In this document: in pieces, positions 1 through 13,730 of the stretch
Layout of the letters: every line of letters begins with the position of its first letter
Numbering within the stretch: the stretch's first letter is position 1
Position numbers and translations under genes: made by a program
The notes under the pieces: generated by a model
The model's database searches: none
What the model saw: the letters and a program-made list of their open reading frames with translations, nothing else
What the model was told of the DNA's origin: nothing
Source: a virus
Reading direction: 5' to 3' (one strand)
Virus genome (UHGV): UHGV-0087644
Length of the DNA: 13,730 nucleotides

Positions 1-68
1 CGAGTAAGTCCGTTATCAAGCGGATTTTTAATGAATAATTCGATACGTTCTTTGGTAATAGTGGTCAT
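1..68 (-). CDS. hypothetical protein, N-terminal fragment (3' end runs off the window)
   Basis: ATG at 68-66 preceded by SD-like AAGGTGA; reads MTTITKERIELFIKNPLDNGLT to the window edge. Only about 22 codons visible. Confidence 0.3.
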   Translation of the reverse strand, partial: MTTITKERIELFIKNPLDNGLT

Positions 69-263
69 AGCTATTTCACCTTAATCTCAACATTTCGCAG
101 CGTTAGCTCTACTGTCAGGTCTGACTTTCCTGTTAATGCTAATGCGATATTTTCTGGGGTAATGAGAGCAGTTATTGCTTACCCCATTGCCAGACGAATA
201 ATTATTCGTATTTCGCGATCGTCACATGCTCCTGGTCGAACGATTGATATTTGTCCGTCCATC

Positions 264-632
264 TCACTCCCCTTTGATGCGAATGCCAGCGGCGCGGATT
301 GCATCGATGACTTCAGAAACTTTGTATGCCATTACCGTTTGGTAATCATCGTGAAAATCTGTTCGATGAAGCATGCTGCTACGTTCCGGGAGCAGTATTT
401 CCCGCTCCTCCAGTTCTGCAATGCGTTTGCTTTGAGCTTCCAGTTCACCCAGTAGTGCCAGCACGGTAGCCGGATTAGCCTTGGCAATAAAATCCCGGAC
501 TGGCTTACAATCAATCTCCGCACTACCGTGACGAATAACGAAAAAATCACCGTTTATTTTTTTAGCTTGCCACTTATCTTTACCGGCTTTCACTGCCACA
601 TCACGCAGTGCCTGATAGTCAATCTCGCTCAC
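264..632 (-). CDS. hypothetical phage protein (possibly Ead/Ea22-like, tentative)
   Basis: 122-aa ORF in track; GTG start at 632-630 preceded by strong SD AAGGAGG; overlaps upstream gene by 14 nt. Family label is from memory of an ANPATVLALLxELE-type motif only. Confidence 0.55.
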   Translation of the reverse strand: MSEIDYQALRDVAVKAGKDKWQAKKINGDFFVIRHGSAEIDCKPVRDFIAKANPATVLALLGELEAQSKRIAELEEREILLPERSSMLHRTDFHDDYQTVMAYKVSEVIDAIRAAGIRIKGE

Positions 633-1113
633 TGGTTACCTCCTTCATAAAAATAATCCAGTGGGTCTTGTCACCCTTTCCTGTTCGTTGACCGATAACA
701 GGCTTTCTGTCGGTCAGTGCCAATATCTGGCGAACAGGTATTTGCGTTTCATTCCATTTAAAAATCAGAACGCCGTATGGCCACAACACACGAAAGGCTT
801 CTTTGAATCCCTGCCGTAAATCATCACGCCAGGTATCTTTATTCAGCCGTCCATATTTCTTTCCCATCCAGGCGTTATCACCAACACGCTCAAGATGCGG
901 AGGGTCGAATACAACCATCGAAAAGGATGCGTCTGCAAATGGTAGTGCACGAAAATCAGCCATCAGGTCAGGACTGATAATCAGGCGTCGTCCATCACAC
1001 AATGTGTGCTCTTCCTTTCTGATATCGCTAAATATCGCCCGGTCGTCATTCTTATCGAACCAGAACATGCGACTACCACAGCACATGTCGAGGATTGCTG
1101 CATGTCCAGTCAC
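619..1113 (-). CDS. small SAM-dependent methyltransferase, probably DNA N6-adenine/N4-cytosine type
   Basis: 164-aa ORF; motif-I-like ILDMCCGS near N-terminus and motif-IV-like VVFDPPH about 60 aa later; GTG start at 1113 with strong SD AAGGAGG, overlapping upstream stop (GTGA). Target and base specificity not determinable by eye. Confidence 0.55.
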   Translation of the reverse strand: MTGHAAILDMCCGSRMFWFDKNDDRAIFSDIRKEEHTLCDGRRLIISPDLMADFRALPFADASFSMVVFDPPHLERVGDNAWMGKKYGRLNKDTWRDDLRQGFKEAFRVLWPYGVLIFKWNETQIPVRQILALTDRKPVIGQRTGKGDKTHWIIFMKEVTSERD

Positions 1114-1802
1114 TGGTTGCCTCCTTTGCGAAGCTGGGCATCGGTATTGATGCGACTAAAATAGAATCCGAATACTTTCTTCCATGGCTTAACAACAGCG
1201 TCCCTGATTGAGTTTGGGTTAAATCCAGCCTCGATGGCCTGTTTGCTGTCAAAGAACACATACCCAAAACCTTCCTCGTTCTCAGCGCAGACTGGACCTT
1301 TATACGAACCGTGTTTTCTTCCCCCGGCCAGACCTGTTCTATATGCGTGCTGAGTGTTGCCCGCTACCGTCGTCCACTCCAGGTTTGAAACATCATTGTT
1401 TTGTTTATTCCCGTCTATATGGTTAATTACGTGCTCATCAGAAGGCTTAGGGCCGAGAAAGTTTTCAGCAACTAATCGGTGGATGTTCACGCCTTTTAGT
1501 TTTCCTTCAAGCTCCAGCCTAACGAATAAATACTGATTTCTGTTCTTGCCGCGCATGGTTGGGTTTAATTGCTTTAGTTCGCCAGAGGCCAATGAGAAAA
1601 TGAGTCCCTTTGAGGTGATGAAATAGCGATACTTAAAACCAAAAATCTCTTTCACATCGCCAAATAAGTCAGCCAGCGCCGCGCACTTGGCCTCCGCTTC
1701 AGCAAATTTACGCACCAGATATTCAGCGTTTGTTTCGTTAACCTTTAAATCACTTGGGATGCATTTACCTTTCAGAAATCCATCCATCTCAATTAGTGTC
1801 AT
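1110..1802 (-). CDS. HNH homing-endonuclease-like protein (NUMOD4 + HNH_3 type)
   Basis: Track ORF 1110-1829; contains [17 protein letters not shown] (NUMOD4-like) then [20 protein letters not shown] (HNH_3 signature). Start chosen at ATG 1802, which overlaps the upstream stop (ATGA); 1811 or GTG 1829 are alternatives. Confidence 0.7.
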
Positions 1803-1972
1803 TTGTTCCATTTCTTCCCACTCCGCCACATTGCATTCAGATATTTGTTGTCATTAACAGAACCGAAACTATTTCTCTTAAGCAATTCCTCTCTCGATGG
1901 CATTGGCTTTACGCGTTGGCGAATAATCATTTCTGCCGGAAGAATGCCGGGATTGTATGCAAGTCCTCTCAT
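1799..1972 (-). CDS. hypothetical small protein (57 aa)
   Basis: Sub-ORF of track ORF 1799-2122; ATG at 1972 preceded by GAGGA; stop overlaps HNH start. The longer track version would overlap the upstream gene extensively. Confidence 0.3.
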
Positions 1973-1982
1973 TGTAAATTCC

Positions 1983-2276
1983 TCAGTCATTACTGATAGC
2001 GCCATAGCGTGAGCGGTAATTACGCAGGCGCGGGTCAATTTCAGGGAAGTGGGTATATGTGGCTTTGCGGAATGGTCGGATTGATGTCTGGTAAATTCGC
2101 TCGCGTTCTTCTTTCTCTGCAAGCCATATACAGTGGCGAAATTCCTTTTCCTCTTTCGTTTCCTGCGGTAGAGACATTATTCGATCGTAGTTTTTTCTGA
2201 ATTTATCCAGCACCTCCGATACGGAATTGCCGGAACAGCGGCGCGGGTCATCCGCACCATACAAAGGCGCTGGCAT
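1983..2276 (-). CDS. hypothetical protein, possibly anti-RecBCD Abc2-like (P22 abc2 position and size)
   Basis: 97-aa ORF with SD AAGGAT before ATG 2276; sits distal to erf as abc2 does in P22. Assignment is by position, size and partial sequence recall, not a search. Confidence 0.45.
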
Positions 2277-2299
2277 AATTAAATCCTTATTTTTCTAAA

Positions 2300-2683
2300 T
2301 CAGAATGGGATGGAATCGTCGTATACAGGAGTGTTCTGCTGGTTACTACTTTGCTGCTGCGGGCCATTTCCTGAAGCTGCAAATCCAATCTTTGCATTCA
2401 GTAATTCAAGAGTGATTGATTGACCATTTTGCCCCTGATAAATATCAACCCTGATGTTTTCTCCGGTAATTTCAACAATGCCACCTTCAACAAGAACACT
2501 ACGGTAGTAATCCGCTTGCGCTCCCGGCTTGGCAAATACAACGGAGCTGTAGTTTGTCCATTCTTTCTTTTTTGTCTGGCGATCGTAATACTGAACGCCA
2601 GCACGGATGTTGAATCCGATATTTTCCCCGGTATGAAACTCTCTTGCGGGCTTGTTTAGTCTTACGGTAATCGAATGTGCCAT
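2300..2683 (-). CDS. mini single-stranded-DNA-binding (SSB-like, OB-fold) protein
   Basis: Start at internal ATG 2683-2681, overlapping erf stop (TAATG); 127 aa ending in DDSIPF, the canonical SSB acidic C-terminal tail, preceded by a Gly/Gln-rich linker and OB-fold-like N-terminal region. Confidence 0.55.
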   Translation of the reverse strand: MAHSITVRLNKPAREFHTGENIGFNIRAGVQYYDRQTKKKEWTNYSSVVFAKPGAQADYYRSVLVEGGIVEITGENIRVDIYQGQNGQSITLELLNAKIGFAASGNGPQQQSSNQQNTPVYDDSIPF

Positions 2684-3288
2684 TAAGCAGCAGCTCCTTC
2701 TAATTCGTCTCGTCTGATGTTGTAAACGTCCTGCGCTTTGTGCTGCTCCGGTGTGCCTTCGAGCATCTTCCACGCTTTGGCGAACGCCTGTTTAAGCTCT
2801 TCTACGGTGTTTTTCTGCATTGCTGCGTCAGTGAATGCTTTTAGAACCTGTTCAGGTGTAGGTGATGGTTTTGATTGCTTTGCTGCTGCGTTCTGCTGAT
2901 GTTTATGCTCGTCGGTATCTGCATCTTTCGCATCATCAATGCCGAACAAACCATTGAGGCAATACTTGCGTGCATAAGAGCTTGTAGCTCCCGTAACTTG
3001 TGCAGAATCCATTCCTTTCTTGCTTTCTTCCTCTCGTGCAAGAGCGGTTGCCGTATGACTGTTTTCGCCATCGGTAATAGTTGCCGTGGCTTTCACGTAA
3101 TACCGATCACCAATCAACACAACTTCATCGCTGATTGATAAAAACAGACCATTCAGTAACGGCTTAACGCCTTCAAGAATGTCTTCGCAGCTTCTGTATT
3201 TATATTTACCGAATGAGTTGTACTGATTCTTTGGCGCGTTCAGATTCTCCTGAATGGCTGCCAGCCTTGCATAAAATTCTTTGCTCAT
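2683..3288 (-). CDS. erf: Erf, essential recombination function (ssDNA annealing) protein
   Basis: Track ORF 2683-3318; sequence from MSKEFYARLAAIQENLNAPKNQYNSFGKYKYRSCEDILEG matches my recollection of P22 Erf. Start placed at ATG 3288 because the 3318 start is a TTG without SD. Confidence 0.8.
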   Translation of the reverse strand: MSKEFYARLAAIQENLNAPKNQYNSFGKYKYRSCEDILEGVKPLLNGLFLSISDEVVLIGDRYYVKATATITDGENSHTATALAREEESKKGMDSAQVTGATSSYARKYCLNGLFGIDDAKDADTDEHKHQQNAAAKQSKPSPTPEQVLKAFTDAAMQKNTVEELKQAFAKAWKMLEGTPEQHKAQDVYNIRRDELEGAAA

Positions 3289-3389
3289 ATGTTTGATCTC
3301 AGAATGGACACGGCCCAAGGAAATAACGCTGATTTAATACTTCGACTCGGGACAAATTAAGGCATACCCGCATTCCTTCGCGGTCGCCA

Positions 3390-3548
3390 TTATGGCGATA
3401 CCAGAGAGCTTTCTGCGTGTACATGCGTCTCTGTAACTTGCTCTCCTTCACTGTGGTTGCAAGTGACATGAATATCTCCTTCGTTACCGATTAATTCTTT
3501 CATCTGACGAATGAATTCTTCGTCTGACCAGTTATCTGTAAAACTCAT
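3390..3548 (-). CDS. small protein in the Arf (accessory recombination function) position
   Basis: 52-aa ORF (MSFTDNWSDEEFIRQMKEL...) not in the track (<60 aa); ATG overlaps kil stop (ATGA); lies between kil and erf as arf does in P22. Position-based call. Confidence 0.4.
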   Translation of the reverse strand: MSFTDNWSDEEFIRQMKELIGNEGDIHVTCNHSEGEQVTETHVHAESSLVSP

Positions 3549-3697
3549 TTCCTGCGATACCACGGAAGGTTGATAGCTGATTTCATCGCTTTATTTGCTT
3601 CAATCCACATTTTTGAATCACCAATAAATCTGGCTATTACTGCTTTGTTCTGTGCTGCACGAAGCATCTGGTGATTGATGGCTATTTCATTGCGCAT
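3545..3697 (-). CDS. kil: Kil-like host cell-division inhibitor
   Basis: 50-aa ORF not in track: MRNEIAINHQMLRAAQNKAVIARFIGDSKMWIEANKAMKSAINLPWYRRK; resembles lambda Kil (FIGD-containing core) from memory; immediately downstream of cIII, start overlapping the cIII end. Confidence 0.55.
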   Translation of the reverse strand: MRNEIAINHQMLRAAQNKAVIARFIGDSKMWIEANKAMKSAINLPWYRRK

Positions 3698-3813
3698 AAT
3701 AAGACCTCAACTCTTTTCCATCCGTCACGTAATTTACGGGTGATTCGTTCAAGTAAAGATTCATTTAGTTGGAAGGCACCCATGCGAGCGCCTCCCGCGA
3801 TTGCGTAAATCAT
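3682..3813 (-). CDS. cIII: CIII, FtsH/HflB protease inhibitor
   Basis: 43-aa ORF not in track; contains ESLLERITRKLRDGWKR, matching the conserved lambda CIII core; ATG at 3813 preceded by SD AAGGAA. Confidence 0.8.
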   Translation of the reverse strand: MIYAIAGGARMGAFQLNESLLERITRKLRDGWKRVEVLLCAMK

Positions 3814-3837
3814 GGGTGGTTCCTTATGTTGGTTTTA

Positions 3838-4806
3838 TTAGTAGGTTATTTTTGTTGCGAATACTTCGCCTTTTACGATGGCTGTTATGATATTTTTAGC
3901 AACATCTTCTGATGCGCCAACCTTGATAAGGTCAGCAAGTATTTTGTTATTTACTTCTTTCCGGTGAGCTTTATCCTTTGCTCTACGCTCTTCTTCGTCC
4001 TTGATTCTTTTTCCTTCTGCTATTCTGGCTTGCTCTTTTGCTTCAGCCTCGCGCCGGATTCGTTCAGCCTCCTCCTGTGCTTTTCGGCGTTCTGCTTCAA
4101 TTGCCGCCTGCTTTTCTCTTTCAGCTCGTTCTGCTGCCTCTTTTGCTTCGCGCTGTGCTCGTTGCTCGGCTTCAATGCGTTCACGCTCTGCACGTTCCGC
4201 TGCGGCCTTAGCTTCTGCTTCTCGCCTTGCTGCTGCTTCAATTTCGGCTTTTGCCTTTGCTTCGGCTTCTGCTCTGGCTTTCTCTTCAGCTTCTCTTTTT
4301 AAGCGTTCTTCATACTCTCGCTTTTCCTGCTCCGCTTTGAGTCTTGCCTCTTCTCTTTGGCGGTCAAATTCGCGATCCATCAAAATAGCTATTTCATGGT
4401 CAGACTCAATTTGCTTTGCGAGAGCTTCAGCTGCTGCCTTAGCTTCTTCTTCGGCTTTAATCCGTGCCTGTTCCTCCTCATAATCAGTAAGAGGCTGGCG
4501 CGCCTTGGCTTTCAGTTCATCAAGGCGATCGCGCACTGTCTTGCGGTTGGCATCAATTAGCTTTGGAATTTCCTTCAGTTCAGCAACAAGGTCTTTGCCA
4601 AGACCATCGAGATATGTTTTCGTCTGCGCAACTTTATACGCCAGAGAAGCGATCTCCTTTCTGCCCTTTGCCGTTGTGATATCAGGCACAAAGGACATAA
4701 CTTCACGTTCAACCCTTTGAAGGATTTCTTCAATCTGGTCGGCAGACTGAAATACAGTCATTGCATTTGCTTTTTCAATAACAACTAAATCTGTTACTTC
4801 ACTCAT
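3838..4806 (-). CDS. coiled-coil protein with long E/R/K/A-rich helical segment, function unknown
   Basis: 322-aa track ORF; ATG 4806 with SD GGAGG; folded-looking N-terminal about 110 aa, then about 160 aa of charged low-complexity helix (EAEAKAKAEIEAAARREAEAKAAAERAERE...), then short C-terminal domain ending KITY. Confidence 0.7.
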   Translation of the reverse strand: MSEVTDLVVIEKANAMTVFQSADQIEEILQRVEREVMSFVPDITTAKGRKEIASLAYKVAQTKTYLDGLGKDLVAELKEIPKLIDANRKTVRDRLDELKAKARQPLTDYEEEQARIKAEEEAKAAAEALAKQIESDHEIAILMDREFDRQREEARLKAEQEKREYEERLKREAEEKARAEAEAKAKAEIEAAARREAEAKAAAERAERERIEAEQRAQREAKEAAERAEREKQAAIEAERRKAQEEAERIRREAEAKEQARIAEGKRIKDEEERRAKDKAHRKEVNNKILADLIKVGASEDVAKNIITAIVKGEVFATKITY

Positions 4807-4818
4807 ATATCCTCCGTC

Positions 4819-4846
4819 AAAAAATTGCCCTCACACTGGAGGGCAA
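4819..4846 (-). terminator. rho-independent terminator candidate (minus strand) just upstream of the coiled-coil gene
   Basis: Perfect 8-bp stem TTGCCCTC/GAGGGCAA (4825-4832 / 4839-4846) with 6-nt loop; A6 run at 4819-4824 on the plus strand gives a U-run after the hairpin on the minus transcript. Confidence 0.55.
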
Positions 4847-4937
4847 AGAAGATTTCCAATAATCAGAACAAGTCGGCTCCTGTTTAGTTACGAGCGACAT
4901 TGCCCACATAGCAGACTCGCAAATCTGCTATATGTGC

Positions 4938-5099
4938 TTATTCGCATCGCATGACAACATCAAATTTTTCGAGATTACTTTGTCGCAACAATCCCTCTTC
5001 TACGCGGTCAGCTTTTCTATAATTATCAAATTCGAAATGTTTAATTACTTCTTTCGTTTCTCGCTCTATAACTTCAACGATGTATTTCTTATTCATCAT
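4938..5099 (-). CDS. hypothetical small protein (53 aa)
   Basis: ORF MMNKKYIVEVIERETKEVIKHFEFDNYRKADRVEEGLLRQSNLEKFDVVMRCE, not in track; ATG overlaps upstream stop (ATGA). Confidence 0.3.
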   Translation of the reverse strand: MMNKKYIVEVIERETKEVIKHFEFDNYRKADRVEEGLLRQSNLEKFDVVMRCE

Positions 5100-5395
5100 T
5101 CTTCCCCAAGAGCTTTGCTGATTGCTGACTGTGCTTTCGATACTTCATCAGGATAATGGTCATTCCAGTTTTGCTTGTATGCCTTGTTTAGCATCGCTTG
5201 CAGGGCATTTAAAAGGTCTGGTGCTGCCGCTATCAGATTCATATCTTCTTTGCTAACGATTAGTGATGAGTGACCATCCTTCATGACATAAGAGTCGATG
5301 ACACCACCATCTTTACCTGTTGCTTGACTGCTTAATCGCAGAAAGCTGTTACTTGTCCACCATTTCCATGGGCCGGGTGTATAATTCATATTCAC
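5096..5395 (-). CDS. hypothetical phage protein (possibly Ead/Ea22-like C-terminal region, tentative)
   Basis: 99-aa track ORF; SD GAGGTG before tandem ATGs at 5395/5389; LIAAAPDLLNALQAM motif recalled from Ea22-like prophage proteins. Confidence 0.5.
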   Translation of the reverse strand: MNMNYTPGPWKWWTSNSFLRLSSQATGKDGGVIDSYVMKDGHSSLIVSKEDMNLIAAAPDLLNALQAMLNKAYKQNWNDHYPDEVSKAQSAISKALGEE

Positions 5396-5428
5396 CTCTG
5401 TTGTTTACGCCAAAAATAAAGGCCACCA

Positions 5429-5629
5429 TCAGGCAGCCTTGTTATTCTGTTTACCAAGTTCTCTGGCAATCATTGCCGTCGTTCGTATTGCCCATTTATC
5501 GACATATTTCCCATCTTCCATTACAGGAAACATTTCTTCAGGCTTAACCATGCATTCCGATTGCAGCTTGCATCCATTGCATCGCTTGAATTGTCCACAC
5601 CATTGATTTTTATCAATAGTCGTAGTCAT
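5429..5629 (-). CDS. ral: Ral-like restriction-alleviation protein
   Basis: 66-aa track ORF MTTTIDKNQWCGQFKRCNGCKLQSECMVKPEEMFPVMEDGKYVDKWAIRTTAMIARELGKQNNKAA; matches my recollection of lambda Ral (same length, same N-terminus). Confidence 0.6.
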   Translation of the reverse strand: MTTTIDKNQWCGQFKRCNGCKLQSECMVKPEEMFPVMEDGKYVDKWAIRTTAMIARELGKQNNKAA

Positions 5630-5699
5630 ACGGATAGTCCTGGTATTGTTCCATCACATCCTGAGGATGCTCTTCGAACTCTTCAAATTCTTCTTCCAT
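5613..5699 (-). CDS. possible 28-aa highly acidic peptide
   Basis: ATG 5699 preceded by GAGGTG; MEEEFEEFEEHPQDVMEQYQDYPYDYDY; overlaps ral start by 17 nt in another frame. Could be spurious. Confidence 0.2.
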   Translation of the reverse strand: MEEEFEEFEEHPQDVMEQYQDYPYDYDY

Positions 5700-5842
5700 A
5701 TCTCACCTCAAATAAGTGGTTTGCTGCGAAAGTAAATACGCTTAAGTTACCTGTTATTTATCCCACCAAGTTCCGTATCTATCTATCCAGTTACACCAAT
5801 CGTCAAACCCCAGCGATTTTTGTTTGCCGCTTCGATATTTGG

Positions 5843-6025
5843 TCAGCGTACCTCTACTCCTGATGCGCCTCCATCGGGGTCAGGCGACCCATTAAAAGAC
5901 TTTCTGTGCTGAATTTCGTAACGAAGCGTCTTAATCGAAACGTCCACGGCATCGGCAAAACTGATGCCTTCTTCATTGGCCAGTTCCTGAACTACTCTTT
6001 TCAGTTCATTGTCCAAATTTTCCAT
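5843..6025 (-). CDS. hypothetical small protein (60 aa)
   Basis: Track ORF 5843-6049 trimmed to ATG 6025, preceded by AGGGGTGAGGG; MENLDNELKRVVQELANEEGISFADAVDVSIKTLRYEIQ... Confidence 0.45.
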   Translation of the reverse strand: MENLDNELKRVVQELANEEGISFADAVDVSIKTLRYEIQHRKSFNGSPDPDGGASGVEVR

Positions 6026-6100
6026 ACCCTCACCCCTTTGTTTATTCACCGCAGGCCACTCGACCCGCTCGATTCGTTCTGTGCGTAATGCTTGCGCCGA

Positions 6101-6259
6101 TCAGACACCCCAAACTCTGAACCACCAACGAAGAAACATGACGACTGGCGGGGTAGACAGAAGAATGGCCGCATTGATAAGAAGAATGGCCGCAGTGATA
6201 AGCAGACCCAAAATGACCCCCTGCACTACGACCGGGAGTTTTTCATACAGTTTTTTCAT
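6101..6259 (-). CDS. small single-pass membrane peptide (52 aa)
   Basis: Not in track; SD AAGGAG 5 nt before ATG 6259; MKKLYEKLPVVVQGVILGLLITAAILLINAAILLSTPPVVMFLRWWFRVWGV has one hydrophobic helix; contains an in-frame 21-bp tandem duplication. Confidence 0.4.
   Translation of the reverse strand: MKKLYEKLPVVVQGVILGLLITAAILLINAAILLSTPPVVMFLRWWFRVWGV
6160..6201. repeat. 2 x 21-bp tandem direct repeat (one mismatch) inside the membrane-peptide ORF
   Basis: GAAGAATGGCCGCATTGATAA / GAAGAATGGCCGCAGTGATAA; in-frame, encoding duplicated LITAAIL/LINAAIL heptads. Confidence 0.6.
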
Positions 6260-6261
6260 GG

Positions 6262-6603
6262 CTACTCCTTAAGAAGGCGCTCAAGGAATGCGCCATTACA
6301 GTCAATTACATCGATGATCTCTTTGGCTAATGAATCGATATCGTCGCTCGATTCGAAGTCATCCTGTGGGATGTAAAAGCCACCCTCAGTTTTAAACATA
6401 ATTTCCTTGACGGTTAATGCTGCAACCTCATACATAAAGCCATAAACAATGCGTCGAGGGGTGTTATACCTGAGTCCGAGGATCTTTAATTTTTCTGACT
6501 CCTGAGTCAGCTGGTCGTATGCCTTTACCAGCTCCGCTATCAGTCCCTTTTTCAGCTCACCACGCAGTACGTACATCCCGTTAGCCGTTTTATTTTCCAT
6601 CAC
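6262..6603 (-). CDS. hypothetical protein (113 aa)
   Basis: Track ORF; start overlaps upstream stop (6600-6603); no motif recognised. Confidence 0.55.
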   Translation of the reverse strand: MMENKTANGMYVLRGELKKGLIAELVKAYDQLTQESEKLKILGLRYNTPRRIVYGFMYEVAALTVKEIMFKTEGGFYIPQDDFESSDDIDSLAKEIIDVIDCNGAFLERLLKE

Positions 6604-6764
6604 CGAACCTCACTCGCTGTTACTTTGAAATATTGCCGCCGGGCATCGCGTATCTTCTCCAGCTCGCAGTTCTTCGCTGACTGGTGATACTTGCTGATGT
6701 GGCAGACCGGAGTGCGTGGATCGAAGTCACGACCGCATACCGGGCACTTGATGCTGTTCTTCAT
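6600..6764 (-). CDS. small zinc-ribbon protein (54 aa)
   Basis: Track ORF 6600-6821 trimmed to ATG 6764, preceded by GAGGTGG; MKNSIKCPVCGRDFDPRTPVCHISKYH has a CxxC...C..H arrangement. Confidence 0.5.
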   Translation of the reverse strand: MKNSIKCPVCGRDFDPRTPVCHISKYHQSAKNCELEKIRDARRQYFKVTASEVR

Positions 6765-6874
6765 GGGCCACCTCAGATTAATGCGATGGATTTGCCCTTC
6801 GTTTTCTGGCGACCAACACAAGTCACACCCATTTCACTACGTGGCTTGCGGTAGTAAATTATATTTGTTCAGAC

Positions 6875-6897
6875 AATAAAAAACCCACCGAAGTGGG
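6875..6897 (-). terminator. rho-independent terminator candidate (minus strand; tL1-like position after the first gene downstream of N)
   Basis: 5-bp GC stem CCCAC/GTGGG with CGAA loop (6884-6897), abutting the stop of the upstream ORF, followed on the minus transcript by a U-run (plus-strand ATAAAAAA at 6876-6883). Confidence 0.45.
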
Positions 6898-7242
6898 CTA
6901 TGACCATTTTTTATTTGGATTTCGTTGGTGAGCGTGATTAACAACTCTGTGCATTACATCCTCATATTTTTCATCTTCAATTTTTTCGACATCGCGAGGA
7001 AATGGTGTTGCTAATGCTTTGTCAACTTTGTCCATTGGTTCTTCATTAATCTTATATTCAGGACCGTCATCTATAGCATTAAATCCAGGTGTTACACCGT
7101 TTTTTAATGCATATGCTATCCTTTTTTCCCATCTCGCTATTCTCCTCCTGTCTCGAGATGTAAGACCTCTATCAGATACTTTTCTGTTTTGTCCGCGGTC
7201 AGGATTAACATAAATAGTCTTTTTCACCATAAGCATACTCAA
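6898..7242 (-). CDS. hypothetical protein with arginine-rich N-terminal region (114 aa)
   Basis: Track ORF; start overlaps N stop (ATGA); SRDRRRIARWEKRIAYALKNG is basic; followed directly by a terminator. Confidence 0.5.
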   Translation of the reverse strand: MSMLMVKKTIYVNPDRGQNRKVSDRGLTSRDRRRIARWEKRIAYALKNGVTPGFNAIDDGPEYKINEEPMDKVDKALATPFPRDVEKIEDEKYEDVMHRVVNHAHQRNPNKKWS

Positions 7243-7544
7243 TAAGCACCGTACGGTAGTTTACTGTACAATTTTATTTTTTGGACTGCATGTATTTTGT
7301 TTCCTAACGGGTTTGAATCTTTGTAATAAATACTTCTATTTTTTCGAACGACTTCTTCTTTCTTCTTGCAGCAAAGGCTTCCTAGTGATGCTGCTTTGTC
7401 TGCTCTGACGCAACCAGAGAGCTTTAGCGCAATTTTTCGCGCCAGTGCTTCATTACTGCGTCGCTCGGCAATAAGTTCTGCTCTGCGAGCTTTGTAGCGG
7501 CTTTTTGCCGTACCTTTGGATTCTTTCCAGACAATGGTTACCAT
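7239..7544 (-). CDS. N: N-like transcription antitermination protein (phi21-type arginine-rich motif)
   Basis: Track ORF 7239-7574 trimmed to ATG 7544 (SD AGGAG); N-terminus MVTIVWKESKGTAKSRYKARRAELIAERR matches the phi21 N arginine-rich RNA-binding peptide as I recall it; nutL lies upstream. Confidence 0.75.
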   Translation of the reverse strand: MVTIVWKESKGTAKSRYKARRAELIAERRSNEALARKIALKLSGCVRADKAASLGSLCCKKKEEVVRKNRSIYYKDSNPLGNKIHAVQKIKLYSKLPYGAY

Positions 7545-7654
7545 AATGGTCTCCTTTAAGTGGCTTTGGCGCATGACGCGTCGAGGTGCTTATCTTCTCG
7601 ATCGCTGTCTTGCAGCTGCAATTCGCGCCATCCCCAAAACCACTCAAGTTCTGG

Positions 7655-7695
7655 TCTCAACGGTTAGGTTGAGAGTCCGCCGATGTTAAAGAGCC
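7655..7695 (-). promoter_or_regulatory. nutL: boxA plus boxB hairpin
   Basis: Minus-strand reading: boxA GCTCTTTAACA (plus 7684-7695), 9-nt spacer, boxB with 7-bp stem TCTCAAC/GTTGAGA and loop CUAACC (plus 7655-7674). Between the predicted pL and N. Confidence 0.6.
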
Positions 7696-7740
7696 TGCCA
7701 ATCTGTTCCGTTTGGCTTCCAGCGTCCTGCTGATGGCTTA

Positions 7741-7770
7741 AATTTAAGACTTCTTAATTTATTGGTCAAG
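7741..7770 (-). promoter_or_regulatory. pL promoter candidate with overlapping oL operator
   Basis: Minus strand: -35 TTGACC (plus 7764-7769), about 17-bp spacer, weak -10 TAAATT; perfect palindrome TTAAGACTTCTTAA at 7744-7757 overlaps the spacer/-10. Confidence 0.4.
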
Positions 7771-7834
7771 TGCATTTTTGAAGAAAACTTAATTTTATGG
7801 GCGTGAATTTAGTTTGTCTTTGATTTTTAACGGG

Positions 7835-7860
7835 AAATAAAAAAGGGGCGAAAGCCCCTT
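7835..7860 (-). terminator. rho-independent terminator for the cI transcript
   Basis: Stem AAGGGGC/GCCCCTT (7843-7849 / 7854-7860) with GAAA loop, followed on the minus strand by UUUUAUUU; overlaps the cI stop codon. Confidence 0.55.
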
Positions 7861-8509
7861 AAGGAAGGTTTGCTAGCTTGGCATCAACGACAACGCCAAT
7901 GATTTTACAGTTCCCATTGATTTCAATCATTGGGTATTGTGGATTGAGTGGTTTCAGGAATTTTCTACCGGCATCAATAACTAACTTTTTGAATGTCGCC
8001 TCGTTTTCCCCTTCAAGTTTGGCGACTACCAGCTTTCCATTACGTGGTTCGACTTCTGGGTCGACGAGAATAATCATCCCCTCAGGAATACTCAGTCCTG
8101 CCGGGGCAGTCATTGAATCGCCTTTAACGTCGAGCCAAAAAGAGTCTTCAGAACAATCTACCGTTGTGTCGTACCAGTTATCTATTGCACGCCTATGATA
8201 TGGCTCTACAGCTTCCATCCAACATCCTGCGCTTACCCAACTAATTAGAGGATACGAACCTCTTGGATCATGCCTGCTGTGATAGGCAATGTTTGAAAGA
8301 CTATCCTCTCCTTTCAACAGGTAATCAGGGGAGCACTGCAAAGCCTTGGCTAAGGCCAATAGGTTTTCGCCATTGGGCTCAGTTTCAGATCGCTCCCATT
8401 GGGAAATAGCAACATTAGACACGCCAACCATCTTGCCAAGGGCAGCCTGCCTAATCTTGAGTTCTTTTCTGCGAGCGCGAATACGCTCACCCATCAGTTG
8501 TGTATTCAT
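7859..8509 (-). CDS. cI: CI-type prophage repressor (HTH + S24 LexA-like peptidase domain)
   Basis: 216-aa track ORF; N-terminal HTH (QAALGKMVGVSNVAISQWER); C-terminal FWLDVKGDSMTAPAGLSIPEGMIILVDP...ATFKKL...FLKPLNPQYPMIE closely parallels the lambda CI C-terminal domain. Confidence 0.9.
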   Translation of the reverse strand: MNTQLMGERIRARRKELKIRQAALGKMVGVSNVAISQWERSETEPNGENLLALAKALQCSPDYLLKGEDSLSNIAYHSRHDPRGSYPLISWVSAGCWMEAVEPYHRRAIDNWYDTTVDCSEDSFWLDVKGDSMTAPAGLSIPEGMIILVDPEVEPRNGKLVVAKLEGENEATFKKLVIDAGRKFLKPLNPQYPMIEINGNCKIIGVVVDAKLANLP

Positions 8510-8589
8510 AGTTAAGACATCTTAAATAAACTTGACTTAAGATTCCTTTGGTGGATAATTTAAGTGTTCTTTAACTTCGGAGCGAGTCT
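8510..8589. promoter_or_regulatory. oR operator region with divergent pR / pRM promoters
   Basis: Palindrome TTAAGACATCTTAA (8512-8525); pR -35 TTGACT (8532-8537) and -10 GATAAT (8554-8559); degenerate operator-like TTAAGTGTTCTTTAA (about 8559-8574); SD GGAG before cro ATG 8590. Confidence 0.65.
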
Positions 8590-8775
8590 ATGTACAAAAA
8601 AGATGTTATTGACCACTTCGGAACCCAGCGTGCTGTTGCTAAAGCACTAGGCATTAGCGATGCAGCAGTCTCTCAGTGGAAAGAAGTTATCCCAGAGAAA
8701 GACGCCTATCGATTGGAAATCGTTACAGCTGGCGCCCTGAAGTATCAAGAAAGTGCTTACCGCCAAGCGGCATAA
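8590..8775 (+). CDS. cro: Cro-like repressor (YdaS/Cro HTH family)
   Basis: 61-aa track ORF immediately downstream of pR, divergent from cI; HTH region GTQRAVAKALGISDAAVSQW. Confidence 0.75.
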   Translation: MYKKDVIDHFGTQRAVAKALGISDAAVSQWKEVIPEKDAYRLEIVTAGALKYQESAYRQAA

Positions 8776-8781
8776 GCAAAT

Positions 8782-8822
8782 TGCTCTTTAACAGTTCTGG
8801 CCTTTCACCTCTAACCGGGTGA
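8782..8822 (+). promoter_or_regulatory. nutR: boxA plus boxB hairpin
   Basis: boxA TGCTCTTTAACA (8782-8793), 11-nt spacer, boxB stem UCACCU/GGGUGA (one G-U pair) with loop CUAACC (8805-8822), the same loop as nutL. Confidence 0.6.
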
Positions 8823-8890
8823 GCAAACATCAGCGGCAAATCCATTGGGTGTGCCGCTATAACTCAATATCAATATAGGAAAATTAACAA

Positions 8891-9187
8891 ATGGCACAAG
8901 CAAGCTACAGCAAGCCAACACAGCGAGAAATTGATCGCGCTGAAACTGATTTACTCATCAACCTGTCAACGCTTACCCAGCGCGGTCTGGCAAAGATGAT
9001 TGGCTGTCATGAATCGAAGATAAGCAGAACGGACTGGCGGTTTATTGCTTCGGTCCTGTGTGCTTTCGGAATGGCATCAGACATCAGTCCGATTAGCAGG
9101 GCTTTTAAGTATGCGCTTGATGAAATCACAAAGAAAAAATCCCCGGCCGCCACCGAGGATTTTAAGCAAATTGATATGCAATTCTGA
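8891..9187 (+). CDS. cII: CII transcriptional activator
   Basis: 98-aa track ORF; ...LAKMIGCHESKISRTDWRFI... and C-terminal KKKSPAATEDFKQIDMQF parallel lambda CII (HTH and C-terminal tail). Confidence 0.85.
   Translation: MAQASYSKPTQREIDRAETDLLINLSTLTQRGLAKMIGCHESKISRTDWRFIASVLCAFGMASDISPISRAFKYALDEITKKKSPAATEDFKQIDMQF
8900..8913 (-). promoter_or_regulatory. candidate CII-binding site (TTGC-N6-TTGC) of a pRE-like leftward promoter
   Basis: Plus strand GCAAGCTACAGCAA, i.e. TTGC-N6-TTGC on the minus strand, inside the first codons of cII, where lambda pRE lies. Confidence 0.4.
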
Positions 9188-9219
9188 GTGAATTACTGGA
9201 TCAATCCACAGGAGTAATT

Positions 9220-9381
9220 ATGACAAAACGTCGTAAGAAATACCAGGAAAAAGAAGAGATTCGACACCCTGATTCACCTGAGGGATTAGTGGTAGCCGCA
9301 GCAAATAACAGGGCGTTCGCAGAGCGCCTTGTTGGTGTTTACAGACTAGCCAAAGCAGGAGTGAAACATGGGCGTCGTTAA
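9220..9381 (+). CDS. possible small basic protein (53 aa) between cII and O
   Basis: Not in track; ATG 9220 preceded by AGGAG; [53 protein letters not shown]; 3' end overlaps the O start by 14 nt. Confidence 0.3.
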   Translation: MTKRRKKYQEKEEIRHPDSPEGLVVAAANNRAFAERLVGVYRLAKAGVKHGRR

Positions 9382-10198
9382 GTTAGCTGATTACAGGCCT
9401 CAACTGGAGGTCGTGGAGCATCGCGTGGCAGAACTCGAAGATGGCTACACTCGGACTGCAAACACACTGTTAGAAGCCGCCATGCTTTCTGGACTTACTC
9501 TACATCAGTTACTGATTGTTATGGCTGTGTGGCGCAAGACATACGGTTACAACAAAAAAATAGATTGGATCGGAAACGAACAGTTCGCTGAACTCACTGG
9601 CATGGCACCAACCAAATGCTCTACCGCCAAAAACGAGCTTATCAGAATGGGAGTTCTCATTCAGGTTGGGCGTCAAGTTGGTATGAATACAAACATTTCC
9701 GAGTGGAAAACGAAAGTTAACGGATTCGGTAAAACATTTACCAATTCGGTAAAACAAACCTTCACCAAATCGGTAAAAAGCAATTTACCGAATCAGTCAA
9801 ACACAAAAGACAATATACAAAAGACAATAAATACAAATACCCCCTTACCCCCTAACGGGGATGGCGATGGGCAGGTTAAACCTGAACGTCGCAAGGCAGA
9901 ACGAATCGACTACGAATCCTTCCTGAACGCCTACAACACCGAAGTCGGTGACAGACTTCCACACGCTGTTGCGGTCAACGAGAAACGAAAACGCCGCCTG
10001 AAGAAAATCATCCCGCAACTGAAAACGCCAAACGTGGACGGTTTCAGGGCGTATGTCAGGGCTTTTGTGCATCAGGCCAAGCCGTTTTACTTCGGAGACA
10101 ACGACACGGGCTGGACGGCTGATTTTGATTACCTGCTTAGGGAAGACTCGTTAACGGGAGTTCGGGAAGGGAAGTTTGCAGACAGGGGGATTGCATGA
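9368..10198 (+). CDS. O: replication initiation protein O homolog
   Basis: 276-aa track ORF after cII; SD AGGAG; iterons and an A/T-rich stretch inside the coding region; stop overlaps helicase start (ATGA). Confidence 0.75.
9724..9840. repeat. origin of replication: iterons plus A/T-rich region inside the O gene
   Basis: Direct repeats ATTCGGTAAAAC (9724-9735, 9744-9755), ATCGGTAAAAAG (9768-9779), inverted copy TTTACCGAAT (9784-9793), then A-rich 9801-9840. Confidence 0.6.
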
Positions 10199-11571
10199 AA
10201 CAGGATATCGAAGCGAGCGTTATCGGTGGCCTGCTGATTGGTGGATTAACACCAACCGCCAGCGACGTTCTGGCAACGCTGGATCCGGAAGCGTTTTCAA
10301 TTCCACTCTACCGGAAAGCCTTCGAGGTTATCCGCAAGCAGGCGAGAAACAGAAACCTAATCGATGCGCTGATGGTTGCCGAGGCGTGCGGAGAGGAGCA
10401 TTTCACGTCAATCCTGATGACCAGCAAAAACTGCCCGAGTGCCGCAAACCTGAAGGGATATGCCGGAATGGTCGCGGATAACTATCACCGCCGTCTGGTT
10501 CTGGAAATCATGGATGAAATGCGTGAACCAATTCAGAGCGGAACCATCGACGCATCGAGTCAGGCGATGGATGAGCTTGTAAAGCGTCTTTCAGCCATCA
10601 GAAAGCCCCGTGACGAGGTTAAACCTGTACGGTTAGGGGAAATCATCACTGACTACACTGACACGCTTGACAGGCGCCTGAGGAACGGAGAAGAGTCAGA
10701 TACCCTGAAGACCGGAATCGAAGAACTTGACGCCATCACCGGAGGGATGAACGCAGAAGACCTGGTGATAATCGCTGCTCGTCCTGGTATGGGGAAAACC
10801 GAGCTGGCGCTGAAGATTGCCGAAGGCGTTGCAAGCCGAGTTATTCCTGGTTCTGACGTCCGGCGCGGAGTGTTGATTTTCTCGATGGAAATGAGCGCAT
10901 TGCAGATTGCAGAGCGAAGCATTGCCAACGCCGGGAGGATGTCGGTTAGCGTGCTGCGAAATCCTGCATCGATGGATGACGAAGGCTGGGCGCGCGTTGC
11001 TAACGGCATGAGTCAGCTTGCAGATTTGGATGTATGGGTAGTCGATGCCTCGCGGTTATCGGTCGAAGAAATACGCTCAATCGCAGAACGGCACAAACAG
11101 GAAAATCCAAACCTGTCACTCATCATGGCGGATTATCTTGGCCTGATTGAGAAGCCGAAAGCAGACCGCAACGACCTCGCAATTGCTCACATCTCCGGAA
11201 GCCTGAAGGCGATGGCGAAAGACCTGAAAACGCCAGTTATCTCCCTGAGTCAGCTTTCGCGCGATGTTGAGAAGCGACCAAACAAACGTCCGACAAACGC
11301 AGATTTGCGTGATTCTGGAAGCATTGAGCAGGACGCAGACTCAATCATCATGCTCTATCGGGAAGCTGTATATGACGAGAACAGTAGCGCCGCGCCATTT
11401 GCTGAAATCATTGTGACGAAAAACCGTTTTGGCTCACTTGGTACGGTTTACCAGCGGTTCTGCAACGGACACTTTGTTGCATGTGACCAGGATGAAGCCA
11501 GACAGATTTGCACAGCATCAAATGCACCTGCTGCGCGTGGCAGACGATATGCACAAGGGGCTGACGTATGA
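10195..11571 (+). CDS. DnaB-family replicative DNA helicase (P22 gene 12-like)
   Basis: 458-aa track ORF; Walker [14 protein letters not shown]; DnaB-like N-terminal region and RecA-like C-terminal domain; coupled to O. Confidence 0.85.
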
Positions 11572-11651
11572 CCATCTACATCACTGAGCTGATAGCAGGC
11601 CTGCTGGTAATCGCAGGCCTTTTTATTTGGGGGAGGGTAAATCGTGGCTGA
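11568..11651 (+). CDS. possible 27-aa hydrophobic peptide
   Basis: ATG overlaps helicase stop (ATGA); [27 protein letters not shown]. Could be spurious. Confidence 0.2.
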
Positions 11652-11850
11652 GTTAATTTTCTCTGCATTGAGGATTCTCGGTGCTATGTGGATGGTGGCG
11701 ACGTTCATTGTTGTTGCCAGCAGTTTTGTCCGGTTGGTAGGCGAAGGTAAAGACCTGGTGGGTGTGCTTTTCGGTAGCATTTTCCTGTGGGTGATTATCG
11801 GTGTTATGCCTGTCGCTGTAGCAAAAATGGCGTGGCGTTTTGTGAGTTGA
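11644..11850 (+). CDS. small membrane protein with two predicted TM helices (68 aa)
   Basis: Track ORF; GTG start preceded by GGGGGAGG; two hydrophobic segments. Confidence 0.4.
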   Translation: MAELIFSALRILGAMWMVATFIVVASSFVRLVGEGKDLVGVLFGSIFLWVIIGVMPVAVAKMAWRFVS

Positions 11851-11867
11851 ACTGAGGGTAAGTATCG

Positions 11868-12188
11868 ATGGACGAATCAAGAAAGCAGTTTGAAGAAAGT
11901 TGGTTGCGACGTGGAGGCGAATCCTCAGACCTTATCCGTTACCCTGAAAATCACCATGAAATTGGCAGTGGTAATATTGGTGGTCAATATGTGATGGACG
12001 ATGTTCAAGGCCACTGGCAAACGTGGCAGGCATCGCGATCAGCTATTGAAATAACCGCGCCAAAGTTCATCGACAGCAGAGAAGCATTAGCCAAAGGGTT
12101 TACTGTTGATTATTCCAATGGCTTCGGCGATGGAATGGATGCTTATGAGGAAAACATCCGCGCCGTTGGAGTCAAAGTGAAGGAGTGA
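11868..12188 (+). CDS. hypothetical protein (106 aa), start of nin region
   Basis: Track ORF; SD GAGGG; stop overlaps next gene. Confidence 0.5.
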   Translation: MDESRKQFEESWLRRGGESSDLIRYPENHHEIGSGNIGGQYVMDDVQGHWQTWQASRSAIEITAPKFIDSREALAKGFTVDYSNGFGDGMDAYEENIRAVGVKVKE

Positions 12189-12190
12189 CG

Positions 12191-12601
12191 ATGAAGCAAA
12201 CAATCTTCCTCCGTGGTAAACAACAACAGCAAGCCGCAATCAACGCCATCCTCGCAACACCACTCGATAAAGACAAGCCAGTTACCATCCGCATTACTGA
12301 CTACAAGCGCAACCTTGACCAGAACGCAAAATTTCACGCGATGCTGGCGGATATCGCACGTCAGGTTCAATGGTGCGGAAAATGGTTAAAACCGGAACAA
12401 TGGAAGGTTTTGTTGATCAGCGGTCATGCAGTGGCAACAAAACAGGAAGCTGATGTTTTGCCCGGGCTTGAAGGCGAATACGTCAACATTCGCGAAAGTA
12501 GCGCGCAGATGAGTGTGAAGCGTATGGCAAGTCTGATTGAGTACACGACAGCATGGGCTATTGGTCAGGGTGTCAGATTTACCGACAGGAGGTACGAATG
12601 A
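12191..12601 (+). CDS. ninB: NinB (Orf-family recombination mediator)
   Basis: Track ORF 12185-12601 trimmed to ATG 12191 (SD AAGGAG); ...[27 protein letters not shown]... parallels lambda NinB (RSLDQNRKLWACLGDVSRQVEWHGRWL). Confidence 0.8.
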
Positions 12602-12774
12602 GACGACAGCGACGAAGCATCACCGACATCATCTGCGAAAACTGCAAATACCTTCCAACGAAACGCTCCAGAAATAAACGCAAGCCAATCCCAAAAGAAT
12701 CTGACGTAAAAACCTTCAATTACACGGCTCACCTGTGGGATATCCGGTGGCTAAGACATCGTGCGAGGAAATGA
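12598..12774 (+). CDS. ninE: NinE
   Basis: Track ORF 12553-12774 trimmed to ATG 12598, overlapping the NinB stop (ATGA); [58 protein letters not shown] matches my recollection of lambda NinE. Confidence 0.65.
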
Positions 12775-13130
12775 CAATGGATTATTCACAGTTAAGTGAT
12801 TTTGAAATTAACAGAATGGTAGGAGACATAATTTTTAAAGGCCTTTGGGCATGTAAACCGGAAACGTCAGGGAATAACACCAACAAATGGTATTACGGAA
12901 ATGCTGATACAACTTTTGAGCCATTAAACCCTTTACCTGACTACTGCAATGATCCTAGCGCCTCATGGCCGATTATTGAGAAATACAGGATTAGCATTAT
13001 CAATCTCGATGAAGACGAGTGGGGTGCACGTGGTGTGGCCTACTGTAAATCTAAGCGAGCTATACATGAAAATTCCCTCCGCGCCGCCATGATTGTCTTT
13101 CTCATGATGCAGGACGCCAATAATGCTTAG
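12771..13130 (+). CDS. hypothetical protein in the P22 ninX position (NinX-like, tentative)
   Basis: Track ORF 12735-13130 trimmed to ATG 12771, overlapping the NinE stop (ATGA); 119 aa. Confidence 0.45.
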
Positions 13131-13299
13131 CCCATCCCAATCCCTCCAATACCAGAAAGAAAGCGTCGAGCGGGCTTTAACGTGCGCTAACTGCGGTCAG
13201 AAGCTGCATGTGCTGGAAGTTCACGTGTGTGAGCACTGCTGCGCAGAACTGATGAGCGATCCGAATAGCTCAATGTACGAGGAAGAAGACGATGAATGA
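13123..13299 (+). CDS. ninF: NinF
   Basis: 58-aa ORF not in track; [58 protein letters not shown] matches my recollection of lambda NinF. Confidence 0.65.
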   Translation: MLSPSQSLQYQKESVERALTCANCGQKLHVLEVHVCEHCCAELMSDPNSSMYEEEDDE

Positions 13300-13730
13300 G
13301 TTAATAAATGGCAATGCCATCAAAATGACAAGCATTGAAATCGCTGAGTTGGTGGGTAAGCGTCATGACAATGTGAAACGTACCATCGAAACGCTGGCTA
13401 AAAATGGTGTTATCCGGCTTCCTCAAATTGAGGTTTCCGAAAGAATCAATAACTTAGGGTTCAATGTTCAGTACGAGCATTACGTCTTCGAAGGCGAACA
13501 AGGTAAGCGAGATAGTATTGTTGTTGTTGCCCAGTTGTCGCCAGAGTTCACCGCTCGCCTTGTTGACCGCTGGCGAGAGCTTGAAGAAGCTGCGGTTAAT
13601 ATCCCCAAAACGCTACCGGAAGCGTTGCGCCTTGCTGCTGATCTTGCTGAGCAGAAAATGCAACTGGAAAACCAGCTCGCAATTGCCGCACCTAAAGTTG
13701 AGTTTGCCGATCGCGTTGGCGAGGCCAGCG
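13292..13730 (+). CDS. Rha-family regulatory / antirepressor-like protein, 3' end beyond the window
   Basis: ATG overlaps NinF stop; MNELINGNAIKMTSIEIAELVGKRHDNVKRTIETLAKNGV resembles a Rha N-terminal domain, followed by an AntA/KilA-type region; open to the window edge. Confidence 0.6.
   Translation, partial: MNELINGNAIKMTSIEIAELVGKRHDNVKRTIETLAKNGVIRLPQIEVSERINNLGFNVQYEHYVFEGEQGKRDSIVVVAQLSPEFTARLVDRWRELEEAAVNIPKTLPEALRLAADLAEQKMQLENQLAIAAPKVEFADRVGEAS

Follow-up and report, generated by a model that had tools for sequence, protein, structure and literature searches.

The mosaicism of lambdoid bacteriophages and the joint transfer of their cI and cro genes are already established (PMC9836094), and the mechanism of Nun and its specificity for the lambda boxB have been described (PMC5386594). 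In phage 21 (OL657228), nun is missing and exo/bet/gam, kil, cIII, ea10, O and P are of lambda type; HK022 relies on put RNA and is without N; and the GenBank record of mEp235 (NC_019708) annotates both N and Nun. The DNA studied here (the window, meaning the whole stretch of 13,730 nt) was identified by its gene content and Pfam matches as a complete lambdoid early region belonging to an E. coli prophage, in which a leftward operon runs from N to ead on the minus strand, followed by cI and then by cro, cII, O, the helicase gene and the nin region on the plus strand. It shares the whole early-region synteny with lambda and is fully collinear in gene order with P22, HK97, CUS-3 and Kapi1. The phage 21 genes listed above are all absent from it.

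Every segment of the window has a relative of 95-100% identity somewhere, and identity to any one reference is strongly non-uniform both in the per-200-bp table and in the protein matrix. Phage 21 matches at 99-100% over 7401-9000 and is absent elsewhere except at ral, ninE and two linkers (97-99%). HK97 matches at 96-100% from erf to kil and in the O C-terminus and helicase, falls to 60-67% in the O N-terminus and is absent in the immunity region, and P22 ranges from absent up to 98%. Sequence of lambda grade is limited to ral (98%), ninE, part of ninF (96-97% for both nin genes) and two terminator linkers. Neither in 50,697 phage records nor in 5,426 complete E. coli genomes did any entry cover at least 80% of the window, the best coverage by a single record being 54% for phages (CUS-3, at 95% identity) and 65% for complete E. 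coli genomes, and a junction scan of IMG/VR gave partial matches only. These results agree with the proposal of the sequence-only reading that the modules derive from different lambdoid lineages, no one genome among these records having been found to match the whole window uniformly. The window is textbook phage mosaicism and already-understood biology, made of known gene blocks of several phage lineages.

We considered whether the window could be one known bacteriophage, or a uniformly diverged P22- or HK97-like one, in which differing evolutionary rates of the genes mimic a mosaic. The collinearity and the coverage reached by CUS-3 would fit this, but it is very improbable, given that identity is all-or-none with sharp edges: within O, HK97 passes from 100% to 60-67% and again to 96-97%, and phage 21 drops from 100% to unalignable. 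Whole genes are also exchanged for unrelated ones (Erf for RecT or Rad52 in otherwise close relatives, and lambda P for a DnaB-type helicase), and 80% coverage is reached by no record of either collection. We regard the window, with high confidence, as early-region DNA from a temperate lambdoid E. coli prophage whose immunity is of type 21, probably built by homologous recombination at short conserved linkers out of blocks in circulation among the lambdoid phages of E. coli and Salmonella. Three of the linkers are the following.

4819..4903, minus strand: 85-bp linker with a leftward terminator at 4846-4825 (terminator scan), mapping onto a terminator annotated in phage 21
6802..6859, minus strand: non-coding fossil of an N 3' end of phage-21/lambda type, 96.6% identical to phage 21 N codons ~72-90
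11568..11635, plus strand: tR2-type terminator linker with a hairpin at 11597-11620 (terminator scan)

Together with ninE and ninF, these linkers lie at the joints and are conserved across lambda, 21, P22, HK97 and others. The first is 95-100% identical to lambda, 21, HK97, HK022, mEp235 and CUS-3 despite differing flanks, and the third is 95-97% identical to both lambda and phage 21, its flanks being unrelated; against lambda, the two terminator linkers reach 96-99%. Homology with prophages having an intact N stops at the N fossil. Both terminator linkers are best read as mosaic joints, and the fossil as a joint and a recombination linker. A near-isogenic relative occurs naturally: GCA_011318135.1 is 99.7-99.8% identical over 1-4903 and over 5697-6859, and other ral and immunity blocks fill the space between the same linkers there. 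From the position of the breakpoints we infer recombination at these linkers.

Since the source of the window is a gut-metagenome scaffold and the joints lie on repeats common to prophages, where assemblers make chimeras, a mis-assembly of co-resident prophages was also weighed. The isolate assembly GCA_037640145.1 and an independent metagenome (ERZ27307110), however, both contain positions 1-11113 at 99.9% identity, which argues strongly against an artefact, and individual joints are present in finished genomes: mEp235, Kapi1, AF14 and A39 span 6798-9229, AF14 and A39 span 6798 to ~11636, and Kapi1 spans 9821-11850. Mis-assembly is thus a most unlikely origin for the mosaic. For the right-hand 2.6 kb (11114-13730), the source scaffold alone gave full confirmation, with overlapping partial matches elsewhere. 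The window matches the terminal part of that human-gut metagenome scaffold at 100% identity and an E. coli draft genome at 99.9%. Late genes were seen on the source scaffold.

The immunity region contains the following features.

7239..7544, minus strand: chimeric N antiterminator, residues 1-57 as in phage 21 N and residues ~62-101 as in the allele left as a fossil ahead of nun in HK022 (alignment)
7655..7694, minus strand: nutL, boxA 7694-7687 and boxB hairpin 7674-7655, both identical to the phage 21 annotation
7741..7860, minus strand: pL 7769-7741, OL1-3 7742-7823 and the terminator after cI 7860-7843 (mapped from phage 21 features; promoter/terminator scan)
7859..8509, minus strand: cI repressor of imm21 type, 216 aa (HTH_3 and Peptidase_S24, Pfam)
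8510..8775, plus strand: OR operators 8510-8575, pR 8532-8559 and cro 8590-8775 (mapped from phage 21; pR also in the promoter scan)
8783..8822, plus strand: nutR, boxA 8783-8790 and boxB hairpin 8805-8822, identical to the phage 21 annotation
8891..9187, plus strand: cII (PF05269), with a joint within its 3' third
8900-8913, minus strand: pRE CII site TTGC-N6-TTGC, inside cII
9163-9136, minus strand: oop-type terminator (terminator scan)

Positions 7399-9037 form one contiguous phage 21 block that takes in N (aa 1-57), nutL, pL/OL, cI, OR, cro, nutR and cII in its 5' half. Of its 1,639 bases, 6 differ from phage 21, all by substitution, and differences are dense outside. One of the six lies in the nutL spacer at 7680 and one at 8575 in the OR/pR/cro stretch; the stretch 7741..7860 has 0 indels and 0 substitutions. 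CI, Cro, N residues 1-57, the boxA and boxB of both nut sites, the OL operators, pL and pR are identical to those of phage 21. The arginine-rich motif of N (residues 8-29) is that of the phi21 N peptide in PDB 1NYB, so that the phi21 type previously assigned to this motif and to boxB was upheld. N departs from phage 21 N in its C-terminal 40 residues (80% aa identity overall), and the whole protein is 100% identical to mEp235 N; it is predicted to be active because the identical protein occurs in that viable phage. The cII gene departs from the phage 21 sequence starting at 9038.

The sequence-only map had joined phi21-type N/nut to cI, cII, cIII and kil of lambda type and to P22-derived erf and helicase genes. 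Family-level matches (Lambda_CIII, Lambda_Kil, Phage_CII), the 69% identity of CIII to lambda and the 75-94% identity of Erf, Abc2, O and the helicase to P22 proteins speak for it. CI, however, is 34% identical to lambda CI against 100% for phage 21 and 94% for P22 C2, for CII the identity is 35% to lambda, 89% to phage 21 and 99% to HK97, CIII matches lambda over 81% of its length against 100% identity to CUS-3, and Kil, although a member of Lambda_Kil, gave no tblastn match to lambda and is 98% HK97/HK022-type. For Erf and the helicase, identity to HK97/HK022/CUS-3 is 99-100%. As written, that map has hardly any likelihood of being correct: its core mosaic idea stands, and the repressor block has to be reassigned from lambda to phage 21. 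N/nut and cI/cro/cII are a single phage 21 immunity block rather than two lineages, with nothing lambda-like in the immunity region beyond the family level. Cro (PF14549) shows 100% identity with phage 21 and 98% with P22, and the best PDB matches of the CI DNA-binding domain are P22 C2 structures. The protein identities, the block alignment and these structure matches refute a lambda assignment of cI, cro and cII.

Downstream in the leftward operon the following genes were found.

3838..4806, minus strand: 322-aa coiled-coil ("TolA-like") protein (PHROG 1376), 98% identical to CUS-3 and E. coli prophages
3299..3813, minus strand: Arf-position small ORFs, kil 3545-3697 and cIII 3682-3813 (PF06301 and PF02061 above cut-off)
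1799..3288, minus strand: recombination module with DUF2737, abc2 1983-2276, SSB-like gp40 homologue 2300-2683 and erf 2683-3288 (Pfam)
264..632, minus strand: ead/Ea22-like gene (PF13935, E=1e-14), its left part (1-443) 97-98% identical to HK620/HK633-type

Erf (PF04404) and Abc2 (PF11043) scored above the Pfam cut-offs. The gp40 homologue, in the abc1 position, is SSB-like by PHROG 44 and ends in DDSIPF. Erf is 100% identical to HK97/HK022 and 75% to P22, and Abc2 is 94% identical to P22. At nucleotide level, the recombination genes and the helicase gene are 96-100% identical to HK97/HK022/CUS-3 vs 74-94% to P22, and DUF2737, abc2, gp40-like, erf and kil are shared with those phages at 92-100% aa. 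Their P22 type thus holds for the families, and the alleles are to be assigned to HK97/HK022/CUS-3. Likewise, of the Arf-position ORF and Abc2-like gene compared with P22, the latter was confirmed and the Arf-position ORFs showed no similarity to P22 Arf.

On the plus strand, replication and nin genes follow.

9220..10198, plus strand: 53-aa ORF and O initiator 9368-10198 (PF04492)
9717-9800 and 9803-9830, plus strand: ori inside O, four iterons and an A/T-rich stretch (repeat analysis)
10195..11571, plus strand: DnaB-type replicative helicase in place of lambda P (PF00772 and PF03796)
11644..13730, plus strand: nin region with a 68-aa membrane ORF and a 106-aa phiTE_015-family ORF, then nin genes (Pfam)
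12185-12601, 12598-12774, 12777-13130, 13123-13299 and 13292 onward, plus strand: ninB, ninE, ninX, ninF and the start of roi/antirepressor (Pfam, above cut-offs)

An intragenic joint lies in O at ~9800-9824: bases 9401-9800 are 93% identical to P22 and 60-67% to HK97, and those from 9801 onward 96-98% to HK97/CUS-3. The truly P22-like piece is this O N-terminus with the ori iterons (93% nt). The mapping of identity breakpoints suggested earlier gave sharp edges, and the lineage labels were only partly right. The helicase is 99% identical to HK97/CUS-3 and 90% to P22 gp12, with no match to lambda, and the O and helicase families, both above the Pfam cut-offs, bear out the expected replacement of lambda P. 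The predicted ninB/E/F were recovered, NinX in addition. NinB is the HK620 allele (98% to HK620/mEp235, 39% to lambda/P22), Roi is 99% identical to HK620/CUS-3, and several joints are visible in this region in the identity table.

Each relative also differs from the window. HK97, HK022 and CUS-3 carry other immunity regions, and CUS-3 another N and O N-terminus. mEp235, which matches 6798-9229 at 99.2% and shares the N fossil, cI, cro and cII, has another annealase, exonuclease and O, a helicase of 31% aa identity and other genes between nun and cIII, and lacks the ORFan cassette, ral, the methyltransferase and the HNH gene. P22 shares the NinE, NinX and NinF families and an O (gp18) of 78% identity, but its overall nucleotide identity is 72-94%, not 96-100%; its gene 24 (its N) and nut sites have another specificity and no match in the window, Arf and Abc1 have no counterpart, and sieB and gene 17 are absent. 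For lambda the O N-terminus is 41% identical, and N, exo, bet, gam, P, ren and rexAB have no counterpart.

Accessory genes had been expected at mosaic joints, and nun, a methyltransferase, an HNH endonuclease and an ORFan cassette all lie at identity breakpoints, which bears out that expectation.

6882..7291, minus strand: nun moron, -35 7291-7286, -10 7268-7263, coding sequence 6898-7227 and terminator 6899-6882 (terminator scan)
5728..6797, minus strand: ORFan cassette with a 60/68-aa ORF 5843-6049, 52-aa membrane ORF 6101-6259, 112-aa ORF 6262-6600 and 54-aa Zn-ribbon ORF 6600-6764
5397..5727, minus strand: ral block, ral 5429-5629 (PF11058, E=2e-48)
4938..5395, minus strand: two small cargo ORFs, 53 aa and 97/99-aa P22 Y8K6-family (PHROGs 6949 and 1273; PF27050 precomputed)
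1110..1829, minus strand: HNH homing-endonuclease ORF (PF13392, E=7e-14; PADLOC HEase)
619..1113, minus strand: orphan DNA methyltransferase, 164 aa (PHROG 954, E=8e-88; PADLOC MTase_II and oMTase)

The nun coding sequence (109 aa, its ORF extending to 7236) is 96.8% identical to HK022 at nucleotide level, within an HK022-type block at 6881-7356. Its product matches HK022 Nun (PDB 6ALG chain N) at 107 of 109 residues (98%) and mEp235 Nun at 100%, and the arginine-rich motif, H93, H98, H100, K106, K107 and W108 are intact. The promoter elements are identical to those annotated in O276.

By homology, CI21 would bind OL and OR and shut off pL and pR. On induction, the arginine-rich motif of N would read the phi21-type boxB of nutL and nutR, and N would then carry RNA polymerase through the 4846-4825 terminator, tR1 and the tR2-type terminator. 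The establishment of lysogeny would fall to CII, CIII and the oop region; Erf, the SSB-like protein and Abc2 would serve recombination and RecBCD control; and O would bind the four P22-type iterons within its own gene and recruit the phage-encoded helicase. The nun gene, the main item of cargo, has a promoter and a terminator of its own. Expression of Nun from the repressed prophage is predicted, as is its arrest of transcription in superinfecting phages with lambda-type nut sites, and the phi21-type nut sites of the prophage itself should stay untouched. The orphan methyltransferase, HNH endonuclease, Ral and four-gene cassette are further cargo at joints. These activities and the immunity specificity are deduced from identities, motifs and family memberships.

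The methyltransferase is 97.7% identical to an E. coli A33 prophage, where no HNH gene is adjacent. The HNH ORF, 97% identical to E. coli 19AR0254, is fused to ~50 N-terminal residues of an hkaH/HK97 gp37-type gene, its N-terminal 20% being 85-90% identical to HK97/HK620/CUS-3. The pair at 4938..5395 is 99.6% identical to E. coli SCU-308, and ral is the lambda/phage 21 allele (97-98% nt, 100% aa to both). The 112-, 52- and 60/68-aa ORFs of the cassette matched no family in Pfam, PHROG, PADLOC or NCBIfam, and the Zn-ribbon ORF gave weak PHROG matches only, to families of unknown function. The cassette forms a single 50%-identity cluster among 1.84 billion representatives, occurs in 3 of the 5,426 complete genomes and always follows N immediately downstream, irrespective of which type of N is present. 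The nun gene at 6898-7227 was absent from the earlier map.

The lambdoid early-region layout was complete in the 13,730-bp window according to the ORF map and Pfam searches, with divergent pL and pR operons around a CI-type repressor and nut sites past both promoters. The main elements were the following:

Minus strand: leftward operon, with N (7239-7544) first and the ead/Ea22-like gene (264-632) last
7859-8509, minus strand: CI-type repressor
After cI, plus strand: cro, cII, a 53-aa ORF, O, a DnaB-type helicase gene and the nin genes

The order N - cI - cro - cII - O - helicase - nin matched collinearly the annotations of lambda, P22, HK97 and phage 21. The Q, lysis, terminase and portal genes were on the remainder of the source scaffold, and Rfam at gathering thresholds gave no matches over the whole window.

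Megablast of the whole window gave a best single-record coverage of 54% (CUS-3) among 50,697 phage records and of 65% (the prophage of strain AF14) among 5,426 complete E. coli genomes, and no record in either collection covered 80% of the window despite hundreds of partial matches. As no known phage was collinear with it at uniform identity, the mosaic early region described by the sequence-only reading was borne out. A scan of IMG/VR with a 32-nt junction sequence (6783-6814) found three contigs, each spanning about 30% of the window at most. The window is a real but ordinary mosaic, in which familiar lambdoid modules are joined in a combination not named before. Judged by their closest relatives, these are of type 21 for immunity, HK97/CUS-3 for recombination and helicase, P22 for the origin and HK620 for the flanks, with a nun moron of HK022 type.

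The possibility that this combination arose by mis-assembly of the metagenome was considered unlikely. The window was 100% identical to the end of a scaffold from a human-gut metagenome (ENA ERZ28657548, scaffold_769), over its final 13.7 kb, and the same arrangement was found at 99.9% over 1-11113 in the draft assembly of an E. coli isolate (GCA_037640145.1) and in a second metagenome contig, in both of which the csc sucrose genes and dsdXA adjoin the prophage. In addition, finished genomes span individual joints. Only for 11114-13730 is the source scaffold the sole full-length witness.

Tiling by best local match, for which a set of 16 fetched references and relatives was used, showed that nearly all segments had a relative at 95-100% identity and that the best tiling takes about 12 different records. 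Its only gaps, 446-585 and 12814-12963, were both covered at 96-100% by other fetched loci. The G+C content was lowest near ral (39%) and highest in the helicase gene (54%). Identity per 200 bp, tabulated against the references, was all-or-none with sharp edges; such step-like profiles, together with the replacement of genes by non-homologous ones in otherwise close relatives, refute the alternative of a single, uniformly diverged lineage. The breakpoints fall on short stretches conserved between otherwise unrelated references, with ninE and ninF also serving as such stretches at joints besides these linkers:

4819-4903: linker of 85 bp, holding a terminator (4846-4825)
6802-6859: joint at a 58-bp remnant of the N 3' end
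11568-11635: joint at a tR2-type terminator linker

A near-isogenic natural relative, GCA_011318135.1, showed 99.7-99.8% identity in 1-4903 and 5697-6859 and carries other ral-region and N/immunity blocks between exactly the same linkers. The pattern of joints is that expected of homologous recombination at conserved boundary sequences, and we infer this mechanism from it. Lambdoid mosaicism and the co-transfer of cI and cro are established background (PMC9836094), and the window illustrates the modular theory of lambdoid phage evolution in a clean, quantified way, its sharp breakpoints lying on conserved linkers. Its value lies mostly in correct annotation and it matters little otherwise.

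Phage 21 (OL657228) could be aligned with the window over 7322-9227, and 7399-9037 differed from it by six substitutions and no indel. This block spans N codons 1 to about 49, nutL, pL, OL1-3, the post-cI terminator and cI, and continues through OR/pR, cro, nutR and the 5' half of cII. N/nut and cI had been read as separate lineages, and they proved to belong to this one imm21 block. The positions of the nut sites were carried over from the annotation of phage 21:

nutL, minus strand: boxA 7694-7687, boxB 7674-7655
nutR, plus strand: boxA 8783-8790, boxB 8805-8822

Both boxA and boxB elements were those annotated in OL657228, as is proper to cognate sites of a phi21-class N. Residues 8-29 of N matched without a difference the phi21 N peptide whose structure was solved in complex with boxB RNA (PDB 1NYB), which confirmed the assignment of the arginine-rich motif and boxB to the phi21 type.

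CI and Cro were 100% identical in amino acids to the phage 21 proteins; CI was 94% identical to P22 C2 and Cro 98% to P22 Cro, and the top solved-structure matches of the CI DNA-binding domain in PDB were P22 C2 entries. A lambda-type cI/cII module, as mapped in the sequence-only reading, is thus refuted by amino acid identities to lambda of only 34% for CI and 35% for CII; what holds is family-level membership of Peptidase_S24/HTH_3 and Phage_CII. OL1-3 were identical to those of phage 21 and OR had a single edge substitution. The predicted immunity type is, in consequence of its sequence, 21, and this immunity region, known from the laboratory since the 1950s, is still circulating nearly unchanged in present-day gut E. 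coli.

The substitution in OR, one of the six differences in the 1.6-kb block, is a C/T change at 8575 relative to both phage 21 and phage mEp235 (NC_019708), at the final base of the operator nearest cro. Separately, in the stored gene calls of the source scaffold and of GCA_037640145.1, cI is given a length of 119 aa (7665-8024 of locus L041, corresponding to 7859-8218 in the window). A truncated cI was rejected, this being a gene-calling artefact: the ORF is intact at 216 aa, and its product is the same as phage 21 CI.

Residues 1-57 of N corresponded to phage 21 N, and the approximately 40 C-terminal amino acids to a diverged, HK022-linked allele; the full-length protein, at 80% overall identity, is not the phage 21 N itself. 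N is a chimera, because an HK022-type block contributes its last 40 or so codons (7239-7356). The same N was found at 100% identity in mEp235, a viable phage. According to the alignment, the displaced phage-21-type N 3' end persists beyond nun as a non-coding fossil at 6802-6859. In the HK022 record (L017 8070-8184), the same 38 C-terminal N codons form a fossil immediately upstream of nun. This fossil and the N-nun arrangement suggest that the N-less layout of HK022 may derive from an N-nun ancestor.

The nun gene, which stands out among the cargo, had not been listed in the earlier reading. It lies in the region 6882-7291 of the minus strand, directly downstream of the phi21-type N, and 6881-7356 showed 96.8% identity to HK022. 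The protein shared 107 of 109 residues with HK022 Nun (PDB 6ALG chain N), S11R and D63E being the sole differences, and both the Nun ARM (20-44) and residues H93, H98, H100, K106, K107 and W108 were intact. Its predicted signals were as follows:

-35 at 7291-7286 and -10 at 7268-7263, minus strand: putative nun promoter
6899-6882, minus strand: nun terminator, a hairpin with a T-run

The promoter positions were taken from the GenBank annotation of O276, whose -35 and -10 elements are identical in the window, giving nun a promoter of its own by sequence, which would permit its expression while the prophage is repressed. Since it is flanked by this predicted promoter and a terminator, nun would be a classic promoter-gene-terminator moron. 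The whole N-nun-imm21 module was present at 99.2% in mEp235, where both N and Nun are annotated. The N-nun tandem was also found in 217 of the 5,426 complete E. coli genomes; RefSeq calls both genes 'hypothetical protein', and neither product was matched by NCBIfam models. Nun arrests RNA polymerase on transcripts bearing lambda boxB (PMC5386594). Self-interference in this prophage would not be expected, because its own nut sites are of phi21 type. Given the frequency of the tandem, Nun-mediated exclusion of phages with lambda nut sites may exceed what annotation implies.

The recombination module had been taken as that of P22. The families did agree, with Pfam matches to Erf (PF04404, E=2e-44) and Abc2 (PF11043, E=6e-64), but the alleles of DUF2737, abc2, the SSB-like gp40 homologue, erf and kil were those of HK97/HK022/CUS-3 (91-100% in amino acids), the P22 proteins being 75-94% identical. 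Homologues of P22 Arf and Abc1 were not found: tblastn of the ORFs at 3299-3563, in the Arf position, and at 2300-2683 against P22 gave no matches. The abc1 position (2300-2683, minus strand) is occupied by an SSB-like protein of PHROG 44 with a C-terminal DDSIPF. This HK97 gp40-like protein, encoded beside erf, matched the phage SSB PHROG and was unmatched in Pfam. Its complete ending, YDDSIPF, is similar to the acidic tip at the C-terminus of bacterial SSB.

The lambda-like character of cIII and kil held at the level of Pfam families, with scores above the gathering cut-offs (Lambda_CIII, 56.0 bits against 25.7; Lambda_Kil, 69.2 against 27.6), but their nearest alleles were from CUS-3 and HK97, not lambda. 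The cIII product is a 43-aa protein of CUS-3 type, 69% identical to lambda across 81% of its length. The ral block (5397-5727) was the lambda/21 allele (98% in nucleotides, 100% in amino acids).

Replication by O plus a DnaB-type helicase, instead of lambda P, was correctly anticipated: O (PF04492) and the helicase (PF00772 and PF03796) were identified in Pfam, and the helicase ORF at the P position had no match to lambda. Four iterons lie inside O at 9717-9800. Bases 9401-9800 of O, including the iterons, were 93% identical to P22 and 60-67% to HK97, and from about 9800-9824 the O C-terminus and the helicase were of HK97/CUS-3 type (96-98%). These identities make O itself chimeric, at a joint that matches the known two-part layout of this protein, with one domain for origin binding and the other on the helicase side. 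The intragenic joint is directly past the A/T-rich stretch of the ori region (9717-9830). In the nin region, also as proposed, NinB, NinE and NinF, plus NinX, were all above Pfam cut-offs. The ninB gene was the HK620/mEp235 allele (98%, with only 39% to either lambda or P22), ninE and ninF were near-universal, and roi was of HK620/CUS-3 type.

Accessory cargo was found where it had been predicted, at mosaic joints: nun, a methyltransferase, an HNH endonuclease and a cassette of four small ORFans adjoining N downstream. Mosaicism and each component are already known. The ORFs of the cassette were as follows:

5728-6797, minus strand: cassette ORFs, encoding a 54-aa Zn-ribbon protein, a 112-aa helical protein, a 52-aa membrane protein and a 60/68-aa protein

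None of the 112-, 52- and 60/68-aa ORFs matched a family of Pfam, PHROGs, PADLOC or NCBIfam, and the Zn-ribbon ORF gave only weak PHROG matches to families of unknown function. For the 112-aa protein, a word-indexed search returned two clusters only, 99% identical, and exhaustive phmmer over 1.84 billion representatives returned one real 50%-identity cluster and one spurious repeat protein; the exact protein is widespread, being indexed in 822 blocks of a large collection. Its single-sequence AlphaFold2 model (mean pLDDT 53) was too poor to use. No relatives of the cassette were detected beyond E. coli-type lambdoid prophages, and three of the 5,426 complete E. coli genomes had it in full. At all loci examined it was directly downstream of N, irrespective of the type of N or of immunity/repressor. 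It is conceivable, although we regard it as rather doubtful, that the cassette is an uncharacterised early-expressed accessory system (e.g., for superinfection exclusion or host takeover) spreading by recombination through the conserved N 3' end.

At the left end, the two cargo genes overlap by 4 bp:

619-1113, minus strand: orphan DNA methyltransferase
1110-1829, minus strand: HNH endonuclease ORF, with the N-terminus of an hkaH/HK97 gp37-type gene

The HNH ORF retains about 50 N-terminal residues of that gene, which looks as though it had been invaded by a homing endonuclease. The two ORFs are adjacent only in this prophage lineage (nine contigs), each occurring alone elsewhere. A restriction-modification pair was considered and rejected: because each gene was found without the other in complete genomes and the junction (1107-1140) is a breakpoint, they are not a conserved pair. 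Of the cargo ORFs, PADLOC matched two and no others, namely the homing endonuclease and the methyltransferase, the latter as an orphan. Finally, the hkaF homologue at 179-262 (minus strand) is probably a pseudogene, because its codon 28 is the stop TAA where HK620 and HK633 have AAA.

Follow-up and report, generated by a model that had tools for sequence, protein, structure and literature searches.

An in-frame eaE::HNH chimera abutting an orphan methyltransferase gene in a P22-like prophage: two accessory cassettes probably joined at a reusable gene junction

The gene pair and its surroundings

The window analyzed in this work is the whole stretch of 13,730 nucleotides available for the virus genome UHGV-0087644; its bases 1-5113 are 100% identical to a metagenome scaffold, the end of which coincides with the window start. 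ORF calling in the window confirmed two minus-strand ORFs that had been reported in an earlier note made from the sequence alone, an HNH endonuclease gene and a gene for a small methyltransferase (hereafter: the methylase), as well as their overlap by GTGA (Table 1). The stop codon of the HNH gene and the start codon of the methylase gene lie within these four nucleotides (...AAAGGAGGCAACCAGTGACTGG...), with an AGGAGG Shine-Dalgarno sequence located 7 nt upstream. For the HNH gene, the ATG at 1811 yields a protein of 233 aa and an alternative ATG at 1802 a protein of 230 aa; gene callers start the HNH_3 gene of identical contigs at the former (233 aa). The stop of the DUF2737 gene overlaps this start region.

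According to profile searches and gene calls, the pair is preceded by erf, ssb, abc2 and the DUF2737 gene and followed by an Ea22-like gene, while genes for a repressor, cII, O, a DnaB-like helicase and NinB are found further along. Both genes lie within the early-left operon of a P22-like/lambdoid prophage, in its "ea" (exo-xis-like) segment. They do not form the distal end of the leftward operon, where they had been placed before, as the Ea22-like gene and further genes follow. A scan for promoters and terminators of an independent transcription unit revealed no internal signal above chance. A comparison of the methylomes of a lysogen and a cured strain would probably be uninformative, given that the early-left operon containing both genes is under repressor control and that the scan gave no internal promoter-like site.

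Table 1. Features of the HNH/methylase region, in window coordinates
Feature	Position	Strand	Details and evidence
DUF2737 gene, upstream of HNH	1799..1972	minus	Pfam DUF2737 2.5e-29; gene call on identical contig L009
Predicted chimeric EaE-leader::HNH endonuclease CDS	1110..1811	minus	233 aa; ORF, Pfam HNH_3, I-HmuI 1U3E, PADLOC HEase
EaE/Ea22-type N-terminal leader (M(EQ)...AEAKCAALA)	1686..1811	minus	DNA-level matches to HNH-less eaE genes
I-HmuI-like HNH core cassette (...DLFGDVKEI to ...FSRINTDA)	1137..1685	minus	blastn breakpoints, loci with and without HNH
Portable gene junction: tail codons, Shine-Dalgarno, GTGA stop/start overlap	1110..1136	minus	
Predicted orphan small class-I SAM-dependent methyltransferase CDS	619..1113	minus	164 aa, GTG start, DxCCGS motif I, DPPH motif IV
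Second copy of junction core (GGAGGTAACCAGTGA), methylase/Ea22 boundary	629..643	minus	pattern search
Ead/Ea22-like gene, downstream of methylase	264..632	minus	122 aa; Pfam Ead_Ea22 1.1e-14; phrog_1667 1e-52

A chimeric homing-type nuclease and a minimal methyltransferase

The earlier note had assigned NUMOD4-like and HNH_3 motifs to the nuclease. Pfam identified the HNH_3 domain (E-value 6.7e-14, 51.7 bits vs a cut-off of 24.8, aa 107-150), and the HEase model of PADLOC matched the protein with an E-value of 1.8e-18. Neither NUMOD4 nor a C-terminal NUMOD-like module was detected by Pfam at E<=0.01, yet the alignment of residues 51-158 to the solved structure of the homing endonuclease I-HmuI (1U3E, E-value 3.9e-8) covers the NUMOD4-like N-terminal region; PF07463 (NUMOD4) and PF22083 (I-HmuI_NUMOD-like) are present in distant HNH relatives and in ORF48 of phage A2. 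The catalytic stretch aligns to I-HmuI DHKDGNKDNNLSTNLRW with the general-base His and the metal-site Asn residues kept, and the catalytic NH...N...N pattern is kept in all relatives of the HNH family that were inspected. The I-HmuI metal ligand Asp74 corresponds to Asn, a substitution found family-wide, including free-standing NUMOD4-positive relatives. The predicted product of the HNH gene is an HNH endonuclease of the I-HmuI type, in which a NUMOD4-like beta domain and the HNH motif are followed by a C-terminal tail.

The ORF is an in-frame chimera, in which about 47 codons of an eaE-type gene are followed by the HNH core and by the junction-encoded tail QLRKGGNQ. The 5' 117-133 nt of the leader match more than 150 phage records at 91-98% identity, under genes annotated as "Eae", "Ead/Ea22-like" or hypothetical, phrog_614, phrog_583 and phrog_14548 match aa 1-45 of the ORF, and the leader also aligns to the EaE alleles of two HNH-less loci (L003 and L006, see below). 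In the comparisons of leaders and cores the left breakpoint invariably falls after ...ALA and before DLF. The core was found, at 92-100% identity, fused to at least four different leaders (in proteins of 233, 254/282, 230 and 228 aa), cores of 57-80% identity bear further leaders, and free-standing forms of 191-193 aa also occur. One of the readings offered earlier, a free-standing homing endonuclease that landed beside a phage methylase, is essentially borne out, except that the nuclease, being fused in frame to the eaE leader, cannot be called free-standing.

Compared with its counterpart in phage epsilon34, the HNH core has a dN/dS of 0.13 over 186 codons, and the ORF is intact across lineages; the dN/dS value indicates purifying selection. 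This intactness, together with the retained catalytic His and Asn residues, has to be weighed against the view that the gene is a decaying or domesticated remnant, either an EaE/Ea22-type regulatory variant or functionless, spread passively by module shuffling. Such a view would be in line with the fusion of the HNH to EaE-type leaders throughout the Enterobacteria, with the remark "possibly defective" made by the annotators of epsilon34, with a 1-nt deletion that alters the tail in one E. coli copy, and with the Asn at the metal ligand, which is however shared by the free-standing NUMOD4-positive relatives. Moreover, an active mobile cassette would be expected to show just what is seen, a presence/absence polymorphism at one locus combined with several leaders. 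The HNH protein may be inactive or domesticated; we consider the remnant explanation as a whole unlikely.

In the methylase, the motifs DMCCGS and DPPH pointed out in the earlier note are located at aa 9-14 and 70-73, respectively. The protein matches phrog_954 "DNA methyltransferase" (E-value 8e-88) and the PADLOC models MTase_II (2.7e-73) and oMTase (1.7e-49), whose names are annotation-derived. No curated Pfam methyltransferase family scored above threshold (Methyltransf_11: 18.7 bits vs a cut-off of 21.2; N6_N4_Mtase, MethyltransfD12, Dam and MT-A70: no match), and NCBIfam reported nothing meaningful. A PDB sequence search with the single sequence gave no specific match, and the search with the family profile gave only generic class-I matches and weak Trm11, RsmD-like and UPF0020 tails. 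The AlphaFold2 model (pLDDT 93) corresponds to a bare seven-stranded Rossmann-like core with no extra domain and no alpha-helix in its first 80 residues; in Foldseek, M.TaqI came up only at an E-value of ~8e-4. Within the family, D9xCCG13S and D30 are invariant or nearly so in 44 diverse members, and D70-P71-P72-H73 (catalytic motif IV) is invariant.

The small size and the lack of a target-recognition domain noted before were both confirmed: the family core comprises only ~155 aa, no such domain is found in the core or in the model, and the N- and C-terminal extensions of relatives are not conserved. The N-terminal extensions of longer members were considered as recognition domains and rejected, being heterogeneous and not conserved, and the forms of ~248-279 aa turned out to be C-terminal read-through fusions with adjacent Ea22-type genes. 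The isoelectric point of the methylase (8.5, vs a family median of 8.4) is not discriminating. The dN/dS of 0.08 relative to the copy from an Stx2c phage indicates purifying selection. The family is very large, with members of 45-66% aa identity in temperate phages across phyla (hosts: Proteobacteria, Firmicutes, Actinobacteria, Bacteroidetes and Fusobacteria). Altogether, sequence and model point to a class I (Rossmann-fold) SAM-dependent methyltransferase of an orphan phage family. We infer that its most likely target is the exocyclic amino group of a nucleic-acid base, with N6-methyladenine or N4-methylcytosine in DNA as the product, and that it most likely protects the replicating phage DNA from host restriction. 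The literature search, directed at experiments on this family and at HNH-methylase pairs of the exo-xis/ea region, retrieved nothing relevant beyond the epsilon34 genome paper. Of wider interest is what this very widespread minimal DPPH family methylates. There is a slim chance that the methylase represents a new class of nucleic-acid methylase (e.g. non-specific, structure-specific or dependent on a host partner) acting as a broad counter-defence, beside which I-HmuI-like HNHs would land repeatedly, drawn by a conserved homing target.

A portable junction, empty sites and independent inheritance

The junction between the two genes is a sequence of ~21 nt (CGCAAAGGAGGCAACCAGTGA) that combines a Shine-Dalgarno sequence with the overlapping stop and start (GTGA). 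The same junction is found between unrelated genes in three other loci (L004, L005 and L006), and at least 120 contigs of IMG/VR contain the exact 21-mer, where the genes before it represent at least 8 protein clusters and those after it at least 16. A pattern describing its core has 2 matches in the window vs 0.04 expected, and these copies flank the methylase cassette; at the second copy the methylase frame reads through, resulting in a 14-nt overlap with the Ea22-like gene. Homology breakpoints fall within the junction, and the methylase start overlaps the upstream ORF by 4 nt in 26 of 73 other loci. As the junction is common to many unrelated gene pairs, the GTGA overlap marks no special relationship. 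Adjacency with a 4-nt stop/start overlap should not be taken for a functional pair in a phage accessory region: since the overlap rides on a reusable junction moved by recombination, it is uninformative on pairing.

Comparison with HNH-lacking relatives, proposed earlier as a way of detecting a precise insertion, did reveal empty-site alleles. Genes of the EaE type with the same leader and no HNH encode 180 aa in L003 and 183 aa in L006, with tails of the same type as in the window (QIRKGGSQ) or identical to it (QLRKGGNQ), respectively. In L003 the HNH-less gene immediately precedes the methylase, to which it is linked by the same junction as in the window. In HNH-less alleles, for example those of the L003 and L006 types, the site in question spans ...GCCAAGTGCGCGGCGCTGGC/GGCGGAGAAT.... 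HNH-plus and HNH-less alleles have the leader and the junction in common, i.e. there is a presence/absence polymorphism at a fixed locus. The change is no clean insertion: the body of eaE has been replaced between two short stretches of conserved sequence. For the second cassette, the junction between a hypothetical gene and the Ea22 gene in L006 equals the window sequence minus the methylase cassette between its two junction repeats. The locus, with a filled and an empty site for each cassette, illustrates neatly how short conserved boundary sequences build lambdoid mosaics, and also how a homing-type HNH gene can borrow its translation start from a resident gene.

The two genes are inherited independently. 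None of 5,426 complete E. coli genomes and none of 50,697 phage records spans the HNH/methylase junction, and 1,075 of the E. coli genomes match one half of the pair; the arrangement, and also the exact methylase, is confined to one lineage (9 contigs). Among 160 loci with methylase relatives, an I-HmuI-like HNH was found within 2.5 kb in 4 and abutting the methylase in none. The closest relatives of the methylase (91-96% identical, L095-L100) are not accompanied by an HNH. The genes upstream of methylase relatives (73 in total) represent 24 Pfam families, and 75 downstream genes include one HNH_2 and no HNH_3; the gene 3' of the methylase in Listeria phage A118, gp51, was considered as an HNH and rejected, as it is a DUF1642 protein. 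Conversely, the HNH core is followed elsewhere in Enterobacteria by a P22 gp32-like ORF or by DUF7739, and epsilon34 carries the HNH with no homologue of the window methylase in its genome.

These distribution data largely refute the other reading offered earlier, an RM-like, addiction or exclusion module in which the HNH protein attacks unmethylated DNA while the co-translated methylase protects self, and we regard it as highly improbable. HNH-type restriction enzymes do exist, the genes are adjacent, co-transcribed and overlap by 4 nt in the window lineage, and there is one other adjacent pair, in phage A2. However, the nuclease matches homing-endonuclease models and I-HmuI rather than restriction-enzyme models, the methylase has no specificity domain able to match a nuclease site, and the overlap is the generic junction. 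A toxin-antitoxin or addiction pair is likewise contradicted by the lack of a conserved two-gene cassette: the HNH stands without the methylase in epsilon34, which is a viable phage, and the methylase without the HNH at 160 of 160 sampled loci.

Alternatively, I-HmuI-like HNHs could home in or next to the conserved methylase gene or the junction, and recurrently land beside it. Homing targets are typically conserved genes, the methylase, at 45-66% aa identity across phyla, is conserved to an unusual degree, and the window and phage A2 provide two independent adjacencies with opposite gene orders, to which the 4 loci with an HNH within 2.5 kb can be added. By a rough estimate, however, 4 of 160 is about chance for a common phage gene family, the closest methylase relatives have no HNH, and the enterobacterial core is tied to the eaE leader rather than to the methylase, occurring with several leaders and other downstream genes. 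A target preference of this kind seems to us quite improbable. Some non-random association of HNH and methylase may exist, given the abutting pair of phage A2 in the opposite order.

We consider it probable that recombination at a reusable gene junction brought together two accessory cassettes that are unrelated and mobile independently of each other. This is ordinary phage mosaicism and not a nuclease-plus-protective-methylase system. The HNH gene would most likely be a selfish homing-type element: during co-infection, or superinfection of a lysogen, its product would nick or cut HNH-less eaE alleles, and repair off the HNH-bearing genome by the phage Erf/SSB recombination functions would copy the cassette in, for which the conserved leader (...GCCAAGTGCGCGGCGCTGGC) would serve as one homology arm and the junction on the 3' side as the other. 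Replacement of the eaE gene body could also reflect plain module shuffling, with no homing driven by the nuclease. The adjacency of HNH and methylase, with the GTGA overlap, would result from homologous recombination at the ~21-nt junction, which bounds many local cassettes and would also couple translation to whichever gene stands upstream.

Comparison with known systems

Gene 31 of epsilon34 was published in 2008 as an in-frame eaE::HNH fusion (Villafane et al., PMC2629481). Like gene 26 of g341c, it occupies the same slot as the window gene, after abc2 and a small DUF2737-type ORF; the gene encodes 230 aa, as does that of the window when started at the ATG at 1802, its HNH core is 88% identical at the DNA level, and the left breakpoint is the same (...KCAALA/DLF...). 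It differs in its N-terminal leader and in a diverged tail and junction (QIHKGVQS, ATGA), and in epsilon34 a P22 gp32-like ORF and EaF are located downstream. I-HmuI of Bacillus phage SPO1 aligns to the window protein over ~105 residues, comprising the N-terminal beta domain and the HNH motif. Unlike the intron-encoded I-HmuI, the window HNH is fused to a host-gene leader, its C-terminal DNA-binding region is unrecognized by Pfam, and Asp74 is replaced.

Type II restriction-modification systems with HNH nucleases, e.g. KpnI, Hpy99I and PacI, resemble the window in that an HNH nuclease gene adjoins a methyltransferase gene. They differ in that the window pair is not co-inherited, its nuclease is of the homing (I-HmuI) type and occurs in viable epsilon34 without the methylase, and its methylase is devoid of a specificity domain. 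The idea of boundary sequences reportedly goes back to the analysis of HK620 by Clark et al. in 2001. The concept, as cited in PMC3029335, proposes that module exchange in lambdoid phages is mediated by short conserved "boundary sequences". The window junction is similar as a sequence of ~21 nt conserved at the edges of otherwise unrelated genes; it is unlike them in doubling as a translational-coupling signal (Shine-Dalgarno and GTGA) and in giving unrelated proteins the common C-terminal peptide QLRKGGNQ.

PamA from the S. aureus prophage mPhi11 (141 aa, NPPY, GATC m6A; PMC12435837) demonstrates that tiny methylases can be active and sequence-specific on DNA (PMC12435837). Like the window methylase it is very small and phage-encoded, with no partner restriction enzyme and no separate target-recognition domain, and has a (D/N)PP(Y/H) catalytic motif; the window motif is DPPH and follows an N-terminal motif I. 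PamA was rejected as a characterized homologue (BLASTP E-value 0.22, hhalign probability 0.5%). Finally, ORF47-ORF48 of Lactobacillus phage A2 combine a member of the window methylase's family (49% identical) with an abutting I-HmuI-like HNH (NUMOD4, HNH_3 and NUMOD-like domains), the two overlapping by 4 nt; unlike in the window, the methylase gene precedes that of the HNH, which is free-standing (183 aa), and the pair resides in another host phylum and another genomic region.

Genomic setting and reading frames

The window belongs to a P22-like/lambdoid prophage whose early-left operon occupies the minus strand (see table), with the repressor, cII, O, a DnaB-like helicase and NinB to its right; an identical genome contig also has called CIII and Kil genes, at the equivalent of 3545-3813. 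Positions 1-5113 match the end of a human-gut metagenome scaffold at 100% identity and the genome contig GCA_037640145.1 at 99.8%. Past the Ea22-like gene on the latter (L007, 5046-8495) come a gene for a dATP/dGTP pyrophosphohydrolase-DUF551 protein and a pair of small ORFs, and then LacY-like and PfkB genes of the host; gene calling gave no integrase in this stretch, and the prophage end may therefore be rearranged or defective. The 322-aa product of the early-left operon has a very high content of E, A, K and R and is hence probably a coiled-coil protein; it belongs to no Pfam family, and the NCBI label of the equivalent gene is only "coiled-coil domain-containing protein". Two ORFs (114 and 111 aa; 6898-7574, minus strand) directly downstream of the repressor gene and on the same strand have no Pfam match; since their position resembles that of lambda rexAB or P22 sieB, they are candidates for exclusion or defence genes that the lysogen expresses.

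Features of the early-left operon and repressor in the window, and gene boundaries carrying the junction in other loci
Feature	Location	Strand	Remark
Probable coiled-coil protein	3838-4806	minus	early-left operon
Small ORFs	between coiled-coil protein gene and Erf gene	minus	
Erf	2683-3318	minus	
SSB-like protein	2300-2773	minus	
Abc2 anti-RecBCD	1983-2276	minus	
DUF2737	1799-1972	minus	
HNH gene	1110-1811	minus	
Methyltransferase gene	619-1113	minus	
Ead/Ea22-like gene	264-632	minus	
Repressor	7859-8509	minus	
Junction	L006 (E. coli KSC207)		hypothetical/Ea22
Junction	L004		DUF2737/methylase
Junction	L003 (Stx2c phage)		EaE-like/methylase
Junction	L006 (E. coli KSC207)		Ea22-like/methylase
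Junction, ATGA variant	L005 (E. coli D53-1)		HNH/DUF7739

The HNH and methylase genes overlap by GTGA, as the earlier note had it: the last two bases of the methylase GTG start and the next A form the HNH stop, and an AGGAGG Shine-Dalgarno sequence lies 7 nt upstream of the GTG. The methylase motifs named there, DMCCGS and DPPH, were found at residues 9-14 and 70-73. As to the NUMOD4-like and HNH_3 motifs assigned to the nuclease, HNH_3 was recovered (E 6.7e-14), but Pfam detects no NUMOD4 in the window's HNH protein, only in more distant relatives. Nor is the pair at the very end of the operon, where it had been placed. PADLOC REBASE-style models label the methylase "Type II / orphan methyltransferase" and the HNH protein "homing endonuclease". 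No promoter- or terminator-like signals above chance were found on the minus strand of 1-2400, from which we infer that both genes are transcribed from the repressor-controlled leftward transcript.

A nuclease core in the eaE slot

The HNH ORF is chimeric, and its parts are joined in frame. Residues 51-158 align to the solved HNH homing endonuclease I-HmuI (1U3E, E 3.9e-8), and the first ~45 residues match EaE/Ea22-type PHROGs, not nucleases. In most of the 167 phage records matched, the 5' 105-133 nt of the gene are 91-98% identical to eaE/ea22-type or hypothetical genes; the HNH core (at least 80% of the gene) was matched in only 11. The protein search revealed that the core, at 92-100% identity, carries at least four different leaders (233-, 254/282-, 230- and 228-aa forms) and that cores of 57-80% identity are fused to further ones (238-, 273- and 237-aa forms), always with the join after ...ALA and before DLF; free-standing versions of 191-193 aa occur in other bacteria. 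HNH-less alleles of the Stx2c phage and E. coli KSC207 encode EaE-like proteins of 180 and 183 aa, respectively, with the window's leader and the same kind of tail, and the DNA of the window is identical to that of the Stx2c phage through ...GAGGCCAAGTGCGCGGCGCTGGC, diverging right after. The HNH cassette therefore spans ~1137-1685, between the EaE leader (1686-1811) and the junction-encoded tail (1110-1136), as a replacement of the eaE gene body rather than a simple insertion.

A fusion of this kind was described in 2008, when gene 31 of Salmonella phage epsilon34 was reported (genome paper, PMC2629481, and annotation) to join an eaE N-terminus in frame to a putative HNH homing endonuclease. 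Its HNH core is 88% identical to the window's at the DNA level, and its 230-aa ORF has the length of the window's ORF counted from the ATG at 1802. Comparison of the two cores (dN 0.065, dS 0.516, ratio 0.13) shows purifying selection. The catalytic His/Asn pattern is conserved, and the Asp-to-Asn change relative to I-HmuI is no sign of decay, because it is common to all relatives, including the NUMOD4-positive ones. The fusion is probably an active selfish homing-type nuclease that would spread among eaE alleles, aided by the phage's own recombination genes.

A 98% identical copy in E. coli D53-1 (2480-3203), with DUF7739 downstream of its ATGA junction, lacks 1 nt immediately ahead of the junction, which alters the tail to …DASFAKEATNECISY; PGAP splits it into a pseudogene and a 153-aa HNH.

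A portable junction and independent inheritance of the two genes

The GTGA overlap lies in a ~21-nt sequence, CGCAAAGGAGGCARCCAGTGA (window 1110-1136 and 629-643), which combines the Shine-Dalgarno sequence with the overlapping stop/start and is conserved between many unrelated accessory genes; in several loci the boundary of unrelated genes reads CGCAAAGGAGGCA(A/G)CCAGTGA. The exact 21-mer is present in at least 120 IMG/VR contigs (loci L177-L256 included). Among the matches listed, 122 junctions have upstream ORFs of at least 8 clusters and downstream ORFs of at least 16, the methylase being downstream in only 5 of the 122. The junction forces a common C-terminal peptide, (Q)LRKGGNQ, onto unrelated proteins, and distant HNH homologues also possess a related "QLR..G" tail. 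Two copies of the junction core (629-643 and 1110-1124; 0.04 expected by chance) flank the methylase cassette, and the hypothetical/Ea22 junction of E. coli KSC207 is the remainder expected if that cassette were deleted between them; filled and empty sites exist for both cassettes. A 4-nt overlap between the methylase start and the ORF before it, whatever the product of that ORF, was seen in 26 of 73 cases in the sampled genomes, and the GTGA overlap is therefore a trait of the regional architecture (translational coupling and recombination linker), not of the HNH/methylase pair. It has long been proposed that lambdoid phages exchange modules by means of short conserved sequences at module boundaries (an idea cited in PMC3029335), and the arrangement here agrees with that.

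In the window's lineage the methylase frame stays open across the junction TGA (619-645), so that the protein ends in KEVTSERD and its gene overlaps the Ea22-like one by 14 nt, whereas close relatives (P0001) end in ...FMKEGNQ at GTGA; the cause is a 1-nt length difference in the junction.

The pairing was assessed with a 501-nt query centered on the HNH/methylase junction. Coverage of at least 80% was reached in 0 of 5,426 complete E. coli genomes and 0 of 50,697 phage records; one half of the query was matched in 1,075 genomes, with matches on the methylase side ending at ~1134-1140 and those on the HNH side beginning at ~1107-1121. The exact methylase sequence occurs on nine contigs, and the HNH-methylase-Ea22 arrangement represents one lineage, since all six contigs read in detail share the window's order. 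At other loci the gene before the methylase is DUF2737, EaE-like, Ea22-like, LygF or another one, and the HNH gene is followed by a P22 gp32-like ORF or DUF7739. An HMM of I-HmuI-like HNH proteins, applied to 80 species genomes and 80 viral contigs with methylase relatives, gave hits within 2.5 kb in only 4 of these, and none abuts the methylase. The 73 immediate upstream neighbors comprise 24 Pfam families of at most 3 members each, with a single weak HNH match, and the 75 downstream neighbors include one HNH_2 and no HNH_3. The complete genome of epsilon34, a viable phage with the HNH fusion, contains no methylase homologue (best tblastn E 0.068).

A second abutting pair, and no further one, was found: in Lactobacillus phage A2 (L093, 3992-5028), a Gram-positive phage, a 49% identical family methylase gene comes first and overlaps by 4 nt the gene of a free-standing I-HmuI-like HNH (NUMOD4, HNH_3 and NUMOD-like), an order opposite to the window's; we treat it as a second sporadic adjacency. 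Homing of the HNH near a conserved methylase gene could account for such adjacency, although we regard it as a minor alternative. The proposal of the earlier note that nuclease and methylase form an RM-like, addiction or exclusion module is very improbable and was rejected: the two genes are no conserved pair and are inherited independently, and their side-by-side position is a lineage-specific recombinant.

The methylase family

Public resources already annotate both gene families, and the eaE::HNH fusion has been in print since 2008; the remaining interest lies in the minimal, extraordinarily widespread methylase family. The window's enzyme comes from a huge family of orphan phage methylases: it matches at least 7,987 clusters built at 90% identity and 2,020 built at 50%. 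Relatives were found in 342 species-representative genomes (including Pseudomonas, Psychrobacter, Brucella and Microbacterium) and, at 45-66% identity, in 256 phage records, including Streptococcus, Vibrio, Acinetobacter, Porphyromonas, Listeria A118, Gordonia, Enterococcus, Lactobacillus A2 and Staphylococcus phages. The conserved core comprises ~155 aa, with heterogeneous N-terminal extensions. Forms of ~248-279 aa are read-through fusions with neighboring genes, which apparently arose via a lost junction stop; in many of them (P0002, P0014, P0082, P0105) the core is C-terminally fused to Ea22-type or other downstream proteins. Invariant residues include C12, D30, R32, P48, D70-P71-P72-H73, E105, R108, K119 and W120, and dN/dS relative to the Stx2c-phage copy is 0.08, which shows strong purifying selection.

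In the AlphaFold2 model of the window's methylase (m2de3052066a1, confident), DSSP assigns no helix to residues 1-80. The helices after strands 1-3, which normally pack on one face of the Rossmann sheet, are apparently absent or give way to loops and a hairpin, and that face may be covered by oligomerization or a partner. A copy in Escherichia phage PhiR42_1 (L001, 3001-3493), located after LygF and the O replication gene and outside the ea region, is a pseudogene with in-frame stop codons.

DPPH-type motifs are associated with methylation of exocyclic amino groups, as in N6-adenine and N4-cytosine DNA methylases and N2-guanine RNA methylases, and by this analogy the motif points to such a target here. 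We lean slightly toward DNA as the substrate, a judgement rather than a computed value. Neighbors in other species (L013-L092) include DNA methylases (N6_N4_Mtase, C-5, MT-A70), the Lar restriction-alleviation protein, PAPS-reductase-like proteins and Rv2179c-like exonucleases, a neighborhood consistent with, though no proof of, a role in DNA modification or anti-restriction. The enzyme could modify phage DNA early in infection or induction and so permit evasion of restriction. A literature search found no experimental studies of this family. The S. aureus prophage mPhi11 encodes PamA, a 141-aa GATC-specific m6A methylase with an NPPY motif (PMC12435837). It has no detectable relationship to the window's methylase; it is an equally small phage enzyme without a recognition domain, yet an active DNA methylase.

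Follow-up and report, generated by a model that had tools for sequence, protein, structure and literature searches.

The window analyzed here is the whole stretch of 13,730 nucleotides of the virus genome UHGV-0087644. The genes and features that bear on the repeat described below all lie on its minus strand:

264–632, minus strand: Ead/Ea22-like gene, downstream of junction copy 1.
601–628, minus strand: downstream extension at copy 1, GCGAGATTGACTATCAGGCACTGCGTGA, the N-terminal codons MSEIDYQALR.. conserved in Ead/Ea22-type genes.
619–1113, minus strand: methyltransferase cassette, encoding a small class I SAM-dependent (DNA) methyltransferase of 164 aa.
629–645, minus strand: junction copy 1, AAGGAGGTAACCAGTGA, with the SD AAGGAGG, a 6-nt spacer and the GTG start of the Ead/Ea22 gene.
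1110–1126, minus strand: junction copy 2, AAGGAGGCAACCAGTGA, with the last HNH codons K-G-G-N-Q-stop, the SD, the spacer and the methyltransferase GTG.
1110–1811, minus strand: HNH_3 endonuclease-like gene, upstream of copy 2.
1127–1138, minus strand: upstream extension of the consensus junction, CCCAGCTTCGCA, codons ..AQLR.
1799–1990, minus strand: DUF2737 gene, here with an alternative tail and then HNH.
1983–2276, minus strand: Abc2 anti-RecBCD protein, which marks a P22-like early-left recombination and accessory operon.
2683–3318, minus strand: ERF-family single-strand-annealing recombinase, in the same operon as the methyltransferase.

The two junction copies form a 17-mer repeat, AAGGAGGYAACCAGTGA on the coding strand, and are identical at 16 of 17 positions; no third copy was found in the whole window with up to three mismatches allowed. 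The repeat as observed is real, and the sequence-only reading, which had described a near-identical cassette at two gene starts, was correct as to sequence, strand and the coordinates of copy 2 but misplaced copy 1, which lies at 629–645 and not at 630–646. Two matches to this given pattern were observed against 0.04 expected in the window. Under a fairer null, in which any direct 17-mer repeat with at most one mismatch was counted in dinucleotide-shuffled windows, 26.5% of the shuffles contained at least one (mean 0.32), so that the in-window repeat alone is weak evidence; what makes the pair compelling is that each copy stands at a gene junction, in one and the same register, and that related genomes contain the motif in very large numbers.

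Both copies read AAGGAGG, 6 nt and GTG, an SD spacing within the 5–9 nt expected of a translationally coupled junction. At copy 2 the methyltransferase GTG (1113–1111) overlaps the TGA of the HNH ORF (1112–1110) as GTGA. At copy 1 the GTG at 632–630 is the start of the Ead/Ea22 ORF, and the methyltransferase ORF passes through the copy in a shifted frame (..MKEVTSERD-stop) to its stop at 621–619, running 11 nt beyond the GTG, with an overlap of 14 nt between the two ORFs; the Ead start does lie upstream of the methyltransferase stop as first described, with a gap of 8 nt for which 9 nt had been an approximation. The other elements of that description – the SD, the 6-nt spacer, the GTG start and the GTGA overlap – can be read directly from the sequence and agree with the RefSeq gene calls in the close relative L476, in which the same GTG is annotated as a start and the coding sequences overlap by 4 nt on either side of the methyltransferase. 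The motif is thus located at gene boundaries, with the upstream stop and the downstream start both within the 17-mer. Elsewhere, the exact GTGA overlap, with an upstream ORF ending in the KGGNQ-stop frame, was present in 99 of 127 occurrences, a tally of frames that probably over-counts the shifted-frame cases (for example class U2, in which both frames are open). The CCCAGCTTCGCA extension at 1127–1138 is common to many otherwise unrelated upstream genes and lengthens the homology patch to ~29 nt. In many relatives DUF2737 terminates as ..MWRKGGNQ-stop straight into the motif. The HNH_3 gene has a chimeric N-terminus and is itself a presence/absence module, being absent from L476.

Searches for the exact motif gave at least 120 IMG/VR contigs. 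A separate set of 80 loci was selected for DUF2737 alone; of these, 53 had the motif on the coding strand with at most one mismatch, as against none on the non-coding strand of the same 80 loci (395 kb), and variation among these motifs fell mostly in the spacer, the SD and GTGA being the invariant parts. A consensus junction of 67 nt matched 389 phage records, among them HK75, HK542, mEp phages, Stx phages and Salmonella SE1. Of 5426 complete E. coli genomes, 2558 contained it, with as many as 11 places in one genome; lambda matched the Ead N-terminal part of this consensus only, and not the motif. The repeat had been taken beforehand for a conserved boundary sequence, and further copies of it are indeed abundant. 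Chance matches to the exact 17-mer in 596 Gb of sequence would number about 70–140 by our own estimate, and a genome contig collection of this size gave at least 120 matches in random taxa (MAGs, Streptomyces and others), which are uninformative.

Among the IMG/VR contigs listed, a set selected by the motif and therefore biased towards junctions that retain it, 13 upstream and 24 downstream protein classes occurred in 40 combinations. The partners included DUF2737, HNH, Ead variants, DUF7739, DUF7446, a PAPS-reductase-domain protein, the methyltransferase and several ORFans. Between unrelated partners, the conserved part was only ~CGCA, the 17-mer and G, and pairwise identity among representatives of the 13 upstream and 24 downstream classes was at background beyond about −5 to −16 and +2. 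The shared joint measures ~21–22 nt universally, ~30 nt where the ..AQLR codons are present and ~45–60 nt where the Ead N-terminal codons are present. One and the same methyltransferase ends in KEGNQ-stop (an 18-nt form, in L125 and L128–130), KEGKQ-stop (L476), KEVTSERD-stop (the window) or KEAASEQD-stop (L122), and these differing tails mean that the motif is read in two frames. Judged from such comparisons, conservation is at the nucleotide level and not at the peptide level; the shifted-frame argument uses the methyltransferase and DUF7446 cases only.

Breakpoints were measured in pairs of loci that are homologous over at least 150 nt on one flank, the other flank being the one scored; the loci were again motif-selected, with the same bias towards retained motifs. 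Of 368 pairs, 194 lost downstream similarity 0–4 nt past the motif and another 136 lost it at +25 to +39, the latter being a second common breakpoint that corresponds to the GCGAGATTGACTATCAGGCACTGCGTGA extension, and upstream similarity stopped within 24 nt of the motif in 351 of 363 pairs. In one relative, L222, the break falls within the motif itself, at window position 1122. Cassette boundaries and synteny breakpoints thus coincide at the motif, which was one of the checks proposed beforehand. Relatives with "empty sites" were also found: L202 and L203 carry HNH, a single motif and Ead, without the methyltransferase, and in these two and in L001 both window copies align to the one motif present. 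The HNH flank of the window is 99.5% identical to L202. The converse arrangement is seen in L476, which has DUF2737, the motif, the methyltransferase and Ead, without HNH. Across the motif, the methyltransferase (at least 94% aa identity) faces at least seven different upstream genes. Breakpoints, empty-site relatives and the variety of upstream partners together bear out the proposal that the methyltransferase was inserted or swapped as a motif-bounded cassette, the comparative data being compatible with insertion as well as with deletion between the direct repeats.

No inverted repeat or palindrome was found at either copy, nor any attC-like structure, and the RNA folds of the two copies differ and have unremarkable energies. 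A small hairpin (GCUUC/GAGGC) over the SD of the canonical junction was considered and dropped, since by eye it was not preserved in the variants from other genera. There was no Rfam match anywhere in the window and no promoter- or terminator-like site on the coding strand at 629–645 or 1110–1126. Chi (GCTGGTGG) is absent from the window; the complement of the motif, ACTGGTTG, differs from Chi at two positions. Pfam searches of the major window ORFs identified ERF, a repressor, replication O and DnaB, and no integrase.

We propose that the early-left accessory ("ea", exo-xis) operon in E. coli lambdoid and P22-like prophages uses a standard inter-cistronic joint throughout, with the 17-mer at its core, and a joint that is also a short homology patch for cassette exchange is probably the best explanation of the data. 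Such a joint would act as a translation re-initiation signal, with its consensus SD AAGGAGG, 6-nt spacer and GTG overlapping the upstream TGA (GTGA), so that each promoterless gene of the operon would be translated coupled to its upstream neighbor. The translation role is consistent with an indirect hint from loci in which the methyltransferase is the last gene (L126, L132–136 and L138), where the SD has decayed to AAATAGG. Since the same nucleotides lie between many unrelated gene pairs, the joint would in addition be a portable homology patch, and crossovers inside it could exchange, insert or delete single genes while the stop, SD and start stay intact in every gene. The crossovers would probably be the work of single-strand-annealing recombinases of the phage, of which the ERF encoded 1.6 kb away is one, or else of host RecA; the phage's own ERF is the probable agent here. 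Rad52-like phage recombinases are efficient on short, diverged sequences (PMC3945230), which together with the presence of ERF in the operon gives circumstantial support for recombination at the joint. The arrangement in the window would be the expected product of a single joint crossover between two assumed parents, an L202-like phage with DUF2737, HNH, joint and Ead and an L476-like phage with DUF2737, joint, methyltransferase, joint and Ead. All the support for recombination at the joint is comparative, and it is from this that we infer homologous recombination within the joint as the mechanism of exchange.

The main alternative is that the motif is kept only as a very good translational-coupling signal, the swaps being made by illegitimate, homology-independent recombination with selection for intact gene boundaries, so that the motif would mark exchange without causing it. 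We regard this as unlikely, yet it has several observations on its side. The SD and GTGA are invariant amid a variable spacer, and the SD decays at the end of a gene series. Illegitimate joins made at random and then sifted by selection would likewise leave breakpoints at gene boundaries. Efficient recombination usually takes ~23–27 bp of homology for RecA, and efficient Red recombineering 30–50 nt; the universal core of ~21 nt is short by this measure, and the longer patches exist in subsets of partners only. Many methyltransferase homologues of other genera have different junctions, which also counts against the preferred reading. Conserved sequences are absent at most phage mosaic joints according to PMC3029335. 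On the other hand, the 6-nt spacer does not have to be identical for translation, but 40 partner combinations share the exact 17-mer; breakpoints lie 0–4 nt from the motif and in one case inside it; and both window copies map to one copy in relatives, which is a signature of exchange between repeats and not of random joins. Moreover, the different spacer at the homologous junction in other genera points to lineage-wide homogenization and not to functional convergence.

Two further explanations are both very improbable. In the first, the conserved element would be a C-terminal peptide tag, ..AQLRKGGNQ, with a function at the protein level, and the DNA repeat would be its by-product. The predominance of the KGGNQ-stop frame in the tally above fits this idea, as do HNH homologues of other phages that keep a ..QLRKG.. 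tail while the downstream sequence differs. However, the same 17 nt are kept in the other frame in methyltransferases ending in KEVTSERD-stop, KEAASEQD-stop or KEATSE-stop, and also in DUF7446 with its tail ..KQEATSEQD-stop, and DUF2737 functions with either RKGGNQ-stop or RSGKKWNK-stop; a peptide tag as the main cause was rejected since conservation of the nucleotides extends over two reading frames. In the second, the motif would serve a dedicated mobility system, either as the site of a site-specific recombinase in the manner of integrons or as a place at or near which HNH cuts, driving homing of adjacent genes. The HNH_3 endonuclease gene does end within copy 2, and single promoterless genes are bracketed by a repeated site in integron fashion. 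Against this, the motif lacks the inverted repeat or hairpin of attC; the window ORFs scanned with Pfam, a subset of those in the 13.7 kb, match no integrase or recombinase except ERF; and only about 20 close HNH relatives occur in IMG/VR, as compared with at least 120 contigs with the motif. Homing of the methyltransferase by HNH was rejected since the two genes occur independently, the methyltransferase without HNH in L476 and L122–130 and HNH without the methyltransferase in L202 and L203. Finally, that the two window copies are a chance repeat, as the shuffled windows might allow, has a negligible probability and is already refuted by the comparative data, both copies lying at gene junctions in one register and hundreds of phage records and thousands of genomes having the motif again, always on the coding strand.

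The preferred reading, a coupling signal that is also a patch for exchange, makes the joint a well-documented example of what has been described as a conserved boundary sequence (Susskind and Botstein; Clark 2001) and not a new kind of element. As presented in PMC3029335, which cites the modular theory (Susskind & Botstein 1978) and the boundary sequences of HK620 (Clark et al. 2001), lambdoid boundary or "linker" sequences are likewise short, lie at gene boundaries in the early (metabolic) half of lambdoid and P22-like genomes and are common to otherwise unrelated neighbors; mosaic breakpoints fall there too, and general homologous recombination has been proposed. What is added here is the scale (thousands of genomes and 40 partner combinations), the reading in two frames and the explicit empty sites. 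The PeSLs of T4-type phages (PMC2839356, PMC4122927) are similar: these short, conserved regulatory motifs stand on either side of small accessory genes in hyperplastic regions, give each cassette its own expression signal and have been proposed to allow modular shuffling by homologous recombination. A PeSL is, however, a transcription signal of T4-type phages (early promoter and terminator stem-loop), whereas the joint in these temperate lambdoid phages is a translation signal (SD and overlapping stop/start) of 17–30 nt without promoter, terminator or stem-loop. PeSLs are roughly 50–100 nt long. With integron cassettes and attC, the joint shares arrays of promoterless single genes separated by a recurring site and highly variable partners, but it has no attC-type imperfect palindrome, no integron integrase was found among the ORFs scanned, and the joint lies inside coding sequence, doubling as SD and start, with exchange presumably general or by single-strand annealing. 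The mosaic ea22/ead genes of lambda and Stx phages (PMC10834534) belong to the same genomic region and gene family, and the common N-terminal segment of their proteins, which is followed by variable C-terminal domains, corresponds to the downstream extension of the present joint. Protein domains are the subject of that work, and the passages of it that were searched do not contain an intergenic 17-mer as a joint between unrelated genes.

A more far-reaching version of the proposal, which we offer as a long shot, is that the joint is a selected "plug-and-play" adaptor, the counterpart of an integron without a dedicated integrase, by which lambdoid, P22-like and even P1-like phages would trade promoterless accessory (possibly anti-defense) genes with the help of the single-strand-annealing recombinases that they encode. 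On this view, exchangeability, selected for at second order or upheld by gene conversion, would keep the spacer identical, and the needs of translation would not.

The origin of phage mosaicism is a matter of old and continuing argument, one side favoring homologous exchange at short conserved linkers and the other illegitimate joins made at random and followed by selection; the usual objection to linkers is that they are not findable at most joints (PMC3029335). The joint provides an abundant and well-defined test case, 17–30 nt long, found in thousands of E. coli prophages and common to dozens of unrelated gene pairs, and its natural "occupied" and "empty" alleles, with a candidate recombinase nearby, make the linker hypothesis directly testable. 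As a landmark, the motif may help to annotate GTG starts and to delimit accessory-gene cassettes in the ea/exo-xis region of Stx and other prophages, and it could be used to insert genes into such phages with native expression signals. About half of complete E. coli genomes contain the joint, and it appears to be a place where accessory genes are exchanged.

The early-left operon of a P22-like or lambdoid prophage, on the minus strand, makes up the left 7.6 kb of the window; the genes for the repressor, replication protein O and a DnaB-type helicase lie to its right. The operon genes considered here, beginning with the first in transcription order, are as follows.

2683-3318, minus: ERF recombinase (Pfam)
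2300-~2700, minus: SSB-like ORF between ERF and Abc2, with an acidic SSB-like C-terminal tail (..PVYDDSIPF)
1983-2276, minus: Abc2 anti-RecBCD protein
1799-1990, minus: DUF2737 protein
1110-1811, minus: HNH_3 endonuclease-like protein
619-1113, minus: small class I SAM-dependent DNA methyltransferase
264-632, minus: Ead/Ea22-like protein

The SSB-like ORF gave no Pfam match at E <= 1e-3, and phage HK75 has an SSB annotated at the equivalent position; with the GTG listed at 2773 as its start this ORF would overlap ERF, and the true start probably lies further downstream. Elsewhere in the window, the Phage_rep_O gene (9368-10198) carries three direct repeats of ~23 nt at 9712-9778 on the plus strand, spaced by 20-24 nt (..AAACNTTNACCAANTCGGTAAAA), which are probably replication origin iterons. 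A 322-aa ORF at 3838-4806 (minus) without a Pfam match has internal repeats, the plus strand being rich in GCTTC/TGCTTC, as would fit a protein rich in alanine, glutamate and lysine; it holds a 17-mer near-repeat at 4199/4430, and another lies at 6159/6180. The Chi site (GCTGGTGG) is absent from both strands of the window, and no Rfam family reached its gathering score across the whole window.

The sequence-only reading had described a repeated 17-nt cassette at the two ends of the methyltransferase gene. Both copies are present on the minus strand, as AAGGAGGTAACCAGTGA at 629-645, one position away from where it had been placed, and as AAGGAGGCAACCAGTGA at 1110-1126. Each is a coupled stop/start joint made of a consensus Shine-Dalgarno sequence (AAGGAGG), a 6-nt spacer and GTG, as had been read from the DNA; at copy 2 the GTG and the HNH stop overlap as GTGA, also as described. 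At copy 1 the GTG is the Ead start, and the methyltransferase reads the motif in a different frame (..MKEVTSERD*) to a stop 8 nt beyond, giving a 14-nt overlap. None of the other junctions of the window operon carries the motif, and no promoter or terminator was found at it. The repeated 17-mer alone is weak evidence, because in 26.5% of dinucleotide-shuffled windows some 17-mer recurs in direct orientation with one mismatch or none; the case for the motif stands on its position and on other genomes.

Further copies were sought in related genomes, as had been proposed, and were found in large numbers. An IMG/VR scan with the exact motif pattern returned at least 120 contigs, nearly all matches lying in the same kind of region. 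Among 80 loci (395 kb in total) taken only for encoding DUF2737, and hence independently of the motif, 53 had it on the coding strand, allowing one mismatch, and none had it on the opposite strand. A 67-nt consensus of the junction matched 389 phage records, including HK75, HK542, HK446, HK633, mEp phages, many Stx phages, Salmonella SE1 and the P1-like phages RCS47 and D6, the match in lambda being limited to the N-terminal part of Ead. The same consensus matched 2558 of 5426 complete E. coli genomes, at up to 11 places per genome, with 677 places being plasmid-borne. The junction accompanies an Ead-like gene in P1-like phage-plasmids, namely RCS47 (locus L479, 1501-1550), D6 and E. coli plasmids of ~100 kb, which suggests that exchange takes place between lambdoid and P1-like phages; in RCS47 the CDS pair at the junction shares 14 nt, the same overlap as that of window copy 1.

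The motif joins many unrelated gene pairs. When the ORFs ending and those starting in the motif at 127 occurrences were each clustered with shared ends trimmed, 13 upstream and 24 downstream classes were obtained in 40 different combinations, the partners including DUF2737, HNH, many Ead/Ea22 variants, DUF7739, DUF7446, a PAPS-reductase-domain protein, the methyltransferase and several ORFans. Conservation around the motif varied with the partners: across class representatives it covered only about CGCA, the 17-mer and G, while a weaker upstream extension, GCCGCCCAGCTTCGCA (..AAQLR), was common to many but not all upstream genes and a downstream extension, GAGCAAGATTGACTATCAGGCACTGCGTGA, to Ead-type genes. 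For the Ea22 family, PMC10834534 independently notes that an N-terminal segment is shared and that the C-terminal parts are mosaic. DUF2737 itself has two tails, one (..MWRKGGNQ*) ending in the motif in many relatives and in E. coli PM06121 (locus L476, 2931-2951), the other found in the window (1799-1830, minus) and in most DUF2737-anchored loci, where the next gene begins MKQM.. or MEQM...

Cassette boundaries also coincided with synteny breakpoints, similarity stopping at or near the motif. Where two loci shared homology across 150 nt or more on one flank of it, downstream similarity was lost 0-4 nt past the motif in 194 of 368 pairs, and in another 136 it reached +25 to +39, where the Ead N-terminal block ends; upstream, 351 of 363 pairs lost similarity inside 24 nt. 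For loci chosen by methyltransferase or HNH homology, blastn match ends clustered at window 621-660 and 1081-1140, part of this clustering reflecting plain gene ends in distant homologues; the same ends came out of a megablast comparison with E. coli genomes (628-1134, 621-1115, 46-645, 1107-2400 and 1107-1140), and in one relative (L222) divergence from the window begins inside the motif, at 1122. The HNH protein is chimeric, its first ~38-47 residues (window 1698-1811, minus) matching the N-terminus of the common gene found after DUF2737 in most relatives, and other PHROGs than its core does; 1686 and 1698 are the starting points of many window matches in E. coli, indicating a mosaic breakpoint within the gene.

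Empty and occupied alleles of the site were both observed. Two relatives (L202 and L203) carry DUF2737 and HNH, then a single motif followed by Ead, and have no methyltransferase; their single motif aligns with both window copies, as does that of an Stx2a phage (L001), and on the HNH side L202 and the window share 99.5% identity over 200 nt. Conversely, PM06121 has DUF2737, the motif, the methyltransferase, a motif-like joint and Ead, lacks the HNH module (window 1131-1823) and in RefSeq shows 4-nt overlaps at both methyltransferase ends. The window gene order would be the expected product of one crossover in the joint between an L202-like and a PM06121-like phage; the reverse event, deletion between two direct repeats, is equally compatible with the data. 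In E. coli FSIS11705876 (L477, 2001-2507) the methyltransferase module, flanked on either side by the junction and matching window 628-1134 at 95%, lies in another prophage context, adjoining yfdR-type genes; an internal stop makes it a pseudogene there.

The closest methyltransferase relatives (at least 94% aa identity) follow the canonical motif behind at least seven different upstream genes, which together with the empty and occupied sites supports the proposal that the gene was inserted or swapped as a cassette. A version of the joint is always present at their 3' end, in varying register.

18-nt joint (AAGGAGGGCAACCAGTGA or AAGGAGGGCAAACAGTGA), in frame: tail KEGNQ* or KEGKQ*, in L125, L128-130 and PM06121
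17-nt joint, frame shifted: tails KEVTSERD*, KEAASEQD* and KEATSE*, in the window, L122, L127 and L123/124

DUF7446 genes likewise end in the shifted frame (..KQEATSEQD*), so that it is the nucleotides and not the peptide that are conserved. Where the methyltransferase is last before non-coding DNA (L126, L132-136 and L138), the Shine-Dalgarno has decayed to AAATAGG within a relic junction (AAATAGGCATCCAGTGAGTAG), which fits a role of the motif in translation of the gene that follows. More distant methyltransferases and HNH homologues of other enterobacterial phages have related but different joints, such as CTTCGCAAAGGAGTGCAGTCATGA, so the joint evolves with the phage lineage.

The joint probably provides translational coupling within a long promoterless operon and acts as a homology patch for recombination. 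A universal core of ~21 nt is short for efficient recombination; 30-60 nt are common to many partner pairs. The phage encodes the ERF single-strand-annealing recombinase and Abc2, and Rad52-like phage recombinases (Redβ, RecT, Erf) recombine short, diverged sequences and generate mosaics (PMC3945230). The main alternative, a pure translation signal with gene swaps by illegitimate recombination, is rather improbable, as it does not readily account for a spacer that stays the same in 40 combinations, nor for the way both window copies map onto one motif. Dedicated mobility, integron-like or by HNH homing, is unlikely given that the motif has no palindrome, that no integrase was found among the window ORFs scanned and that HNH and methyltransferase occur independently of each other. 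A conserved peptide tag is countered by conservation in two frames, and a chance repeat is excluded by the comparative data.

The window joint fits the short conserved boundary sequences of the modular theory of lambdoid phages, reportedly discussed by Susskind and Botstein in 1978 and by Clark et al. in 2001; the exact motif may already be listed in the latter. PMC3029335 cites such sequences as a mechanism that has been proposed but can seldom be identified. A functional parallel is found in T4-type phages with their PeSL cassettes (PMC2839356, PMC4122927), although PeSL is a promoter-terminator unit whereas the window joint is a translation signal. The joint thus belongs to a known kind of element, as a new and well-populated example of it, and is not a new kind; its main value is in giving the linker hypothesis of phage mosaicism a concrete and plentiful test case.

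Follow-up and report, generated by a model that had tools for sequence, protein, structure and literature searches.

The region analysed here (the window, i.e. the whole 13,730-nt stretch of the viral genome UHGV-0087644) is a mosaic lambdoid early region with Ead/Ea22-like, HNH, abc2, ssb, erf, kil, cIII, ral, cI-like repressor, cro-, O- and DnaB-like genes. The gene under study is encoded on the minus strand between erf and abc2, the next gene downstream, from which its stop codon is separated by 23 nt (Table 1). It corresponds to gene 40 of phage HK97 (97% nucleotide identity over the erf-40-abc2 region), the product of which was named SSB-1b, a diverged SSB, from AlphaFold 3 fold similarity (Genome Res 2025, PMC12315714); we retain this name and call the gene ssb-1b. 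The segment shows 97-98.5% DNA identity to HK97, HK106, Sf101 and several Stx1a phages, the Erf of the window is 100% identical to that of HK97, and the HK97 gene order cIII-kil-42-erf-40-abc2 is the same as in the window.

Table 1. Features at and around ssb-1b, in window coordinates
Feature	Coordinates	Strand	Extent or position	Basis
ssb-1b (HK97 gene 40 homologue)	2300..2683	-	127 codons plus TGA stop at 2300-2302	translation, HK97 match, PHROG 44
OB-fold ssDNA-binding domain (predicted)	2375..2683	-	residues 1-103	
linker, intrinsically disordered, Gln/Asn/Ser-rich	2324..2374	-	residues 104-120	pLDDT <50 for 107-121; hypervariable in homologues
acidic C-terminal tip YDDSIPF	2303..2323	-	residues 121-127	translation and homologue comparison
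Shine-Dalgarno AAGGAG for ssb-1b	2694..2699	-	within erf 3' end, 10 nt upstream of ATG	read from sequence
erf, single-strand annealing protein	2683..3288	-	201 aa	Pfam ERF 2.1e-44
mosaic joint inside erf	2686..2811	-	last ~42 codons	
abc2 (anti-RecBCD)	1983..2276	-		Pfam Anti-RecBCD_p2 6.1e-64; PHROG 656
HNH endonuclease gene	1110..1829	-	239 aa; 153 nt downstream of abc2	Pfam HNH_3 7e-14; PHROG 59
ORF with VVFDPPH	619..1113	-	164 aa; overlaps HNH gene end by 4 nt	no Pfam match
Glu/Ala/Lys/Arg-rich ORF	3838..4806	-	322 aa; between cIII and ral in PL operon	no Pfam match

Translation of the minus-strand ORF yields the product MAHSITVRLNKPAREFHTGENIGFNIRAGVQYYDRQTKKKEWTNYSSVVFAKPGAQADYYRSVLVEGGIVEITGENIRVDIYQGQNGQSITLELLNAKIGFAASGNGPQQQSSNQQNTPVYDDSIPF, which terminates in NTPVYDDSIPF*, bearing out the first-pass annotation of a 127-aa frame with a DDSIPF tail. 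The TAATG overlap directly after erf, also recorded there, is equally present: the erf stop TAA (2685-2683) and the ssb-1b ATG (2683-2681) have base 2683 in common, and the plus-strand cattaa at 2681-2686 corresponds to TTAATG on the minus strand. Because full-length homologues open with a shared N-terminus, MAHSITVRLNK or a close variant, the start giving 127 aa is the correct one; with the start thus fixed the product keeps this length, rather than becoming an ordinary full-length SSB, an outcome for which the first-pass annotation had allowed. The alternative GTG start at 2773, which would give 157 aa, was discarded, as its extra N-terminus overlaps erf and is found in no homologue. On the coding strand no promoter-like or terminator-like site was found in the erf-ssb-abc2 stretch. 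On the plus strand, an ORF at 2420..2659 (79 aa) and a terminator-like hairpin at 2604 are both within chance expectation and were set aside.

Several neighbouring genes deserve mention in their own right. The position of the HNH endonuclease gene is occupied in HK97 by gp38/gp37, and similarity to P22 resumes at 1830; the N-terminal ~55 residues of the endonuclease match separate PHROGs of unknown function (614, 583, 14548). Candidate explanations are a mobile insertion of the homing type and a nuclease of the Rec module, such as ES18 has. The motif VVFDPPH in the overlapping 164-aa ORF resembles motif IV (D/N/S-P-P-Y/F/H) of the N6-adenine/N4-cytosine DNA methyltransferases, and the ORF may encode a small phage methyltransferase. 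The product of the 322-aa ORF is extremely rich in Glu, Ala, Lys and Arg and coiled-coil-like, with long EAKAKAE/AERAERE repeats, and the label 'TolA' under the whole-window match in the mEp213 record PV340538 may refer to it.

Homology of SSB-1b to bacterial SSBs

Searches with the single 127-aa sequence recovered no Pfam match at E<=1, nothing significant in NCBIfam and no relevant match among PDB sequences, while TIGR00621 remained below threshold (13.6 bits against a cutoff of 53.95; E 0.063). Canonical SSB was thus reached only with family profiles. A profile of 71 family sequences retrieved from the PDB Klebsiella SSB (1.4e-6), yeast Rim1 (2.4e-4, OB domain only) and E. coli SSB (EcSSB; 5e-3), and profile-profile comparison by hhalign gave a probability of 93.8% against EcSSB with 44 sequences, 96.5% (E 8.5e-10) with 71 sequences, and 95.4% against the SSB of phage ES18. 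The Pfam SSB model (PF00436) is matched individually by six of the 71 family members, with 2e-6 as the best value.

The structural evidence points in the same direction. An AlphaFold2 model computed from the 44-sequence alignment (mean pLDDT 86) presents residues 1-103 as a confident beta-barrel with a helix (55-63) between strands 3 and 4 and two long hairpins, i.e. the five-strand barrel, capping helix and long beta-hairpins of an SSB-type OB fold, followed by a stretch with pLDDT <50 over residues 107-121 that corresponds to the disordered linker. The top 50 Foldseek matches in the PDB are exclusively bacterial, mitochondrial or apicoplast SSBs and PriB (best E 2e-5, TM 0.4-0.56), and the named matches in a search of a viral structure library are all SSBs. 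A PriB-like reading was rejected, PriB being devoid of an acidic tail, as was a T7 gp2.5-like one, gp2.5 being absent among the listed fold matches. Structure prediction, which the first-pass annotation had proposed as a check on its OB-fold-like reading, thus finds the fold, and the fold searches and profile comparisons agree with it.

In EcSSB, Trp40, Trp54, Phe60 and Trp88 are the four ssDNA-stacking residues of the 1EYG complex. The hhalign alignments place Y32, W42, F50 and Y82 of SSB-1b opposite them, and an aromatic residue is retained across the family at W42 (71/71), F50 (70/71) and Y82 (55/71). Y32 is aromatic in only 35/71 and the adjacent Y33 is Tyr/Phe in 57/71, so that at this first aromatic the alignment may be shifted by one residue. 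EcSSB His55 has no conserved counterpart, Thr43 being its SSB-1b equivalent, and therefore the oligomer interface of SSB-1b may differ; T43-N44-Y45 is nearly invariant in the family, with a two-residue insertion after the Trp54 equivalent. Taken together, we regard the ssb-1b product with good confidence as a bona fide, highly diverged member of the bacterial-type SSB lineage.

The protein had been described as a 'mini' SSB, much shorter than that of the host. It is indeed short overall; its OB core, however, is full-size (~103 aa, against ~112 aa in EcSSB), and the shortness stems from the linker alone, which comprises 18 aa (SGNGPQQQSSNQQNTPV) as compared with about 56 aa in EcSSB. Linkers of 9 to 93 aa (median 40) occur across the family, whose members measure 116 to 201 aa in all. 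The linker of SSB-1b was also thought to be Gly/Gln-rich; the Gln holds, Gly does not, the composition being rich in Gln, Asn, Ser and Pro.

At the tip, DDSIPF differs at a single position from the DDDIPF of the host SSB, which ends DFDDDIPF. In the 120 closest cluster representatives, D-D-x-IPF or DDxPPF closes most full-length members, and the linker before it varies freely; DDSIPF is the commonest ending, and DDDIPF, DDxPPF and similar forms also occur. A strict acidic-IPF pattern is passed by 68 of the 146 wider representatives at 50% identity, and many of the others are fragments, frameshifted products or proteins with one extra residue after the tip. In one of the alignments (A2) tip conservation is partly by construction, tip-bearing members having been chosen for it. 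The host-type tip noted in the first-pass annotation is thus conserved among homologues beside a hypervariable linker and, judged from this sequence comparison, is not a product of chance.

Two further groups of homologues depart from this pattern. In the representatives P0125, P0154, P0160 and P0257 a conserved extension continues past the tip (...D[ED]IPFAPIGLQ/M...), leaving IPF internal; recognition of an SSB tip normally involves the free carboxylate of the C-terminal Phe. Frameshifts or truncations affect many copies from E. coli or Salmonella (P0016, P0042, P0055, P0065, P0086, P0104, P0113, P0181, P0246 and others), one example being a recurrent ending ...KMVNQSLLNY from the -1 frame, which suggests either frequent gene decay in resident prophages or assembly errors.

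Distribution and gene neighbourhoods

Of 1.84 billion cluster representatives scanned in full with HMMER, only 229 were recovered at E<=1e-3; SSB-1b therefore constitutes a compact branch of its own, separate from the canonical SSBs at the HMM level. Within E. coli it is common, ssb-1b being found in 579 of 5,426 complete genomes (about 11%), and it is present in many HK97-like, P22-like and Stx-converting phages. In all rows among the matches listed for the E. coli genomes it adjoins an 'ERF family protein' and is labelled 'hypothetical protein', the label that RefSeq and most GenBank records also give it. The HK97 record gives 'gene 40 / Gp40' and no function, and the label 'ssb protein' is already used in one GenBank record at least, that of phage HF4s. 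PHROG 44, 'single strand DNA binding protein', matches the 127-aa protein (3.4e-25), so that both this family and the 2025 study (PMC12315714) had already assigned the ssb-1b product to the SSBs. That study describes SSB-1b as being without any experimental study, and our literature search found no experimental report of ssDNA binding by it. What is added here is homology at the profile level, the DNA-contact aromatics, the size of the family, the statistics of tip and linker, and synteny beyond the lambdoid phages. This is mainly a point of annotation, in that a 'hypothetical protein' can now be relabelled, with good confidence, as a diverged SSB, and current understanding is overturned by none of these results.

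The gene shows a consistent neighbourhood: an annealase gene precedes it in all contexts examined, and is its immediate neighbour in all but one. Across seven contexts the upstream annealase is Erf six times, namely in HK97 and relatives, Edwardsiella GF-2, Vibrio phage K69, E. coli phage KW1E_UTAR, a 43-kb metagenomic phage contig and a 28-kb contig (L009) in which Erf is followed by a YqaJ exonuclease and CsrA before SSB-1b. The seventh, a Leminorella grimontii prophage, has instead an AAA_24 gene (Sak4-type, RecA-like; L010 2138..3417), the end of which abuts the SSB-1b start. Thus, the SSB-1b type is used with two unrelated annealase families. The CsrA-family gene of the Erf-YqaJ-CsrA-SSB arrangement (L009 2825..2998) encodes 57 aa.

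The slot after erf, which is informative as to function, may also hold other genes. In ES18 it is occupied by a canonical SSB, in the order erf-ssb-endonuclease-abc2, and in Salmonella phage ABTNLsp11242 by a canonical SSB of 153 aa (PF00436 2.2e-40) ending MDFDDDIPF. In P22 it holds abc1 (erf 27254-27871, abc1 26970-27254, abc2 26630-26923), with the same end-to-start junction as here, and the first-pass annotation was therefore correct in assigning ssb-1b the position of P22 abc1. In mEp234 the SSB-1b gene beside the intact erf is reduced to an N-terminal remnant of 64 codons (L013 1150..1344), which suggests that the gene is dispensable for phage viability.

The exchange relative to P22 extends into erf itself. 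At the DNA level the stretch without similarity to P22 is exactly 2287-2811, covering ssb and the last ~42 erf codons, and the Erf of the window is 92% identical to P22 Erf over residues 1-135 and 39% over the last 55. Of 55 phage records, 46 have the Erf C-terminus plus SSB-1b cassette in complete form. Wherever the downstream gene is visible, the window-type C-terminus is followed by an SSB gene or its remnant: SSB-1b in these 46 records, the remnant in mEp234, and a canonical SSB in two Salmonella phages. The P22-type C-terminus is accompanied by abc1 in 78 records; beside the same C-terminus type abc1 is missing in ES18, where a canonical SSB gene follows directly, and in Sf6, ε34 and ECP1, and a strictly co-inherited cassette of Erf C-terminus and downstream gene therefore holds only in part. 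Physical proximity alone, and not a specific interaction, may account for this partial linkage. A paper on lambdoid co-transfer (PMC9836094) contains nothing on SSB.

Proposed role and alternatives

We propose that SSB-1b is probably a diverged SSB that coats ssDNA and, through its tip, recruits Erf and the host partners of SSB. In this proposal the leftward early operon would produce SSB-1b in translational coupling to Erf, and its OB domain, presumably in oligomeric form, would bind the ssDNA arising from phage recombination and replication via aromatics equivalent to those of E. coli SSB. The flexible linker would present the host-like acidic tip DDSIPF, which is predicted to recruit the co-expressed annealase onto SSB-coated ssDNA and might bind tail-docking host partners of SSB as well. 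With the RecBCD-modifying Abc2 added, the result would be a nuclease-less recombination module of SSB, annealase and anti-RecBCD protein. A module type of this composition (anti-RecBCD, SSB and annealase, no nuclease) is known as the 'HK75' functional type, with 27 phages (PMC12315714). A precedent for the predicted contact is presented by the HK620 SSB, the last six residues of which (NDYPPF) are needed for the binding of Sak4 to SSB-coated ssDNA; this SSB stimulates Sak4 annealing and recombineering, again with a requirement for these residues (PMC5928155), and the activity of single-strand annealing proteins depends more generally on SSB C-terminal tails (PMC12054835).

The first-pass annotation had offered two functions side by side, cooperation with Erf on ssDNA or service as a decoy, and it is the former that we favour over the latter in view of the conserved ssDNA-contact aromatics, the annealase gene upstream and the precedent of the HK620 system (PMC5928155). 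Under the decoy model the host-like tip would draw such partners as ExoI, RecJ, RecQ, PriA and pol III chi off host SSB, thereby protecting phage ssDNA ends or disturbing host repair, with ssDNA binding only secondary. The near-identity of the tip to DDDIPF agrees with such a role, and the short linker and the neighbouring anti-RecBCD gene abc2 fit a theme of host takeover; yet a pure decoy would have no need for an OB domain whose ssDNA-stacking aromatics are kept down to about 27% family identity, a canonical and clearly DNA-binding SSB replaces SSB-1b in the same slot, and the position after annealase genes fits cooperation on ssDNA. We consider titration as the primary function very unlikely. 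Some competition with host SSB for partners is nonetheless unavoidable, and the decoy model is in this respect partly compatible with the main one. Also quite unlikely is a general replication SSB that supplements limiting host SSB in theta or rolling-circle replication, with the adjacency to erf being historical. Bacterial-type SSBs act in both replication and recombination, and the E. coli SSB tip recruits pol III chi and PriA. The tip of SSB-1b would accordingly be able to recruit the host pol III chi subunit and PriA, and the phage has its own helicase and initiator, a P22-type gp18/gp12 replisome at 9368-11571. The gene is, however, located in the PL recombination module and not with the replication genes, is translationally coupled to erf, and tracks the annealase gene across distant phages; moreover, lambdoid phages without any SSB gene replicate normally, and an SSB gene is absent from 177 of the 246 Enterobacteriales panel phages with recognisable Rec module genes (PMC12315714).

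The shared slot between erf and abc2 could alternatively suggest a modulator of the P22 Abc1 kind that acts with Abc2 on RecBCD, and not as an SSB. This we hold to be most improbable: the hhalign probability against Abc1 is 0.3%, i.e. there is no detectable similarity, Abc1 is a shorter, different protein without an acidic IPF tip, and the fold of the 127-aa protein is that of an SSB-type OB domain. A narrower variant of our own proposal would make SSB-1b a dedicated recombination adaptor, the tip of which loads Erf via the variable C-terminal ~42 residues of the latter, the part that differs from P22 along with the ssb gene, and borrows host SSB-tail clients such as RecJ, RecQ or ExoI; we rate this as a tentative and rather unlikely elaboration. 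If it were true, the host clients would supply the end-resection nuclease that is absent from the module of Abc2, SSB and Erf, and the C-terminal domain of Erf would be a previously undefined SSB-tip-binding module. The preferred reading of SSB-1b as an ssDNA-coating, Erf-recruiting SSB has a practical side as well. The pairing of annealase and SSB determines how well recombineering transfers between species (PMC12054835, PMC5928155). Erf and SSB-1b form a compact natural pair, convenient for asking whether Erf recognises the SSB tail as Redβ and Sak4 do.

Relation to known phage and bacterial SSBs

The closest named counterpart, HK97 Gp40, shows minor sequence differences, with a CDS of 390 nt as against 384 nt here including the stop. 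The gene for P22 Abc1 is likewise placed between erf and abc2, with the same stop/start junction to erf; Abc1 itself is not an SSB and is unrelated, a relationship being rejected on the hhalign value given above. E. coli SSB and the bacterial-type phage SSBs (PF00436; 'SSB-1', e.g. ES18 gp48, Sf6 and ABTNLsp11242) have, like SSB-1b, an OB fold with aligned aromatics, a disordered low-complexity linker and an acidic IPF tip, whereas identity between the two groups is about 15%, below the Pfam and TIGRFAM thresholds. EcSSB is further set apart by its longer linker (about 56 versus 18 aa), and by His55, which is absent in SSB-1b, where the TNY insertion is found. The ES18 and ABTNLsp11242 SSBs resemble SSB-1b in the OB fold, the short linker, the acidic IPF tip and the slot after erf.

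The HK620 SSB (HkaK, 'SSB-2') offers the nearest parallel in organization. Its gene likewise lies directly after the annealase gene and before abc2 in a lambdoid PL operon, and its tail, NDYPPF, has a counterpart in those SSB-1b members that also end in PPF. It is longer (195 aa, versus 127 aa for SSB-1b), and a relationship between the two was rejected (hhalign 0.3%). The partner of HkaK is the RecA-like Sak4, whereas that of SSB-1b here is the Rad52-like Erf, and one SSB-1b pairs with a Sak4-type annealase.

Follow-up and report, generated by a model that had tools for sequence, protein, structure and literature searches.

What does a 322-amino-acid, rod-like protein do in the interval between the N-like gene and cIII of a lambda-type pL operon? 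This question is raised by the viral genome UHGV-0087644, of which a stretch of 13,730 nucleotides (the window) was analyzed. A first-pass annotation, made from the sequence of the window, had described the gene as a stand-alone, terminator-insulated accessory gene and had put it forward as a candidate for superinfection exclusion or another host-interaction function. The analysis presented here favors, with a probability of about 0.5, a soluble rod protein of the Agt family that serves as an accessory of the phage recombination and anti-nuclease module.

The presence of an ORF with its own Shine-Dalgarno sequence, a terminator upstream and a three-part product was confirmed (Table 1), as was the place of the gene between ral and cIII on the minus strand. 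The range initially assigned to it (3838-4937) contained the real ORF but extended into 131 nt of upstream non-coding DNA. The minus-strand frame was under purifying selection, with a pN/pS of 0.13 overall and of 0.07 in the N-terminal domain among 76 unique alleles. Antisense ORFs within the region encoding the rod, such as the one at 4001-4483 on the plus strand (160 amino acids), were discarded as low-complexity S/A/R artefacts. In the direction of transcription, the Agt-like gene is followed by cIII, kil, two small ORFs, Erf, SSB and Abc2.

Table 1. Positions in the window of the Agt-like gene, its parts and its neighbors.
Feature	Position	Strand	Basis
CDS of the 322-aa Agt-family protein (= Sf6 gene 33), ATG start, stop codon 3838-3840	3838-4806	-	ORF listing, translation
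Shine-Dalgarno sequence GGAGG, 4 nt before the ATG	4811-4815	-	Direct sequence reading
Intrinsic terminator, homologue of lambda tL2a (8-bp stem, 6-nt loop, T6 run)	4819-4846	-	Scan, RNA fold, Sf6 annotation
Conserved mosaic junction with terminator, common to lambda and Sf6 (Sf6 'bsq4' boundary sequence)	4819-4903	-	Three-way alignment, Sf6 annotation
N-terminal domain, residues 1 to ~125, family-defining	4432-4806	-	phmmer, alignments, pN/pS 0.07
Charged Ala-rich helical rod, residues ~126-280	3967-4431	-	Composition, AF2, indels
C-terminal small domain, residues 281-322, H-R-K to I-x-Y	3841-3966	-	Conserved pattern in alignments
N-like gene	7239-7574	-	
Nun homologue	6898-7242		
ral	5429-5629	-	
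cIII, start 24 nt past the stop of the Agt-like gene	3682-3813	-	PHROG 550, E 1.6e-20
kil	3545-3697	-	PHROG 2055, E 3.6e-35
Downstream recombination module	1983-3563	-	PHROG matches
Two small ORFs in PHROGs named 'recombinase'	3390-3563 and 3299-3469	-	PHROG matches
Erf	2683-3318	-	PHROG match
SSB	2300-2773	-	PHROG match
Abc2, anti-RecBCD	1983-2276	-	PHROG match

The three-part architecture proposed at first held, as the protein consists of an N-terminal domain of ~125 amino acids, a rod of ~155 amino acids rich in E, A, R and K, which is helical in the AlphaFold2 (AF2) models, and a C-terminal domain of 42 amino acids. Both terminal domains are conserved across the alignments of the family. 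T45, R49, K63, G70, K78, D85, R88 and E110 are invariant in the N-terminal domain, and the C-terminal domain measures 42-44 amino acids in 45 of 48 diverse members and is modeled with a pLDDT of 89-96. The rod has the composition of an ER/K helix or of TolA, as had been noted before; E, A, R, K and Q make up 85% of residues 111-280 and 91% of residues 150-280, and opposite-charge pairs occur 60 times at spacing i,i+4 versus 23-32 times at other spacings. In addition, the Ala and hydrophobic residues of the rod follow a periodicity of 3.67 residues, which is reached by 0.2% of shuffles and corresponds to an 11/3 Ala-rich stripe. Residues ~46/69 to 295 are helical in both AF2 models. One of these two monomer models is a single helix, whereas the model built from the deeper alignment is a hairpin with a low-confidence break at residues 176-188 (pTM 0.37); neither a helix breaker nor an enrichment in G or P was found at the midpoint of the rod across the family. 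Alleles of 245-333 amino acids differ through indels in the rod, and these natural indels (+11, -22, -32, -47, -77 amino acids and others) break both the heptad and the hendecad register, which makes a strict parallel coiled coil less likely and leaves hairpin and single helix both as candidates. No membrane segment was found, the maximal Kyte-Doolittle mean over 19 residues being 1.03 (in the C-terminal domain) and the N-terminus being polar. The protein is thus most likely soluble and cytoplasmic, as judged from its sequence.

With regard to its affiliation, the first-pass annotation could not assign the protein to a family, which is correct as far as curated families are concerned but passes over a partly characterised homologue. 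Indeed, BLASTP aligned the protein over its full length (residues 1-322 versus 1-322; 50% identity, E 2e-62) with Agt of phage phi80 (Lula), the N-terminal domain, the rod and the C-terminal domain all being included, and the N-terminal domain on its own gave 39% identity to phi80 Agt by tblastn (E 3e-13). At the DNA level, the gene is 98-99% identical to Sf6 gene 33 and to its counterparts in mEp043, CUS-3 and others. A phmmer search with residues 1-121 gave 4987 clusters at 50% identity, and the DNA of the N-terminal domain plus the terminator region was recovered from 1387 of the 5426 complete E. coli genomes. The gene is therefore a further member of a known, poorly characterised family, and both its placement in the Agt family and the association of this family with recombination modules can be stated with high confidence. 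Searches against Pfam returned no family for the 322-aa protein at E values up to 1 and none for its N-terminal domain, PHROG returned solely matches of unknown function (PHROG 1376), and PADLOC and NCBIfam returned noise. Among the PDB sequence profiles, the full-length profile retrieved compositional matches to the rod only, and the N-terminal profile nothing below E 0.2. DUF1351 (PF07083) and Sipho_Gp157 (PF05565), two families considered as candidate relatives, were absent at E values up to 10 for the protein, 47 full-length relatives and 21 N-terminal domains, so that homology to these two families is not claimed. To our knowledge, no biochemical activity has been reported for any member of the Agt family.

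Most database copies of the protein carry another label, namely 'cell envelope biogenesis protein TolA' (NCBI/PGAP), which would make it a TolA-like component of the cell envelope. The composition of its rod resembles that of TolA domain II, with which, as with ER/K single alpha-helices, it shares the richness in E, A, R and K, the excess of opposite charges at i,i+4 and the very long predicted helix. However, the N-terminal membrane anchor and domain III of TolA are absent, the Pfam TolA domain was not found, TIGR02794 scored 9.8 bits versus a cutoff of 59.45 with no single stretch passing, and the genomic context is a phage early operon and not tol-pal. A TolA function is thereby effectively refuted. 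The rod also differs from a pure ER/K helix, which lacks the Ala-rich 11/3 stripe, and one AF2 model folds the rod back on itself.

The hairpin upstream of the gene had been regarded as an insulator. As a structure it was supported by the scan, the RNA fold and the match with lambda and Sf6, a perfect 8-bp stem being formed by a 5' arm TTGCCCTC (4846-4839) and a 3' arm GAGGGCAA (4832-4825) around a loop (4838-4833), followed by TTTTTT (4824-4819), with a folding energy of -13.2 kcal/mol (z = -2.1 versus shuffles). The terminator consensus scan alone did not exceed chance (4 sites versus 2.6 expected in 2 kb), and the site is significant because ~85 nt including the hairpin recur, base for base, ahead of ea10 in lambda and ahead of gene 33 in Sf6. 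The hairpin upstream of ea10 in lambda is identical save one base, and the Sf6 record annotates tL2A at this position. Being the shared tL2a junction of lambda, the terminator belongs, on sequence grounds, to the conserved parts of the pL operon and is not a private insulator. Nor is the gene a stand-alone unit, as the scan revealed no terminator in the 24 nt that separate its stop codon from cIII. Furthermore, no promoter-like site was found by the scan between the terminator and the ATG, nor elsewhere on the minus strand from 3500 to 5500, except for one at 3542. As neither a promoter-like site of its own nor a downstream terminator was found, the gene does not have the layout of a moron. 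The tL2a-type hairpin, the lack of a promoter-like site and the proximity of cIII together suggest that it most likely belongs to the N-dependent delayed-early class of pL genes. Antitermination of pL transcripts by N should then be needed for its expression, as for that of the downstream cIII, kil and erf. The slot is the one occupied in lambda by Ea10, with the tL2a terminator and junction directly upstream and cIII downstream in both cases; Ea10 itself counts 122 amino acids and has no sequence similarity to the Agt-like protein (E 1.3).

These findings weigh on the proposal of a moron-like accessory gene that confers superinfection exclusion or anti-phage defence on the lysogen, a proposal that was built on the supposed insulation and on the slot. 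The gene does lie in the variable N-to-cIII interval, to which sieB and ral of lambda are close, PHROG 1376 carries no assigned function, and, given the phenotype that phi80 lysogens are said to owe to GamL and Agt, some expression of the homologue in the prophage state may occur. However, the missing promoter-like site and downstream terminator, the shared nature of the tL2a junction and the absence of a membrane segment all speak against it, and the best PADLOC match (LmuB, E 0.05) fell in the rod and is probably compositional. In addition, the window already contains a bona fide exclusion gene, the Nun homologue, and the linkage seen throughout the family is with recombination genes, including in a 40-kb Vibrio podovirus. 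An exclusion or defence role is therefore highly improbable, although the notion of a host-interaction function may fit in the sense of a modulation of host DNA-end nucleases.

The linkage with recombination genes was assessed in a sample of 195 loci, which form 30 clusters at 90% identity. As the query with the family alignment retrieved near-identical E. coli loci only, three more distant queries were added for diversity. A gene for an ERF, RecT, Rad52 or Sak4-like AAA_24 protein was present at no more than four genes from the Agt-like gene in 173 of the 195 loci and in 23 of the 30 clusters, compared with ~12% expected, by our own estimate, for random placement in a genome of ~65 genes. YqaJ was found in 20 of the 30 clusters, and the modal order was Agt (+0), annealing protein (+1) and YqaJ (+2). 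Moreover, ERF, RecT or Bet, in some cases joined by YqaJ or ExoVIII, was adjacent or within ~2.6 kb in all 12 annotated phages inspected, the hosts of which were Escherichia/Shigella, Klebsiella, Pseudomonas, Sinorhizobium, Acinetobacter, Vibrio, Shewanella, Serratia, Aeromonas, Erwinia and Leptolyngbya. In lambdoid phages all early-left genes are near the recombination module, so that synteny is weak evidence there by itself and the argument is carried by the non-lambdoid cases. The E. coli allele represented by 82 close loci is located upstream of ERF (35 loci), Rad52 (26), Sak4-like (8) or RecT (6) genes and, when sorted by module, upstream of modules with Abc2 (73), RecT modules that lack Abc2 (6) and a lambda-like module consisting of a 138-aa protein, Bet and Exo (1). 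An obligatory pairing of Agt with Abc2 was rejected, as the same full-length allele occurs in loci without Abc2. Across diverse phages, the Agt-like gene occupies the end nearest the promoter of a module made up of an annealing protein gene and, in some cases, exonuclease, SSB or anti-RecBCD genes, which is the place of gam in lambda.

Functional clues come from phi80, in the form of the notes in its GenBank entry. The RefSeq record lists agt as 'anti-toxin for Gam; Mog (modifier of Gam)' and gamL as 'toxic without Mog', and phi80 Agt is gp39 ('antidote of the nuclease inhibitor GamL'). According to Rotman et al., in 2012, phi80 lysogens reportedly are recD and sbcCD phenocopies, which was attributed to GamL and Agt. 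Literature searches on Agt and GamL returned nothing further. GamL has been cited as a RecBCD blocker (PMC12315714). Phi80 Agt has the same length (322 amino acids), the same plan of N-terminal domain, rod and C-terminal domain and the same pL position before the recombination genes as the protein of the window. The two loci differ in what follows, as gamL starts 8 nt after agt in phi80, its toxicity reportedly being relieved, whereas no GamL match was obtained for the window or for any of the 82 close loci. Loci of the window type have instead cIII, usually kil, and then Erf, Rad52, Sak4-like or RecT genes, usually with Abc2. Agt accompanied GamL at an 8-nt gap in 33 of 77 GamL loci and was missing from the other 44, from which it follows that GamL does not need Agt in general. 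Being apart more often than together, the two do not support an antitoxin of GamL as the general function of Agt, and this function was rejected. The GamL-linked Agt alleles are, moreover, 40% or 60% identical to the allele of the window in the N-terminal domain, and the phi80 function may therefore not transfer. In phages without GamL, the Agt-like gene had a pN/pS of 0.07-0.17.

A broader version of this idea considers Agt-like proteins as dedicated antitoxins or modifiers of one toxic early phage protein, for instance Abc2 or Kil, with the N- and C-terminal domains as allele-specific binders of the partner. Besides the phi80 annotation, the Agt-GamL gap, which is invariably 8 nt where both occur and suggests translational coupling, is consistent with this, as is the distinct N-domain type of the GamL-linked alleles. 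Likewise, nearly all of the 82 close loci have cIII downstream of the window allele, most also have kil there, and 73 have Abc2. On the other hand, the same allele occurs at full length in loci without Abc2, one of which has the lambda-like module in its place, ERF or RecT comes directly next in genomes of Pseudomonas, Sinorhizobium and Acinetobacter phages and of the cyanophage, with no small candidate toxin in between, and a 322-aa rod does not resemble typical antitoxins. A single dedicated partner is thus distinctly improbable.

The reading preferred here, in which the protein assists the recombination and anti-nuclease functions encoded beside it, would account for the phi80 genetics along the lines suggested there. 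The Agt-like protein would be one of the N-dependent delayed-early products, alongside cIII, Kil, Erf, SSB and Abc2. Its target would be something that all modules have in common, either the processing of double-strand ends by the host (RecBCD/SbcCD) or the ends of the DNA, and not one particular phage recombinase. By tuning the phage anti-nuclease effect, it could allow recombination-dependent replication without the toxicity of full nuclease inhibition. The conserved N- and C-terminal domains would be binding surfaces, and the length-variable ER/K-Ala rod would be the spacer between them, either as an antiparallel hairpin of ~16 nm or as a single helix of ~34 nm. This activity, a modulation of host end processing or of the anti-nuclease effect, is put forward more tentatively than the module association itself, as somewhat less likely than not. 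Its extension to the whole family, as a widespread and so far unrecognised recombination-module accessory of phages of Proteobacteria and of at least one cyanophage that acts on ends, RecBCD or SbcCD with any type of recombinase, is possible but more doubtful.

Alternatively, the protein may act on DNA itself, as a tether of DNA ends or of two DNA molecules, whereby the heads bind DNA or its ends, the rod bridges or holds them, and broken or linear phage DNA is protected and passed on to the annealing protein encoded next; the rescue from GamL toxicity in phi80 would then consist of a replacement of the lost end handling by RecBCD and not of a binding of GamL. In most clusters the Agt-like gene indeed fills the 'gam slot' before the annealing protein and the exonuclease, independently of the type of recombinase and of anti-RecBCD protein. 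Furthermore, the N-terminal domain contains invariant or near-invariant basic residues (R49, K63, K71, K78, K82, R88, R92, R103 and R115), and the rod varies in length as a spacer would. In Firmicutes the DNA-end binder MuGam can hold the same slot (PMC8093625), and the 2010 Lula paper remarks that recBCD mutants can have their repair defect eased by certain functions of prophages (PMC2885432). The case is purely inferential, however. A DNA-binding fold or motif was not detected, the net charge of the N-terminal domain is -2, and a zinc hook or cysteine of the SbcC or Rad50 type is absent from the protein, which is devoid of cysteines. Direct tethering of DNA is therefore unlikely.

Modulation of host end processing by an accessory protein would place the Agt-like protein next to a series of known phage proteins. 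Lambda Gam, phi80 GamL, Mu Gam and P22 Abc2 are likewise encoded promoter-proximal to an annealing protein and an exonuclease, as in gam-bet-exo of lambda, and Agt probably shares with these anti-nuclease proteins a functional theme on host RecBCD/SbcCD. It is not homologous to them, is about three times larger with its long rod, and is found alongside GamL, Abc2 or a Gam-sized protein instead of in their place. In phages of Firmicutes, the slot upstream of erf-ssb or sak4 is occupied by MuGam, DUF2483, DUF1351 or Gp157, which have been interpreted as functional analogues (PMC8093625). DUF1351, Sipho_Gp157 and DUF2483 adjoin erf-ssb, sak4 or recT (PMC8093625) in the way the Agt family adjoins genes for annealing proteins. 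A Gp157-like gene is also found after RecT in the lambdoid phage Kapi1, which has no Agt.

The gene itself is ordinary, as it corresponds to Sf6 gene 33 and is common in E. coli genomes. The name under which it is widely listed in databases, 'cell envelope biogenesis protein TolA', is incorrect and would better read 'Agt-like, recombination-module associated', which concerns a family of ~5,000 clusters at 50% identity that is absent from Pfam and is present under the TolA label in about a quarter of the complete E. coli genomes. If the proposed role is true, the family would represent a new functional class beside Gam, Abc2 and MuGam, as well as the Gram-negative counterpart of the unexplained DUF1351/Gp157/DUF2483 slot in phages of Firmicutes. 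The Red, RecET and Erf/Abc2 systems are used in recombineering and shape the mosaicism of prophages, and a conserved partner that does not depend on the type of recombinase, and that may make nuclease inhibitors less toxic, could be the reason why some of these modules function poorly when transplanted without their neighbors. Finally, with the gene placed in the Agt family, the phi80 observation of a GamL toxicity in the absence of Agt can be tested across many systems.

The window comes from a lambdoid coliphage, P22- or Sf6-like, and spans its immunity and early region; beyond cI, long rightward ORFs were named cro, cII, O, and P by position in phage Kapi1. The sequence description of the first-pass annotation was borne out, namely an ORF of 322 amino acids preceded by GGAGG (4815-4811, 5' of the ATG) and by a terminator with an 8-bp stem. 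This gene is already known and extremely common. Its DNA is 98-99% identical to gene 33 of Sf6 and to the counterparts in mEp043, mEp213, mEp234, CUS-3, IME10, HF4s, and Stx1a phages, and DNA covering its N-terminal domain (residues 1 to ~125) and the terminator was found in 1387 of 5426 complete E. coli genomes. Database names of the protein are 'hypothetical', 'coiled-coil domain-containing', and, most commonly, 'cell envelope biogenesis protein TolA'. The latter name, given by PGAP in many E. coli RefSeq genomes, is a systematic annotation error, as the protein scores 9.8 bits against TIGR02794 (cutoff 59.45), contains no Pfam domain, and lacks a membrane anchor (maximum 19-residue hydropathy of 1.03). 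Its PHROG assignment is phrog_1376, 'unknown function'.

Features of the window around the Agt-like gene
Feature	Position	Strand	Remark
DNA methyltransferase	619-1113	-	downstream of Abc2, early-left operon
HNH endonuclease	1110-1829	-	downstream of Abc2, early-left operon
Abc2	1983-2276	-	
SSB	2300-2773	-	
Erf	2683-3318	-	
Two small ORFs between kil and Erf		-	PHROGs labelled 'recombinase'
kil	3545-3697	-	
cIII	3682-3813	-	
Agt-like ORF, 322 aa	3838-4806	-	
Rod-coding part of Agt-like ORF	3967-4431	-	length differs among alleles
Antisense ORFs, 112 and 160 aa	3964-4483	+	within rod-coding DNA; S/A/R low-complexity translation
Intrinsic terminator	4846-4839/4832-4825	-	stem; 6-nt loop, T6 run to 4819; upstream of Agt-like ORF
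Inverted repeat TAGCAGA...TCTGCTA	4909-4930	-	7-bp stem, 8-nt loop, no T-run
Two small ORFs	4938-5099 and 5096-5395	-	function unknown
ral	5429-5629	-	
ORF, 68 aa	5843-6049	-	N-to-ral interval
ORF, 113 aa	6262-6603	-	N-to-ral interval
Nun-like gene	6898-7242	-	PHROG 'Nun-like transcription termination factor', E 9e-71
N-like gene	7239-7574	-	
cI	7859-8509	-	

The family has one genetically characterised member, gp39 of phage phi80, which was among the 156 records of annotated phages retrieved by tblastn. Its record reads 'agt: anti-toxin for Gam' and adds 'Mog (modifier of Gam)'; the next gene downstream is 'gamL: gam-like host nuclease inhibitor; toxic without Mog', and recT and exo come after it. 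The window's protein and gp39 each count 322 amino acids and align end to end with 50% identity (E 2e-62). In the 2012 work of Rotman and colleagues, gamL was reportedly an inhibitor of RecBCD and of SbcCD whose cloning on its own is toxic; agt is said to be the antidote to it, as a gene that 'apparently encodes a modifier protein', and lysogens of phi80 are described as recD and sbcCD phenocopies. The tblastn records also include phages of Pseudomonas, Vibrio, Klebsiella, Erwinia, Shewanella, Acinetobacter, Sinorhizobium, and Aeromonas, and one Leptolyngbya phage. An exhaustive search by phmmer, with residues 1-121 as the query, yielded 4987 clusters at 50% identity, in which this domain is always N-terminal, in proteins of ~300-400 amino acids. 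Searching 47 diverse members against Pfam gave no relevant matches, three unrelated families appearing in one or two members each; fold searches and PDB sequence profiles were uninformative.

The Agt-like gene adjoins a recombination module, or lies within ~2.6 kb of one, in each of the 12 annotated phages inspected. The orders found were Agt, ERF, YqaJ (D3, phiLM21, and Leptolyngbya phage Lbo-JY16); Agt, Bet, YqaJ (Acinetobacter TCUAN1); Agt, GamL, RecT or Bet, Exo (phi80 and Klebsiella ST101-KPC2phi6.1); Agt, small ORF, Exo, RecT (Aeromonas 62AhydR11PP); Agt, ORF, ExoVIII, small ORF, Bet (Serratia Eta); ERF, SSB, Agt (Vibrio BT-1011); ERF, Exo, small ORF, Agt, RdgC (Shewanella ZP9); Agt with ERF ~1 kb downstream (Erwinia phage 49); and Agt, cIII, kil, two small ORFs, Erf (Sf6). 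A less hand-picked sample consisted of 195 loci with the N-terminal domain (30 clusters at 90% identity), whose neighbouring ORFs were called and clustered, the largest clusters being named by Pfam. ERF, RecT, Rad52/22, or Sak4-like AAA_24 occurred within four genes in 173 of these loci (23 of the 30 clusters), compared with ~12% expected by our estimate for random placement in a genome of ~65 genes; several 'negative' clusters were positive by their own annotation (L004, L007, and L011). YqaJ was present in 20 clusters, and the modal order was Agt, annealing protein (+1), YqaJ (+2). In lambda, it is gam that holds the position that Agt takes ahead of the annealing protein and exonuclease. Phages of Firmicutes have MuGam, DUF2483, DUF1351, or Gp157 in the corresponding place, and the authors who described this read them as functional analogues (PMC8093625). 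Kapi1 (L279; ORFs at 1588-2070 and 3710-3958), which shares much of the window, lacks an Agt-like gene and carries an 82-aa ORF in the slot, as well as a Sipho_Gp157-like gene immediately behind RecT; the position of the latter gene is taken by a 162-aa ORF in six RecT loci with the Agt allele and no Abc2. Kapi1 and these six loci hint at interchangeable helical accessory genes around recombination modules.

The phi80 precedent could suggest that Agt proteins generally act as antitoxins of GamL, which is cited as a RecBCD blocker (PMC12315714). Among the 77 GamL loci that extended far enough upstream, 33 have Agt exactly 8 nt ahead of GamL, and this constant gap between the agt stop and the gamL start (33/33) suggests translational coupling. 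However, the other 44 loci had no Agt within 3.5 kb upstream, and GamL was absent from all 82 loci with the window's own allele, so that a general antitoxin function was rejected. In the N-terminal domain, the Agt alleles linked to GamL share only 40% or 60% identity with the window's protein. What precedes gamL in the 44 loci is kil of the phi80 type, an HNH-like protein, or some other small ORF. The 82 allele loci contain cIII, usually kil, and then ERF (35), Rad52 (26), Sak4-like (8), or RecT (6), with Abc2 in 73; six full-length loci are RecT modules without Abc2 and one is a lambda-like 138-aa/Bet/Exo module. The constant feature is thus the recombination module as a whole, with varying partners, which suggests that the target is one shared by all such modules, either the DNA ends themselves or the host nucleases that act on double-strand ends.

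The protein consists of the N-terminal domain, a charged rod (residues ~126-280), and a C-terminal domain (residues 281-322). Residues 111-280 are 85% E/A/R/K/Q, with 60 opposite-charge pairs at i,i+4 versus 23-32 at other spacings, and alanine plus hydrophobic residues follow a 3.67-residue (11/3) periodicity equalled in 0.2% of shuffles. AlphaFold2 with a shallow alignment gave one helix (69-295) and a poorly defined N-terminal domain; with the 47 diverse homologues (pLDDT 85), it gave helices 46-175 and 189-295 around a low-confidence break (176-188). This break was tentatively read as an antiparallel hairpin, which would bring the N- and C-terminal domains together; the rod midpoint displayed no enrichment in G or P across the family. 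Natural alleles of 245-333 amino acids differ by rod indels of many sizes; E. coli alleles that are otherwise 89-99% identical count 245, 275, 290, 296, 300-309, 322, and 333 residues. The indels fall between repeated AEAK/ERAE-type motifs, one being an exact 11-aa duplication, and this length polymorphism probably arises from slippage or recombination within repetitive DNA. The gene is under purifying selection (pN/pS of 0.07 in the N-terminal domain, 0.17 in the rod, and 0.37 in the C-terminal domain). The antisense ORFs in the rod-coding DNA were rejected as genes, being artefacts of GAA/GCN/CGN codon bias.

The terminator (-13.2 kcal/mol) had been taken as a private insulator of an accessory gene, a candidate for superinfection exclusion or host interaction. 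Instead, the Sf6 record labels this hairpin 'tL2A, homology to phage lambda', within a mosaic 'boundary sequence' (bsq4), making it common to lambda and Sf6. In a three-way alignment with Sf6, ~85 nt (4819-4903, minus strand), hairpin included, match the lambda region upstream of ea10 (tL2a), with a single substitution between lambda and the window, in the hairpin; the bsq4 boundary matches too. The stretch is a conserved mosaic junction, to which ea10 is joined in one phage and the Agt-like gene in another. The Agt-like gene therefore sits in the ea10 slot, although lambda Ea10 is an unrelated protein. The second inverted repeat (4909-4930) lies just past the stop of the 53-aa ORF, where lambda and Sf6 are gapped in the alignment. 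No sigma-70-like site was found between hairpin and ATG, the stop codon is only 24 nt from cIII, and that gap contains no terminator. In the lambda pL operon, genes past tL2 (cIII, kil, gam, bet, and exo) are delayed-early and require N-modified polymerase. By this analogy, expression of the Agt-like gene should require N, and the gene should share a transcript with cIII, kil, erf, ssb, and abc2.

The exclusion proposal itself was not supported, as the gene showed neither the promoter nor the terminator of its own that, together with prophage expression, define such a moron gene, and a PADLOC search returned nothing credible. The actual exclusion gene of the window is the Nun homologue directly downstream of the N-like antiterminator gene; its product ends in ...KKWS and is presumably nearly identical to HK022 Nun. 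Kapi1 has this N and Nun pair too, and the records of mEp235 and mEpX1 annotate it. For unexplored accessory functions, the 113-aa and 68-aa ORFs, without PHROG matches at E up to 1e-5, are better candidates than the Agt-like gene.

The best-supported reading is that of an Agt-family cytoplasmic, N-dependent delayed-early accessory of a recombination/anti-nuclease module, the family placement and module association being held with a probability of about 0.9. Tentatively, the protein may modulate RecBCD/SbcCD action or handle DNA ends; the most novel idea, in which the Agt family would be a separate and so far overlooked class of recombination or anti-nuclease factors, is less likely than not. 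Besides correcting the TolA label and the exclusion idea, the analysis ties the family as a whole to recombination modules, whatever the recombinase type.

Follow-up and report, generated by a model that had tools for sequence, protein, structure and literature searches.

The interval between the terminator that follows nun and the tL2a-type terminator, in the 13,730-nucleotide stretch of viral DNA analysed here (UHGV virus genome UHGV-0087644; "the window"), is probably the N-proximal accessory region in the early-left (pL) operon of a lambda/P22-type prophage, and consists of three or more modules that can be exchanged independently of one another, the products of which would be pL/N-dependent lytic accessory proteins. 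The first module (A) appears to be a rare, recently spread cassette of about 1 kb in the position of lambda sieB, comprising a Zn-finger gene (Zn54), p112, ORF3 and p60; the second (B) would be lambda's own orf28-ral pair, and the third (C) a second insertion that carries the translationally coupled genes p97 and p53. The locus is a typical, already recognised phage accessory region and not a new kind of system.

Setting of the region in the early-left operon

All features described here are on the minus strand. A cI-like repressor, pL, nutL, N and Nun make up the upstream context of the cluster, and Kil, ERF and Abc2 the downstream context. A promoter scan that picks up consensus-like sigma-70 sites only identified a pL-like promoter (7741-7769, TTGACC-17-TAAATT), a second sigma-70-like site (7820-7792), these two being the only such sites upstream of the cluster on this strand, and no promoter-like sites from 4500 to 7740 on either strand. 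Direct reading of the sequence located a boxA-like element, GGCTCTTTAACA (7693-7682), and a boxB-like hairpin, TCTCAACC-TAAC-CGTTGAGA (7672-7653), which together (nutL, 7653-7693) are presumably a nut site of the phage-21 type, judging from the general form of nut sites and the 21-type arginine-rich motif encoded by the downstream N gene. That gene (7239-7574) specifies a phage-21-type antiterminator with the motif GTAKSRYKARRAELIAERR and a match to phrog_271 (E 1e-31), its score against the Pfam N_peptide model being below threshold. The gene adjoining the cluster (6898-7230), which the first-pass annotation had called N, is actually that of a Nun-like transcription termination factor of the HK022 type: it resembles HK022 Nun over the full length (PDB 6alg_N, E 7.6e-71, residues 2-110 against 1-109), with an arginine-rich motif at the N-terminus and ...KKWS at the C-terminus, and matches phrog_5632 (E 9e-71); the true N lies further upstream.

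The two terminators predicted to bracket the cluster were both found by the terminator scan (6899-6882 and 4846-4825), and each forms a hairpin with a T-run after it. The one after nun has a 7-bp GC-rich stem, a UUCG loop and a T-run (-11 kcal/mol), and the tL2a-type terminator lies in a conserved boundary sequence (4807-4903) with counterparts in lambda and Sf6. The seven minus-strand ORFs listed earlier are all present in their places, but the inventory had missed an eighth ORF, orf28, and a third intrinsic terminator over the ral stop (5419-5440; 9-bp stem, T-run, -13.9 kcal/mol), and the start coordinate given for the cluster, 5096, excluded its own 53-aa ORF (4938-5099). A Shine-Dalgarno-like sequence precedes every ORF of the cluster, and the proposed translational coupling is borne out at Zn54/p112 (TGATG), p112/ORF3 (2-nt gap) and p97/p53 (ATGATG), to which a 17-nt overlap of orf28 and ral can be added. 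Beyond the tL2a-type terminator, a gene for a 322-aa coiled-coil protein (3838-4806; phrog_1376, E 8e-110), which is Sf6 gene-33-like according to the Sf6 annotation, takes the slot of lambda ea10.

Phage-21-type N loaded at nutL would allow RNA polymerase to pass the three terminators and read the cluster. Because the ORFs are co-oriented with pL, possess ribosome-binding sites, lack promoter-like sites of their own and are placed downstream of intrinsic terminators, their products are expected only after induction or infection; the same orientation, absence of internal promoter-like sites and position favour roles in the lytic cycle over exclusion functions expressed from the prophage.

Searches of Pfam, PHROGs, NCBIfam and PADLOC with all ORFs returned only Ral, PHROGs of unknown function and a sub-threshold Zn-finger, and the PADLOC-DB v2 defence models produced no match at E 0.1 or below to any of the eight small ORFs. 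PDB sequence searches gave nothing significant for p112, p97, p60 or p53; a TFE winged-helix match from the PDB search of the small ORFs (E 0.22) was treated as noise. Profile and structure searches yielded a function from homology for Ral alone; neither homology nor fold gave a functional assignment for Zn54, p112, ORF3, p60, orf28, p97 or p53. The earlier statement that only Ral is recognisable was nearly right: it overlooked orf28, and p97 belongs to a named, uncharacterised family, PF27050 ("Phage_P22_Y8K6"). The products other than Ral would be non-essential accessory proteins of the lytic cycle, most likely acting in host takeover or counter-defence, and the unassigned ORFs may include anti-defence genes. 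Likeness to DNA mimics of the Ocr/ArdA type was sought for p112 and p60, neither of which matched in Pfam or among solved structures; the isoelectric points of p112 (4.84), p60 (4.61) and orf28 (4.05) compare with a quoted value of about 4 for Ocr/ArdA, which only orf28 reaches.

Exchange of modules between conserved flanks

The N-to-cIII interval of lambda, which has counterparts in Sf6 and phage L, has the same order as the window: an N-type gene, a variable slot, orf28-ral, a terminator with boundary sequence, a larger gene, and then cIII and kil. The orf28-ral DNA of lambda (34055-34381) is 97% identical to that of the window and its tL2a boundary (33911-34009) 95% identical; in Sf6, the homologous terminator is annotated "tL2A" and "bsq4 boundary sequence". 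Where lambda has N, the window has a 21-type N and then Nun; where lambda has sieB on the opposite strand, the window has a co-oriented cassette of four ORFs; where lambda has 46 nt, p97-p53 has been inserted in the window; and the coiled-coil gene stands in place of ea10. Most genes of early-left operons have no known function, and the presence or absence of sieB is a known variable (PMC8022706).

When 5,426 complete E. coli genomes were compared with the query 4700-7300, none matched at least 80% of it, and none of 50,697 phage records matched at least 80% of 4700-7000. This lack of near-complete counterparts, the swapped neighbours and the coincidence of module edges with gene relics strongly support the earlier suggestion of a variable accessory compartment, and comparison with related prophages supports variable cargo rather than invariant core. 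The edges of the modules fall at gene relics and at the boundary sequence annotated in Sf6; junctions are located exactly at start codons (5700 and 6022-6025) or within conserved 3' ends, with high-identity flanks adjoining unrelated DNA. At the level of sequence comparison, these junctions show that modules have been exchanged by recombination within flanking genes or boundary sequences. Such swaps account for the relics of earlier occupants, namely the 3' ends of a lambda-type N gene, a Zn-finger gene and an Sf6 gp36-like gene.

The first relic (6771-6850) is the 3'-terminal part of a lambda-type N, ending ...SEMGVTCVGRQKTKGKSIALI at its stop codon, and forms a common boundary sequence together with the DNA up to the terminator; about 660 E. 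coli genomes also contain window positions 6798-6880. In four other copies of the locus (L001-L003 and L007), an intact lambda-type N has its end at the position of this relic, 8 nt before the Zn54 ATG. Further along, a segment of 46% GC (6092-6636), inserted or replaced, contributes a new tail of Zn54, p112 and ORF3, and sits between two pieces of Zn-finger gene of 56-58% GC. The flanking pieces are contiguous in another locus, L010, where 3065-3203 corresponds to window positions 6775-6637 (98.6% identity) and 3207-3276 to 6091-6022 (100%). The second relic (6022-6099) combines the 3'-terminal part of a Zn-finger allele of 58 aa, ending ...RRKHYAQNESSGSSGLR at its stop codon, with the ribosome-binding site that serves the gene after it, and matches the tails of the Zn-finger proteins P0238, P0240 and P0241 as well as the L010 DNA. 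The third (5754-5804), DDWCNWIDRYGTWWDK followed by a stop codon, was recognised by comparison with the translation of Sf6 gp36 as the 3'-terminal remnant of a gene like Sf6 gene 36; the rare cassette has its left edge here, and matches from common ral-bearing prophages reach up to 5804. That lambdoid phages are modular mosaics, joined at gene boundaries or at boundary sequences, is reportedly a theme of the Hendrix and Casjens literature. The window is of the same kind and contributes a nested example, in which DNA was inserted or replaced within a Zn-finger gene while its former 3' end was kept.

The rare cassette in the sieB slot

The Zn54-p112-ORF3-p60 cassette was found in three of the 5,426 complete E. 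coli genomes and in one of the 50,697 phage records, and also on three IMG/VR contigs and two metagenome contigs. Its copies are about 99% identical and their flanks differ: four kinds of gene occur upstream of it and four kinds of neighbour downstream. It is conceivable, if distinctly unlikely, that the cassette is a recently emerged module for counter-defence or inter-phage competition that is spreading in lambdoid prophages of E. coli and Salmonella, in which the lineage-restricted acidic proteins p112 and p60 would block host immunity by a mechanism that has no described homologue, and the ORF3 frameshifts would be the outcome of selection in lysogens against a membrane component that is toxic.

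Zn54 (6600-6764) is a basic, putative Zn-finger protein of 54 aa; its gene recurs as the first one after N, and its C-terminal tails are exchangeable. It had been described as a CxxC zinc ribbon; there is one CxxC, and C7, C10, C21, H22, H27 and C33, the candidates for four metal ligands, are invariant in ten variants, but the profile matches, all below threshold, are of the C2H2/C2HC type (zf-Di19, 21.3 bits against a cut-off of 27.5; Rad50_zn_hook, 20.5 bits against 24.3). Ratios of synonymous to non-synonymous changes in codons 1-43 relative to diverged copies are 3:0, 3:0, 6:0 and 8:8. By this codon comparison, in which most changes are synonymous, purifying selection acts on the Zn-finger domain of diverged copies.

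p112 (6262-6600; 112 aa, or 113 aa from 6603), the start of which overlaps the Zn54 stop, is an acidic, predicted helical ORFan. Word-indexed and exhaustive HMMER searches of 5.8 billion clusters and 1.84 billion representatives found only copies at least 99% identical, and p112 is absent from 185,579 species-representative genomes; a match to a repetitive 719-aa protein was rejected as spurious. Its single-sequence AlphaFold2 model has a pLDDT of 53, too poor for fold comparison. p60 (5843-6025; 60 aa from the PGAP start, or 68 aa from a GTG at 6049) is likewise acidic, and has no relatives outside the cassette according to profile, sequence and PDB searches.

Between them, ORF3 (6101-6259) follows a strong Shine-Dalgarno sequence (AAGGAG) and encodes a 52-aa hydrophobic peptide (GRAVY 1.29 in the window). 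The single transmembrane (TM) ORF noted earlier is open in the window, but its reading frame is not kept among copies: indels in a G-run at about 6221 and in a 21-bp repeat unit at 6174-6194 leave the TM frame in four of ten copies and each of two other frames in three. These indels hold about 29 of the 44 variable alignment columns of the cassette. ORF3 probably specifies a membrane peptide which is dispensable and perhaps toxic, and which is in decay in many of the prophage copies.

A rather unlikely alternative is that the cassette, or its p112, ORF3 and p60 parts, is a functionless hitch-hiker, made up of chance ORFs or decaying remnants between recombination-prone boundary sequences. Several observations are in keeping with this: p112 and p60 have no relatives beyond copies at least 99% identical; the segment is full of gene relics; PGAP called ORF3 in none of three genomes and Zn54 in one of three; and, beside the three frames of ORF3, there is a nonsense change in Zn54 of copy L018 and a stop-loss in p60 of copy L005. 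The point changes in the cassette population, which are small in number, comprise three synonymous, six non-synonymous, one nonsense and one stop-loss, so that the substitutions are mostly non-synonymous and, few as they are, give no sign of purifying selection; the copies of p112, ORF3 and p60 are too alike to inform on coding. However, p112 is intact in ten of ten copies and the exact protein occurs on 360 contigs, every ORF has a Shine-Dalgarno sequence at proper spacing with stop/start overlaps typical of coupled genes, and the Zn-finger domain shows the selection described above. The near-identity of the cassette in at least five prophage backgrounds suggests recent spread, which also accounts for the lack of informative substitutions.

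It is quite improbable that the cassette is a functional substitute for sieB, a superinfection-exclusion or abortive-infection module of the prophage with, for example, ORF3 as effector and the Zn-finger protein, p112 or p60 as sensors or regulators. Such a module would fit the position, which is exactly that of sieB in lambda, and P22 also carries sieB in its early left operon (PMC8022706); the adjoining gene, nun, itself encodes an exclusion factor, and both the hydrophobicity of ORF3 in the window and its loss-of-frame alleles would suit a toxic effector. On the other hand, sieB of lambda is transcribed opposite to N whereas the cassette is co-oriented with pL, which is the nearest upstream promoter-like site, none being located inside the cassette. 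Lying behind the nun terminator here and 8 nt past the N stop elsewhere, the cassette should be silent in a repressed lysogen. No PADLOC or other defence-family match was found, there is no Pfam or PHROG similarity to SieB for any ORF on either strand, and a PHROG scan of plus-strand ORFs (the orientation of sieB) and two small minus-strand ORFs returned nothing.

That the frame heterogeneity of ORF3 is regulated, with the G-run and 21-bp repeat as a phase-variation or programmed-frameshift switch, is very improbable. The indels do cluster at a run of G4-G6 and a tandem 21-bp unit in a cassette that is otherwise nearly invariant, all three frames are open (to 6101, 6046 or 6043), and both major alleles are abundant: exact variants of ORF3 occur on 248, 217 and 16 contigs, although these counts may come from a few heavily sequenced clones. 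For a contingency locus, however, slippage would hardly be efficient at a G-run as short as four to six; both non-TM frames look out-of-frame (Cys/Ser/Arg-rich), one of them entering the 3' relic of the Zn-finger gene, and an Rfam scan of 4500-8000 identified no RNA family at E 1 or below.

The orf28-ral and p97-p53 pairs and the wider accessory region

Within module B, orf28 (5613-5699) is a very acidic protein of 28 aa (net charge about -12) that exactly matches lambda orf28 (AAA96576.1), and its overlap with the start of ral is the same as in lambda (34271-34357). The restriction-alleviation protein Ral (5429-5629) matches PF11058 over residues 1-66 of 66 (E 1.6e-48; 162.5 bits against a cut-off of 25) and phrog_1055 (E 1.7e-49). 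An identical Ral (AFH20603.1), orf87 of the library of Silas et al., was scored as counter-defence (bioRxiv 10.1101/2023.04.06.535777). Alleviation of type I restriction is established for this identical protein and would be the function of Ral here.

In module C, p97 (5096-5389; 97 aa, or 99 aa from a GTG at 5395) matches phrog_1273 (5e-25) and PF27050, the latter by a precomputed match on its 99%-identical representative, P0070, and on all of the best 120 of 379 relatives. The family comprises 379 clusters with invariant motifs. p97 consists of an invariant N-terminal beta domain, a hypervariable middle and a conserved C-terminal helix; its middle (residues ~63-85) is one among many unrelated variants. 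A fold search gave no informative match, and nothing relevant was found in the literature on PF27050, Y8K6 or XkdD; PF27050 has members in the P22-like phages BTP1, SE1 and ST104 and no known function. The start of p53 (4938-5099; 52/53 aa; phrog_6949, 3e-40) overlaps the p97 stop. p53 is identical to UDP0149 (orf149, ATN92755.1) in the library table of Silas et al., and is not among the phenotype genes named in the main text of that study (bioRxiv 10.1101/2023.04.06.535777).

The ral-containing region was described as an accessory region by the same authors (bioRxiv 10.1101/2023.04.06.535777; Nat Commun 2025, PMC12373910), and the window likewise has small genes, variable in content and non-essential in their account, between conserved flanks, together with a known counter-defence gene, ral. 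Their orf47 is the Sf6 gene-34-like protein that adjoins the cassette in copies L003 and L005, and signatures of Zn54, p112, ORF3, p60, orf28 and p97 were not found in the accessible part of their supplementary text. In mEp213, orf184 of the equivalent region triggers gop-beta-cII (bioRxiv 10.1101/2023.04.06.535777); this gene is absent from the window. The two "N" annotations of mEp213, considered as an N+Nun arrangement, proved otherwise, the order being N, a 62-aa ORF, a p97-like/p53-like pair and a second N-like fragment.

The main value of the locus at present is descriptive, as a clean nested example of the exchange of early-left accessory modules with relics left behind. Zn54, p112, p60 and p97 are candidates that stand near a validated anti-restriction gene, and PF27050 is the best-supported of them for follow-up because it combines an invariant domain with a hypervariable insert and occurs broadly in the Enterobacterales. 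If the unassigned genes target host defences, they would be additions to the small counter-defence proteins of phages, and the p112/p60 cassette, if its proposed role is true, would be a very young, lineage-restricted example of counter-defence caught spreading.

Operon setting of the cluster

The window holds the immunity region and the early region of a prophage of lambda/P22 type, and the locus of the small-ORF cluster is a well-known kind of phage region. [quoted passage not shown] Such hotspots were named accessory regions by Silas et al., who screened 200 of their genes (bioRxiv 10.1101/2023.04.06.535777).

On the minus strand, a cI-like repressor gene (7859-8509; Peptidase_S24 and HTH domains) is followed by a pL-like promoter detected by promoter scan (7769-7741), a nut site read in the sequence upstream of N (boxA-like GGCTCTTTAACA and the hairpin TCTCAACC-TAAC-CGTTGAGA), and an N gene of phage-21 type (7239-7574; phrog_271), a type that matches this nut site. 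The first-pass annotation had placed N at the upstream flank of the cluster, but the flanking gene encodes the HK022-type Nun protein (6898-7230, minus strand; PDB 6alg_N, E 7.6e-71; phrog_5632), full-length and directly following the 21-type N. Nun is a factor that blocks lambda-N-dependent transcription; from the gene content, the prophage appears to carry its own antiterminator plus a lambda-N-blocking factor. The relic of the 3' end of a lambda-type N (6850-6771) just past the nun terminator suggests that a lambda-type N was once present here and was later replaced.

The seven small ORFs that had been listed were all found in place, as were the two minus-strand terminators said to bracket them (6899-6882 and 4846-4825), which were detected by scan and fold as expected. 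The inventory had overlooked orf28 (5613-5699) and a third intrinsic terminator on the same strand (5440-5419; scan and fold) that overlaps the ral stop codon, and the proposed start of the cluster at 5096 truncates the 53-aa ORF (4938-5099). The cluster has a defined gene order, a common orientation, three intrinsic terminators, and ribosome-binding sites with translational coupling: a Shine-Dalgarno sequence precedes every ORF, and the coupling that had been noted holds for Zn54/p112, p112/ORF3 and p97/p53, and also for the unlisted pair orf28/ral, by stop/start overlaps or 2-nt gaps. No consensus promoter was found by promoter scan in 4500-7740, no RNA family of Rfam over 4500-8000, and no PHROG match for the plus-strand ORFs of the region. 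On the 3' side of the cluster are a coiled-coil gene (Sf6 gene 33-like), Kil, ERF and Abc2; distal to abc2, the early-left operon also includes a gene for a 239-aa protein with an HNH_3 endonuclease domain (1113-1829, minus strand).

Module boundaries and distribution

At coverage of at least 80%, queries across the interval matched none of 50,697 phage records (4700-7000) and none of 5,426 complete E. coli genomes (4700-7300), the highest coverage being 56%. The earlier description of a variable accessory compartment is borne out, and this reading is supported in a sharper form: the cargo resolves into three modules with gene relics at the edges of each, and one module is nested.

DNA-level similarity to lambda is confined to two pieces of the interval: 5397-5724, containing orf28 and ral (lambda 34055-34381, 97% identity), and 4807-4903 (lambda 33911-34009, 95% identity), the homologue of which is labelled terminator 'tL2A' in the Sf6 record, inside a boundary sequence 'bsq4'. 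Whereas 46 nt separate the two pieces in lambda, 494 nt separate them in the window, with the coupled genes p97 (5096-5389) and p53 (4938-5099). A short ORF that overlaps the tL2a hairpin (4817-4909, minus strand, ending in MSLVTKQEPTCSDYWKSSLPSSVRAIF) is kept in eight of eight loci (the window and L001-L007) regardless of neighbours, has no PHROG match, and is probably a conserved boundary/terminator sequence (lambda 33911-34009) and not a gene. The slot between the N stop codon and orf28 is occupied in lambda by sieB on the opposite strand, but in the window by a cassette of about 1 kb, co-oriented with pL, that consists of Zn54 (6600-6764), p112 (6262-6600), ORF3 (6101-6259) and p60 (5843-6025).

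The right edge of the cassette is the residual 3' end of a lambda-type N (about 6850-6771, ending in SEMGVTCVGRQKTKGKSIALI and a stop codon), and 6798-6880 is common to about 660 E. coli genomes. In four other loci (L001-L003 and L007), this edge is the end of an intact lambda-type N gene, 8 nt before the Zn54 ATG; there N has the variant C-terminus SEMGVTCVGRQKTKGKSIALI, with no terminator before the zinc-finger ATG. The left edge is the residual 3' end of an Sf6 gene-36-like ORF (5804-5754, DDWCNWIDRYGTWWDK and a stop codon). Within the cassette, two segments, 6775-6637 and 6091-6022, directly adjoin each other in L010, a prophage from metagenomic data, to form a 58-aa zinc-finger gene that ends in RRKHYAQNESSGSSGLR, whereas in the window they are split by 545 bp of lower G+C content (46% versus 56-58%), which contributes p112, ORF3 and a different tail for Zn54; the previous zinc-finger 3' end persists out of frame at 6099-6046. 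HNH genes adjoin the zinc-finger gene in L010 and in another locus, L013.

As a unit, the cassette is present in three of the 5,426 complete E. coli genomes, one phage record (Wanchaivirus PDP110P2), three IMG/VR contigs and two metagenome contigs, and in none of 185,579 species-representative genomes. Its copies are all approximately 99% identical, and their neighbours are of four kinds on each side: upstream, 21-type N with Nun, lambda-type N, a third N type, or a non-N gene of 138 aa; downstream, orf28-ral, a 156-aa ORF, a gene of the Nmad5 family, or an Sf6 gene-34-like membrane protein. Such identity with varied flanks fits a young module moved by recombination at conserved edges.

Rare as well, the p97-p53 pair in its exact form is complete in 3 of the 5,426 genomes and is partially matched in 155. 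In phage mEp213 (JQ182733.1, 31621-32057), a p97-like gene (39% identity) and a p53-like gene directly follow N and precede a second, HK620-like N fragment; hence PF27050 (the p97 family) and p53 remain paired even at low identity, and this phage, too, has a duplicated N remnant. The equivalent region of mEp213 includes orf184, which triggers the gop-beta-cII abortive-infection system (bioRxiv 10.1101/2023.04.06.535777).

Individual ORFs

The 54-aa protein Zn54, which had been called a CxxC zinc ribbon, does have one CxxC motif, along with invariant C21, H22, H27 and C33; C2H2/C2HC-type models score below threshold. Genes that join this zinc-finger domain to one of five different C-terminal tails are repeatedly found in first position after N, and codons 1-43 differ from diverged copies by synonymous:non-synonymous counts of 3:0, 3:0, 6:0 and 8:8, which together indicate a constrained gene, the 3' end of which is a recombination edge. 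For p112 and p60, only near-identical copies were found by sequence searches; p112, p60 and Zn54 are encoded on several hundred public contigs. Among the ten copies of the cassette, with three synonymous and six non-synonymous point changes, p112 is intact in all, p60 has one stop-loss (L005, 80-aa product), and Zn54 has one nonsense mutation (33 aa) in a metagenomic copy, L018, that also has an in-frame, single-repeat, 45-aa form of ORF3.

ORF3, described as a 52-aa single-TM peptide, is the weakest-supported ORF of the cluster. The hydrophobic frame is open in the window, with a strong Shine-Dalgarno sequence and a protein-like look, but in only four of the ten copies (52 aa in three, 45 aa in one); due to G-run indels (+5, +1, -1) and to a 21-bp repeat unit that some copies have and others lack, three other copies run into the zinc-finger relic and three are in a third frame. 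The exact allele products occur on 248, 217 and 16 contigs, so the alleles are real population variants. The product of ORF3 is probably a small membrane peptide, dispensable and possibly toxic, whose gene is often inactivated in prophages.

Ral (5429-5629) is unambiguous from its sequence (PF11058, 162 bits) and is identical to orf87 of HK544, one of three known type I restriction-modification inhibitors that raised phage plaquing (bioRxiv 10.1101/2023.04.06.535777). Its start is overlapped by the minus-strand orf28, 28 codons identical to lambda orf28 that encode a very acidic product (28 residues, net charge of about -12). The family of p97 (PF27050, 'Phage_P22_Y8K6') spans Enterobacterales with at least 379 clusters; it combines an N-terminal domain that hardly varies (TPGPWxWWTSNSFLRLS...GKDG.VIDS...DGH) with a hypervariable central part and a conserved C-terminal helix. 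The AlphaFold2 model of p97 is a small beta-meander with a helical hairpin (pLDDT 78). The C-terminal helical module of p97 (residues ~47-97) recurs at 63% identity in a 114-aa protein of phage Bas80 (PQ850597.1, 19211-19555) encoded directly upstream of genes for a ParB-like protein and a DNA methyltransferase, a neighbourhood that may give a hint from context. p53 (phrog_6949, E 3e-40) occurs exactly on at least 1,000 contigs and is identical to library entry UDP0149 (orf149) of the Silas et al. screen, the main text of which does not mention it among phenotype genes (bioRxiv 10.1101/2023.04.06.535777); nor did the accessible part of the Nat Commun supplements contain it. A search of the accessible part of the supplementary text of Silas et al. 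for peptide signatures of Zn54, p112, p60, orf28 and p97 gave no match.

Function and predicted expression

As the first-pass annotation had it, only Ral is functionally recognisable: profile searches, a PADLOC search of the small ORFs and PDB sequence searches (p112, p97, p60 and p53; nothing significant) assigned no function to any other ORF of the cluster. A single-sequence structure model of p112 was set aside as unusable. The acidity of p112 (pI 4.8), p60 (pI 4.6) and orf28 and the basic character of Zn54 would fit small protein inhibitors but also many other roles. The anti-defence, exclusion or host-takeover roles suggested for the unassigned genes by the first-pass annotation are candidate roles. 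It seems quite unlikely that the young cassette of p112 and p60 represents a new module for counter-defence that is now spreading.

The cluster would be silent in a repressed lysogen and would be expressed early after induction or infection, as N-modified RNA polymerase passed the terminators; where the cassette begins 8 nt past the stop codon of a lambda-type N, it would be transcribed together with N. The cassette shares its slot with sieB and might therefore be thought to have a sieB-like exclusion role, expressed from the prophage, but the predicted silence in the repressed lysogen speaks against such a role and disfavours it relative to roles in the lytic cycle. Together with early, N-dependent expression, this silence would favour lytic-cycle roles for the cluster, such as counter-defence and host takeover.

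Follow-up and report, generated by a model that had tools for sequence, protein, structure and literature searches.

Three small, tightly packed genes in the early-left operon of a lambdoid prophage are probably separately mobile accessory genes

The window, which is the whole 13,730-nt stretch of UHGV virus genome UHGV-0087644 that was analysed, carries three small ORFs on its minus strand, where an earlier sequence-only reading had placed them. The first, a zinc-finger (Zn) gene of 54 aa (6600..6764; ATG at 6764, stop TGA at 6600-6602), has GAGGTGG, read from the sequence as a Shine-Dalgarno motif, 5 nt upstream of its ATG. It is followed by an acidic orphan gene (6262..6600; TAG stop at 6262-6264) and by the gene of a single-pass membrane micro-protein of 52 aa (TM gene; 6101..6259, ATG at 6259). 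The second ORF has two possible starts: the ATG at 6600, which is the choice of PGAP and other gene callers, yields 112 aa and shares its A with the Zn stop TGA in a one-base overlap (TGATG), whereas the GTG at 6603 yields the 113-aa protein first described and a four-base overlap with the Zn gene (GTGA). The TM gene begins with an ATG 2 nt past the TAG that ends the 112-aa gene; the AAGGAG 5 nt upstream of this ATG consists of the final sense codons (AAG GAG) of that upstream gene. The tight packing read from the letters, with its overlaps and an AAGGAG inside the upstream gene, is thus borne out. It also makes the predicted translational coupling plausible; however, this coupling is not specific to the trio, because in other loci that were read (L009, L013, L020) the next gene has its ribosome-binding site or start codon within the 3' tail of the Zn gene, and it would be a by-product of end-to-end packing.

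The ORFs are real genes, as had been assumed. A codon-frame log-odds score, trained on the recognisable genes of the window, is highest in the annotated frame of all three, at 0.49 for the 112-aa gene (-0.62/-0.43 in the other frames), 0.32 for the TM gene (-0.36/-0.22) and 0.02 for the Zn gene (-0.28/-0.24), and comparison of diverged alleles reveals purifying selection in the TM and Zn genes. Two plus-strand ORFs (6009-6272 and 6092-6376) were rejected as genes, being open by virtue of the A-poor minus-strand TM coding sequence; because the coding strand is A-poor, at least five of the six frames are open over the TM gene; past this gene, the relic of a Zn tail (6046..6102) accounts for an open +1 frame. 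Rfam gave no match in the window, and nothing was found in the literature on any of the three genes.

The array is set in the early-left (PL) operon of a lambdoid prophage, on the PL strand, with the minus-strand order repressor, N, Nun, terminator, triad, 60-aa gene, ral, ..., ERF, Abc2. The genes of the window comprise a Peptidase_S24 repressor, an N-like gene, Ral (1.6e-48), ERF, Abc2, Cro, CII, O and a DnaB-like helicase, together with a Nun-like gene whose DNA is 96-98% identical to those of mEp235 and HK022. After the Nun-like gene and upstream of the triad lies an intrinsic-terminator-like hairpin with a T-run (6882..6899, minus strand), and a crude consensus scan found no sigma-70-like site between this terminator and the Zn ATG. 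Given that the promoter scan was of this crude kind, the trio may be expressed in lysogens. On the other side of the triad, a gene encoding a 60-aa acidic protein (5843..6025, minus strand, ATG 6025) accompanies it in all complete triad loci, within one conserved block of about 1.07 kb. The ral gene lies 470 bp downstream, and in related loci, which use the same N-to-cIII/kil slot, a kil/cIII pair is found further down the homologous operon. The array therefore occupies the place of lambdoid PL-operon accessory genes, on the PL strand between an N-type antiterminator and cIII/kil/recombination genes. In its slot, strand, small gene size, tight packing and mosaic exchange between phages, the trio resembles the PL accessory genes of lambda and P22 (ral, sieB, orf28 and ea10 in lambda), but it has no sequence similarity to any such gene of lambda, P22 or mEp235, the last of which carries a hypothetical 207-aa gene in the N-cIII slot. 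Among phage records, DNA searches found the genes only in Wanchaivirus PDP110P2.

The Zn gene is located just after N, or another upstream gene, in many enterobacterial prophages, and encodes a basic protein (pI 9.5). Its codons 1-47 form a core that is kept across many enterobacterial lambdoid prophages (dN/dS about 0.15-0.18), and its final ~7-11 codons form a lineage-specific tail containing the ribosome-binding site of the next gene; among the homologues P0015-P0023, the core is invariant and the tails differ. The putative ligand pattern, C7-x2-C10-x11-H22-x4-H27, is C2H2-like with one CxxC knuckle only; C10, H22 and H27 are invariant in 10 Zn homologues, and C7 is kept in nine of them. 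The label "zinc ribbon" given in the sequence-only reading is too loose, since a zinc ribbon has two CxxC (or CxxH) knuckles on two beta-hairpins and the Zn protein has one (C7, C10), its non-CxxC ligands (C21/H22 and H27) lying on a helix-forming stretch. A classical C2H2 finger combines C-x2-4-C-x12-H-x3-5-H spacing with a beta-beta-alpha fold. The Zn protein resembles it in its C-x2-C-x11-H-x4-H spacing and in a modelled beta-hairpin followed by a helix, but its 11-residue spacer is one short of 12, and it is predicted to have just one finger, after which comes a long basic helix. The AF2 model (pLDDT 67) places helices after the hairpin, and a Foldseek search with it returned nothing at E < 1, the top of the list being mostly C2H2 fingers, all at E > 1. 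Pfam matches to zf-Di19 (21.3 bits vs cut-off 27.5) and zf-C2HC_2 (15.4 vs cut-off 27) stayed below the gathering threshold, a PDB sequence search gave weak matches to designed consensus C2H2 fingers, and a Citrobacter homologue bears the UniRef label "C2H2-type domain-containing protein". With phrog_20899 (2.6e-7), a PHROG of unknown function, the sub-threshold zinc-finger matches were the only ones obtained for the trio in NCBIfam, Pfam, PHROGs and PADLOC. None of the three proteins matched a PADLOC-DB v2 defence model at E up to 1, or any known defence, toxin or Kil family.

The 112-aa protein is acidic (pI 4.8) and predicted to be helical. It had no match in Pfam, PHROGs, PADLOC or NCBIfam or in a PDB sequence search, and no relative among the GTDB species representatives; a word-indexed search recovered only ~99%-identity clusters among 5.8e9 clusters, and a full HMMER scan of 1.84e9 (1.84 billion) representatives yielded no real relative. 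The sole extra HMMER match, a repetitive 719-aa protein (P0024), was dismissed as spurious, as it matches via a DGYRYKTVRRIRYR repeat. An AF2 single-sequence model (pLDDT 53) was too poor for a fold search. The ORF is intact in nine compared copies, which show seven substitutions (five non-synonymous and two synonymous, too few for a selection test) and no indels, and the exact protein occurs on several hundred contigs. In the loci examined, the gene always has the Zn gene upstream and the TM gene downstream, which is a point against independence, and a functional tie may exist for the 112-aa gene.

The TM peptide has 52 aa here and 45 aa in the commonest allele elsewhere, the seven additional residues of its membrane helix being supplied by two copies of a 21-nt tandem repeat (6159..6200, minus strand), identified by TRF, a repeat search and alignments. 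Its maximum Kyte-Doolittle 19-residue mean is 2.76, and its pI of 10.4 gives it a charge opposite to that of the 112-aa protein. Neither Pfam nor PHROGs holds a matching family, with no Pfam match at E up to 1, including Lambda_Kil/KilR (PF06301 / PF27398); a PDB sequence search gave no match, and the TM-gene pattern was not found among the GTDB species representatives. Homologues (P0003-P0014) are nevertheless available for comparison: the C-terminal part, STPP(V/I)VMFLRWWF(R/K)VWGV, is identical in four diverged intact alleles, and dN/dS is 0.05-0.15 between alleles that are 27% apart in DNA. The peptide is therefore conserved at the protein level, and the TM gene is a genuine gene.

A G5 run in codons 13-15 of the TM gene (6217..6221, minus strand; alignment and translations), missing from the diverged TM alleles, is the site of independent frameshift alleles (G4, G6 and GGGGGGTGGGG) in otherwise near-identical copies. 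On public contigs, the TM frameshift product occurs on roughly 275 (G6 on about 234, G4 on about 33) and the intact gene on roughly 400, and the gene is frameshifted in roughly 40% of public triad copies; in the frameshifted loci that were read, the Zn and 112-aa genes are intact. Long-read sequencing error was rejected as the source of these run lengths, since the same alleles turn up repeatedly, in independently made assemblies and on hundreds of contigs. In two complete genomes inspected, where the TM gene is frameshifted, PGAP left it unannotated. The TM micro-protein is probably mildly toxic, given its repeated knock-out at the G-run in lysogens. With ~45-52 aa and a place in the PL operon, it resembles lambda Kil, Rac KilR and small single-pass phage exclusion proteins, and the fact that prophages have inactivated it again and again would suit a toxic peptide of the Kil/KilR type; however, it differs from Kil in its strong membrane helix. 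Lambda orf28 was rejected as a counterpart, being a 28-aa acidic soluble peptide and not a membrane protein.

Alignment by blastn of the window with two Zn-only phages (L009, L010) revealed that a 537-bp segment (6100..6636, minus strand) is missing from the latter, in which the equivalent of window 6775..6637 joins directly to that of 6099..6022. Relative to these phages, the segment falls in the 3' end of the Zn gene and comprises a new Zn tail plus the 112-aa and TM genes. The interval that separates the TM gene from its downstream neighbour contains a relic, now non-coding, of an alternative Zn C-terminal coding sequence (6046..6102, minus strand; ending in DRRKHYAQNESSGSSGLR and a stop codon), and the matching tail is the live C-terminus of P0019, P0021, P0022 and the L009 Zn gene. 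A comparison of upstream sequences revealed a second relic, the 3' end of an N antiterminator gene (6773..6849, minus strand; encoding KPRSEMGVTCVGRQKTKGKSIALI and a stop codon), which came along with the Zn module; its homologous counterpart in elppa10 and MEI008 forms the end of a live N gene. A sharp module joint is visible in L008, where the 112-aa gene differs at 2/339 nt and the adjoining TM gene at 37/135 nt. Despite this allele swap, L008 retains a TM gene beside the 112-aa gene, which is a further point against independence. The 537-bp cassette is like phage morons in being present or absent among relatives and in having recognisable insertion scars. A strict moron, however, brings a promoter and a terminator of its own, whereas a crude consensus scan found neither promoter nor terminator flanking 6100-6636, and the cassette would depend on operon read-through and translational coupling.

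Gene order is fixed in every locus that has all three genes, but the genes also occur apart from one another. The Zn gene was found alone in 10 fetched loci (L009, L010, L016-L023), the TM gene alone in four (L011, L012, L014, L027), and the Zn and TM genes without the 112-aa gene in two (L013, L015), counts that are not an unbiased census because the loci were retrieved via protein-cluster representatives. In L013, the Zn-TM pair has an ATGA overlap, and in L011 and L012 the TM gene adjoins a divergent sieB. The sequence-only reading had proposed that the trio works as a single unit, like small effector or abortive-infection modules, and had named independent occurrence as the observation that would refute it; independent occurrence is what the loci show. 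Co-occurrence and co-inheritance, by which a multi-gene module is recognised, are broken by these separate loci and by the TM frameshifts. A type II toxin-antitoxin pair, with the 112-aa protein as antitoxin and the TM peptide as toxin, was also rejected: in such systems the toxin never occurs without its cognate antitoxin, and six loci (L011-L015 and L027) carry the TM gene but no 112-aa gene.

With moderate confidence, we regard the array as three separately mobile accessory genes in the hypervariable N/Nun-ral/cIII/kil slot of the PL operon, and not as one machine. In this lineage, the 537-bp segment with the 112-aa and TM genes lies within the Zn tail, and the old tail that it displaced is left as a relic. 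Transcription would occur only after induction or infection, through N-antiterminated read-through from PL; early lytic expression fits better than prophage-expressed defence, because the genes lie downstream of a terminator and have no promoter-like site. Translation would be coupled simply through end-to-end packing, with each protein acting separately in host takeover. Judging from composition, charge, motif and genomic position, the basic C2H2-like finger may bind nucleic acid, and the TM micro-protein may enter the inner membrane and perturb membrane function. The acidic helical 112-aa protein, from its composition, charge and position, may bind and block a host protein in the manner of an anti-defence factor.

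A further reading, offered tentatively as an unlikely one, is that the Zn gene after N is a conserved landing pad whose 3' tail acts as a recombination hotspot for coupled cargo, and that the TM micro-protein cargo represents a new toxic membrane-effector family, switched off in lysogens by G-run slippage; three independent TM frameshift alleles are known, one on > 200 contigs. Because the 537-bp indel holds exactly the 112-aa and TM genes, these two could instead form a cassette in which the soluble partner targets or regulates the membrane peptide, with the zinc finger as a mere neighbour. This is doubtful: even though the TM gene always follows the 112-aa gene immediately (with a different TM allele in L008), the AAGGAG/ATG spacing suits coupling and the two proteins are oppositely charged (pI 4.8 vs 10.4), the TM gene does without the 112-aa gene in six loci, and about 40% of copies pair an intact 112-aa gene with a frameshifted TM gene, in one lineage on > 200 contigs. 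Moreover, Zn and TM genes are directly coupled in L013 and L015, so that the 112-aa gene may have been inserted between them later, rather than being the partner with which the TM gene arrived.

It is improbable that, in this lineage, the 112-aa ORF, the TM ORF or both are passengers, decaying or without function, that fill the space between useful genes as junk DNA, because the TM frame is under strong purifying selection across alleles, and the 112-aa ORF is uninterrupted in all copies, has a coding score as strong as bona fide genes and recurs as an exact protein on several hundred contigs; the points that would suit such decay are a 112-aa ORF with no homologue and too little variation to test selection, the frequent frameshifting of the TM gene, and the N-gene and Zn-tail relics, which make the region a patchwork of recombination scars. 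Very improbable, finally, is a stoichiometrically coupled effector or abortive-infection module that would join a sensor or nucleic-acid binder to an adaptor and a membrane-depolarising peptide. The start-stop overlaps with fixed gene order, the conserved TM peptide and, in L011 and L012, a TM gene adjacent to the known abortive-infection gene sieB would favour such a module, but it is already largely refuted by independent occurrence and is further opposed by the missing PADLOC match, by TM frameshifts in about 40% of copies, by Zn tails that elsewhere hold the start signals of unrelated downstream genes, and by the upstream terminator and absent promoter-like site, because of which expression in lysogens, where defence must act, is unlikely.

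Collectively, tight start-stop overlaps among small phage genes are, alone, no mark of a functional system, and those in this array are best taken as scars of cassette insertion. As three separately mobile genes, the trio would be a set of ordinary swappable accessory genes whose importance lies mostly in annotation. It provides a clear example of module junctions within the 3' tail of a conserved small gene, a validated new family of membrane micro-proteins in the TM peptide, and, in the 112-aa product, an early protein, acidic and orphan, that could reasonably be considered for an anti-defence role. Should the TM peptide turn out to be toxic or to act in exclusion, the set of small lambdoid early-left effectors would grow by one.

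Three real genes at 6101-6764 lie on the early-left (PL) operon strand behind a terminator, are of mosaic origin, and occur independently of one another in related loci. The window corresponds to the part of a lambdoid prophage that holds its immunity and early genes. Its minus strand carries a Peptidase_S24/HTH repressor (7859-8509), an N-like gene with a weak N_peptide match (7239-7574) and a Nun-like transcription-termination gene (6898-7242), whose DNA is 96-98% identical to the mEp235 and HK022 genes and which is directly followed by an intrinsic-terminator-like hairpin (6899-6882, minus). N-like and Nun-like genes are both present in this prophage, an arrangement also annotated in mEp235 and mEpX1; Nun is the factor by which HK022 excludes lambda. 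Downstream of the trio, also on the minus strand, are a gene for a 60-aa acidic protein (5843-6025, pI 4.6) without a family match and ral (5429-5629; Pfam Ral, 1.6e-48), beyond which ERF, Abc2, an HNH protein and an Ea22-like protein are encoded; the plus strand encodes Cro, CII, O, a DnaB-type helicase, NinB and NinX. The trio therefore occupies the accessory-gene slot of the PL operon, which in lambda holds sieB, orf28 and ral. A consensus scan of the interval from the terminator to the zinc-finger start codon gave no sigma-70-like site, and Rfam gave no match over the window. The PL operon also contains a 322-aa ORF (3838-4806, minus) without a Pfam match; at the matching position, elppa10, another carrier of the triad, has a 969-nt ORF for the hypothetical protein WP_000005785.1.

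Reading of the ORFs bears out the three consecutive, tightly packed minus-strand genes that had been proposed from sequence. The zinc-finger gene, preceded by GAGGTGG, runs from its ATG at 6764 to a TGA at 6602-6600 and encodes 54 aa (MKNSIKCPVCGRDFDPRTPVCHISKYHQSAKNCELEKIRDARRQYFKVTASEVR). Its stop shares one A with the ATG at 6600 (TGATG) of the second gene, which ends at 6262 with ...CTT CTT AAG GAG TAG, and 2 bases past that stop the membrane gene starts at the ATG at 6259, encoding 52 aa (MKKLYEKLPVVVQGVILGLLITAAILLINAAILLSTPPVVMFLRWWFRVWGV). The second ORF exists as proposed, but its length is 112 aa with the ATG chosen by PGAP and other gene callers; the 113-aa form uses a GTG 3 bases upstream. 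A frame-specific codon log-odds score, trained on the recognisable genes of the window (known genes, 0.08-0.60), gave 0.49, 0.32 and 0.02 for the 112-aa, membrane and zinc-finger genes in their annotated frames, and -0.2 to -0.6 in other frames. Because the strand coding for the membrane peptide is A-poor, ~6100-6260 is open in at least five of six frames. Plus-strand ORFs of 87 and 94 aa within 6009-6376, over the membrane gene, were rejected as spurious, and a 73-aa TTG-started ORF (6600..6821), which would extend the zinc-finger protein N-terminally and crosses part of an N relic, is probably not real.

The first protein had been labelled a zinc ribbon, a label that its ligand pattern, C7-x2-C10-x11-H22-x4-H27, does not sustain; the most fitting description is one C2H2-like finger followed by a helical, basic tail (pI 9.5). 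Residues C10, H22 and H27 are invariant in 10 homologues and C7 is kept in 9 of them. The top Pfam matches, zf-Di19 and zf-C2HC_2, are sub-threshold, the top PDB sequence matches are designed consensus C2H2 fingers, and a Citrobacter homologue is labelled 'C2H2-type domain-containing protein' in UniRef. An AF2 model from a ten-sequence alignment (pLDDT 67) predicts a beta-hairpin followed by two helices, the first short and the C-terminal one long; Foldseek returned nothing significant for this model. Across the core (codons 1-43), comparison with the L016 type, a lone zinc-finger locus, gives a dN of 0.077 and a dS of 0.43-0.68, and closer relatives differ by 0 or 1 amino-acid change at dS 0.12-0.27. 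Residues 1-47 are common to all homologues, after which the sequences diverge.

The 112-aa protein is an orphan. No family match was found in Pfam, PHROG, PADLOC or NCBIfam, nor any match in PDB; its relatives among 5.8e9 clusters are solely clusters of ~99% identity, and a complete HMMER search of 1.84e9 representatives recovered only itself, bar one repeat protein rejected as spurious. The orphan is an acidic (pI 4.8), predicted helical protein whose AF2 model is poor (pLDDT 53). Across nine copies, its gene has no indels and just seven substitutions, of which five are non-synonymous and two synonymous.

The membrane gene is a genuine protein-coding gene. Its peptide has a clear membrane helix, as judged from a best 19-residue Kyte-Doolittle mean of 2.76. 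The sequence-only reading had made its proposal depend on conservation of this peptide as a protein, and such conservation is seen: diverged alleles (L008, L011, L013 and L014) differ from the window type at 29-37 of 135 nt and 7-9 of 45 residues, with dN ~0.08-0.12 and dS 0.9-1.5 or saturated, giving dN/dS of 0.05-0.15. The C-terminal part STPP(V/I)VMFLRWWF(R/K)VWGV occurs in all four diverged intact alleles. The only indels in ~1.07 kb of near-identical triad copies fall within this gene. One is a 21-nt tandem duplication (6159-6200, minus) that adds seven helix residues (TAAILLI/NAAILLS) and is present in the window and some relatives (52 aa) and absent from others (45 aa). In L011 and L012 (2430-3219), which lack the other two genes, the membrane gene lies just past a divergent sieB, 112 nt from the sieB start. 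sieB is an abortive-infection gene; a functional association is possible.

Curated collections contain little triad DNA: it is present in 3 of 5,426 complete E. coli genomes, 1 of 50,697 phage records (Wanchaivirus PDP110P2) and 3 IMG/VR contigs, and in none of the GTDB species-representative genomes. Several hundred contigs of a large assembly collection, mostly from E. coli and some from Salmonella, carry the 112-aa protein in its exact form or as close variants. Loci fetched through representatives of the zinc-finger and membrane protein clusters fall into four architectures: the complete triad (window, L001-L007, L028 and L029, with L008 cut at its 5' end), zinc finger and membrane gene without the 112-aa gene (L013 and L015), membrane gene alone (L011, L012, L014 and L027) and zinc finger alone (L009, L010 and L016-L023). 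This sampling proves that independent arrangements exist, and its locus counts are not true frequencies. Lone zinc-finger genes directly follow N or an HNH gene and precede at least five different unrelated genes. The proposal that the triad is one coupled effector or abortive-infection-type unit thus fails on co-occurrence, since it had itself named independent occurrence as decisive against it. The 60-aa gene is present in every complete triad locus; on co-occurrence, its claim to the block is as good as that of the three named genes.

Comparison with the zinc-finger-only loci L009 and L010 points to how the arrangement arose. The match runs from 6775 to 6637 and then straight to 6099-6022, so that the window has 537 extra bases (6100-6636), containing a new zinc-finger tail, the 112-aa gene and the membrane gene. 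A non-coding relic of an alternative zinc-finger C-terminus (6046-6102, minus; ..RRKHYAQNESSGSSGLR; DRRKHYAQNESSGSSGLR), which is the live tail in P0019, P0021, P0022 and L009 from zinc-finger-only phages, lies just past the membrane gene stop and explains the open +1 frame there; it marks the right edge of the insertion. Between the Nun terminator and the zinc-finger ATG, 8 nt from the latter, lies a relic of an N antiterminator gene that comprises its last 24 codons (6773-6849, minus; KPRSEMGVTCVGRQKTKGKSIALI*). The counterpart of this relic ends the live N gene in elppa10 and in the carrier MEI008, which shows the block to be an import from a phage with the zinc finger directly behind N. 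The tight coupling noted earlier is present but not special to the trio: in the three zinc-finger versions whose sequence was read, the tail contains the Shine-Dalgarno or start codon of the gene that follows (L009, GGGGTGAGGGTATG; L020, the following ATG 14 nt inside the gene; L013, stop and membrane gene start overlapping as ATGA), so that it is general to this junction. The 112-aa gene was not seen without the other two in the fetched loci, and a functional pair of the 112-aa and membrane proteins is conceivable but unlikely. Relative to the window, L008 has 2 changes in the 339 nt of the 112-aa gene (99.4% identical) and 37 in the 135 nt of the membrane gene (73% identical), which places a recombination joint exactly at the gene border. 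L008 (1-531) carries an L027-type membrane allele with its downstream 76-aa gene.

Among otherwise 97-100% identical copies, a G5 run in the membrane gene (6217-6221, minus) varies in length, and all three downstream frames are represented. The in-frame G5 is carried by the window, L004, L006, L007 and L029, G4 by PDP110P2 and L005, and G6 by MEI008, L028 and ETEC4091 (the last by matching length and identity); elppa10 has GGGGGGTGGGG at this position, and diverged alleles have no G-run. By exact look-up, the G6 and G4 frameshift products occur on ~234 and ~33 public contigs, and the in-frame 52-aa and 45-aa forms on ~265 and ~134; P0013, another frameshift product, is on 8. Homopolymer sequencing error was rejected because the same alleles recur in independent assemblies. 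The length variation could mean that a toxic gene is decaying or that slippage switches the gene on and off, and frequent loss is compatible with selection in lysogens against a mildly toxic peptide. That the 112-aa gene, the membrane gene or both are functionless passengers is improbable, with the frameshifts and the orphan's lack of relatives and scant variation on one side and the low dN/dS of the membrane gene on the other. A true three-part module, which the packing might suggest, is the least credible reading, as the genes are found independently and ~40% of triad copies retain the zinc-finger and 112-aa genes beside a dead membrane gene, arguing against obligate cooperation.

Collectively, the trio is probably a set of independent mosaic accessory genes with early read-through expression and separate roles in host takeover. 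The genes would be expressed solely after induction or infection, through N-antiterminated read-through, and their coupled translation may be a by-product of packing. Each protein would work separately: the basic zinc finger may bind nucleic acid, the acidic orphan may be a protein-binding inhibitor of the anti-defence type, and the membrane micro-protein may perturb the inner membrane. The trio resembles other small lambdoid early-left accessory genes (ral, orf28, ea10 and kil), and such genes tend to be members of small clusters and are exchanged from phage to phage (PMC9836094). Tests against defined defence, toxin-antitoxin, Kil/KilR and zinc-ribbon families revealed no membership. A strict moron has its own promoter and terminator, whereas the trio has neither by consensus scan and is therefore not one. 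The main value of these results lies in a corrected annotation and a validated family of membrane micro-proteins, and the trio is a caution against inferring function from start-stop overlaps.

What the first reader, a model, noticed from the sequence alone, without database searches (positions are those of the whole stretch)
6160..6201. In-frame 21-bp tandem duplication inside the membrane-peptide ORF
Two adjacent 21-bp copies differing at one base duplicate a heptad of the predicted TM helix (LITAAIL / LINAAIL). A recent slipped-strand or recombinational duplication that lengthens a TM helix by seven residues is unusual and could alter membrane span or oligomerisation; it may also mark a hypervariable locus.
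Basis: seen in the sequence. Interest (0 to 1): 0.35.

Follow-up and report, generated by a model that had tools for sequence, protein, structure and literature searches.

The report
Duplicated heptad in prophage membrane peptide
A 21-base stretch has been copied in tandem inside a tiny, uncharacterised membrane-peptide gene of an E. coli lambda-like prophage, making its membrane helix seven residues longer; this is a real and common natural variant, produced by an ordinary kind of mutation.

Summary
Two head-to-tail 21-bp copies (minus strand 6202..6182 and 6181..6161, 20/21 identical) encode LITAAIL/LINAAIL in a 52-aa ORF (6259..6101, minus strand).

The ORF is a real gene. It has a strong Shine-Dalgarno site, dN/dS of 0.05-0.13 against diverged homologs, and always sits in the early-left (pL) operon of lambdoid prophages, downstream of N/Nun.

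The duplication is derived and polymorphic. Every diverged homolog, and many near-identical E. coli prophages, carry one copy (45 aa). A rare allele with two perfect copies exists. No three-copy allele was found. The junction shows TCTnCT microhomology 21 nt apart, which fits replication slippage. AlphaFold2 extends the first helix from 19 to 26 residues.

Both alleles occur in many mosaic prophage backgrounds, so the duplication is younger than the family but is not a one-clone event.

The repeat itself is not hypervariable. A G-run 15 nt upstream of it (G4-G9) is: frameshift alleles that destroy the peptide are about as common as intact ones.

The peptide family is a tiny orphan with no match in any library searched; its function is unknown. 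The mutation type is ordinary, so interest is low to moderate.

The parts
6182..6202 (-). Copy 1 of the 21-bp unit (CTT ATC ACT GCG GCC ATT CTT = LITAAIL); identical to the single copy in one-copy alleles
6161..6181 (-). Copy 2 of the 21-bp unit (CTT ATC AAT GCG GCC ATT CTT = LINAAIL). It carries one C>A change (Thr>Asn) at window position 6174. Copy 2 is absent from one-copy alleles, and it matches copy 1 perfectly in the rare allele P0013/L012
6101..6259 (-). Gene for a 52-aa single-pass membrane peptide (45 aa in the ancestral one-copy form). N-terminus MKKLYEK, hydrophobic helix, STPP break, then a Trp/Arg-rich C-terminal helix. PGAP does not annotate it in the three complete E. coli genomes examined
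   Evidence: (dN/dS 0.05-0.13)
6265..6270 (-). Shine-Dalgarno AAGGAG, 5 nt before the ATG. It lies inside the last codons of the upstream gene, so translational coupling is likely
   Evidence: invariant in all aligned loci
6217..6221 (-). G5 run (codons Gln-Gly-Val) 15 nt upstream of the repeat. Its length is G4, G5, G6, G7 or G9, or it is interrupted, in other prophages. Only G5 keeps the peptide frame
6262..6603 (-). Upstream 113-aa gene of unknown function. It abuts the peptide gene in nearly all the near-identical E. coli loci but is absent upstream of the peptide gene in the diverged homologs
5843..6025 (-). Downstream 60-aa gene of unknown function (MENLDNEL...), usually linked to the peptide gene
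6882..6899 (-). Terminator-like hairpin plus T-run just after the Nun-like gene. It implies that the genes downstream, including the peptide gene, need antiterminated pL transcription (inference)
6898..7574 (-). N-like (7239..7574) and Nun-like (6898..7242) genes at the head of the pL operon. The cI-like repressor lies at 7859..8509(-)

Best explanation
The 42 bp are a genuine in-frame tandem duplication of seven codons in a real but uncharacterised gene. The gene encodes a small single-pass inner-membrane peptide and sits in the delayed-early leftward (pL) operon of a lambdoid (HK97-like/Wanchaivirus-like) E. coli prophage. Gene order is: cI | N-like, Nun-like, terminator, 73-aa zinc-finger-like ORF, 113-aa ORF, PEPTIDE, 60-aa ORF, ral ... 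kil, erf. The ancestral gene has one copy (45 aa). Replication slippage between the imperfect direct repeats TCTGCT and TCTTCT, 21 nt apart, produced a perfect duplicate, an allele that still exists but is rare. A later C>A change turned Thr into Asn in the second copy, giving the now common 52-aa allele seen in this window. The insertion lengthens the predicted hydrophobic helix from 19 to 26 residues (about 10 A) and leaves the rest of the protein unchanged. Seven residues is close to two helical turns, so the helix faces stay roughly in register. This allele is one of three common alleles that circulate by recombination among mosaic prophages: one-copy intact, two-copy intact, and one-copy with a G-run frameshift that is probably null. 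Shown: that the duplication is real, its polarity (derived), its polymorphism, that the frame is coding, and the operon context. Inferred: the slippage mechanism, dependence on antitermination, membrane insertion, and that the 52-aa allele still works. My best guess for function, held with low confidence, is a dispensable accessory peptide that acts on the host inner membrane during lytic growth, by exclusion or host modulation like other small genes at this operon position.
For: Repeat. Copy number is 2 in the window, elppa10, L005 and L007, and 1 in Wanchaivirus PDP110P2, MEI008, ETEC4091, L006, L041 and L042, with otherwise almost identical DNA. Exact-sequence look-ups: the 52-aa T/N allele is on 248 contigs (533 index blocks); the perfect-duplicate allele on 2-3 contigs; the 45-aa allele on 129 contigs (308 blocks); neither of the two 3-copy sequences tried is present. 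Diverged homologs P0007-P0010 (69-73% identical over the whole 52-aa query by BLASTP, 80-84% over aligned residues once the seven-residue gap is set aside) all have one heptad. Coding: dN/dS is 0.054 (window vs L008) and 0.13 (L008 vs L009), with 22 of 29 and 28 of 37 differences at third codon positions; the SD AAGGAG is invariant. Microhomology: TCT.CT matches at a distance of 21 nt in the one-copy allele. Helix length: H10-35 versus H10-28, pLDDT 84 and 82. Context.
Against: No experiment or family match indicates any function: Pfam, PHROGs, NCBIfam, PADLOC, PDB sequences and Rfam gave no match to the peptide or the locus. Roughly 40% of the loci counted carry frameshifts that remove the peptide, so the gene is dispensable, and the 52-aa allele could be a tolerated neutral variant rather than a working one. 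The perfect-duplicate allele could instead have come from gene conversion of the T/N allele rather than being the intermediate. Contig and block counts come from called genes in unevenly sampled E. coli assemblies, so they are not true allele frequencies.
Confidence: 0.85

Rival explanations
1. The locus is a contingency (phase-variable) locus. The repeat and the nearby G-run are mutational switches that prophage populations use to turn the peptide on or off or to change its form.
For: G-run lengths of 4, 5, 6, 7 and 9, plus interrupted forms, are seen among otherwise nearly identical loci. There are also independent frameshifts in an A-run (P0044) and a C-run (P0011). In the 10 loci found by DNA search (BLAST matches and exact-pattern scans) rather than by protein sequence, 6 are frameshifted. 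All three minus-strand frames are open across the gene in this window.
Against: The 21-bp repeat shows only two states. A G5 run is short for high-rate slippage. The G6 allele is linked to a specific T>G SNP and is stable enough to be found in 269 index blocks across many backgrounds, which suggests stable lineages rather than rapid switching. The G-run is absent from diverged homologs (CAAGGAGTA, CAAGGTCTG), so it is not a conserved design feature. The alternative-frame products are not conserved, and L009 has stops in those frames.
Confidence: 0.1
2. The two-copy Thr/Asn allele is adaptive. A longer helix with a buried Asn changes membrane span or drives oligomerisation, and the allele spread because of that.
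For: The T/N allele is the most frequent allele counted (248 contigs, 533 blocks), against 2-3 contigs for the perfect duplicate. In the loci fetched, 14 of 15 two-copy alleles are in frame, though most were retrieved by searching for the in-frame protein. From general knowledge, not tested here: Asn inside transmembrane helices promotes helix-helix association.
Against: The counts are confounded by clonal sampling of E. coli and by the way loci were retrieved. No functional assay exists. One two-copy allele (elppa10) is frameshifted. A neutral variant hitch-hiking on successful prophages explains the same data.
Confidence: 0.15
3. The ORF is not a gene and the repeat is a DNA- or RNA-level element (binding-site iteron, structured RNA) or an assembly artefact.
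For: PGAP does not annotate the ORF in the three complete E. coli genomes examined. All three frames are open here.
Against: The substitution pattern shows strong purifying selection on this frame only. The SD and ATG are conserved. One-copy alleles are common, so two copies are not required. There is no Rfam match and no promoter-like site. The duplication is seen in hundreds of independent assemblies from NCBI, ENA, JGI and Logan.
Confidence: 0.02

Closest known systems
In-frame tandem duplication or indel polymorphism by replication slippage at short direct repeats
   Same: Head-to-tail copies with no spacer; unit length a multiple of three; microhomology (TCTnCT) at the ends of the unit in the unduplicated allele; sister alleles that lack the insert.
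   Different: Nothing essential differs. The only particular point is that the unit is exactly one heptad of a transmembrane helix in a 45-aa protein, so it changes the protein's length by 16%.
Homopolymer-tract phase-variable (contingency) genes of bacteria and phages
   Same: A poly-G tract inside the coding region differs in length between close relatives and toggles the reading frame.
   Different: The in-frame tract has only 5 G. It is not conserved in diverged homologs. The alleles look like stable lineages. No switching has been shown.
Small accessory genes at the head of lambdoid pL operons (ral, sieB, kil, cIII)
   Same: Same operon position (after N/Nun and before cIII/kil); small; dispensable; shuffled as a module among mosaic prophages.
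   Different: No sequence similarity to any of them. ral and kil are separately present in this window. The function of this peptide is unknown.
Small hydrophobic toxins and lysis proteins (type I toxins such as Hok/Ibs/TisB; holins and pinholins)
   Same: A peptide of about 50 aa with one hydrophobic helix and charged ends. Frequent null alleles would fit a product that is costly when expressed.
   Different: It is not in a lysis cassette. It has no promoter of its own, and no antisense RNA family was detected. It matches no toxin or holin family. Toxicity has not been tested.

Membership tests
Slippage-type in-frame tandem duplication (derived indel allele) | Two adjacent direct copies with no spacer, unit length divisible by 3, reading frame kept | tested here: met
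   21-bp unit, 20/21 identity, ORF intact at 52 aa
Slippage-type in-frame tandem duplication (derived indel allele) | Close relatives carry the unduplicated sequence, and outgroups show that this is the ancestral state | tested here: met
   One-copy alleles in near-identical modules; all diverged homologs have one copy
Slippage-type in-frame tandem duplication (derived indel allele) | Short direct repeat (microhomology) flanking the unit in the ancestral allele | tested here: met
   TCTGCT / TCTTCT 21 nt apart, 5 of 6 matching; 2-nt CT ambiguity at the junction
Variable-number tandem repeat / hypervariable repeat locus | Three or more copy-number states among close relatives | tested here: not met
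   Only 1 and 2 copies seen. Two candidate 3-copy sequences are absent from about 15 billion proteins, and no such cluster appeared in the homolog search
Homopolymer phase-variable gene | Tract length differs between close relatives and shifts the frame | tested here: met
   G4, G5, G6, G7 and G9 and interrupted forms, giving 63-66-aa out-of-frame products
Homopolymer phase-variable gene | High-frequency reversible switching within a clone | not testable with these tools
   Needs deep sequencing or reporter assays. Linkage of the G6 allele to a T>G SNP argues for stable lineages
Homopolymer phase-variable gene | The tract is conserved as a feature of the gene family | tested here: not met
   Diverged homologs encode Gln-Gly-Val/Leu as CAAGGAGTA or CAAGGTCTG, with no G-run
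Known phage or defence protein families (Kil, SieB, CIII, Ral, holins, type I toxins, PADLOC systems) | Significant match to the family profile | tested here: not met
   No hit for the 45- or 52-aa peptide in Pfam, PHROGs, NCBIfam or PADLOC or in PDB sequences. A profile search of 1.84 billion representatives found only this family
Single-pass membrane peptide | A hydrophobic helix of about 19 or more residues flanked by charged residues | tested here: met
   Best 19-aa Kyte-Doolittle window scores 2.48 (45 aa) and 2.76 (52 aa). AF2 helices are 10-28 and 10-35. Actual membrane insertion was not tested

The most novel reading that the evidence does not exclude
The peptide is costly or toxic to the host membrane, and its activity is tuned in nature by an allelic series: a 19-residue helix, a 26-residue helix, a 26-residue helix with a buried Asn, and recurrent homopolymer knock-outs. 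On this reading the heptad duplication is a selected change in membrane span or oligomeric state of a new family of lambdoid early-operon membrane effectors, and not a neutral indel.
Probability: 0.12. Interest if true: 0.45.

Novelty: new member of a known kind. Interest (0 to 1): 0.2.

Why it matters
The mutation type is textbook, so the direct importance is small. Three things are useful. (1) The work shows that a 45-aa ORF left unannotated in the three complete E. coli genomes examined is a real gene under purifying selection, in a well-studied operon position of lambdoid prophages. (2) It provides a natural allelic series (19- versus 26-residue helix, with or without a buried Asn, plus null alleles) that could be used directly to ask what this orphan peptide does and how helix length matters for a minimal membrane protein. 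(3) It shows that about 40% of the sampled loci are frameshifted, which is a caution for automated annotation and a hint that the gene is dispensable or costly.

Tried and rejected
- Family and structure searches on the peptide (Pfam, PHROGs, NCBIfam, PADLOC, PDB sequences) and Rfam on the whole window all returned nothing.
- A profile search of 1.84 billion representative proteins found only the family itself, so there are no remote relatives to borrow a function from.
- Two scans of GTDB species-representative genomes, one with protein patterns and one with a degenerate DNA pattern, found nothing. The gene is absent from all representative genomes.
- tblastn of the peptide against 50,697 phage records found only Wanchaivirus PDP110P2, which is frameshifted and unannotated.
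- The metagenome scan gave only 2 loci.
- I tried to identify the hosts of the diverged homologs by BLAST of their flanks; this was uninformative.
- Three literature searches found nothing on this peptide or on comparable TM-heptad duplications in phages.
- I considered whether the products of the two alternative frames (63-65 aa) could be functional, and rejected it. They are not hydrophobic, and those frames contain stops in the diverged homolog L009.
- I considered an iteron or binding-site reading of the repeat, and rejected it. There are no further copies in the window, and one-copy alleles are common.
- SNP haplotypes flanking the repeat are too few and too recombined to show whether the duplication arose once.

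Full report
**1. The observation**

The window contains a tandem repeat at 6159..6206 with period 21, 2.3 copies and 92% matches. Read on the minus strand in codon register, the copies are CTT ATC ACT GCG GCC ATT CTT (6202..6182) and CTT ATC AAT GCG GCC ATT CTT (6181..6161). They differ at one base (window 6195 versus 6174), which changes Thr to Asn.

The 21-mer, allowing up to three mismatches, occurs nowhere else in the window and in none of 200 shuffles. The analytic expectation for such a tandem in 13.7 kb is about 2e-5.

The copies lie in frame in ORF 6259..6101 (minus strand), 52 aa: MKKLYEKLPVVVQGVILGLLITAAILLINAAILLSTPPVVMFLRWWFRVWGV.

**2. Is the ORF a gene?**

PGAP does not annotate it in the three complete E. 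coli genomes that carry the locus. In this window all three minus-strand frames are open across it. So the question had to be tested. Four lines of evidence say it is a gene.

- **Translation signals.** An AAGGAG Shine-Dalgarno site sits 5 nt before the ATG, inside the last codons of the upstream gene. It is invariant in all aligned loci.
- **Homologs.** A search of 5.8 billion protein clusters found in-frame homologs, 69-85% identical to the 52-aa query by BLASTP (80-98% over aligned residues once the seven-residue gap is set aside).
- **Substitution pattern.** At the DNA level the diverged homologs differ mostly at third codon positions (22 of 29 and 28 of 37 differences). dN/dS is 0.054 (window vs L008) and 0.13 (L008 vs L009). 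In L009 the other two frames contain stops.
- **Predicted structure.** The product has a charged N-terminus and a strongly hydrophobic helix, with a best 19-residue Kyte-Doolittle window of 2.5-2.8. An STPP break follows, then a Trp/Arg-rich second helix. AlphaFold2 gives the same two-helix picture with pLDDT 82-84.

**3. Context**

The window is the immunity and early region of a lambdoid prophage.

- Rightward of the repressor: cI-like repressor 7859..8509(-), P22-type cro 8590..8775(+), cII, O, and a DnaB-type helicase.
- Leftward: an N-like gene 7239..7574, a Nun-like gene 6898..7242, a terminator-like hairpin 6899..6882, and a 73-aa zinc-finger-like ORF.
- Then a 113-aa ORF, the peptide gene, a 60-aa ORF, ral (5429..5629), a 99-aa ORF and a 322-aa ORF, followed by kil and erf.

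The peptide gene is therefore a delayed-early pL gene. Its dependence on antitermination is an inference from the hairpin.

The closest phage record is Wanchaivirus PDP110P2 (Hendrixvirinae), 97% identical over 851 bp. In the diverged homologs the gene is again in the pL operon, directly after N (L008), next to sieB (L009, L010), or after the repressor region (L011). The 113-aa neighbour is missing there, so the peptide gene is an independent module.

**4. Is the duplication ancestral or derived, fixed or polymorphic?**

- **DNA alignment.** Near-identical loci show two copies in the window, E. coli elppa10, L005 and L007. They show one copy in Wanchaivirus PDP110P2, E. coli MEI008 and ETEC4091, L006, L041 and L042.
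- **Diverged homologs.** P0007-P0010 all have one heptad, so one copy is the ancestral state.
- **Exact-sequence look-ups among about 15 billion proteins.** The 52-aa Thr/Asn allele is on 248 contigs (533 index blocks). The 45-aa one-copy allele is on 129 contigs (308 blocks). A 52-aa allele with two perfect copies (LITAAIL LITAAIL; P0013, locus L012) is on 2-3 contigs. Neither of the two three-copy sequences tried is present. No 59-aa three-copy cluster appeared in the homolog search.
- **Junction.** In the one-copy allele the unit is flanked by TCTGCT and TCTTCT, 21 nt apart, with 5 of 6 bases matching. This is the usual substrate for replication slippage.

The most economical history is slippage giving a perfect duplicate, followed by a C>A change (Thr>Asn) in the second copy. 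Gene conversion in the opposite direction cannot be excluded.

The window shares only 18-43% of 31-mers with other two-copy loci. The one-copy and two-copy alleles each occur with several different repressors, N/Nun types and downstream genes. The module itself is more than 99% identical among alleles. The duplication is therefore younger than the gene family but old enough to have been recombined into many mosaic prophages. It is not an event confined to one clone.

**5. Structural consequence**

AlphaFold2 predicts helix 10-28 plus helix 30-43 for the 45-aa form, and helix 10-35 plus helix 37-50 for the 52-aa form. The insert extends the first helix by exactly seven residues, about 10 A, and leaves the rest unchanged.

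Whether this changes tilt, span or oligomerisation is untested. That a buried Asn can promote helix association is general knowledge and was not tested here.

**6. Frameshift variation next to the repeat**

Fifteen nucleotides upstream of the repeat is a G5 run (window 6217..6221, minus strand). Among otherwise almost identical loci the run varies.

| G-run form | Where seen | Product |
|---|---|---|
| G4 | L001, L006; P0037, 16 contigs | 63 aa, out of frame |
| G6 linked to a T>G SNP | L003, L004, L041; P0043, 217 contigs, 269 blocks, many backgrounds | 65 aa, out of frame |
| G7, G8C, G9 and similar forms | P0038-P0040, P0047 | out of frame |
| GGGGGGTGGGG | elppa10 (two-copy allele) | out of frame |

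Separate frameshifts occur in an A-run (P0044) and a C-run (P0011).

All of these replace the hydrophobic helix with non-hydrophobic sequence. In the 10 loci found by DNA search (BLAST matches and exact-pattern scans), 6 are frameshifted. By contig counts about 40% are.

The G-run is not present in the diverged homologs. The G6 allele behaves as a stable lineage. I therefore read these as ordinary null mutations at mild hot spots in a dispensable, possibly costly, accessory gene, and not as a designed phase switch. The phase-switch reading keeps about 10% probability.

**7. Comparison with what is known**

The mutation belongs to a known kind: a slippage-type in-frame tandem duplication. All three defining features tested were met. 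It fails the test for a variable-number repeat, because only two states exist.

The peptide belongs to no described family. There is no hit in Pfam, PHROGs, NCBIfam, PADLOC or PDB sequences, and Rfam gave no match across the window. Only three representatives appear in a 1.84-billion-protein profile search, all from this family. Nothing was found in 185,579 species-representative genomes, and no relevant literature turned up.

By position and size it resembles the small accessory genes at the head of lambdoid pL operons (ral, sieB, kil, cIII). It is not a member of any of those families.

**8. Verdict**

The finding is real. The suggestion that the repeat marks a hypervariable copy-number locus is not supported. 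The variability at this locus lies in a neighbouring homopolymer.

The event is an ordinary type of mutation in an orphan, dispensable prophage gene. Interest is low to moderate (0.2). The main residual value is the natural allelic series it offers for studying an uncharacterised 45-aa membrane peptide.

Noticed in passing
window 6898..7574 (-): An N-like antiterminator gene (7239..7574, phrog_271, E 1e-31) is followed directly by a Nun-like transcription-termination factor gene (6898..7242, phrog_5632, E 9e-71) and then a strong terminator-like hairpin (6899..6882). From memory, HK022 carries nun in place of N, so having both in tandem in one pL operon is worth a look. PGAP labels the Nun-like gene 'antitermination protein N' in related E. 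coli genomes.
   Followed up: partly
window 6029..6083 (-); L008 and L011 downstream of the peptide gene: The 55-nt block CACAGAACGAATCGAGCGGGTCGAGTGGCCTGCGGTGAATAAACAAAGGGGTGAG lies between the peptide gene and the next gene. It is 100% identical in L008 and L011, whose peptide ORFs differ from the window's at about 20% of bases. It may be a mosaic-junction or recombination linker sequence, or a functional element that also supplies the next gene's ribosome-binding site.
   Followed up: no
window 6050..6260 (-): All three minus-strand reading frames are open across the peptide gene. As a result, frameshift alleles yield 63-72-aa products that end just before the next gene, and gene callers then annotate them as hypothetical proteins (for example P0043, on 217 contigs).
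   Followed up: partly
L009 4001..4081 and L010 3578..3658: In two diverged prophages the peptide gene is called with a 27-aa N-terminal extension (MLAQNLAVGVWRAREPDPVKTG...). It lies directly after an oppositely oriented sieB, with no recognisable N gene between the repressor and the peptide. The extension may be a miscalled start that overlies a regulatory RNA or promoter region.
   Followed up: no
window 9732..9778: A 24-bp tandem repeat (2 copies, 86% matches), together with nearby 7- and 14-bp repeats at 9799..9837, lies inside the replication protein O gene (9368..10198). This looks like the origin iterons expected in lambdoid O genes.
   Followed up: no
window 4211..4294 (-), inside the 322-aa ORF 3838..4806: A degenerate hexamer/18-mer repeat (GCTTCT, about 14 copies, 63% matches) lies inside a conserved 322-aa pL-operon protein of unknown function (phrog_1376).
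   Followed up: no

Follow-up and report, generated by a model that had tools for sequence, protein, structure and literature searches.

The window, which here means the whole 13,730-nt stretch of UHGV virus genome UHGV-0087644 that was analyzed, carries directly downstream of an N gene an open reading frame that we identify, with a probability of about 0.9, as nun, the lambda-exclusion and transcription-arrest factor originally known from phage HK022; the prophage that carries it here is a lambdoid mosaic with a phi21-type N. The ORF was matched end to end by PHROG 5632 (“Nun-like transcription termination factor,” E = 9e-71), is identical at 107 of 109 positions to chain N of PDB 6ALG (“Transcription termination factor nun” of HK022, E = 8.6e-71), and encodes the very protein annotated as Nun in phage mEp235 (100% identity). 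The only differences from HK022 Nun are R11S and E63D (mature numbering), both located outside the arginine-rich motif (ARM) and the arrest segment. Scans of the ORF against Pfam, NCBIfam, and PADLOC yielded no match, and PHROGs and the PDB sequence search were the sole sources of a name. Assignment as an N antitermination protein was considered and rejected: none of the Pfam models N_peptide, N36, and Phage_N_antitermin matched, and the C-terminus is the Nun arrest motif.

Comparison with the nun gene of phage PA28 revealed 10 synonymous and 8 non-synonymous codon differences over approximately 68 and 262 sites, respectively (pN/pS of about 0.2), which is consistent with purifying selection. 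Given the PHROG and PDB matches and this ratio, the ORF is to be regarded as a genuine gene rather than a chance reading frame. It is an already known, ordinary copy of nun, annotated before in near-identical phages. The features of the locus are listed in Table 1.

Table 1. Features of the nun locus and its regulatory surroundings, with positions in the window
Feature	Position	Strand	Details
Intrinsic terminator	6875..6899	minus	Stem 6899..6893 / 6888..6882, loop TTCG, then T-run; terminator scan
nun CDS	6898..7230	minus	110 codons, 109-aa mature protein; TAG stop 6900..6898
C-terminal RNA polymerase arrest segment	6901..6954	minus	Mature residues 92-109, MHRVVNHAHQRNPNKKWS; identical to HK022 Nun
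Arginine-rich motif (ARM)	7096..7173	minus	Mature residues 19-44, DRGLTSRDRRRIARWEKRIAYALKNG; 1HJI match
Homologue of the HK022 nun promoter	7263..7291	minus	In the last 20 codons of N; -35 ATGCAG 7291..7286; -10 TACAGT 7268..7263
phi21-type N antitermination gene	7239..7544	minus	101 aa; ATG 7544 behind AAGGAG; TGA 7241..7239
nutL	7655..7694	minus	boxA GCTCTTTAAC 7694..7685; boxB UCUCAAC-CUAACC-GUUGAGA 7674..7655 (folds as hairpin)
Candidate pL promoter	7741..7769	minus	TTGACC-17-TAAATT, between the repressor gene and nutL; consensus scan only
nutR	8783..8822	plus	Downstream of cro; boxA GCTCTTTAAC 8783..8792; boxB UCACCU-CUAACC-GGGUGA 8805..8822

Start codon of nun and junction with N

The ORF list gave a 114-codon version of the gene (6898..7242, minus strand) that starts at a TTG and is four codons longer than the version starting at ATG 7230. 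Because all homologues, including those with 45-66% identity, have their start at ATG 7230 (M-x-KKT...) and the crystallized or purified Nun has the N-terminus VKKT (PDB 6ALG), ATG 7230 is probably the start of nun, and TTG 7242 was rejected. The preliminary description correctly placed this gene first after N, an N-type gene ending directly upstream, but its proposed overlap of the start with the N stop depends on the TTG and is not retained. With the ATG start, nun begins 8 nt downstream of the N TGA, a close juxtaposition with no overlap, and is preceded by a weak GAG 7 nt upstream.

A gap of 8 nt allows termination-reinitiation, and translational coupling of nun to N during lytic growth is thus possible. 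Similarly tight spacing between an N-type ORF and a nun-like gene was found in several related loci (designated by L numbers), namely, L010 and L015 (1 nt each), L011 (8 nt), and L014 (22 nt), and in L004 the nun-like gene lies about 2 nt behind an uncalled 52-aa ORF with an ARM. However, a universal N-to-nun operon was rejected, given that nun-like genes are found directly behind putL with no upstream N in L007, L009, and L012. Because the N-nun junction is not fixed among relatives (PA28, HK022, L007, L009, and L012), coupling does not appear, by this comparison, to be a defining property of nun. PA28 (L013 1595-1948, 1902-2339) and Stx1a-type phages encode an intact nun as a 117-codon ORF, of which the GenBank annotation covers no more than 45 aa. 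Owing to a 1-nt deletion, N of PA28 runs on and overlaps nun by 47 nt, and both PA28 and the Stx1a-type phages have a degraded stem in the terminator behind nun (ACCCAC..ATAGAT).

Functional segments of the Nun protein

The ARM of the window Nun is identical at all 26 positions to the Nun peptide whose structure has been solved in complex with boxB RNA (PDB 1HJI, chain B), and the basic segment SRDRRRIARWEKRIAYALKNG, which had earlier been described as resembling nucleic acid-binding peptides, lies within this stretch. That description was apt: by this identity, the segment is predicted to be the lambda boxB RNA-binding helix. The C-terminal segment contains all residues implicated in arrest (H93, R94, N97, H98, H100, R102, K106, K107, W108, and S109). 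In the cryo-EM structure, nine of these (H93, R94, N97, H98, H100, R102, K106, K107, and W108) contact RNA polymerase, DNA, and RNA, and H98, K106/K107, and W108 have roles in arrest (PMC5386594). Among 15 full-length Nun family members, down to 29% identity, an aspartate and the pattern VNHAH-R----KW are invariant, and Q102, P105, and K107 are nearly so.

Exclusion of superinfecting lambda by Nun comes about through an arrest of E. coli RNA polymerase that is specific to lambda DNA: the ARM, near the N-terminus, competes with lambda N in binding the boxB hairpin of lambda nut transcripts, and the C-terminal segment then blocks translocation at pause sites (PMC5386594). In vivo, NusA, NusB, NusE, and NusG are required, and Mfd removes the arrested complexes (PMC5386594). 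The homology search returned a clear match to a known protein, with the qualification that its function, ARM-mediated RNA binding, is related rather than unrelated to what had been guessed from the basic segment.

The lambda N, phi21 N, and P22 gp24 proteins resemble Nun in being small, basic, and probably disordered, in binding nut boxB through an N-terminal ARM, and in depending on Nus factors. The outcome is opposite, however, with Nun causing arrest rather than antitermination, and the C-termini differ: that of Nun is the arrest motif VVNHAHQRNPNKKWS, whereas that of N is, for example, RKNRxxYYKDSNPLGNKIHAVQK. A Nun family profile also matched lambda-type N proteins over the ARM and the middle region, with E values around 1e-4.

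Putative promoter of nun and its terminator

The hairpin AGCCCAC-TTCG-GTGGGTT (6899..6882), which begins inside the nun stop codon and is followed by TTTTTTATT, has a predicted dG of -10.3 kcal/mol (z = -2.4). Its stem differs from that of HK022 by compensatory changes (CCCAC/GTGGG against CCCGC/GCGGG). The terminator scan, the fold, and the compensatory changes all bear out the terminator that had been noted directly after the stop, which in fact overlaps the TAG. A hairpin with a T-run is also present 3' of the nun-like genes in L007, L009, and L010.

Assignment of the nun promoter rests on the GenBank annotation of phage O276, which carries the HK022 immunity region. No difference in the promoter hexamers was seen between the window, mEp235, HK022, and PA28. 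The -35 hexamer is weak, and a simple sigma-70 scan of the window did not call the promoter. The hexamers are contained in the part of N that codes for ..IHAVQKIKLYSK... The DNA of a block of about 40 nt spanning the promoter hexamers is nearly invariant in the metagenomic locus L011 (about 2440-2480), despite strong divergence of the N codons on either side and of nun (65% protein identity). In L009, the lambda-type N (3617-3940), which has no nun gene behind it, uses other synonymous codons for this peptide. Such a pattern would fit a sequence constrained both as coding DNA and as a promoter.

Together, these elements suggest that nun is a promoter-gene-terminator cassette that could be expressed from a repressed prophage, with the activity of the promoter carried over from HK022. 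The earlier proposal that the dose of this protein is tied to N would therefore not hold in its simple form: the promoter hexamers conserved inside the 3' end of N would give N-independent expression in the prophage. From the evolutionary standpoint, a modest point is that nun would be a self-contained cassette with its promoter embedded in the coding sequence of N.

The resident N gene and nut sites

The gene upstream of nun (longest ORF 7239..7574) matched PHROG 271 (1e-31), and its equivalent in mEp235 is annotated N (“antitermination protein N”). The Pfam N_peptide match was sub-threshold (18.1 against 27.9 bits), but the ARM, ESKGTAKSRYKARRAELIAERR, is identical at 22 of 22 positions to the phi21 N peptide (PDB 1NYB, chain A). 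An exact boxA occurs twice in the window, once in nutL, between the candidate pL and N, and once in nutR, after cro. In both sites, the boxB hexaloop is CUAACC, the phi21 boxB loop (PMC12550061). Thus, by sequence, N and both nut sites are assigned to the phi21 type. The lambda-type boxB (GCCCTGAARAAGGGC) is absent from the window beyond a single match with three mismatches, which was rejected because it lies inside an ORF, cannot form a hairpin, and is at chance level. With the nut sites and the N ARM of the phage all being of the phi21 type, the lambda-specific Nun should not act on the N/nut system of its own phage. Robert et al. (1987) reportedly found Nun to be inactive at the nut sites of phi21 and P22.

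The position of the candidate pL agrees with the layouts of mEp235 and HK022. The repressor gene is P22-c2-like, and, combined with a phi21-type N/nut system, this makes the phage a typical mosaic. Shortly before the candidate pL, the repressor gene ends in a strong terminator hairpin that overlaps its stop codon (AAGGGGC-TTTC-GCCCCTT followed by a T-run; 7843-7860, minus strand; -12.1 kcal/mol, z = -2.8) and would shield pL from transcripts running on from the repressor gene.

Proposed action of Nun and alternative roles

In a lysogen, transcription of nun would start at a weak constitutive promoter of its own, within the 3' end of N, and the transcript would end at the hairpin overlapping the nun stop, yielding a short monocistronic message independent of pL and N. 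Upon superinfection by a lambda-type phage, residues 19-44 of Nun would bind boxB in the nascent nutL and nutR transcripts of the invader in competition with lambda N, Mfd would clear the arrested complexes, and the early genes of the invader would not be expressed. The resident phage would be spared, because the phi21-type N that it encodes reads the phi21-type boxB (CUAACC) of its own nut sites. In the lytic phase, transcription from pL would reach nun as well, behind N. Transcripts from pL, which carry nutL and would be N-modified, should read through the nun terminator; those that start inside N have no nutL and should stop there. Translation of nun may, in lytic growth, be coupled to termination of N 8 nt upstream. 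We infer the exclusion activity, promoter activity, terminator efficiency, and lack of self-targeting in this phage by analogy with HK022, the only phage for which nun-dependent exclusion is known.

The proximity of the two genes also prompts a reading in which Nun modulates its own phage, binding the resident nut RNA or RNA polymerase and tuning N-dependent readthrough of the early left operon. With only 8 nt between N and nun, co-translation from the pL transcript is plausible, and the tight spacing recurs in L010, L011, L015, and L014. Nevertheless, we consider such a role very unlikely: the resident boxB and N ARM are of the phi21 type, whereas the Nun ARM is the lambda boxB-binding peptide; lytic growth and lysogenization of HK022 nun mutants are normal (PMC4124055); nun occurs behind putL with no upstream N in HK022, L007, L009, and L012; and nun has a conserved putative promoter and a terminator of its own. 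The suggestion in the preliminary description of an RNA-binding accessory factor is, accordingly, right with respect to RNA binding (the ARM being that of 1HJI_B) and unsupported with respect to the partner, given that Nun antagonizes the N of another phage and that the resident N/nut system is phi21-type.

Another reading is that high levels of Nun made in lytic growth from the derepressed pL-N-nun transcript hit the host RNA polymerase non-specifically and aid host transcription shut-off. At high concentration, Nun acts without nut RNA, arrests elongation complexes, and is toxic to E. coli, as described in passages of PMC5386594 (citing Uc-Mass 2008) and PMC4124055, and in the window nun sits directly behind N in the strongest early operon. 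However, micromolar Nun is needed in vitro (PMC5386594), and this range would have to be reached in the lytic phase, when the phage's own transcription would be equally exposed. Furthermore, HK022 nun mutants have no lytic phenotype, although HK022 lacks the N-nun coupling (PMC4124055). This reading is therefore, in our estimate, marginally less probable still than modulation of the phage's own operon. The broader notion of an early host-takeover function finds no support either, the sole known role of Nun being exclusion of lambda and lambda imm434 (PMC4124055) and nun mutants being normal. Finally, the RefSeq label “hypothetical protein” and the degraded terminator stem and 45-aa GenBank fragment of PA28-type Stx phages might suggest a relic that no longer functions and simply travels with the N module. 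This reading is scarcely credible, because the reading frame is intact in the window and in PA28, substitutions are biased to synonymous sites (pN/pS of about 0.2), and the mapped functional residues, promoter hexamers, and terminator are all intact in the window.

Relationship to HK022, mEp235, and other phages

Taking the window gene as nun, the closest comparison is with HK022, in which Nun has the same ARM and arrest segment, the same promoter hexamers, and a terminator directly after the stop, and in which nun occupies the same place in the early left operon beside the immunity region. Beyond the two substitutions and the terminator stem, the surroundings differ. HK022 lacks N, relies on put RNA instead, and carries nun behind pL-putL, whereas in the window a full phi21-type N and nutL precede nun. 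Downstream of nun, HK022 carries IS903 and the window two small ORFs.

The homology to HK022 extends 114 bp upstream of nun, to position ~7356 of the window; the segment 7243..7356 (minus strand) corresponds to the last 37 codons of N. In HK022 (phage O276, L002 about 1862-1975), this N relic shows 2 nt differences over the 114 bp and one Y-to-C change, has lost the stop, and still reads EVVRKNRSIYCKDSNPLGNKIHAVQKIKLYSKLPYGAY in the N frame. Retention of the last 37 N codons upstream of nun suggests that the putL module replaced nutL and the 5' two-thirds of N in an N-nun ancestor of HK022. That HK022, the N-less phage in which Nun was discovered, keeps the end of such an N is the second modest evolutionary point. 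Another relic was detected in a Citrobacter braakii prophage (L007 about 958-1060), where the nun terminator is immediately followed by an N C-terminus (VERKNHRTWYKDANPFGNKIHAVQKSRGKSTPLI*), called as a 45-aa gene, which gives a second, independent instance of a truncated N beside nun.

The phages mEp235 and mEpX1 (both with an annotated N and Nun pair), vB_EcoP_Kapi1, and Lambdavirus PDP110P1 have N-nun DNA 97.5-99.1% identical to that of the window (99.1% for mEp235). The phages of the mEp235 group share with the window the nutL-N-nun-terminator layout and the P22-c2-like repressor. The region 3' of the nun terminator differs: mEp235 has a 624-bp HK244-like ORF, and the window has the two ORFs mentioned above.

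Nun-like proteins with different ARMs

A Nun family profile searched against 1.84 billion representative proteins showed that the family is tiny (21 clusters at 50% identity). In a set of its members (P0022-P0035), the C-terminal arrest motif VVNHAHQRxPxKKW is retained, and the arginine-rich N-termini are very different. A lambda-like ARM in the family reads MDAQARRREKR..., and that of P0022 and P0024 is lambda-N-like (MDAQARRREKRK.KQEEWK); P0029 and a 97-aa ORF of L009 contain a phi21-N-like ARM with the pattern NSKNRR[FY]K.RGE; phi21-like ARMs in the family read NSKNRRYKERGELIAKR... and NSKNRRFKARGE...; other ARMs resemble neither lambda N nor phi21 N. Four loci were compared with respect to the resident N, and its ARM differs from that of the Nun-type protein in three of them (the window, L010, and L014). 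Taken together, this looks like swapping of ARMs on a constant polymerase-arrest module.

We tentatively propose, as a lead and not as a result, a modular “anti-N” exclusion family in which an arrest module, D-x-[MI]-x-x-x-VNHAH-x-R-x-x-x-KW, would be combined with swapped ARMs that set the target range, usually behind a resident N. The nun gene of the window would be the lambda-specific member, and the N-nun layout would be ancestral to that of HK022 (putL and the 114-bp N relic). We consider this scheme possible, although the odds are somewhat against it, and it does not concern the canonical nun of the window. A search of the accessible literature returned nothing relevant on co-occurrence of N and Nun, “Nun-like” prophage genes, the HK022 N remnant, or a modular anti-N family. 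Should the ARM-swapped relatives be functional, Nun would no longer be an isolated oddity but one of a family of programmable, RNA-guided factors that arrest polymerase.

Several of these loci have distinct arrangements. In L009 (2501-3145), and also in L012 (2501-3117), two genes for Nun paralogues, arranged in tandem and overlapping by 7 nt, lie between a putL-like leader and a terminator. The first paralogue of L009 is Nun-like at 60% identity, and the second, the 97-aa protein with the phi21-N-like ARM, is 35% identical to Nun and has the same C-terminus. A lambda-type N (107 aa) is located about 500 bp further downstream, so that this phage appears to have put, two nun genes, and N. L014 encodes a lambda-type N followed by a nun-like gene with a different ARM. 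In L004 (about 3843-4000), the uncalled 52-aa ORF mentioned above has an arginine-rich start (MNSRQRRRAWRHERRQNERM...) and a good Shine-Dalgarno sequence and ends 2 nt before the gene for P0022, in which a lambda-N-like N-terminal half is fused to the Nun C-terminus. A relative of P0022 (79.5% identical) in Hafnia phage Pocitis76 is annotated “transcriptional regulator.”

The leaders of the nun-like genes in L007 (about 440-530), L009 (about 2355-2440), and L012 (about 2330-2440) contain about 70 nt near-identical to the annotated HK022 putL. By this similarity, the put-nun layout appears to extend to Citrobacter braakii and metagenomic phages. Rfam yielded no family for the window or for any of seven related loci, not even at putL of HK022, and has no model that detects put.

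Distribution, annotation, and neighboring ORFs

The N-nun block was detected at a coverage of at least 80% in 217 of 5,426 complete E. coli genomes, with partial matches in 820, and is present in 86 phage records, including mEp235, mEpX1, Kapi1, PA28, and many Stx1a phages. A protein cluster (P0001) headed by the exact Nun protein with two extra N-terminal residues comprises 556 member sequences on 860 contigs. In RefSeq E. coli genomes (e.g., L008 7029-7675), both N and Nun are labeled “hypothetical protein,” and in nr, “transcriptional regulator.” The RefSeq label reflects the fact that Pfam, NCBIfam, and PADLOC contain no Nun model. As a consequence, nun bears one of these two labels in hundreds of E. 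coli genomes, and a reader working from the sequence alone could not name the gene. For the window itself, the finding matters little, nun being a textbook case of phage exclusion and its prophage module common in E. coli.

Between the nun terminator and ral (5697-6880), the window contains two ORFs on the minus strand. The 113-aa ORF (6262-6603) has no family in Pfam, PHROGs, NCBIfam, or PADLOC. The 73-aa ORF (6600-6821) shows a zinc-ribbon-like C-x2-C ... H-x3-H pattern and weak matches to the Rad50 zinc hook and zf-Di19. Among 50,697 phage records, this stretch was found in only one genome, an unannotated one, that of Wanchaivirus PDP110P2, and the ORFs may be accessory or moron cargo.

Follow-up and report, generated by a model that had tools for sequence, protein, structure and literature searches.

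Nut sites with CUAACC boxB loops and an N protein with the RNA-binding region of phage 21 N in a mEp235-like lambdoid immunity region

Two boxA elements, each followed by a hairpin with a CUAACC loop, in a 13,730-nucleotide stretch of the virus genome UHGV-0087644 (referred to here as the window) are almost certainly nutL and nutR of a phage 21-type system for N antitermination, which is located in the immunity region of a mEp235-like lambdoid prophage. The region was mapped by an open reading frame map, a Pfam scan, a promoter scan, and a terminator scan, and it is a standard lambdoid immunity region (Table 1). The nutL site is located between pL and N and follows the pL start by about 40 nt, and on the rightward transcript nutR comes after cro and before cII. 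Each nut site is on the transcribed strand, with nutL behind pL and nutR behind pR and cro, both in the expected orientation, and the operon orientation proposed in the first-pass annotation agrees with this map. The terminator that directly follows nun is the first leftward one that an N-modified polymerase must pass.

Table 1. Positions of the features of the immunity region and early operons in the window
Feature	Position	Strand	Basis
Intrinsic terminator right after nun	6882..6899	-	Terminator scan
nun gene, HK022-type transcription termination factor targeting lambda-type boxB	6898..7236	-	PDB 6ALG identity; mEp235 annotation Nun
N gene, 101 aa, small basic ORF with arginine-rich motif	7239..7544	-	
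Predicted nun promoter, -35 ATGCAG (7291..7286), -10 TACAGT (7268..7263)	7263..7291	-	Identical to annotated HK022/O276 nun promoter (NC_049951)
Long N-leader hairpin, between boxB-L and N Shine-Dalgarno	7556..7647	-	Folding; consensus of relatives
nutL boxB, 7-bp stem UCUCAAC/GUUGAGA and CUAACC hexaloop	7655..7674	-	Folding; phage 21 nutL stem_loop
nutL boxA, GCUCUUUAACA	7684..7694	-	Exact match; NusB/E consensus fit; phage 21 boxA-L annotated here
pL transcription start	~7734	-	Phage 21 annotation mapped with offset +5821
pL promoter, TTGACC / 17 nt / TAAATT	7741..7769	-	Promoter scan
oL operators (OL1-3), overlapping pL	~7742-7823	-	Phage 21 annotation; repeated operator-like sequences
Intrinsic terminator 3' of cI	7860..7843	-	Terminator scan
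cI-type repressor (HTH_3 and Peptidase_S24)	7859..8509	-	ORF map, Pfam
pR promoter, TTGACT / 16 nt / GATAAT, overlapping oR operators	8532..8559	+	Promoter scan, phage 21 annotation; repeated operator-like sequences
cro, P22_Cro family	8590..8775	+	Pfam, E 5.7e-28
nutR boxA, UGCUCUUUAACA	8782..8793	+	Motif search; NusB/E consensus fit; phage 21 annotation
nutR boxB, 6-bp stem UCACCU/GGGUGA and CUAACC hexaloop	8805..8822	+	Folding; phage 21 nutR stem_loop
tR1	~8870		Phage 21 annotation
cII, first gene downstream of nutR and tR1 region	8891..9187	+	Pfam, phage 21 annotation
O-like initiator	9368..10198	+	
DnaB-type helicase	10195..11571	+	
Intrinsic terminator after helicase gene	11597..11620	+	Terminator scan

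In the motif search, the boxA sequence GCTCTTTAACA was found as exactly two exact copies in the 13.7-kb window, one at 7694..7684 on the minus strand and the other at 8783..8793 on the plus strand, and the chance expectation for the motif with at most one mismatch is 0.28 matches in the window. A T at position 8782 is directly 5' of the nutR motif and extends it to TGCTCTTTAACA. NusB/E recognizes a boxA with the consensus GYTCTTTAANA (PMC5725501). Both copies fit this consensus and each of them is 5' of its boxB, with a boxA-to-boxB spacer of 9 nt in nutL and 11 nt in nutR, which are the distances of 9-11 nt given earlier for the two transcripts.

RNA folding bore out a stem with a 6-nt CUAACC loop at both sites. 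The isolated nutL hairpin has a free energy of -7.4 kcal/mol (z -6.2) and the isolated nutR hairpin, whose closing pair is a U-G wobble, has a free energy of -7.3 kcal/mol (z -2.6). The nutR hairpin is retained in a 60-nt context. The nutL hairpin is present in both the minimum-energy and the centroid structures of the 200-nt leader; in a 66-nt context the minimum-energy fold is a competing structure, and boxB is still in the centroid. CTAACC occurs in four copies over both strands of the window, and stems are found at two of the four, exactly those that are 3' of a boxA (7 pairs counting G-U), against 0 and 1 pair at the remaining copies. Moreover, the combined boxA-spacer-loop pattern appeared in 0 of 200 shuffles. 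With two exact boxA copies and two boxA-linked stems in addition to this, the observation made from the sequence was correct as written. The stems of nutL and nutR differ around the same loop, as is classic for a nutL/nutR pair, and differing stems around an invariant loop are evidence for loop-specific recognition. The lambda-type boxB loops GAAAA and GAAGA were absent at both nut sites. An Rfam scan of the whole window with E up to 1 gave zero matches; there is no curated family for the nut/boxB of the phi21 type.

The arginine-rich motif GTAKSRYKARRAELIAERR corresponds to residues 11-29 of N in the ORF that starts from the ATG at 7544. The sole PDB sequence match of N was 1NYB, a 22-residue peptide ("Probable regulatory protein N"), which is 100% identical to residues 8-29. 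According to PMC12550061, phi21 boxB in 1NYB has a CUAACC hexaloop, contrasted with the GACAA pentaloop of P22. Therefore, the peptide had been rightly identified as phi21 N, the loop of phi21 boxB is CUAACC and not an unrelated sequence, and the N-boxB pair is internally consistent as had been claimed. The pair had also been taken to support the assignment of the N start. The N-boxB match alone does not fix the start, but the start at 7544 is supported by a Shine-Dalgarno sequence, AGGAG, 7 nt upstream (GGAG at 7554..7551), and by the annotations of phage 21 and mEp235, in which N starts at the same position.

N has the same residues 1-57 as phage 21 N and diverges from it over the last 44, with an overall identity of 80%. 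The alignment thus did not give orthology to phage 21 N over the whole length with the C-terminal polymerase-binding region included. N is phi21-type only in the RNA-binding and central part, and the tail is that of the mEp235/HK022-linked allele. The divergent tail touches the name of the allele and not the RNA-recognition class. Since the C-terminal polymerase-contacting part differs from that of phage 21, the case for activity of this allele is that the viable phages mEp235 and mEpX1 carry it. In HK022 and O276, the segment directly 5' of nun is ~98% identical to the DNA that encodes the tail (~7352..7239), and there it is a remnant of N that is interrupted by a stop codon and does not code for protein. 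The Pfam model PF25694 (N_peptide) matched N residues 4-57 with 18.4 bits (E 0.0032), below its curated gathering cut-off of 27.9, and evidently this model covers the short and fast-evolving N family poorly.

Positions 7200-8900 of the window are 99.6% identical to mEp235 over their whole length, and from position 7322 rightward there is 98.7% identity to phage 21, lambda imm21, and DE3. When the phage 21 record OL657228 was placed on the window with a constant offset of 5821, its annotated features fell at 7687..7694 (boxA-L), 7655..7674 (nutL), 7734 (pL start), 8783..8790 (boxA-R), and 8805..8822 (nutR); OL1-3 and tR1 are annotated in this record too. In the alignment, the window, phage 21, and mEp235 have the same nutR with the same flanking sequence, and nutL of the window has a single G/A change in the spacer relative to both phages. 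Phage 21 thus matches the window in boxA, boxB stems, CUAACC loops, their positions, and N residues 1-57. However, phage 21 has ral downstream of N where the window has nun, and it encodes lambda-type O and P, whereas the window encodes an O-like protein and a DnaB-type helicase. The phage mEp235 (JQ182731 / NC_019708) has N (99%), nun, cI, cro, and cII in the same order as the window. In mEpX1 the common part is limited to the nun-N-nutL segment (window 7200-7736, 98.5% identical). The records of both phages have a "putative Nut boxA" annotated, and boxB is absent from their annotation. Elsewhere the mosaic of the window is unlike that of these phages, and any single phage record accounts for at most 54% of the window.

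The architecture of boxA, short spacer, boxB hairpin, N arginine-rich helix, and Nus factors is like that of lambda. In lambda, the boxB pentaloop is GAAAA or GAAGA and its fold is GNRA-like, and boxA reads CGCUCUUA. In contrast, the window has the hexaloop CUAACC, and its boxA is the full rrn-like GCUCUUUAACA. The N/nut architecture of P22 is also alike, cro and cI of the window are P22-like in family, and the N proteins of the P22 group are ~40% identical to the N of the window. The boxB loop of P22 is the GACAA pentaloop, by the account in PMC12550061, whereas that of the window is the CUAACC hexaloop.

Between boxB-L and the Shine-Dalgarno sequence of N there is a long predicted leader hairpin, which is conserved. 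The 200-nt leader folds with -70.3 kcal/mol (z -4.7), and four pairs with compensatory changes are present in the consensus fold of 14 relatives. The hairpin begins 7 nt past the boxB-L stem (2 of these 7 bases pair and extend the stem) and stops 2 nt short of the Shine-Dalgarno sequence. An alternative local 8-bp hairpin (7653..7633) just after boxB-L fits the data, with two compensatory pairs. The local and the long hairpin use a common 3' arm, the long one is better supported, and both may form in turn. In one relative (L068:1085-1283, minus strand), a longer and unrelated insert with a GTTCGATACCC-like stretch stands in place of the apex of the leader hairpin, and compensatory changes preserve the hairpin base. 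The insert was considered as a tRNA fragment, and this was rejected: ARAGORN finds no tRNA in the locus. Lambda and the window are alike in having a structured leader of ~190-220 nt between nutL and N. The lambda leader was reportedly studied by Wilson et al. in 1997 and 2002, and RNase III cleavage is said to be part of that work. Lambda N bound at nutL represses its own translation via the structured leader, as stated in PMC5725501.

Other repeats were observed on the plus strand of the window. A 7-bp inverted repeat (AGCGGCA ... TGCCGCT) is located at 8832-8858 between nutR and cII. Its 3' side has a GT-rich GGGTGTG that is reminiscent of boxC, and it is near the tR1 annotated in phage 21. 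The repeat has no T tract, and thus if it is a terminator it is probably Rho-dependent. Four direct repeats of ~23 nt (consensus ...TTTACCAATTCGGTAAAA) were found at 9712-9801 inside the O-like replication gene, and these are most likely origin iterons.

We scanned IMG/VR for a boxA followed by CTAACC 12-22 nt later, and 120 loci were returned. Phi21-type nutL was found in 54 out of the 120 loci and nutR in 43; the spacers vary, and stems and loop are conserved. An N-like protein carrying G(T/A)AKSRYKARR accompanies the phi21-type nutL in all 54 loci and is absent from the 60 loci in which phi21-type nut sites are missing. About 60 loci with boxA and CTAACC were considered as boxB variants and rejected, as they have no stem and their boxA contexts are unrelated. 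The nutL boxB stem is invariant in all 54 loci that carry nutL, so there is no covariation within nutL. An arginine-rich motif variant, ...RRAAKIEQAQ, pairs with a variant of the nutR stem, GCUCACCU/GGGUAAGC, in which the loop is still CUAACC. Furthermore, N is modular in these loci (L003-L122, for example L006, L024, L033, and L068), with the same arginine-rich motif joined to at least four C-terminal tails. The ...K(L/P)PYGAY tail, frameshifted variants included, is followed by nun in 27 out of 27 loci, and the other tails never are. Parts of the nutL-N module were found in 1114 of the 5426 complete E. coli genomes, and in 235 of them at least 80% of the module is covered. Each segment of the window has relatives at 95-99% identity. 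Since at most 54% of the window is found per phage record, and at most 65% in one place per complete E. coli genome, the window is a new mosaic.

The gene directly after the N stop codon encodes Nun. It shares 107 of 109 residues with HK022 Nun (PDB 6ALG chain N), and its arginine-rich motif is that of the peptide solved with lambda boxB (1HJI). The similarity to HK022 (98% identity in the Nun protein) continues for ~130 nt upstream of nun, which in the window are the last ~130 nt of N, are nearly identical (about 98%), and include the annotated nun promoter. In the window, the predicted nun promoter is inside the 3' end of the N coding sequence and is conserved base for base with NC_049951. 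Because the promoter is inside N and a terminator is directly after nun, nun looks like a self-contained promoter-gene-terminator insert. HK022 itself is without a working N, has a 3' relic of the gene interrupted by a stop codon, and uses putL RNA for antitermination. The putL segment of HK022/O276 (L123, 873-935) gave no alignment with the window, and neither this alignment nor the Rfam scan (E up to 1) revealed an HK022-type put RNA with its double hairpin directly 3' of pL or pR. Nun works through boxB hairpins and boxA, and at its physiological level lambda nut transcripts are the only ones on which it acts (PMC5386594). Nun most likely excludes lambda-type phages and spares the resident CUAACC sites. 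The phage encodes two arginine-rich motif proteins of opposite effects, and their boxB specificities presumably differ.

The antitermination complex of N-boxB, NusB/E-boxA, NusA, and NusG has been reviewed (PMC8632103). By analogy with the established N systems of lambda, 21, and P22, binding and antitermination would also take place here. The leftward transcript from pL and the rightward transcript from pR, the latter after cro, would each present a boxA and then the CUAACC boxB hairpin. The arginine-rich helix of N (residues ~8-29) would contact the boxB loop, and boxA would be bound by NusB/NusE. The complex would be completed by NusA and NusG, and would remain on RNA polymerase and suppress termination. 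On the left, the modified polymerase would pass the terminator after nun, and on the right it would pass tR1 and the terminator after the helicase gene.

Hairpins with loops of six bases are not rare in the window (82 with stems of at least 6 pairs, G-U allowed), and the z-scores are near zero in 60-66-nt contexts, as would suit chance inverted repeats that happen to stand beside chance boxA-like words and have no function. However, no shuffle reproduced the boxA-spacer-loop pattern, the sites have the orientation expected behind pL and pR, their co-occurrence with the cognate N is perfect, and they correspond base for base to the annotated nut sites of phage 21. This identity to the phage 21 nutL and nutR already refutes a chance origin, the probability of which is practically nil. 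Another explanation is that the nut sites are relics in a decayed prophage, with the sequence intact and the use lost. It would be in line with the new mosaic, of which 65% is the most that any phage or complete E. coli genome has in one place. Yet pL, nutL, N, cI, cro, nutR, cII, O, and the helicase gene are all intact and collinear, and the identity of 99.6% is to a plaque-forming phage, mEp235, and so we consider decay very unlikely.

The CUAACC hairpins might instead be targets of the co-resident Nun, in place of or besides N, so that termination would be self-directed. A near-exact HK022 Nun is indeed encoded directly after N, and boxB and boxA are the elements that Nun uses (PMC5386594). 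On the other hand, the arginine-rich motif of this Nun is that of the lambda boxB-bound 1HJI peptide, and physiological Nun is limited to lambda nut transcripts (PMC5386594). The fold of the CUAACC hexaloop differs from the GNRA-like lambda pentaloop, as described in PMC12550061. Moreover, a phage that terminates its own early transcripts would be inviable, yet mEp235 is viable. Targeting by Nun is thus extremely unlikely, and the sites are best read as nutL and nutR of the phage 21-type N system.

The nut sites and N are already known, being a textbook element that is annotated in public records. As the structure of the phi21 N-boxB pair has been solved and its genome is annotated, there is nothing new here for antitermination biology. 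For annotation, the finding is of value since it gives the orientation of both early operons, the N start, and the imm21-like immunity type of the prophage. More tentatively, the N-nun junction could be one functional unit, in which N serves the phage's own CUAACC boxB and Nun acts against lambda-type invaders, and from which the HK022 layout is derived; we regard this as possible and somewhat doubtful. If it is true, the constitutive nun promoter, defined in HK022, would be within the tail-coding sequence of a working phi21-type N. The repressed prophage would make Nun, which is specific for lambda-type boxB, and thereby sabotage lambda-type invaders, and once induced it would turn to N, with its specificity for CUAACC boxB. 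The arginine-rich motifs of N and Nun would then be orthogonal, and therefore Nun would spare the phage's own nut sites. The N-less, put-based layout of HK022 would be a derivative that keeps just a 3' relic of N. The N tail and nun move as one module, and the predicted nun promoter is within N; both observations bear on the swapping of exclusion genes in lambdoid phages and on how HK022 may have lost N.

Follow-up and report, generated by a model that had tools for sequence, protein, structure and literature searches.

Introduction

A phage repressor gene that is flanked on both sides by similar palindromes raises the question of what these palindromes are: binding sites of the repressor itself, sites of some other factor, or a by-product of promoter base composition. 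If they are operators, it must further be asked to which immunity group they belong and which stretch of each of them is the unit that is bound. In the viral DNA analysed here (the window, i.e. the whole stretch of 13,730 bp), an initial annotation had proposed CI/Cro operator palindromes of the form TTAAGA-N2-TCTTAA at both oL and oR, and had presumed that their shared half-site defines the immunity specificity of the CI/Cro pair.

The answer favoured here, with a probability of about 95%, is that the palindromes represent the operator cores of a lysis-lysogeny switch of the phage 21 type (imm21, similar to P22 immC) within a mosaic lambdoid prophage, a reading drawn from sequence relationships. 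The sites are present, occur far above chance, lie on candidate promoters, are conserved and coincide with the operators annotated in phage 21; their assignment as operators rests on near-identity to characterised phages. The operators are already known, being a near-exact copy of those of phage 21, and the immunity region is a classic one, which has been sequenced, footprinted, crystallised (as the P22 homologue) and annotated in GenBank. Binding of repressor and Cro to the P22 and 21 operators was reportedly published by Poteete et al. in 1980. The operator architecture was recognisable from the raw sequence alone.

Immunity region and prophage context

Between positions 7500 and 8900 the window shares 99.6% nucleotide identity with Escherichia phage 21, and this segment is the imm21 immunity region. 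By using megablast against phage records, full-length matches to the same segment with identities of 99.5%–99.8% were obtained for phage 21, lambda imm21 and lambda h434 imm21, as well as for the DE3 prophage, mEp235, HK629, Kapi1 and phiv205-1; DE3 is the prophage of BL21(DE3). A more sensitive search added the immC region of the Salmonella phage P22 (83.8% identity with window positions 7706-8793) and the coliphages N7 and CUS-3 (about 87% identity with positions 7700-8795). Among 5,426 complete E. coli genomes, 488 carry an imm21-type region.

Judged from its sequence, the whole window is a mosaic lambdoid prophage. The best coverage of its 13,730 bp by any phage record is at most 54%, and the gene content of the early region is typical of lambdoid phages, including the following features:

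6898-7242, minus strand: Nun-like termination factor
7239-7574, minus strand: N-like antiterminator
7842-7860, minus strand: intrinsic terminator hairpin from a terminator scan, directly after the repressor stop codon and between the repressor gene and OL
8891-9187: cII-like gene
9368-10198: O-like initiator
10195-11571: DnaB-like helicase

The mosaic around the immunity region differs from that of phage 21, as the window has the Nun-like gene after N, and its replication genes encode the O-like initiator and the DnaB-like helicase, whereas phage 21 has lambda-type O/P instead. A terminator is likewise annotated at the corresponding position of phage 21, and the GGGGCG..GCCCC stem of the hairpin is kept in P22, N7 and CUS-3.

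Repressor and Cro

The two regulatory genes of the switch are arranged divergently, with the repressor gene next to OR and a P22-type cro on its other side:

7859-8509, minus strand: repressor gene (cI of phage 21 / c2 type), 216 aa, with an N-terminal helix-turn-helix and a LexA-like self-cleaving C-terminal domain
8590-8775, plus strand: cro, 61 aa, identical to P22 Cro at 60 of 61 residues (98%; PDB 1RZS, E = 1e-35)

The repressor belongs to PHROG 4 (transcriptional repressor) and is identical to P22 c2 at 202 of 216 residues (94%). Within residues 1-68 only K16E and S54A distinguish the two proteins, and residues 17-53 are the same throughout. The helix-turn-helix QAALGKMVGVSNVAISQWER is that of P22 c2, including the recognition helix S31-N32-V33-A34-I35-S36-Q37-W38, and V33, Q37, E44, N46 and E48 are also identical. 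Among structures in the PDB, the repressor matches 1ADR, 2R1J and 3JXB/C/D, all of the P22 c2 N-terminal domain, together with lambda cI C-terminal domains.

Such similarity brings the published P22 work to bear on the window. P22 has six natural rotationally symmetric 18-bp sites with the consensus ATTTAAGATATCTTAAAT, in which each repressor monomer reads a TTAAG half-site through Val33 and Gln37 (PMC5175364), and the c2 DNA-binding domain has been crystallised on an operator of this sequence (PMC5175364; PMC4267663). Bases 2-7 and 12-17 of the 18-bp site are contacted, while the central bases 8-11 are uncontacted and read indirectly; OL1 is the tightest natural operator of P22 (PMC4267663). 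As for the primary description of the 21 and P22 operators, PMC1151598 cites Poteete et al. (1980).

Palindromes and 18-bp operators

The pattern TTAAGANNTCTTAA (TTAAGA-N2-TCTTAA) has exactly two copies in the 13,730 bp, TTAAGACTTCTTAA at 7744-7757 and TTAAGACATCTTAA at 8512-8525, and both perfect 14-bp palindromes proposed initially are therefore confirmed as the sole exact matches in the window. In 200 dinucleotide-preserving shuffles the exact pattern was found at a mean of 0.00 copies, with a largest count of 0. The degenerate copy that had been placed at about 8559-8574, at pR, is present at 8560-8574 as TTAAGTGTTCTTTAA; its proper register, however, is not this 15-mer but the 18-bp sequence ATTTAAGTGTTCTTTAAC. 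At the level of the half-site, 9 of the 33 TTAAG/CTTAA pentamers fall within the two control regions, which together span 171 bp, or 1.2% of the window.

The operators were mapped by transfer from the phage 21 GenBank record OL657228 (genome announcement: PMC9119081), in which three 18-bp CI operators are annotated on each side (OL1-3 and three OR sites); the window coordinate equals the coordinate of locus L001 plus 5999. Each site was scored with a half-site weight model built from the six P22 operators alone, which avoids the circularity of training on the window's own sites. The six sites, all annotated in OL657228, are:

7742-7759: OL1, ATTTAAGACTTCTTAATT, overlapping the PL -10 and spacer; score 18.3, second in the window
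7777-7794: OL2, TTTGAAGAAAACTTAATT, upstream of the PL -35; score 14.1, fifth in the window
7806-7823: OL3, AATTTAGTTTGTCTTTGA; score 0.17
8510-8527: OR3, AGTTAAGACATCTTAAAT, abutting the repressor ATG and overlapping the PRM -10 and start; score 18.5, highest in the window
8535-8552: OR2, ACTTAAGATTCCTTTGGT, overlapping the PR -35 and spacer and the inferred PRM -35; score 14.9
8558-8575: OR1, ATTTAAGTGTTCTTTAAC, overlapping the last 2 bp of the PR -10 as well as the region in which transcription starts; score 15.5

The perfect palindromes are contained in OL1 and OR3, respectively, in both cases as positions 3-16. Compared with phage 21, the six operators are identical bar one base, and the layout of PL, nutL, nutR, cII and pRE is the same; the exception is OR1 position 18 (8575), which is C in the window and T in phage 21. 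The sequence of OL1 is also that of P22 OL1, and OR1, OR2 and OR3 differ from their P22 counterparts by 1-2 bases each within the same promoter/operator geometry, although the DNA of the two regions is only about 84% identical. The claim of CI/Cro operator palindromes at both oL and oR thus holds, but OR2, OL2 and the weak OL3 had been missed, and the value for annotation lies in a corrected map of six 18-bp sites, five of them clear and the sixth, OL3, degenerate.

The third left site deserves separate mention. Its half-site is TTTAG in the window and in phage 21 but TTAAG in P22, N7, CUS-3 and the Enterobacter and Pantoea phages, and OL3 is probably weak or non-functional in imm21-type phages. 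Of the three sites that OL657228 gives for either side, all are clear at OR and two are recognisable at OL. The centres of OL1 and OL2 are 35 bp apart, compared with 23 and 25 bp within OR, and OL and OR are separated by about 0.8 kb.

The five best matches to the P22-derived model in the window are, in descending order, OR3, OL1, OR1, OR2 and OL2, all of them in the control regions. Sites scoring at least 13 number five, against 0.2 expected and a maximum of 2 in 200 shuffles. Two further candidates for distal operators, at 3752-3769 and 4297-4314 inside early-left ORFs, scored 11.8-12.2; since the best score of a shuffle averaged 11.6, they were rejected as chance matches.

These counts bear on a different explanation, namely that the palindromes arose by chance in A+T-rich promoter DNA, or that they are bound by another factor, such as a host nucleoid protein, rather than by the prophage repressor. 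The intergenic promoter regions are indeed A+T-rich, and when the 14-mer was searched with up to 3 mismatches over the whole window, no enrichment was seen (8 matches against 7.6 expected). Against this stand the absence of exact matches in the shuffles, the concentration of five high-scoring sites at two divergent early promoters, and the annotation of operators in both phage 21 and P22. In addition, conservation of the operator block clearly exceeds that of the coding DNA on either side: when the window is aligned with phage 21, P22, N7 and CUS-3, the OR block reaches 97% column identity, compared with about 84%–87% for the wider region. Chance or an unrelated factor is accordingly a most improbable origin, and the reading as repressor operators is retained.

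Two details of the phage 21 record were noted in passing. Its OR sites are labelled 'OR2, OR2, OR3', so that the site called OR3 here appears there as 'OR2', apparently a slip, and OR1 appears as 'OR3'. The record also starts the repressor CDS at Met27, a choice that would cost the protein part of its DNA-binding domain, for which the alignment with the solved P22 domain begins at residue 1.

Promoters

The operators overlap three candidate promoters, called on consensus and homology evidence:

7741-7769, minus strand: PL candidate from a promoter scan; -35 TTGACC at 7769-7764, 17-nt spacer, -10 TAAATT at 7746-7741
8532-8559, plus strand: PR candidate from the scan (10 of 12 consensus matches); -35 TTGACT at 8532-8537, 16-nt spacer, -10 GATAAT at 8554-8559
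8519-8547, minus strand: PRM, the repressor maintenance promoter, by P22 homology; -10 TAAGAT at 8524-8519, weak -35 AGGAAT at 8547-8542

For PL, the phage 21 record places the pL transcription start at L001 1735, i.e. window position 7734, and an early-left promoter is annotated at the homologous place in the P22virB-3 record. A promoter at the place homologous to the PR candidate is annotated in both mEp235 and P22virB-3. PRM was not detected by the consensus promoter scan; its position was carried over by alignment from the P22virB-3 features 'transcription of C2 gene in lysogen' and '5' nt of RM transcript', and its hexamers were read directly from the sequence. The RM transcript is predicted to start at about 8513, 4 nt ahead of the repressor ATG, as mapped from P22virB-3 (+7402).

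In relation to these promoters, the palindrome at 7744-7757 overlaps the -10 and spacer of the PL candidate, and that at 8512-8525 is at a distance of 3 bp from the start codon of the repressor gene (ATG at 8509-8507, minus strand). The placement first proposed for the two perfect copies, overlapping the pL candidate and next to the cI start, agrees with the promoter scan and the gene coordinates. The degenerate copy begins 1 bp past the PR -10 hexamer, and its full 18-bp site, OR1, overlaps the hexamer by 2 bp.

Another element at PL is the 12-bp palindrome CTTAAATTTAAG at 7737-7748, which overlaps the perfect copy there and had been put forward as a possible additional site. It is a perfect palindrome of operator-like half-sites, it coincides with the -10 and start of PL, and it occurs again in phage 21, N7, CUS-3 and the Enterobacter phage. 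Nevertheless, palindromes of this kind are no rarity: the window holds five perfect ones of 12 bp where 3.2 are expected, and at least as many occur in 24% of shuffles. Its right arm amounts to no more than the left half of OL1, while its left arm is altered in P22 (CTAAAA) and in Pantoea PA-1 (ATTTAA). Moreover, its half-sites point outward and have no spacer, an arrangement that a dimer reading TTAAG-N8-CTTAA could not use. For CTTAAATTTAAG as an independent regulatory site at PL, the chances are therefore very slim, and its right arm is best regarded as part of the OL1 operator.

Conservation and the binding unit

The alignment of relatives is informative as to which positions matter. With the Enterobacter phage vB_Ecl_MII_001 and the Pantoea phage PA-1 added, column identity in the OR block falls to 94% and the TTAAG half-sites are retained. 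The changes in these more distant relatives lie mostly in the central four bases and at positions 2, 4, 15 and 17, which matches the contact map. Site by site, OR1 ATTTAAGTGTTCTTTA is invariant in seven relatives, OR2 is kept in all seven aligned relatives, and OL2 GAAGAAAACTTAA is unchanged in six of the seven, the exception being Pantoea PA-1. At OL the half-sites of OL1 and OL2 are largely invariant, with PA-1 departing in OL2.

These observations bear on the length of the operator. On a literal reading of the pattern first described, 14 bp would be the complete operator, with two half-sites of 6 bp (TTAAGA and TCTTAA) around a 2-bp spacer, and only the three listed copies would be functional. 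In both perfect copies the symmetry extends over exactly 14 bp around a non-symmetric 2-bp centre, as this reading demands. However, the near-identical P22 repressor defines an 18-bp site whose central four bases are uncontacted (PMC4267663; PMC5175364), and the inner A/T positions vary among relatives, with GACATC, GTCATC and GGCATC in one case and GACTTC, GATCTC and GTCTTC in another, whereas flanking position 1 and TTAAG are conserved. The 18-bp model also accommodates OR2 and OL2, two conserved sites with an annotation in phage 21 that are not among the three listed copies. A 14-bp operator is thus hardly credible. By analogy with P22, the functional unit is taken to be the 18-bp ATTTAAG-N4-CTTAAAT. 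The proposed half-site TTAAGA stands in its first five bases, TTAAG; its inner A/T belongs to the uncontacted four-base centre.

On its role, the proposal that the shared half-site sets the immunity specificity of the CI/Cro pair is supported, on sequence grounds, by the imm21 identity, the phage 21 annotation and the P22 c2-type DNA-binding domain. Since P22 and 21 share operators and DNA-binding domains, a single half-site sequence would act as the immunity determinant. The comparison with known immunity groups gives the same picture, as the sites match the phage 21 and P22 operators and are kept among relatives with the same or a closely related repressor.

The one base by which the operators depart from phage 21 is also the only base at which positions 7700-8600 differ from their best match among E. 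coli genomes. OR1 position 18 is C in the window and T in the five other relatives that align without gaps there. This position lies outside the contacted bases, and the 8575-C allele is rare and natural, with one MAG contig and two IMG/VR contigs carrying it. It may be speculated, as a rather unlikely proposition, that the decay of OL3 in the imm21 lineage (TTAAG to TTTAG), leaving a two-site OL, together with the rare T-to-C allele of OR1, might retune PL repression, or any long-range interaction between OL and OR, relative to P22. The reading of OL as a two-site operator may already be covered by the 1980 operator paper.

Proposed mechanism

The steps that follow are derived from P22 biochemistry. 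The 216-aa repressor would bind as a dimer to each partly symmetric 18-bp ATTTAAG-N4-CTTAAAT site, with the recognition helix of each monomer reading TTAAG in the major groove, while the untouched four central bases would tune the affinity through the shape of the minor groove. On the right side, repressor at OR1 and OR2 would block PR and thereby keep cro and the early-right genes off. Repressor bound at OR2 would also be placed to stimulate the weak PRM, which would yield more repressor, and the overlap of OR3 with PRM may provide both negative autoregulation and a target for Cro.

On the left side, repressor at OL1, lying on the PL -10 and spacer, would shut off N and the early-left genes, with assistance from OL2. 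Cro would use the same sites to turn the switch in the opposite direction, and RecA-stimulated self-cleavage of the LexA-like C-terminal domain would lead to prophage induction.

Immunity and comparison with other systems

The assignment to the imm21 type predicts that the prophage would confer immunity to lambda imm21-type phages, and the LexA-like repressor predicts that it would be SOS-inducible. Cross-immunity with P22 immC-type phages is a further possibility. The 21 and P22 repressors probably recognise each other's operators; a literature search for an explicit statement of 21/P22 co-immunity found nothing usable. P22 has a second immunity region, immI (ant/mnt/arc), which falls outside the window.

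In its overall plan the switch resembles that of lambda, in which both early promoters, pointing away from each other, have three dimer sites; the window has three clear sites at OR, and at OL two recognisable ones besides the degenerate OL3. As in lambda, cI and cro are transcribed in opposite directions on the two sides of OR, the repressor mRNA made from PRM is predicted to be almost leaderless, and the C-terminal domain of the repressor is LexA-like and cleavable. The window has only the terminator hairpin between the repressor gene and OL, whereas lambda carries rexA and rexB there. The sites themselves are also different: those of lambda are 17 bp long, with an axis through a base pair and an unrelated sequence, while those of the window are 18 bp long, with the axis between bases 9 and 10 (PMC6649833; PMC4267663).

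Left and right operators

The left operator OL3, one of six 18-bp repressor operators annotated in phage 21, lies at 7806-7823 in the window and is degenerate in the imm21 lineage, where the half-site reads AATTTAG, in contrast to ACTTAAG, AGTTAAG or AATTAAG in P22, N7, CUS-3 and the Enterobacter and Pantoea relatives. With the operator model derived from P22, the score of OL3 was approximately zero, and the window may have only two working sites at OL.

At the right operator OR1 (8558-8575), the window carries a C at 8575, whereas phage 21, P22, N7 and CUS-3 all have a T. Between 7700 and 8600 this is the sole base at which the window departs from the best-matching E. coli genome. It is position 18 of the operator, immediately beyond the bases contacted by the repressor, and is followed about 5 nt downstream by the Shine-Dalgarno sequence of cro. 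The C allele is rare but natural, being carried by one MAG contig and two IMG/VR contigs; the MAG contig, labelled Oxalobacter, is probably mis-binned phage DNA.

Operator-like 18-mers were also found inside the early-left ORFs:
3752-3769: AGTAAAGATTCATTTAGT
4297-4314: TTTTAAGCGTTCTTCATA
Their scores with the P22-derived model (11.8-12.2) were near the mean shuffle maximum, and both are therefore probably chance matches rather than operators.

Genes and sites flanking the operators

Further features of the window:
6898-7242, minus strand: Nun-like transcription termination (exclusion) factor (PHROG 5632, E = 9e-71)
7655-7674, 7687-7694, 8783-8790 and 8805-8822: boxB hairpins and boxA elements of nutL and nutR, phage 21-type
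9368-11571: replication module, O-like initiator and DnaB-like helicase (P22/HK97 type)

The nut elements are placed as annotated in phage 21, with boxB stems TCTCAAC...GTTGAGA and TCACC...GGTGA, so the N specificity is also 21-type. The N-like antiterminator gene (7239-7574) is followed directly downstream by the Nun-like gene, an order identical to that of mEp235, while phage 21 has ral in the latter's place. The replication module also departs from phage 21, which carries lambda-type O/P, and thus places the mosaic joint on the right-hand side of the imm21 segment.

In the GenBank record of phage 21 (OL657228; coordinates of its locus L001), the repressor CDS (1860-2432) begins at Met27, window position 8431, giving a protein of 190 aa whose HTH domain is cut into, and the three right operators (2511-2576) are named 'OR2, OR2, OR3'. 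Each of these appears to be an error of annotation.
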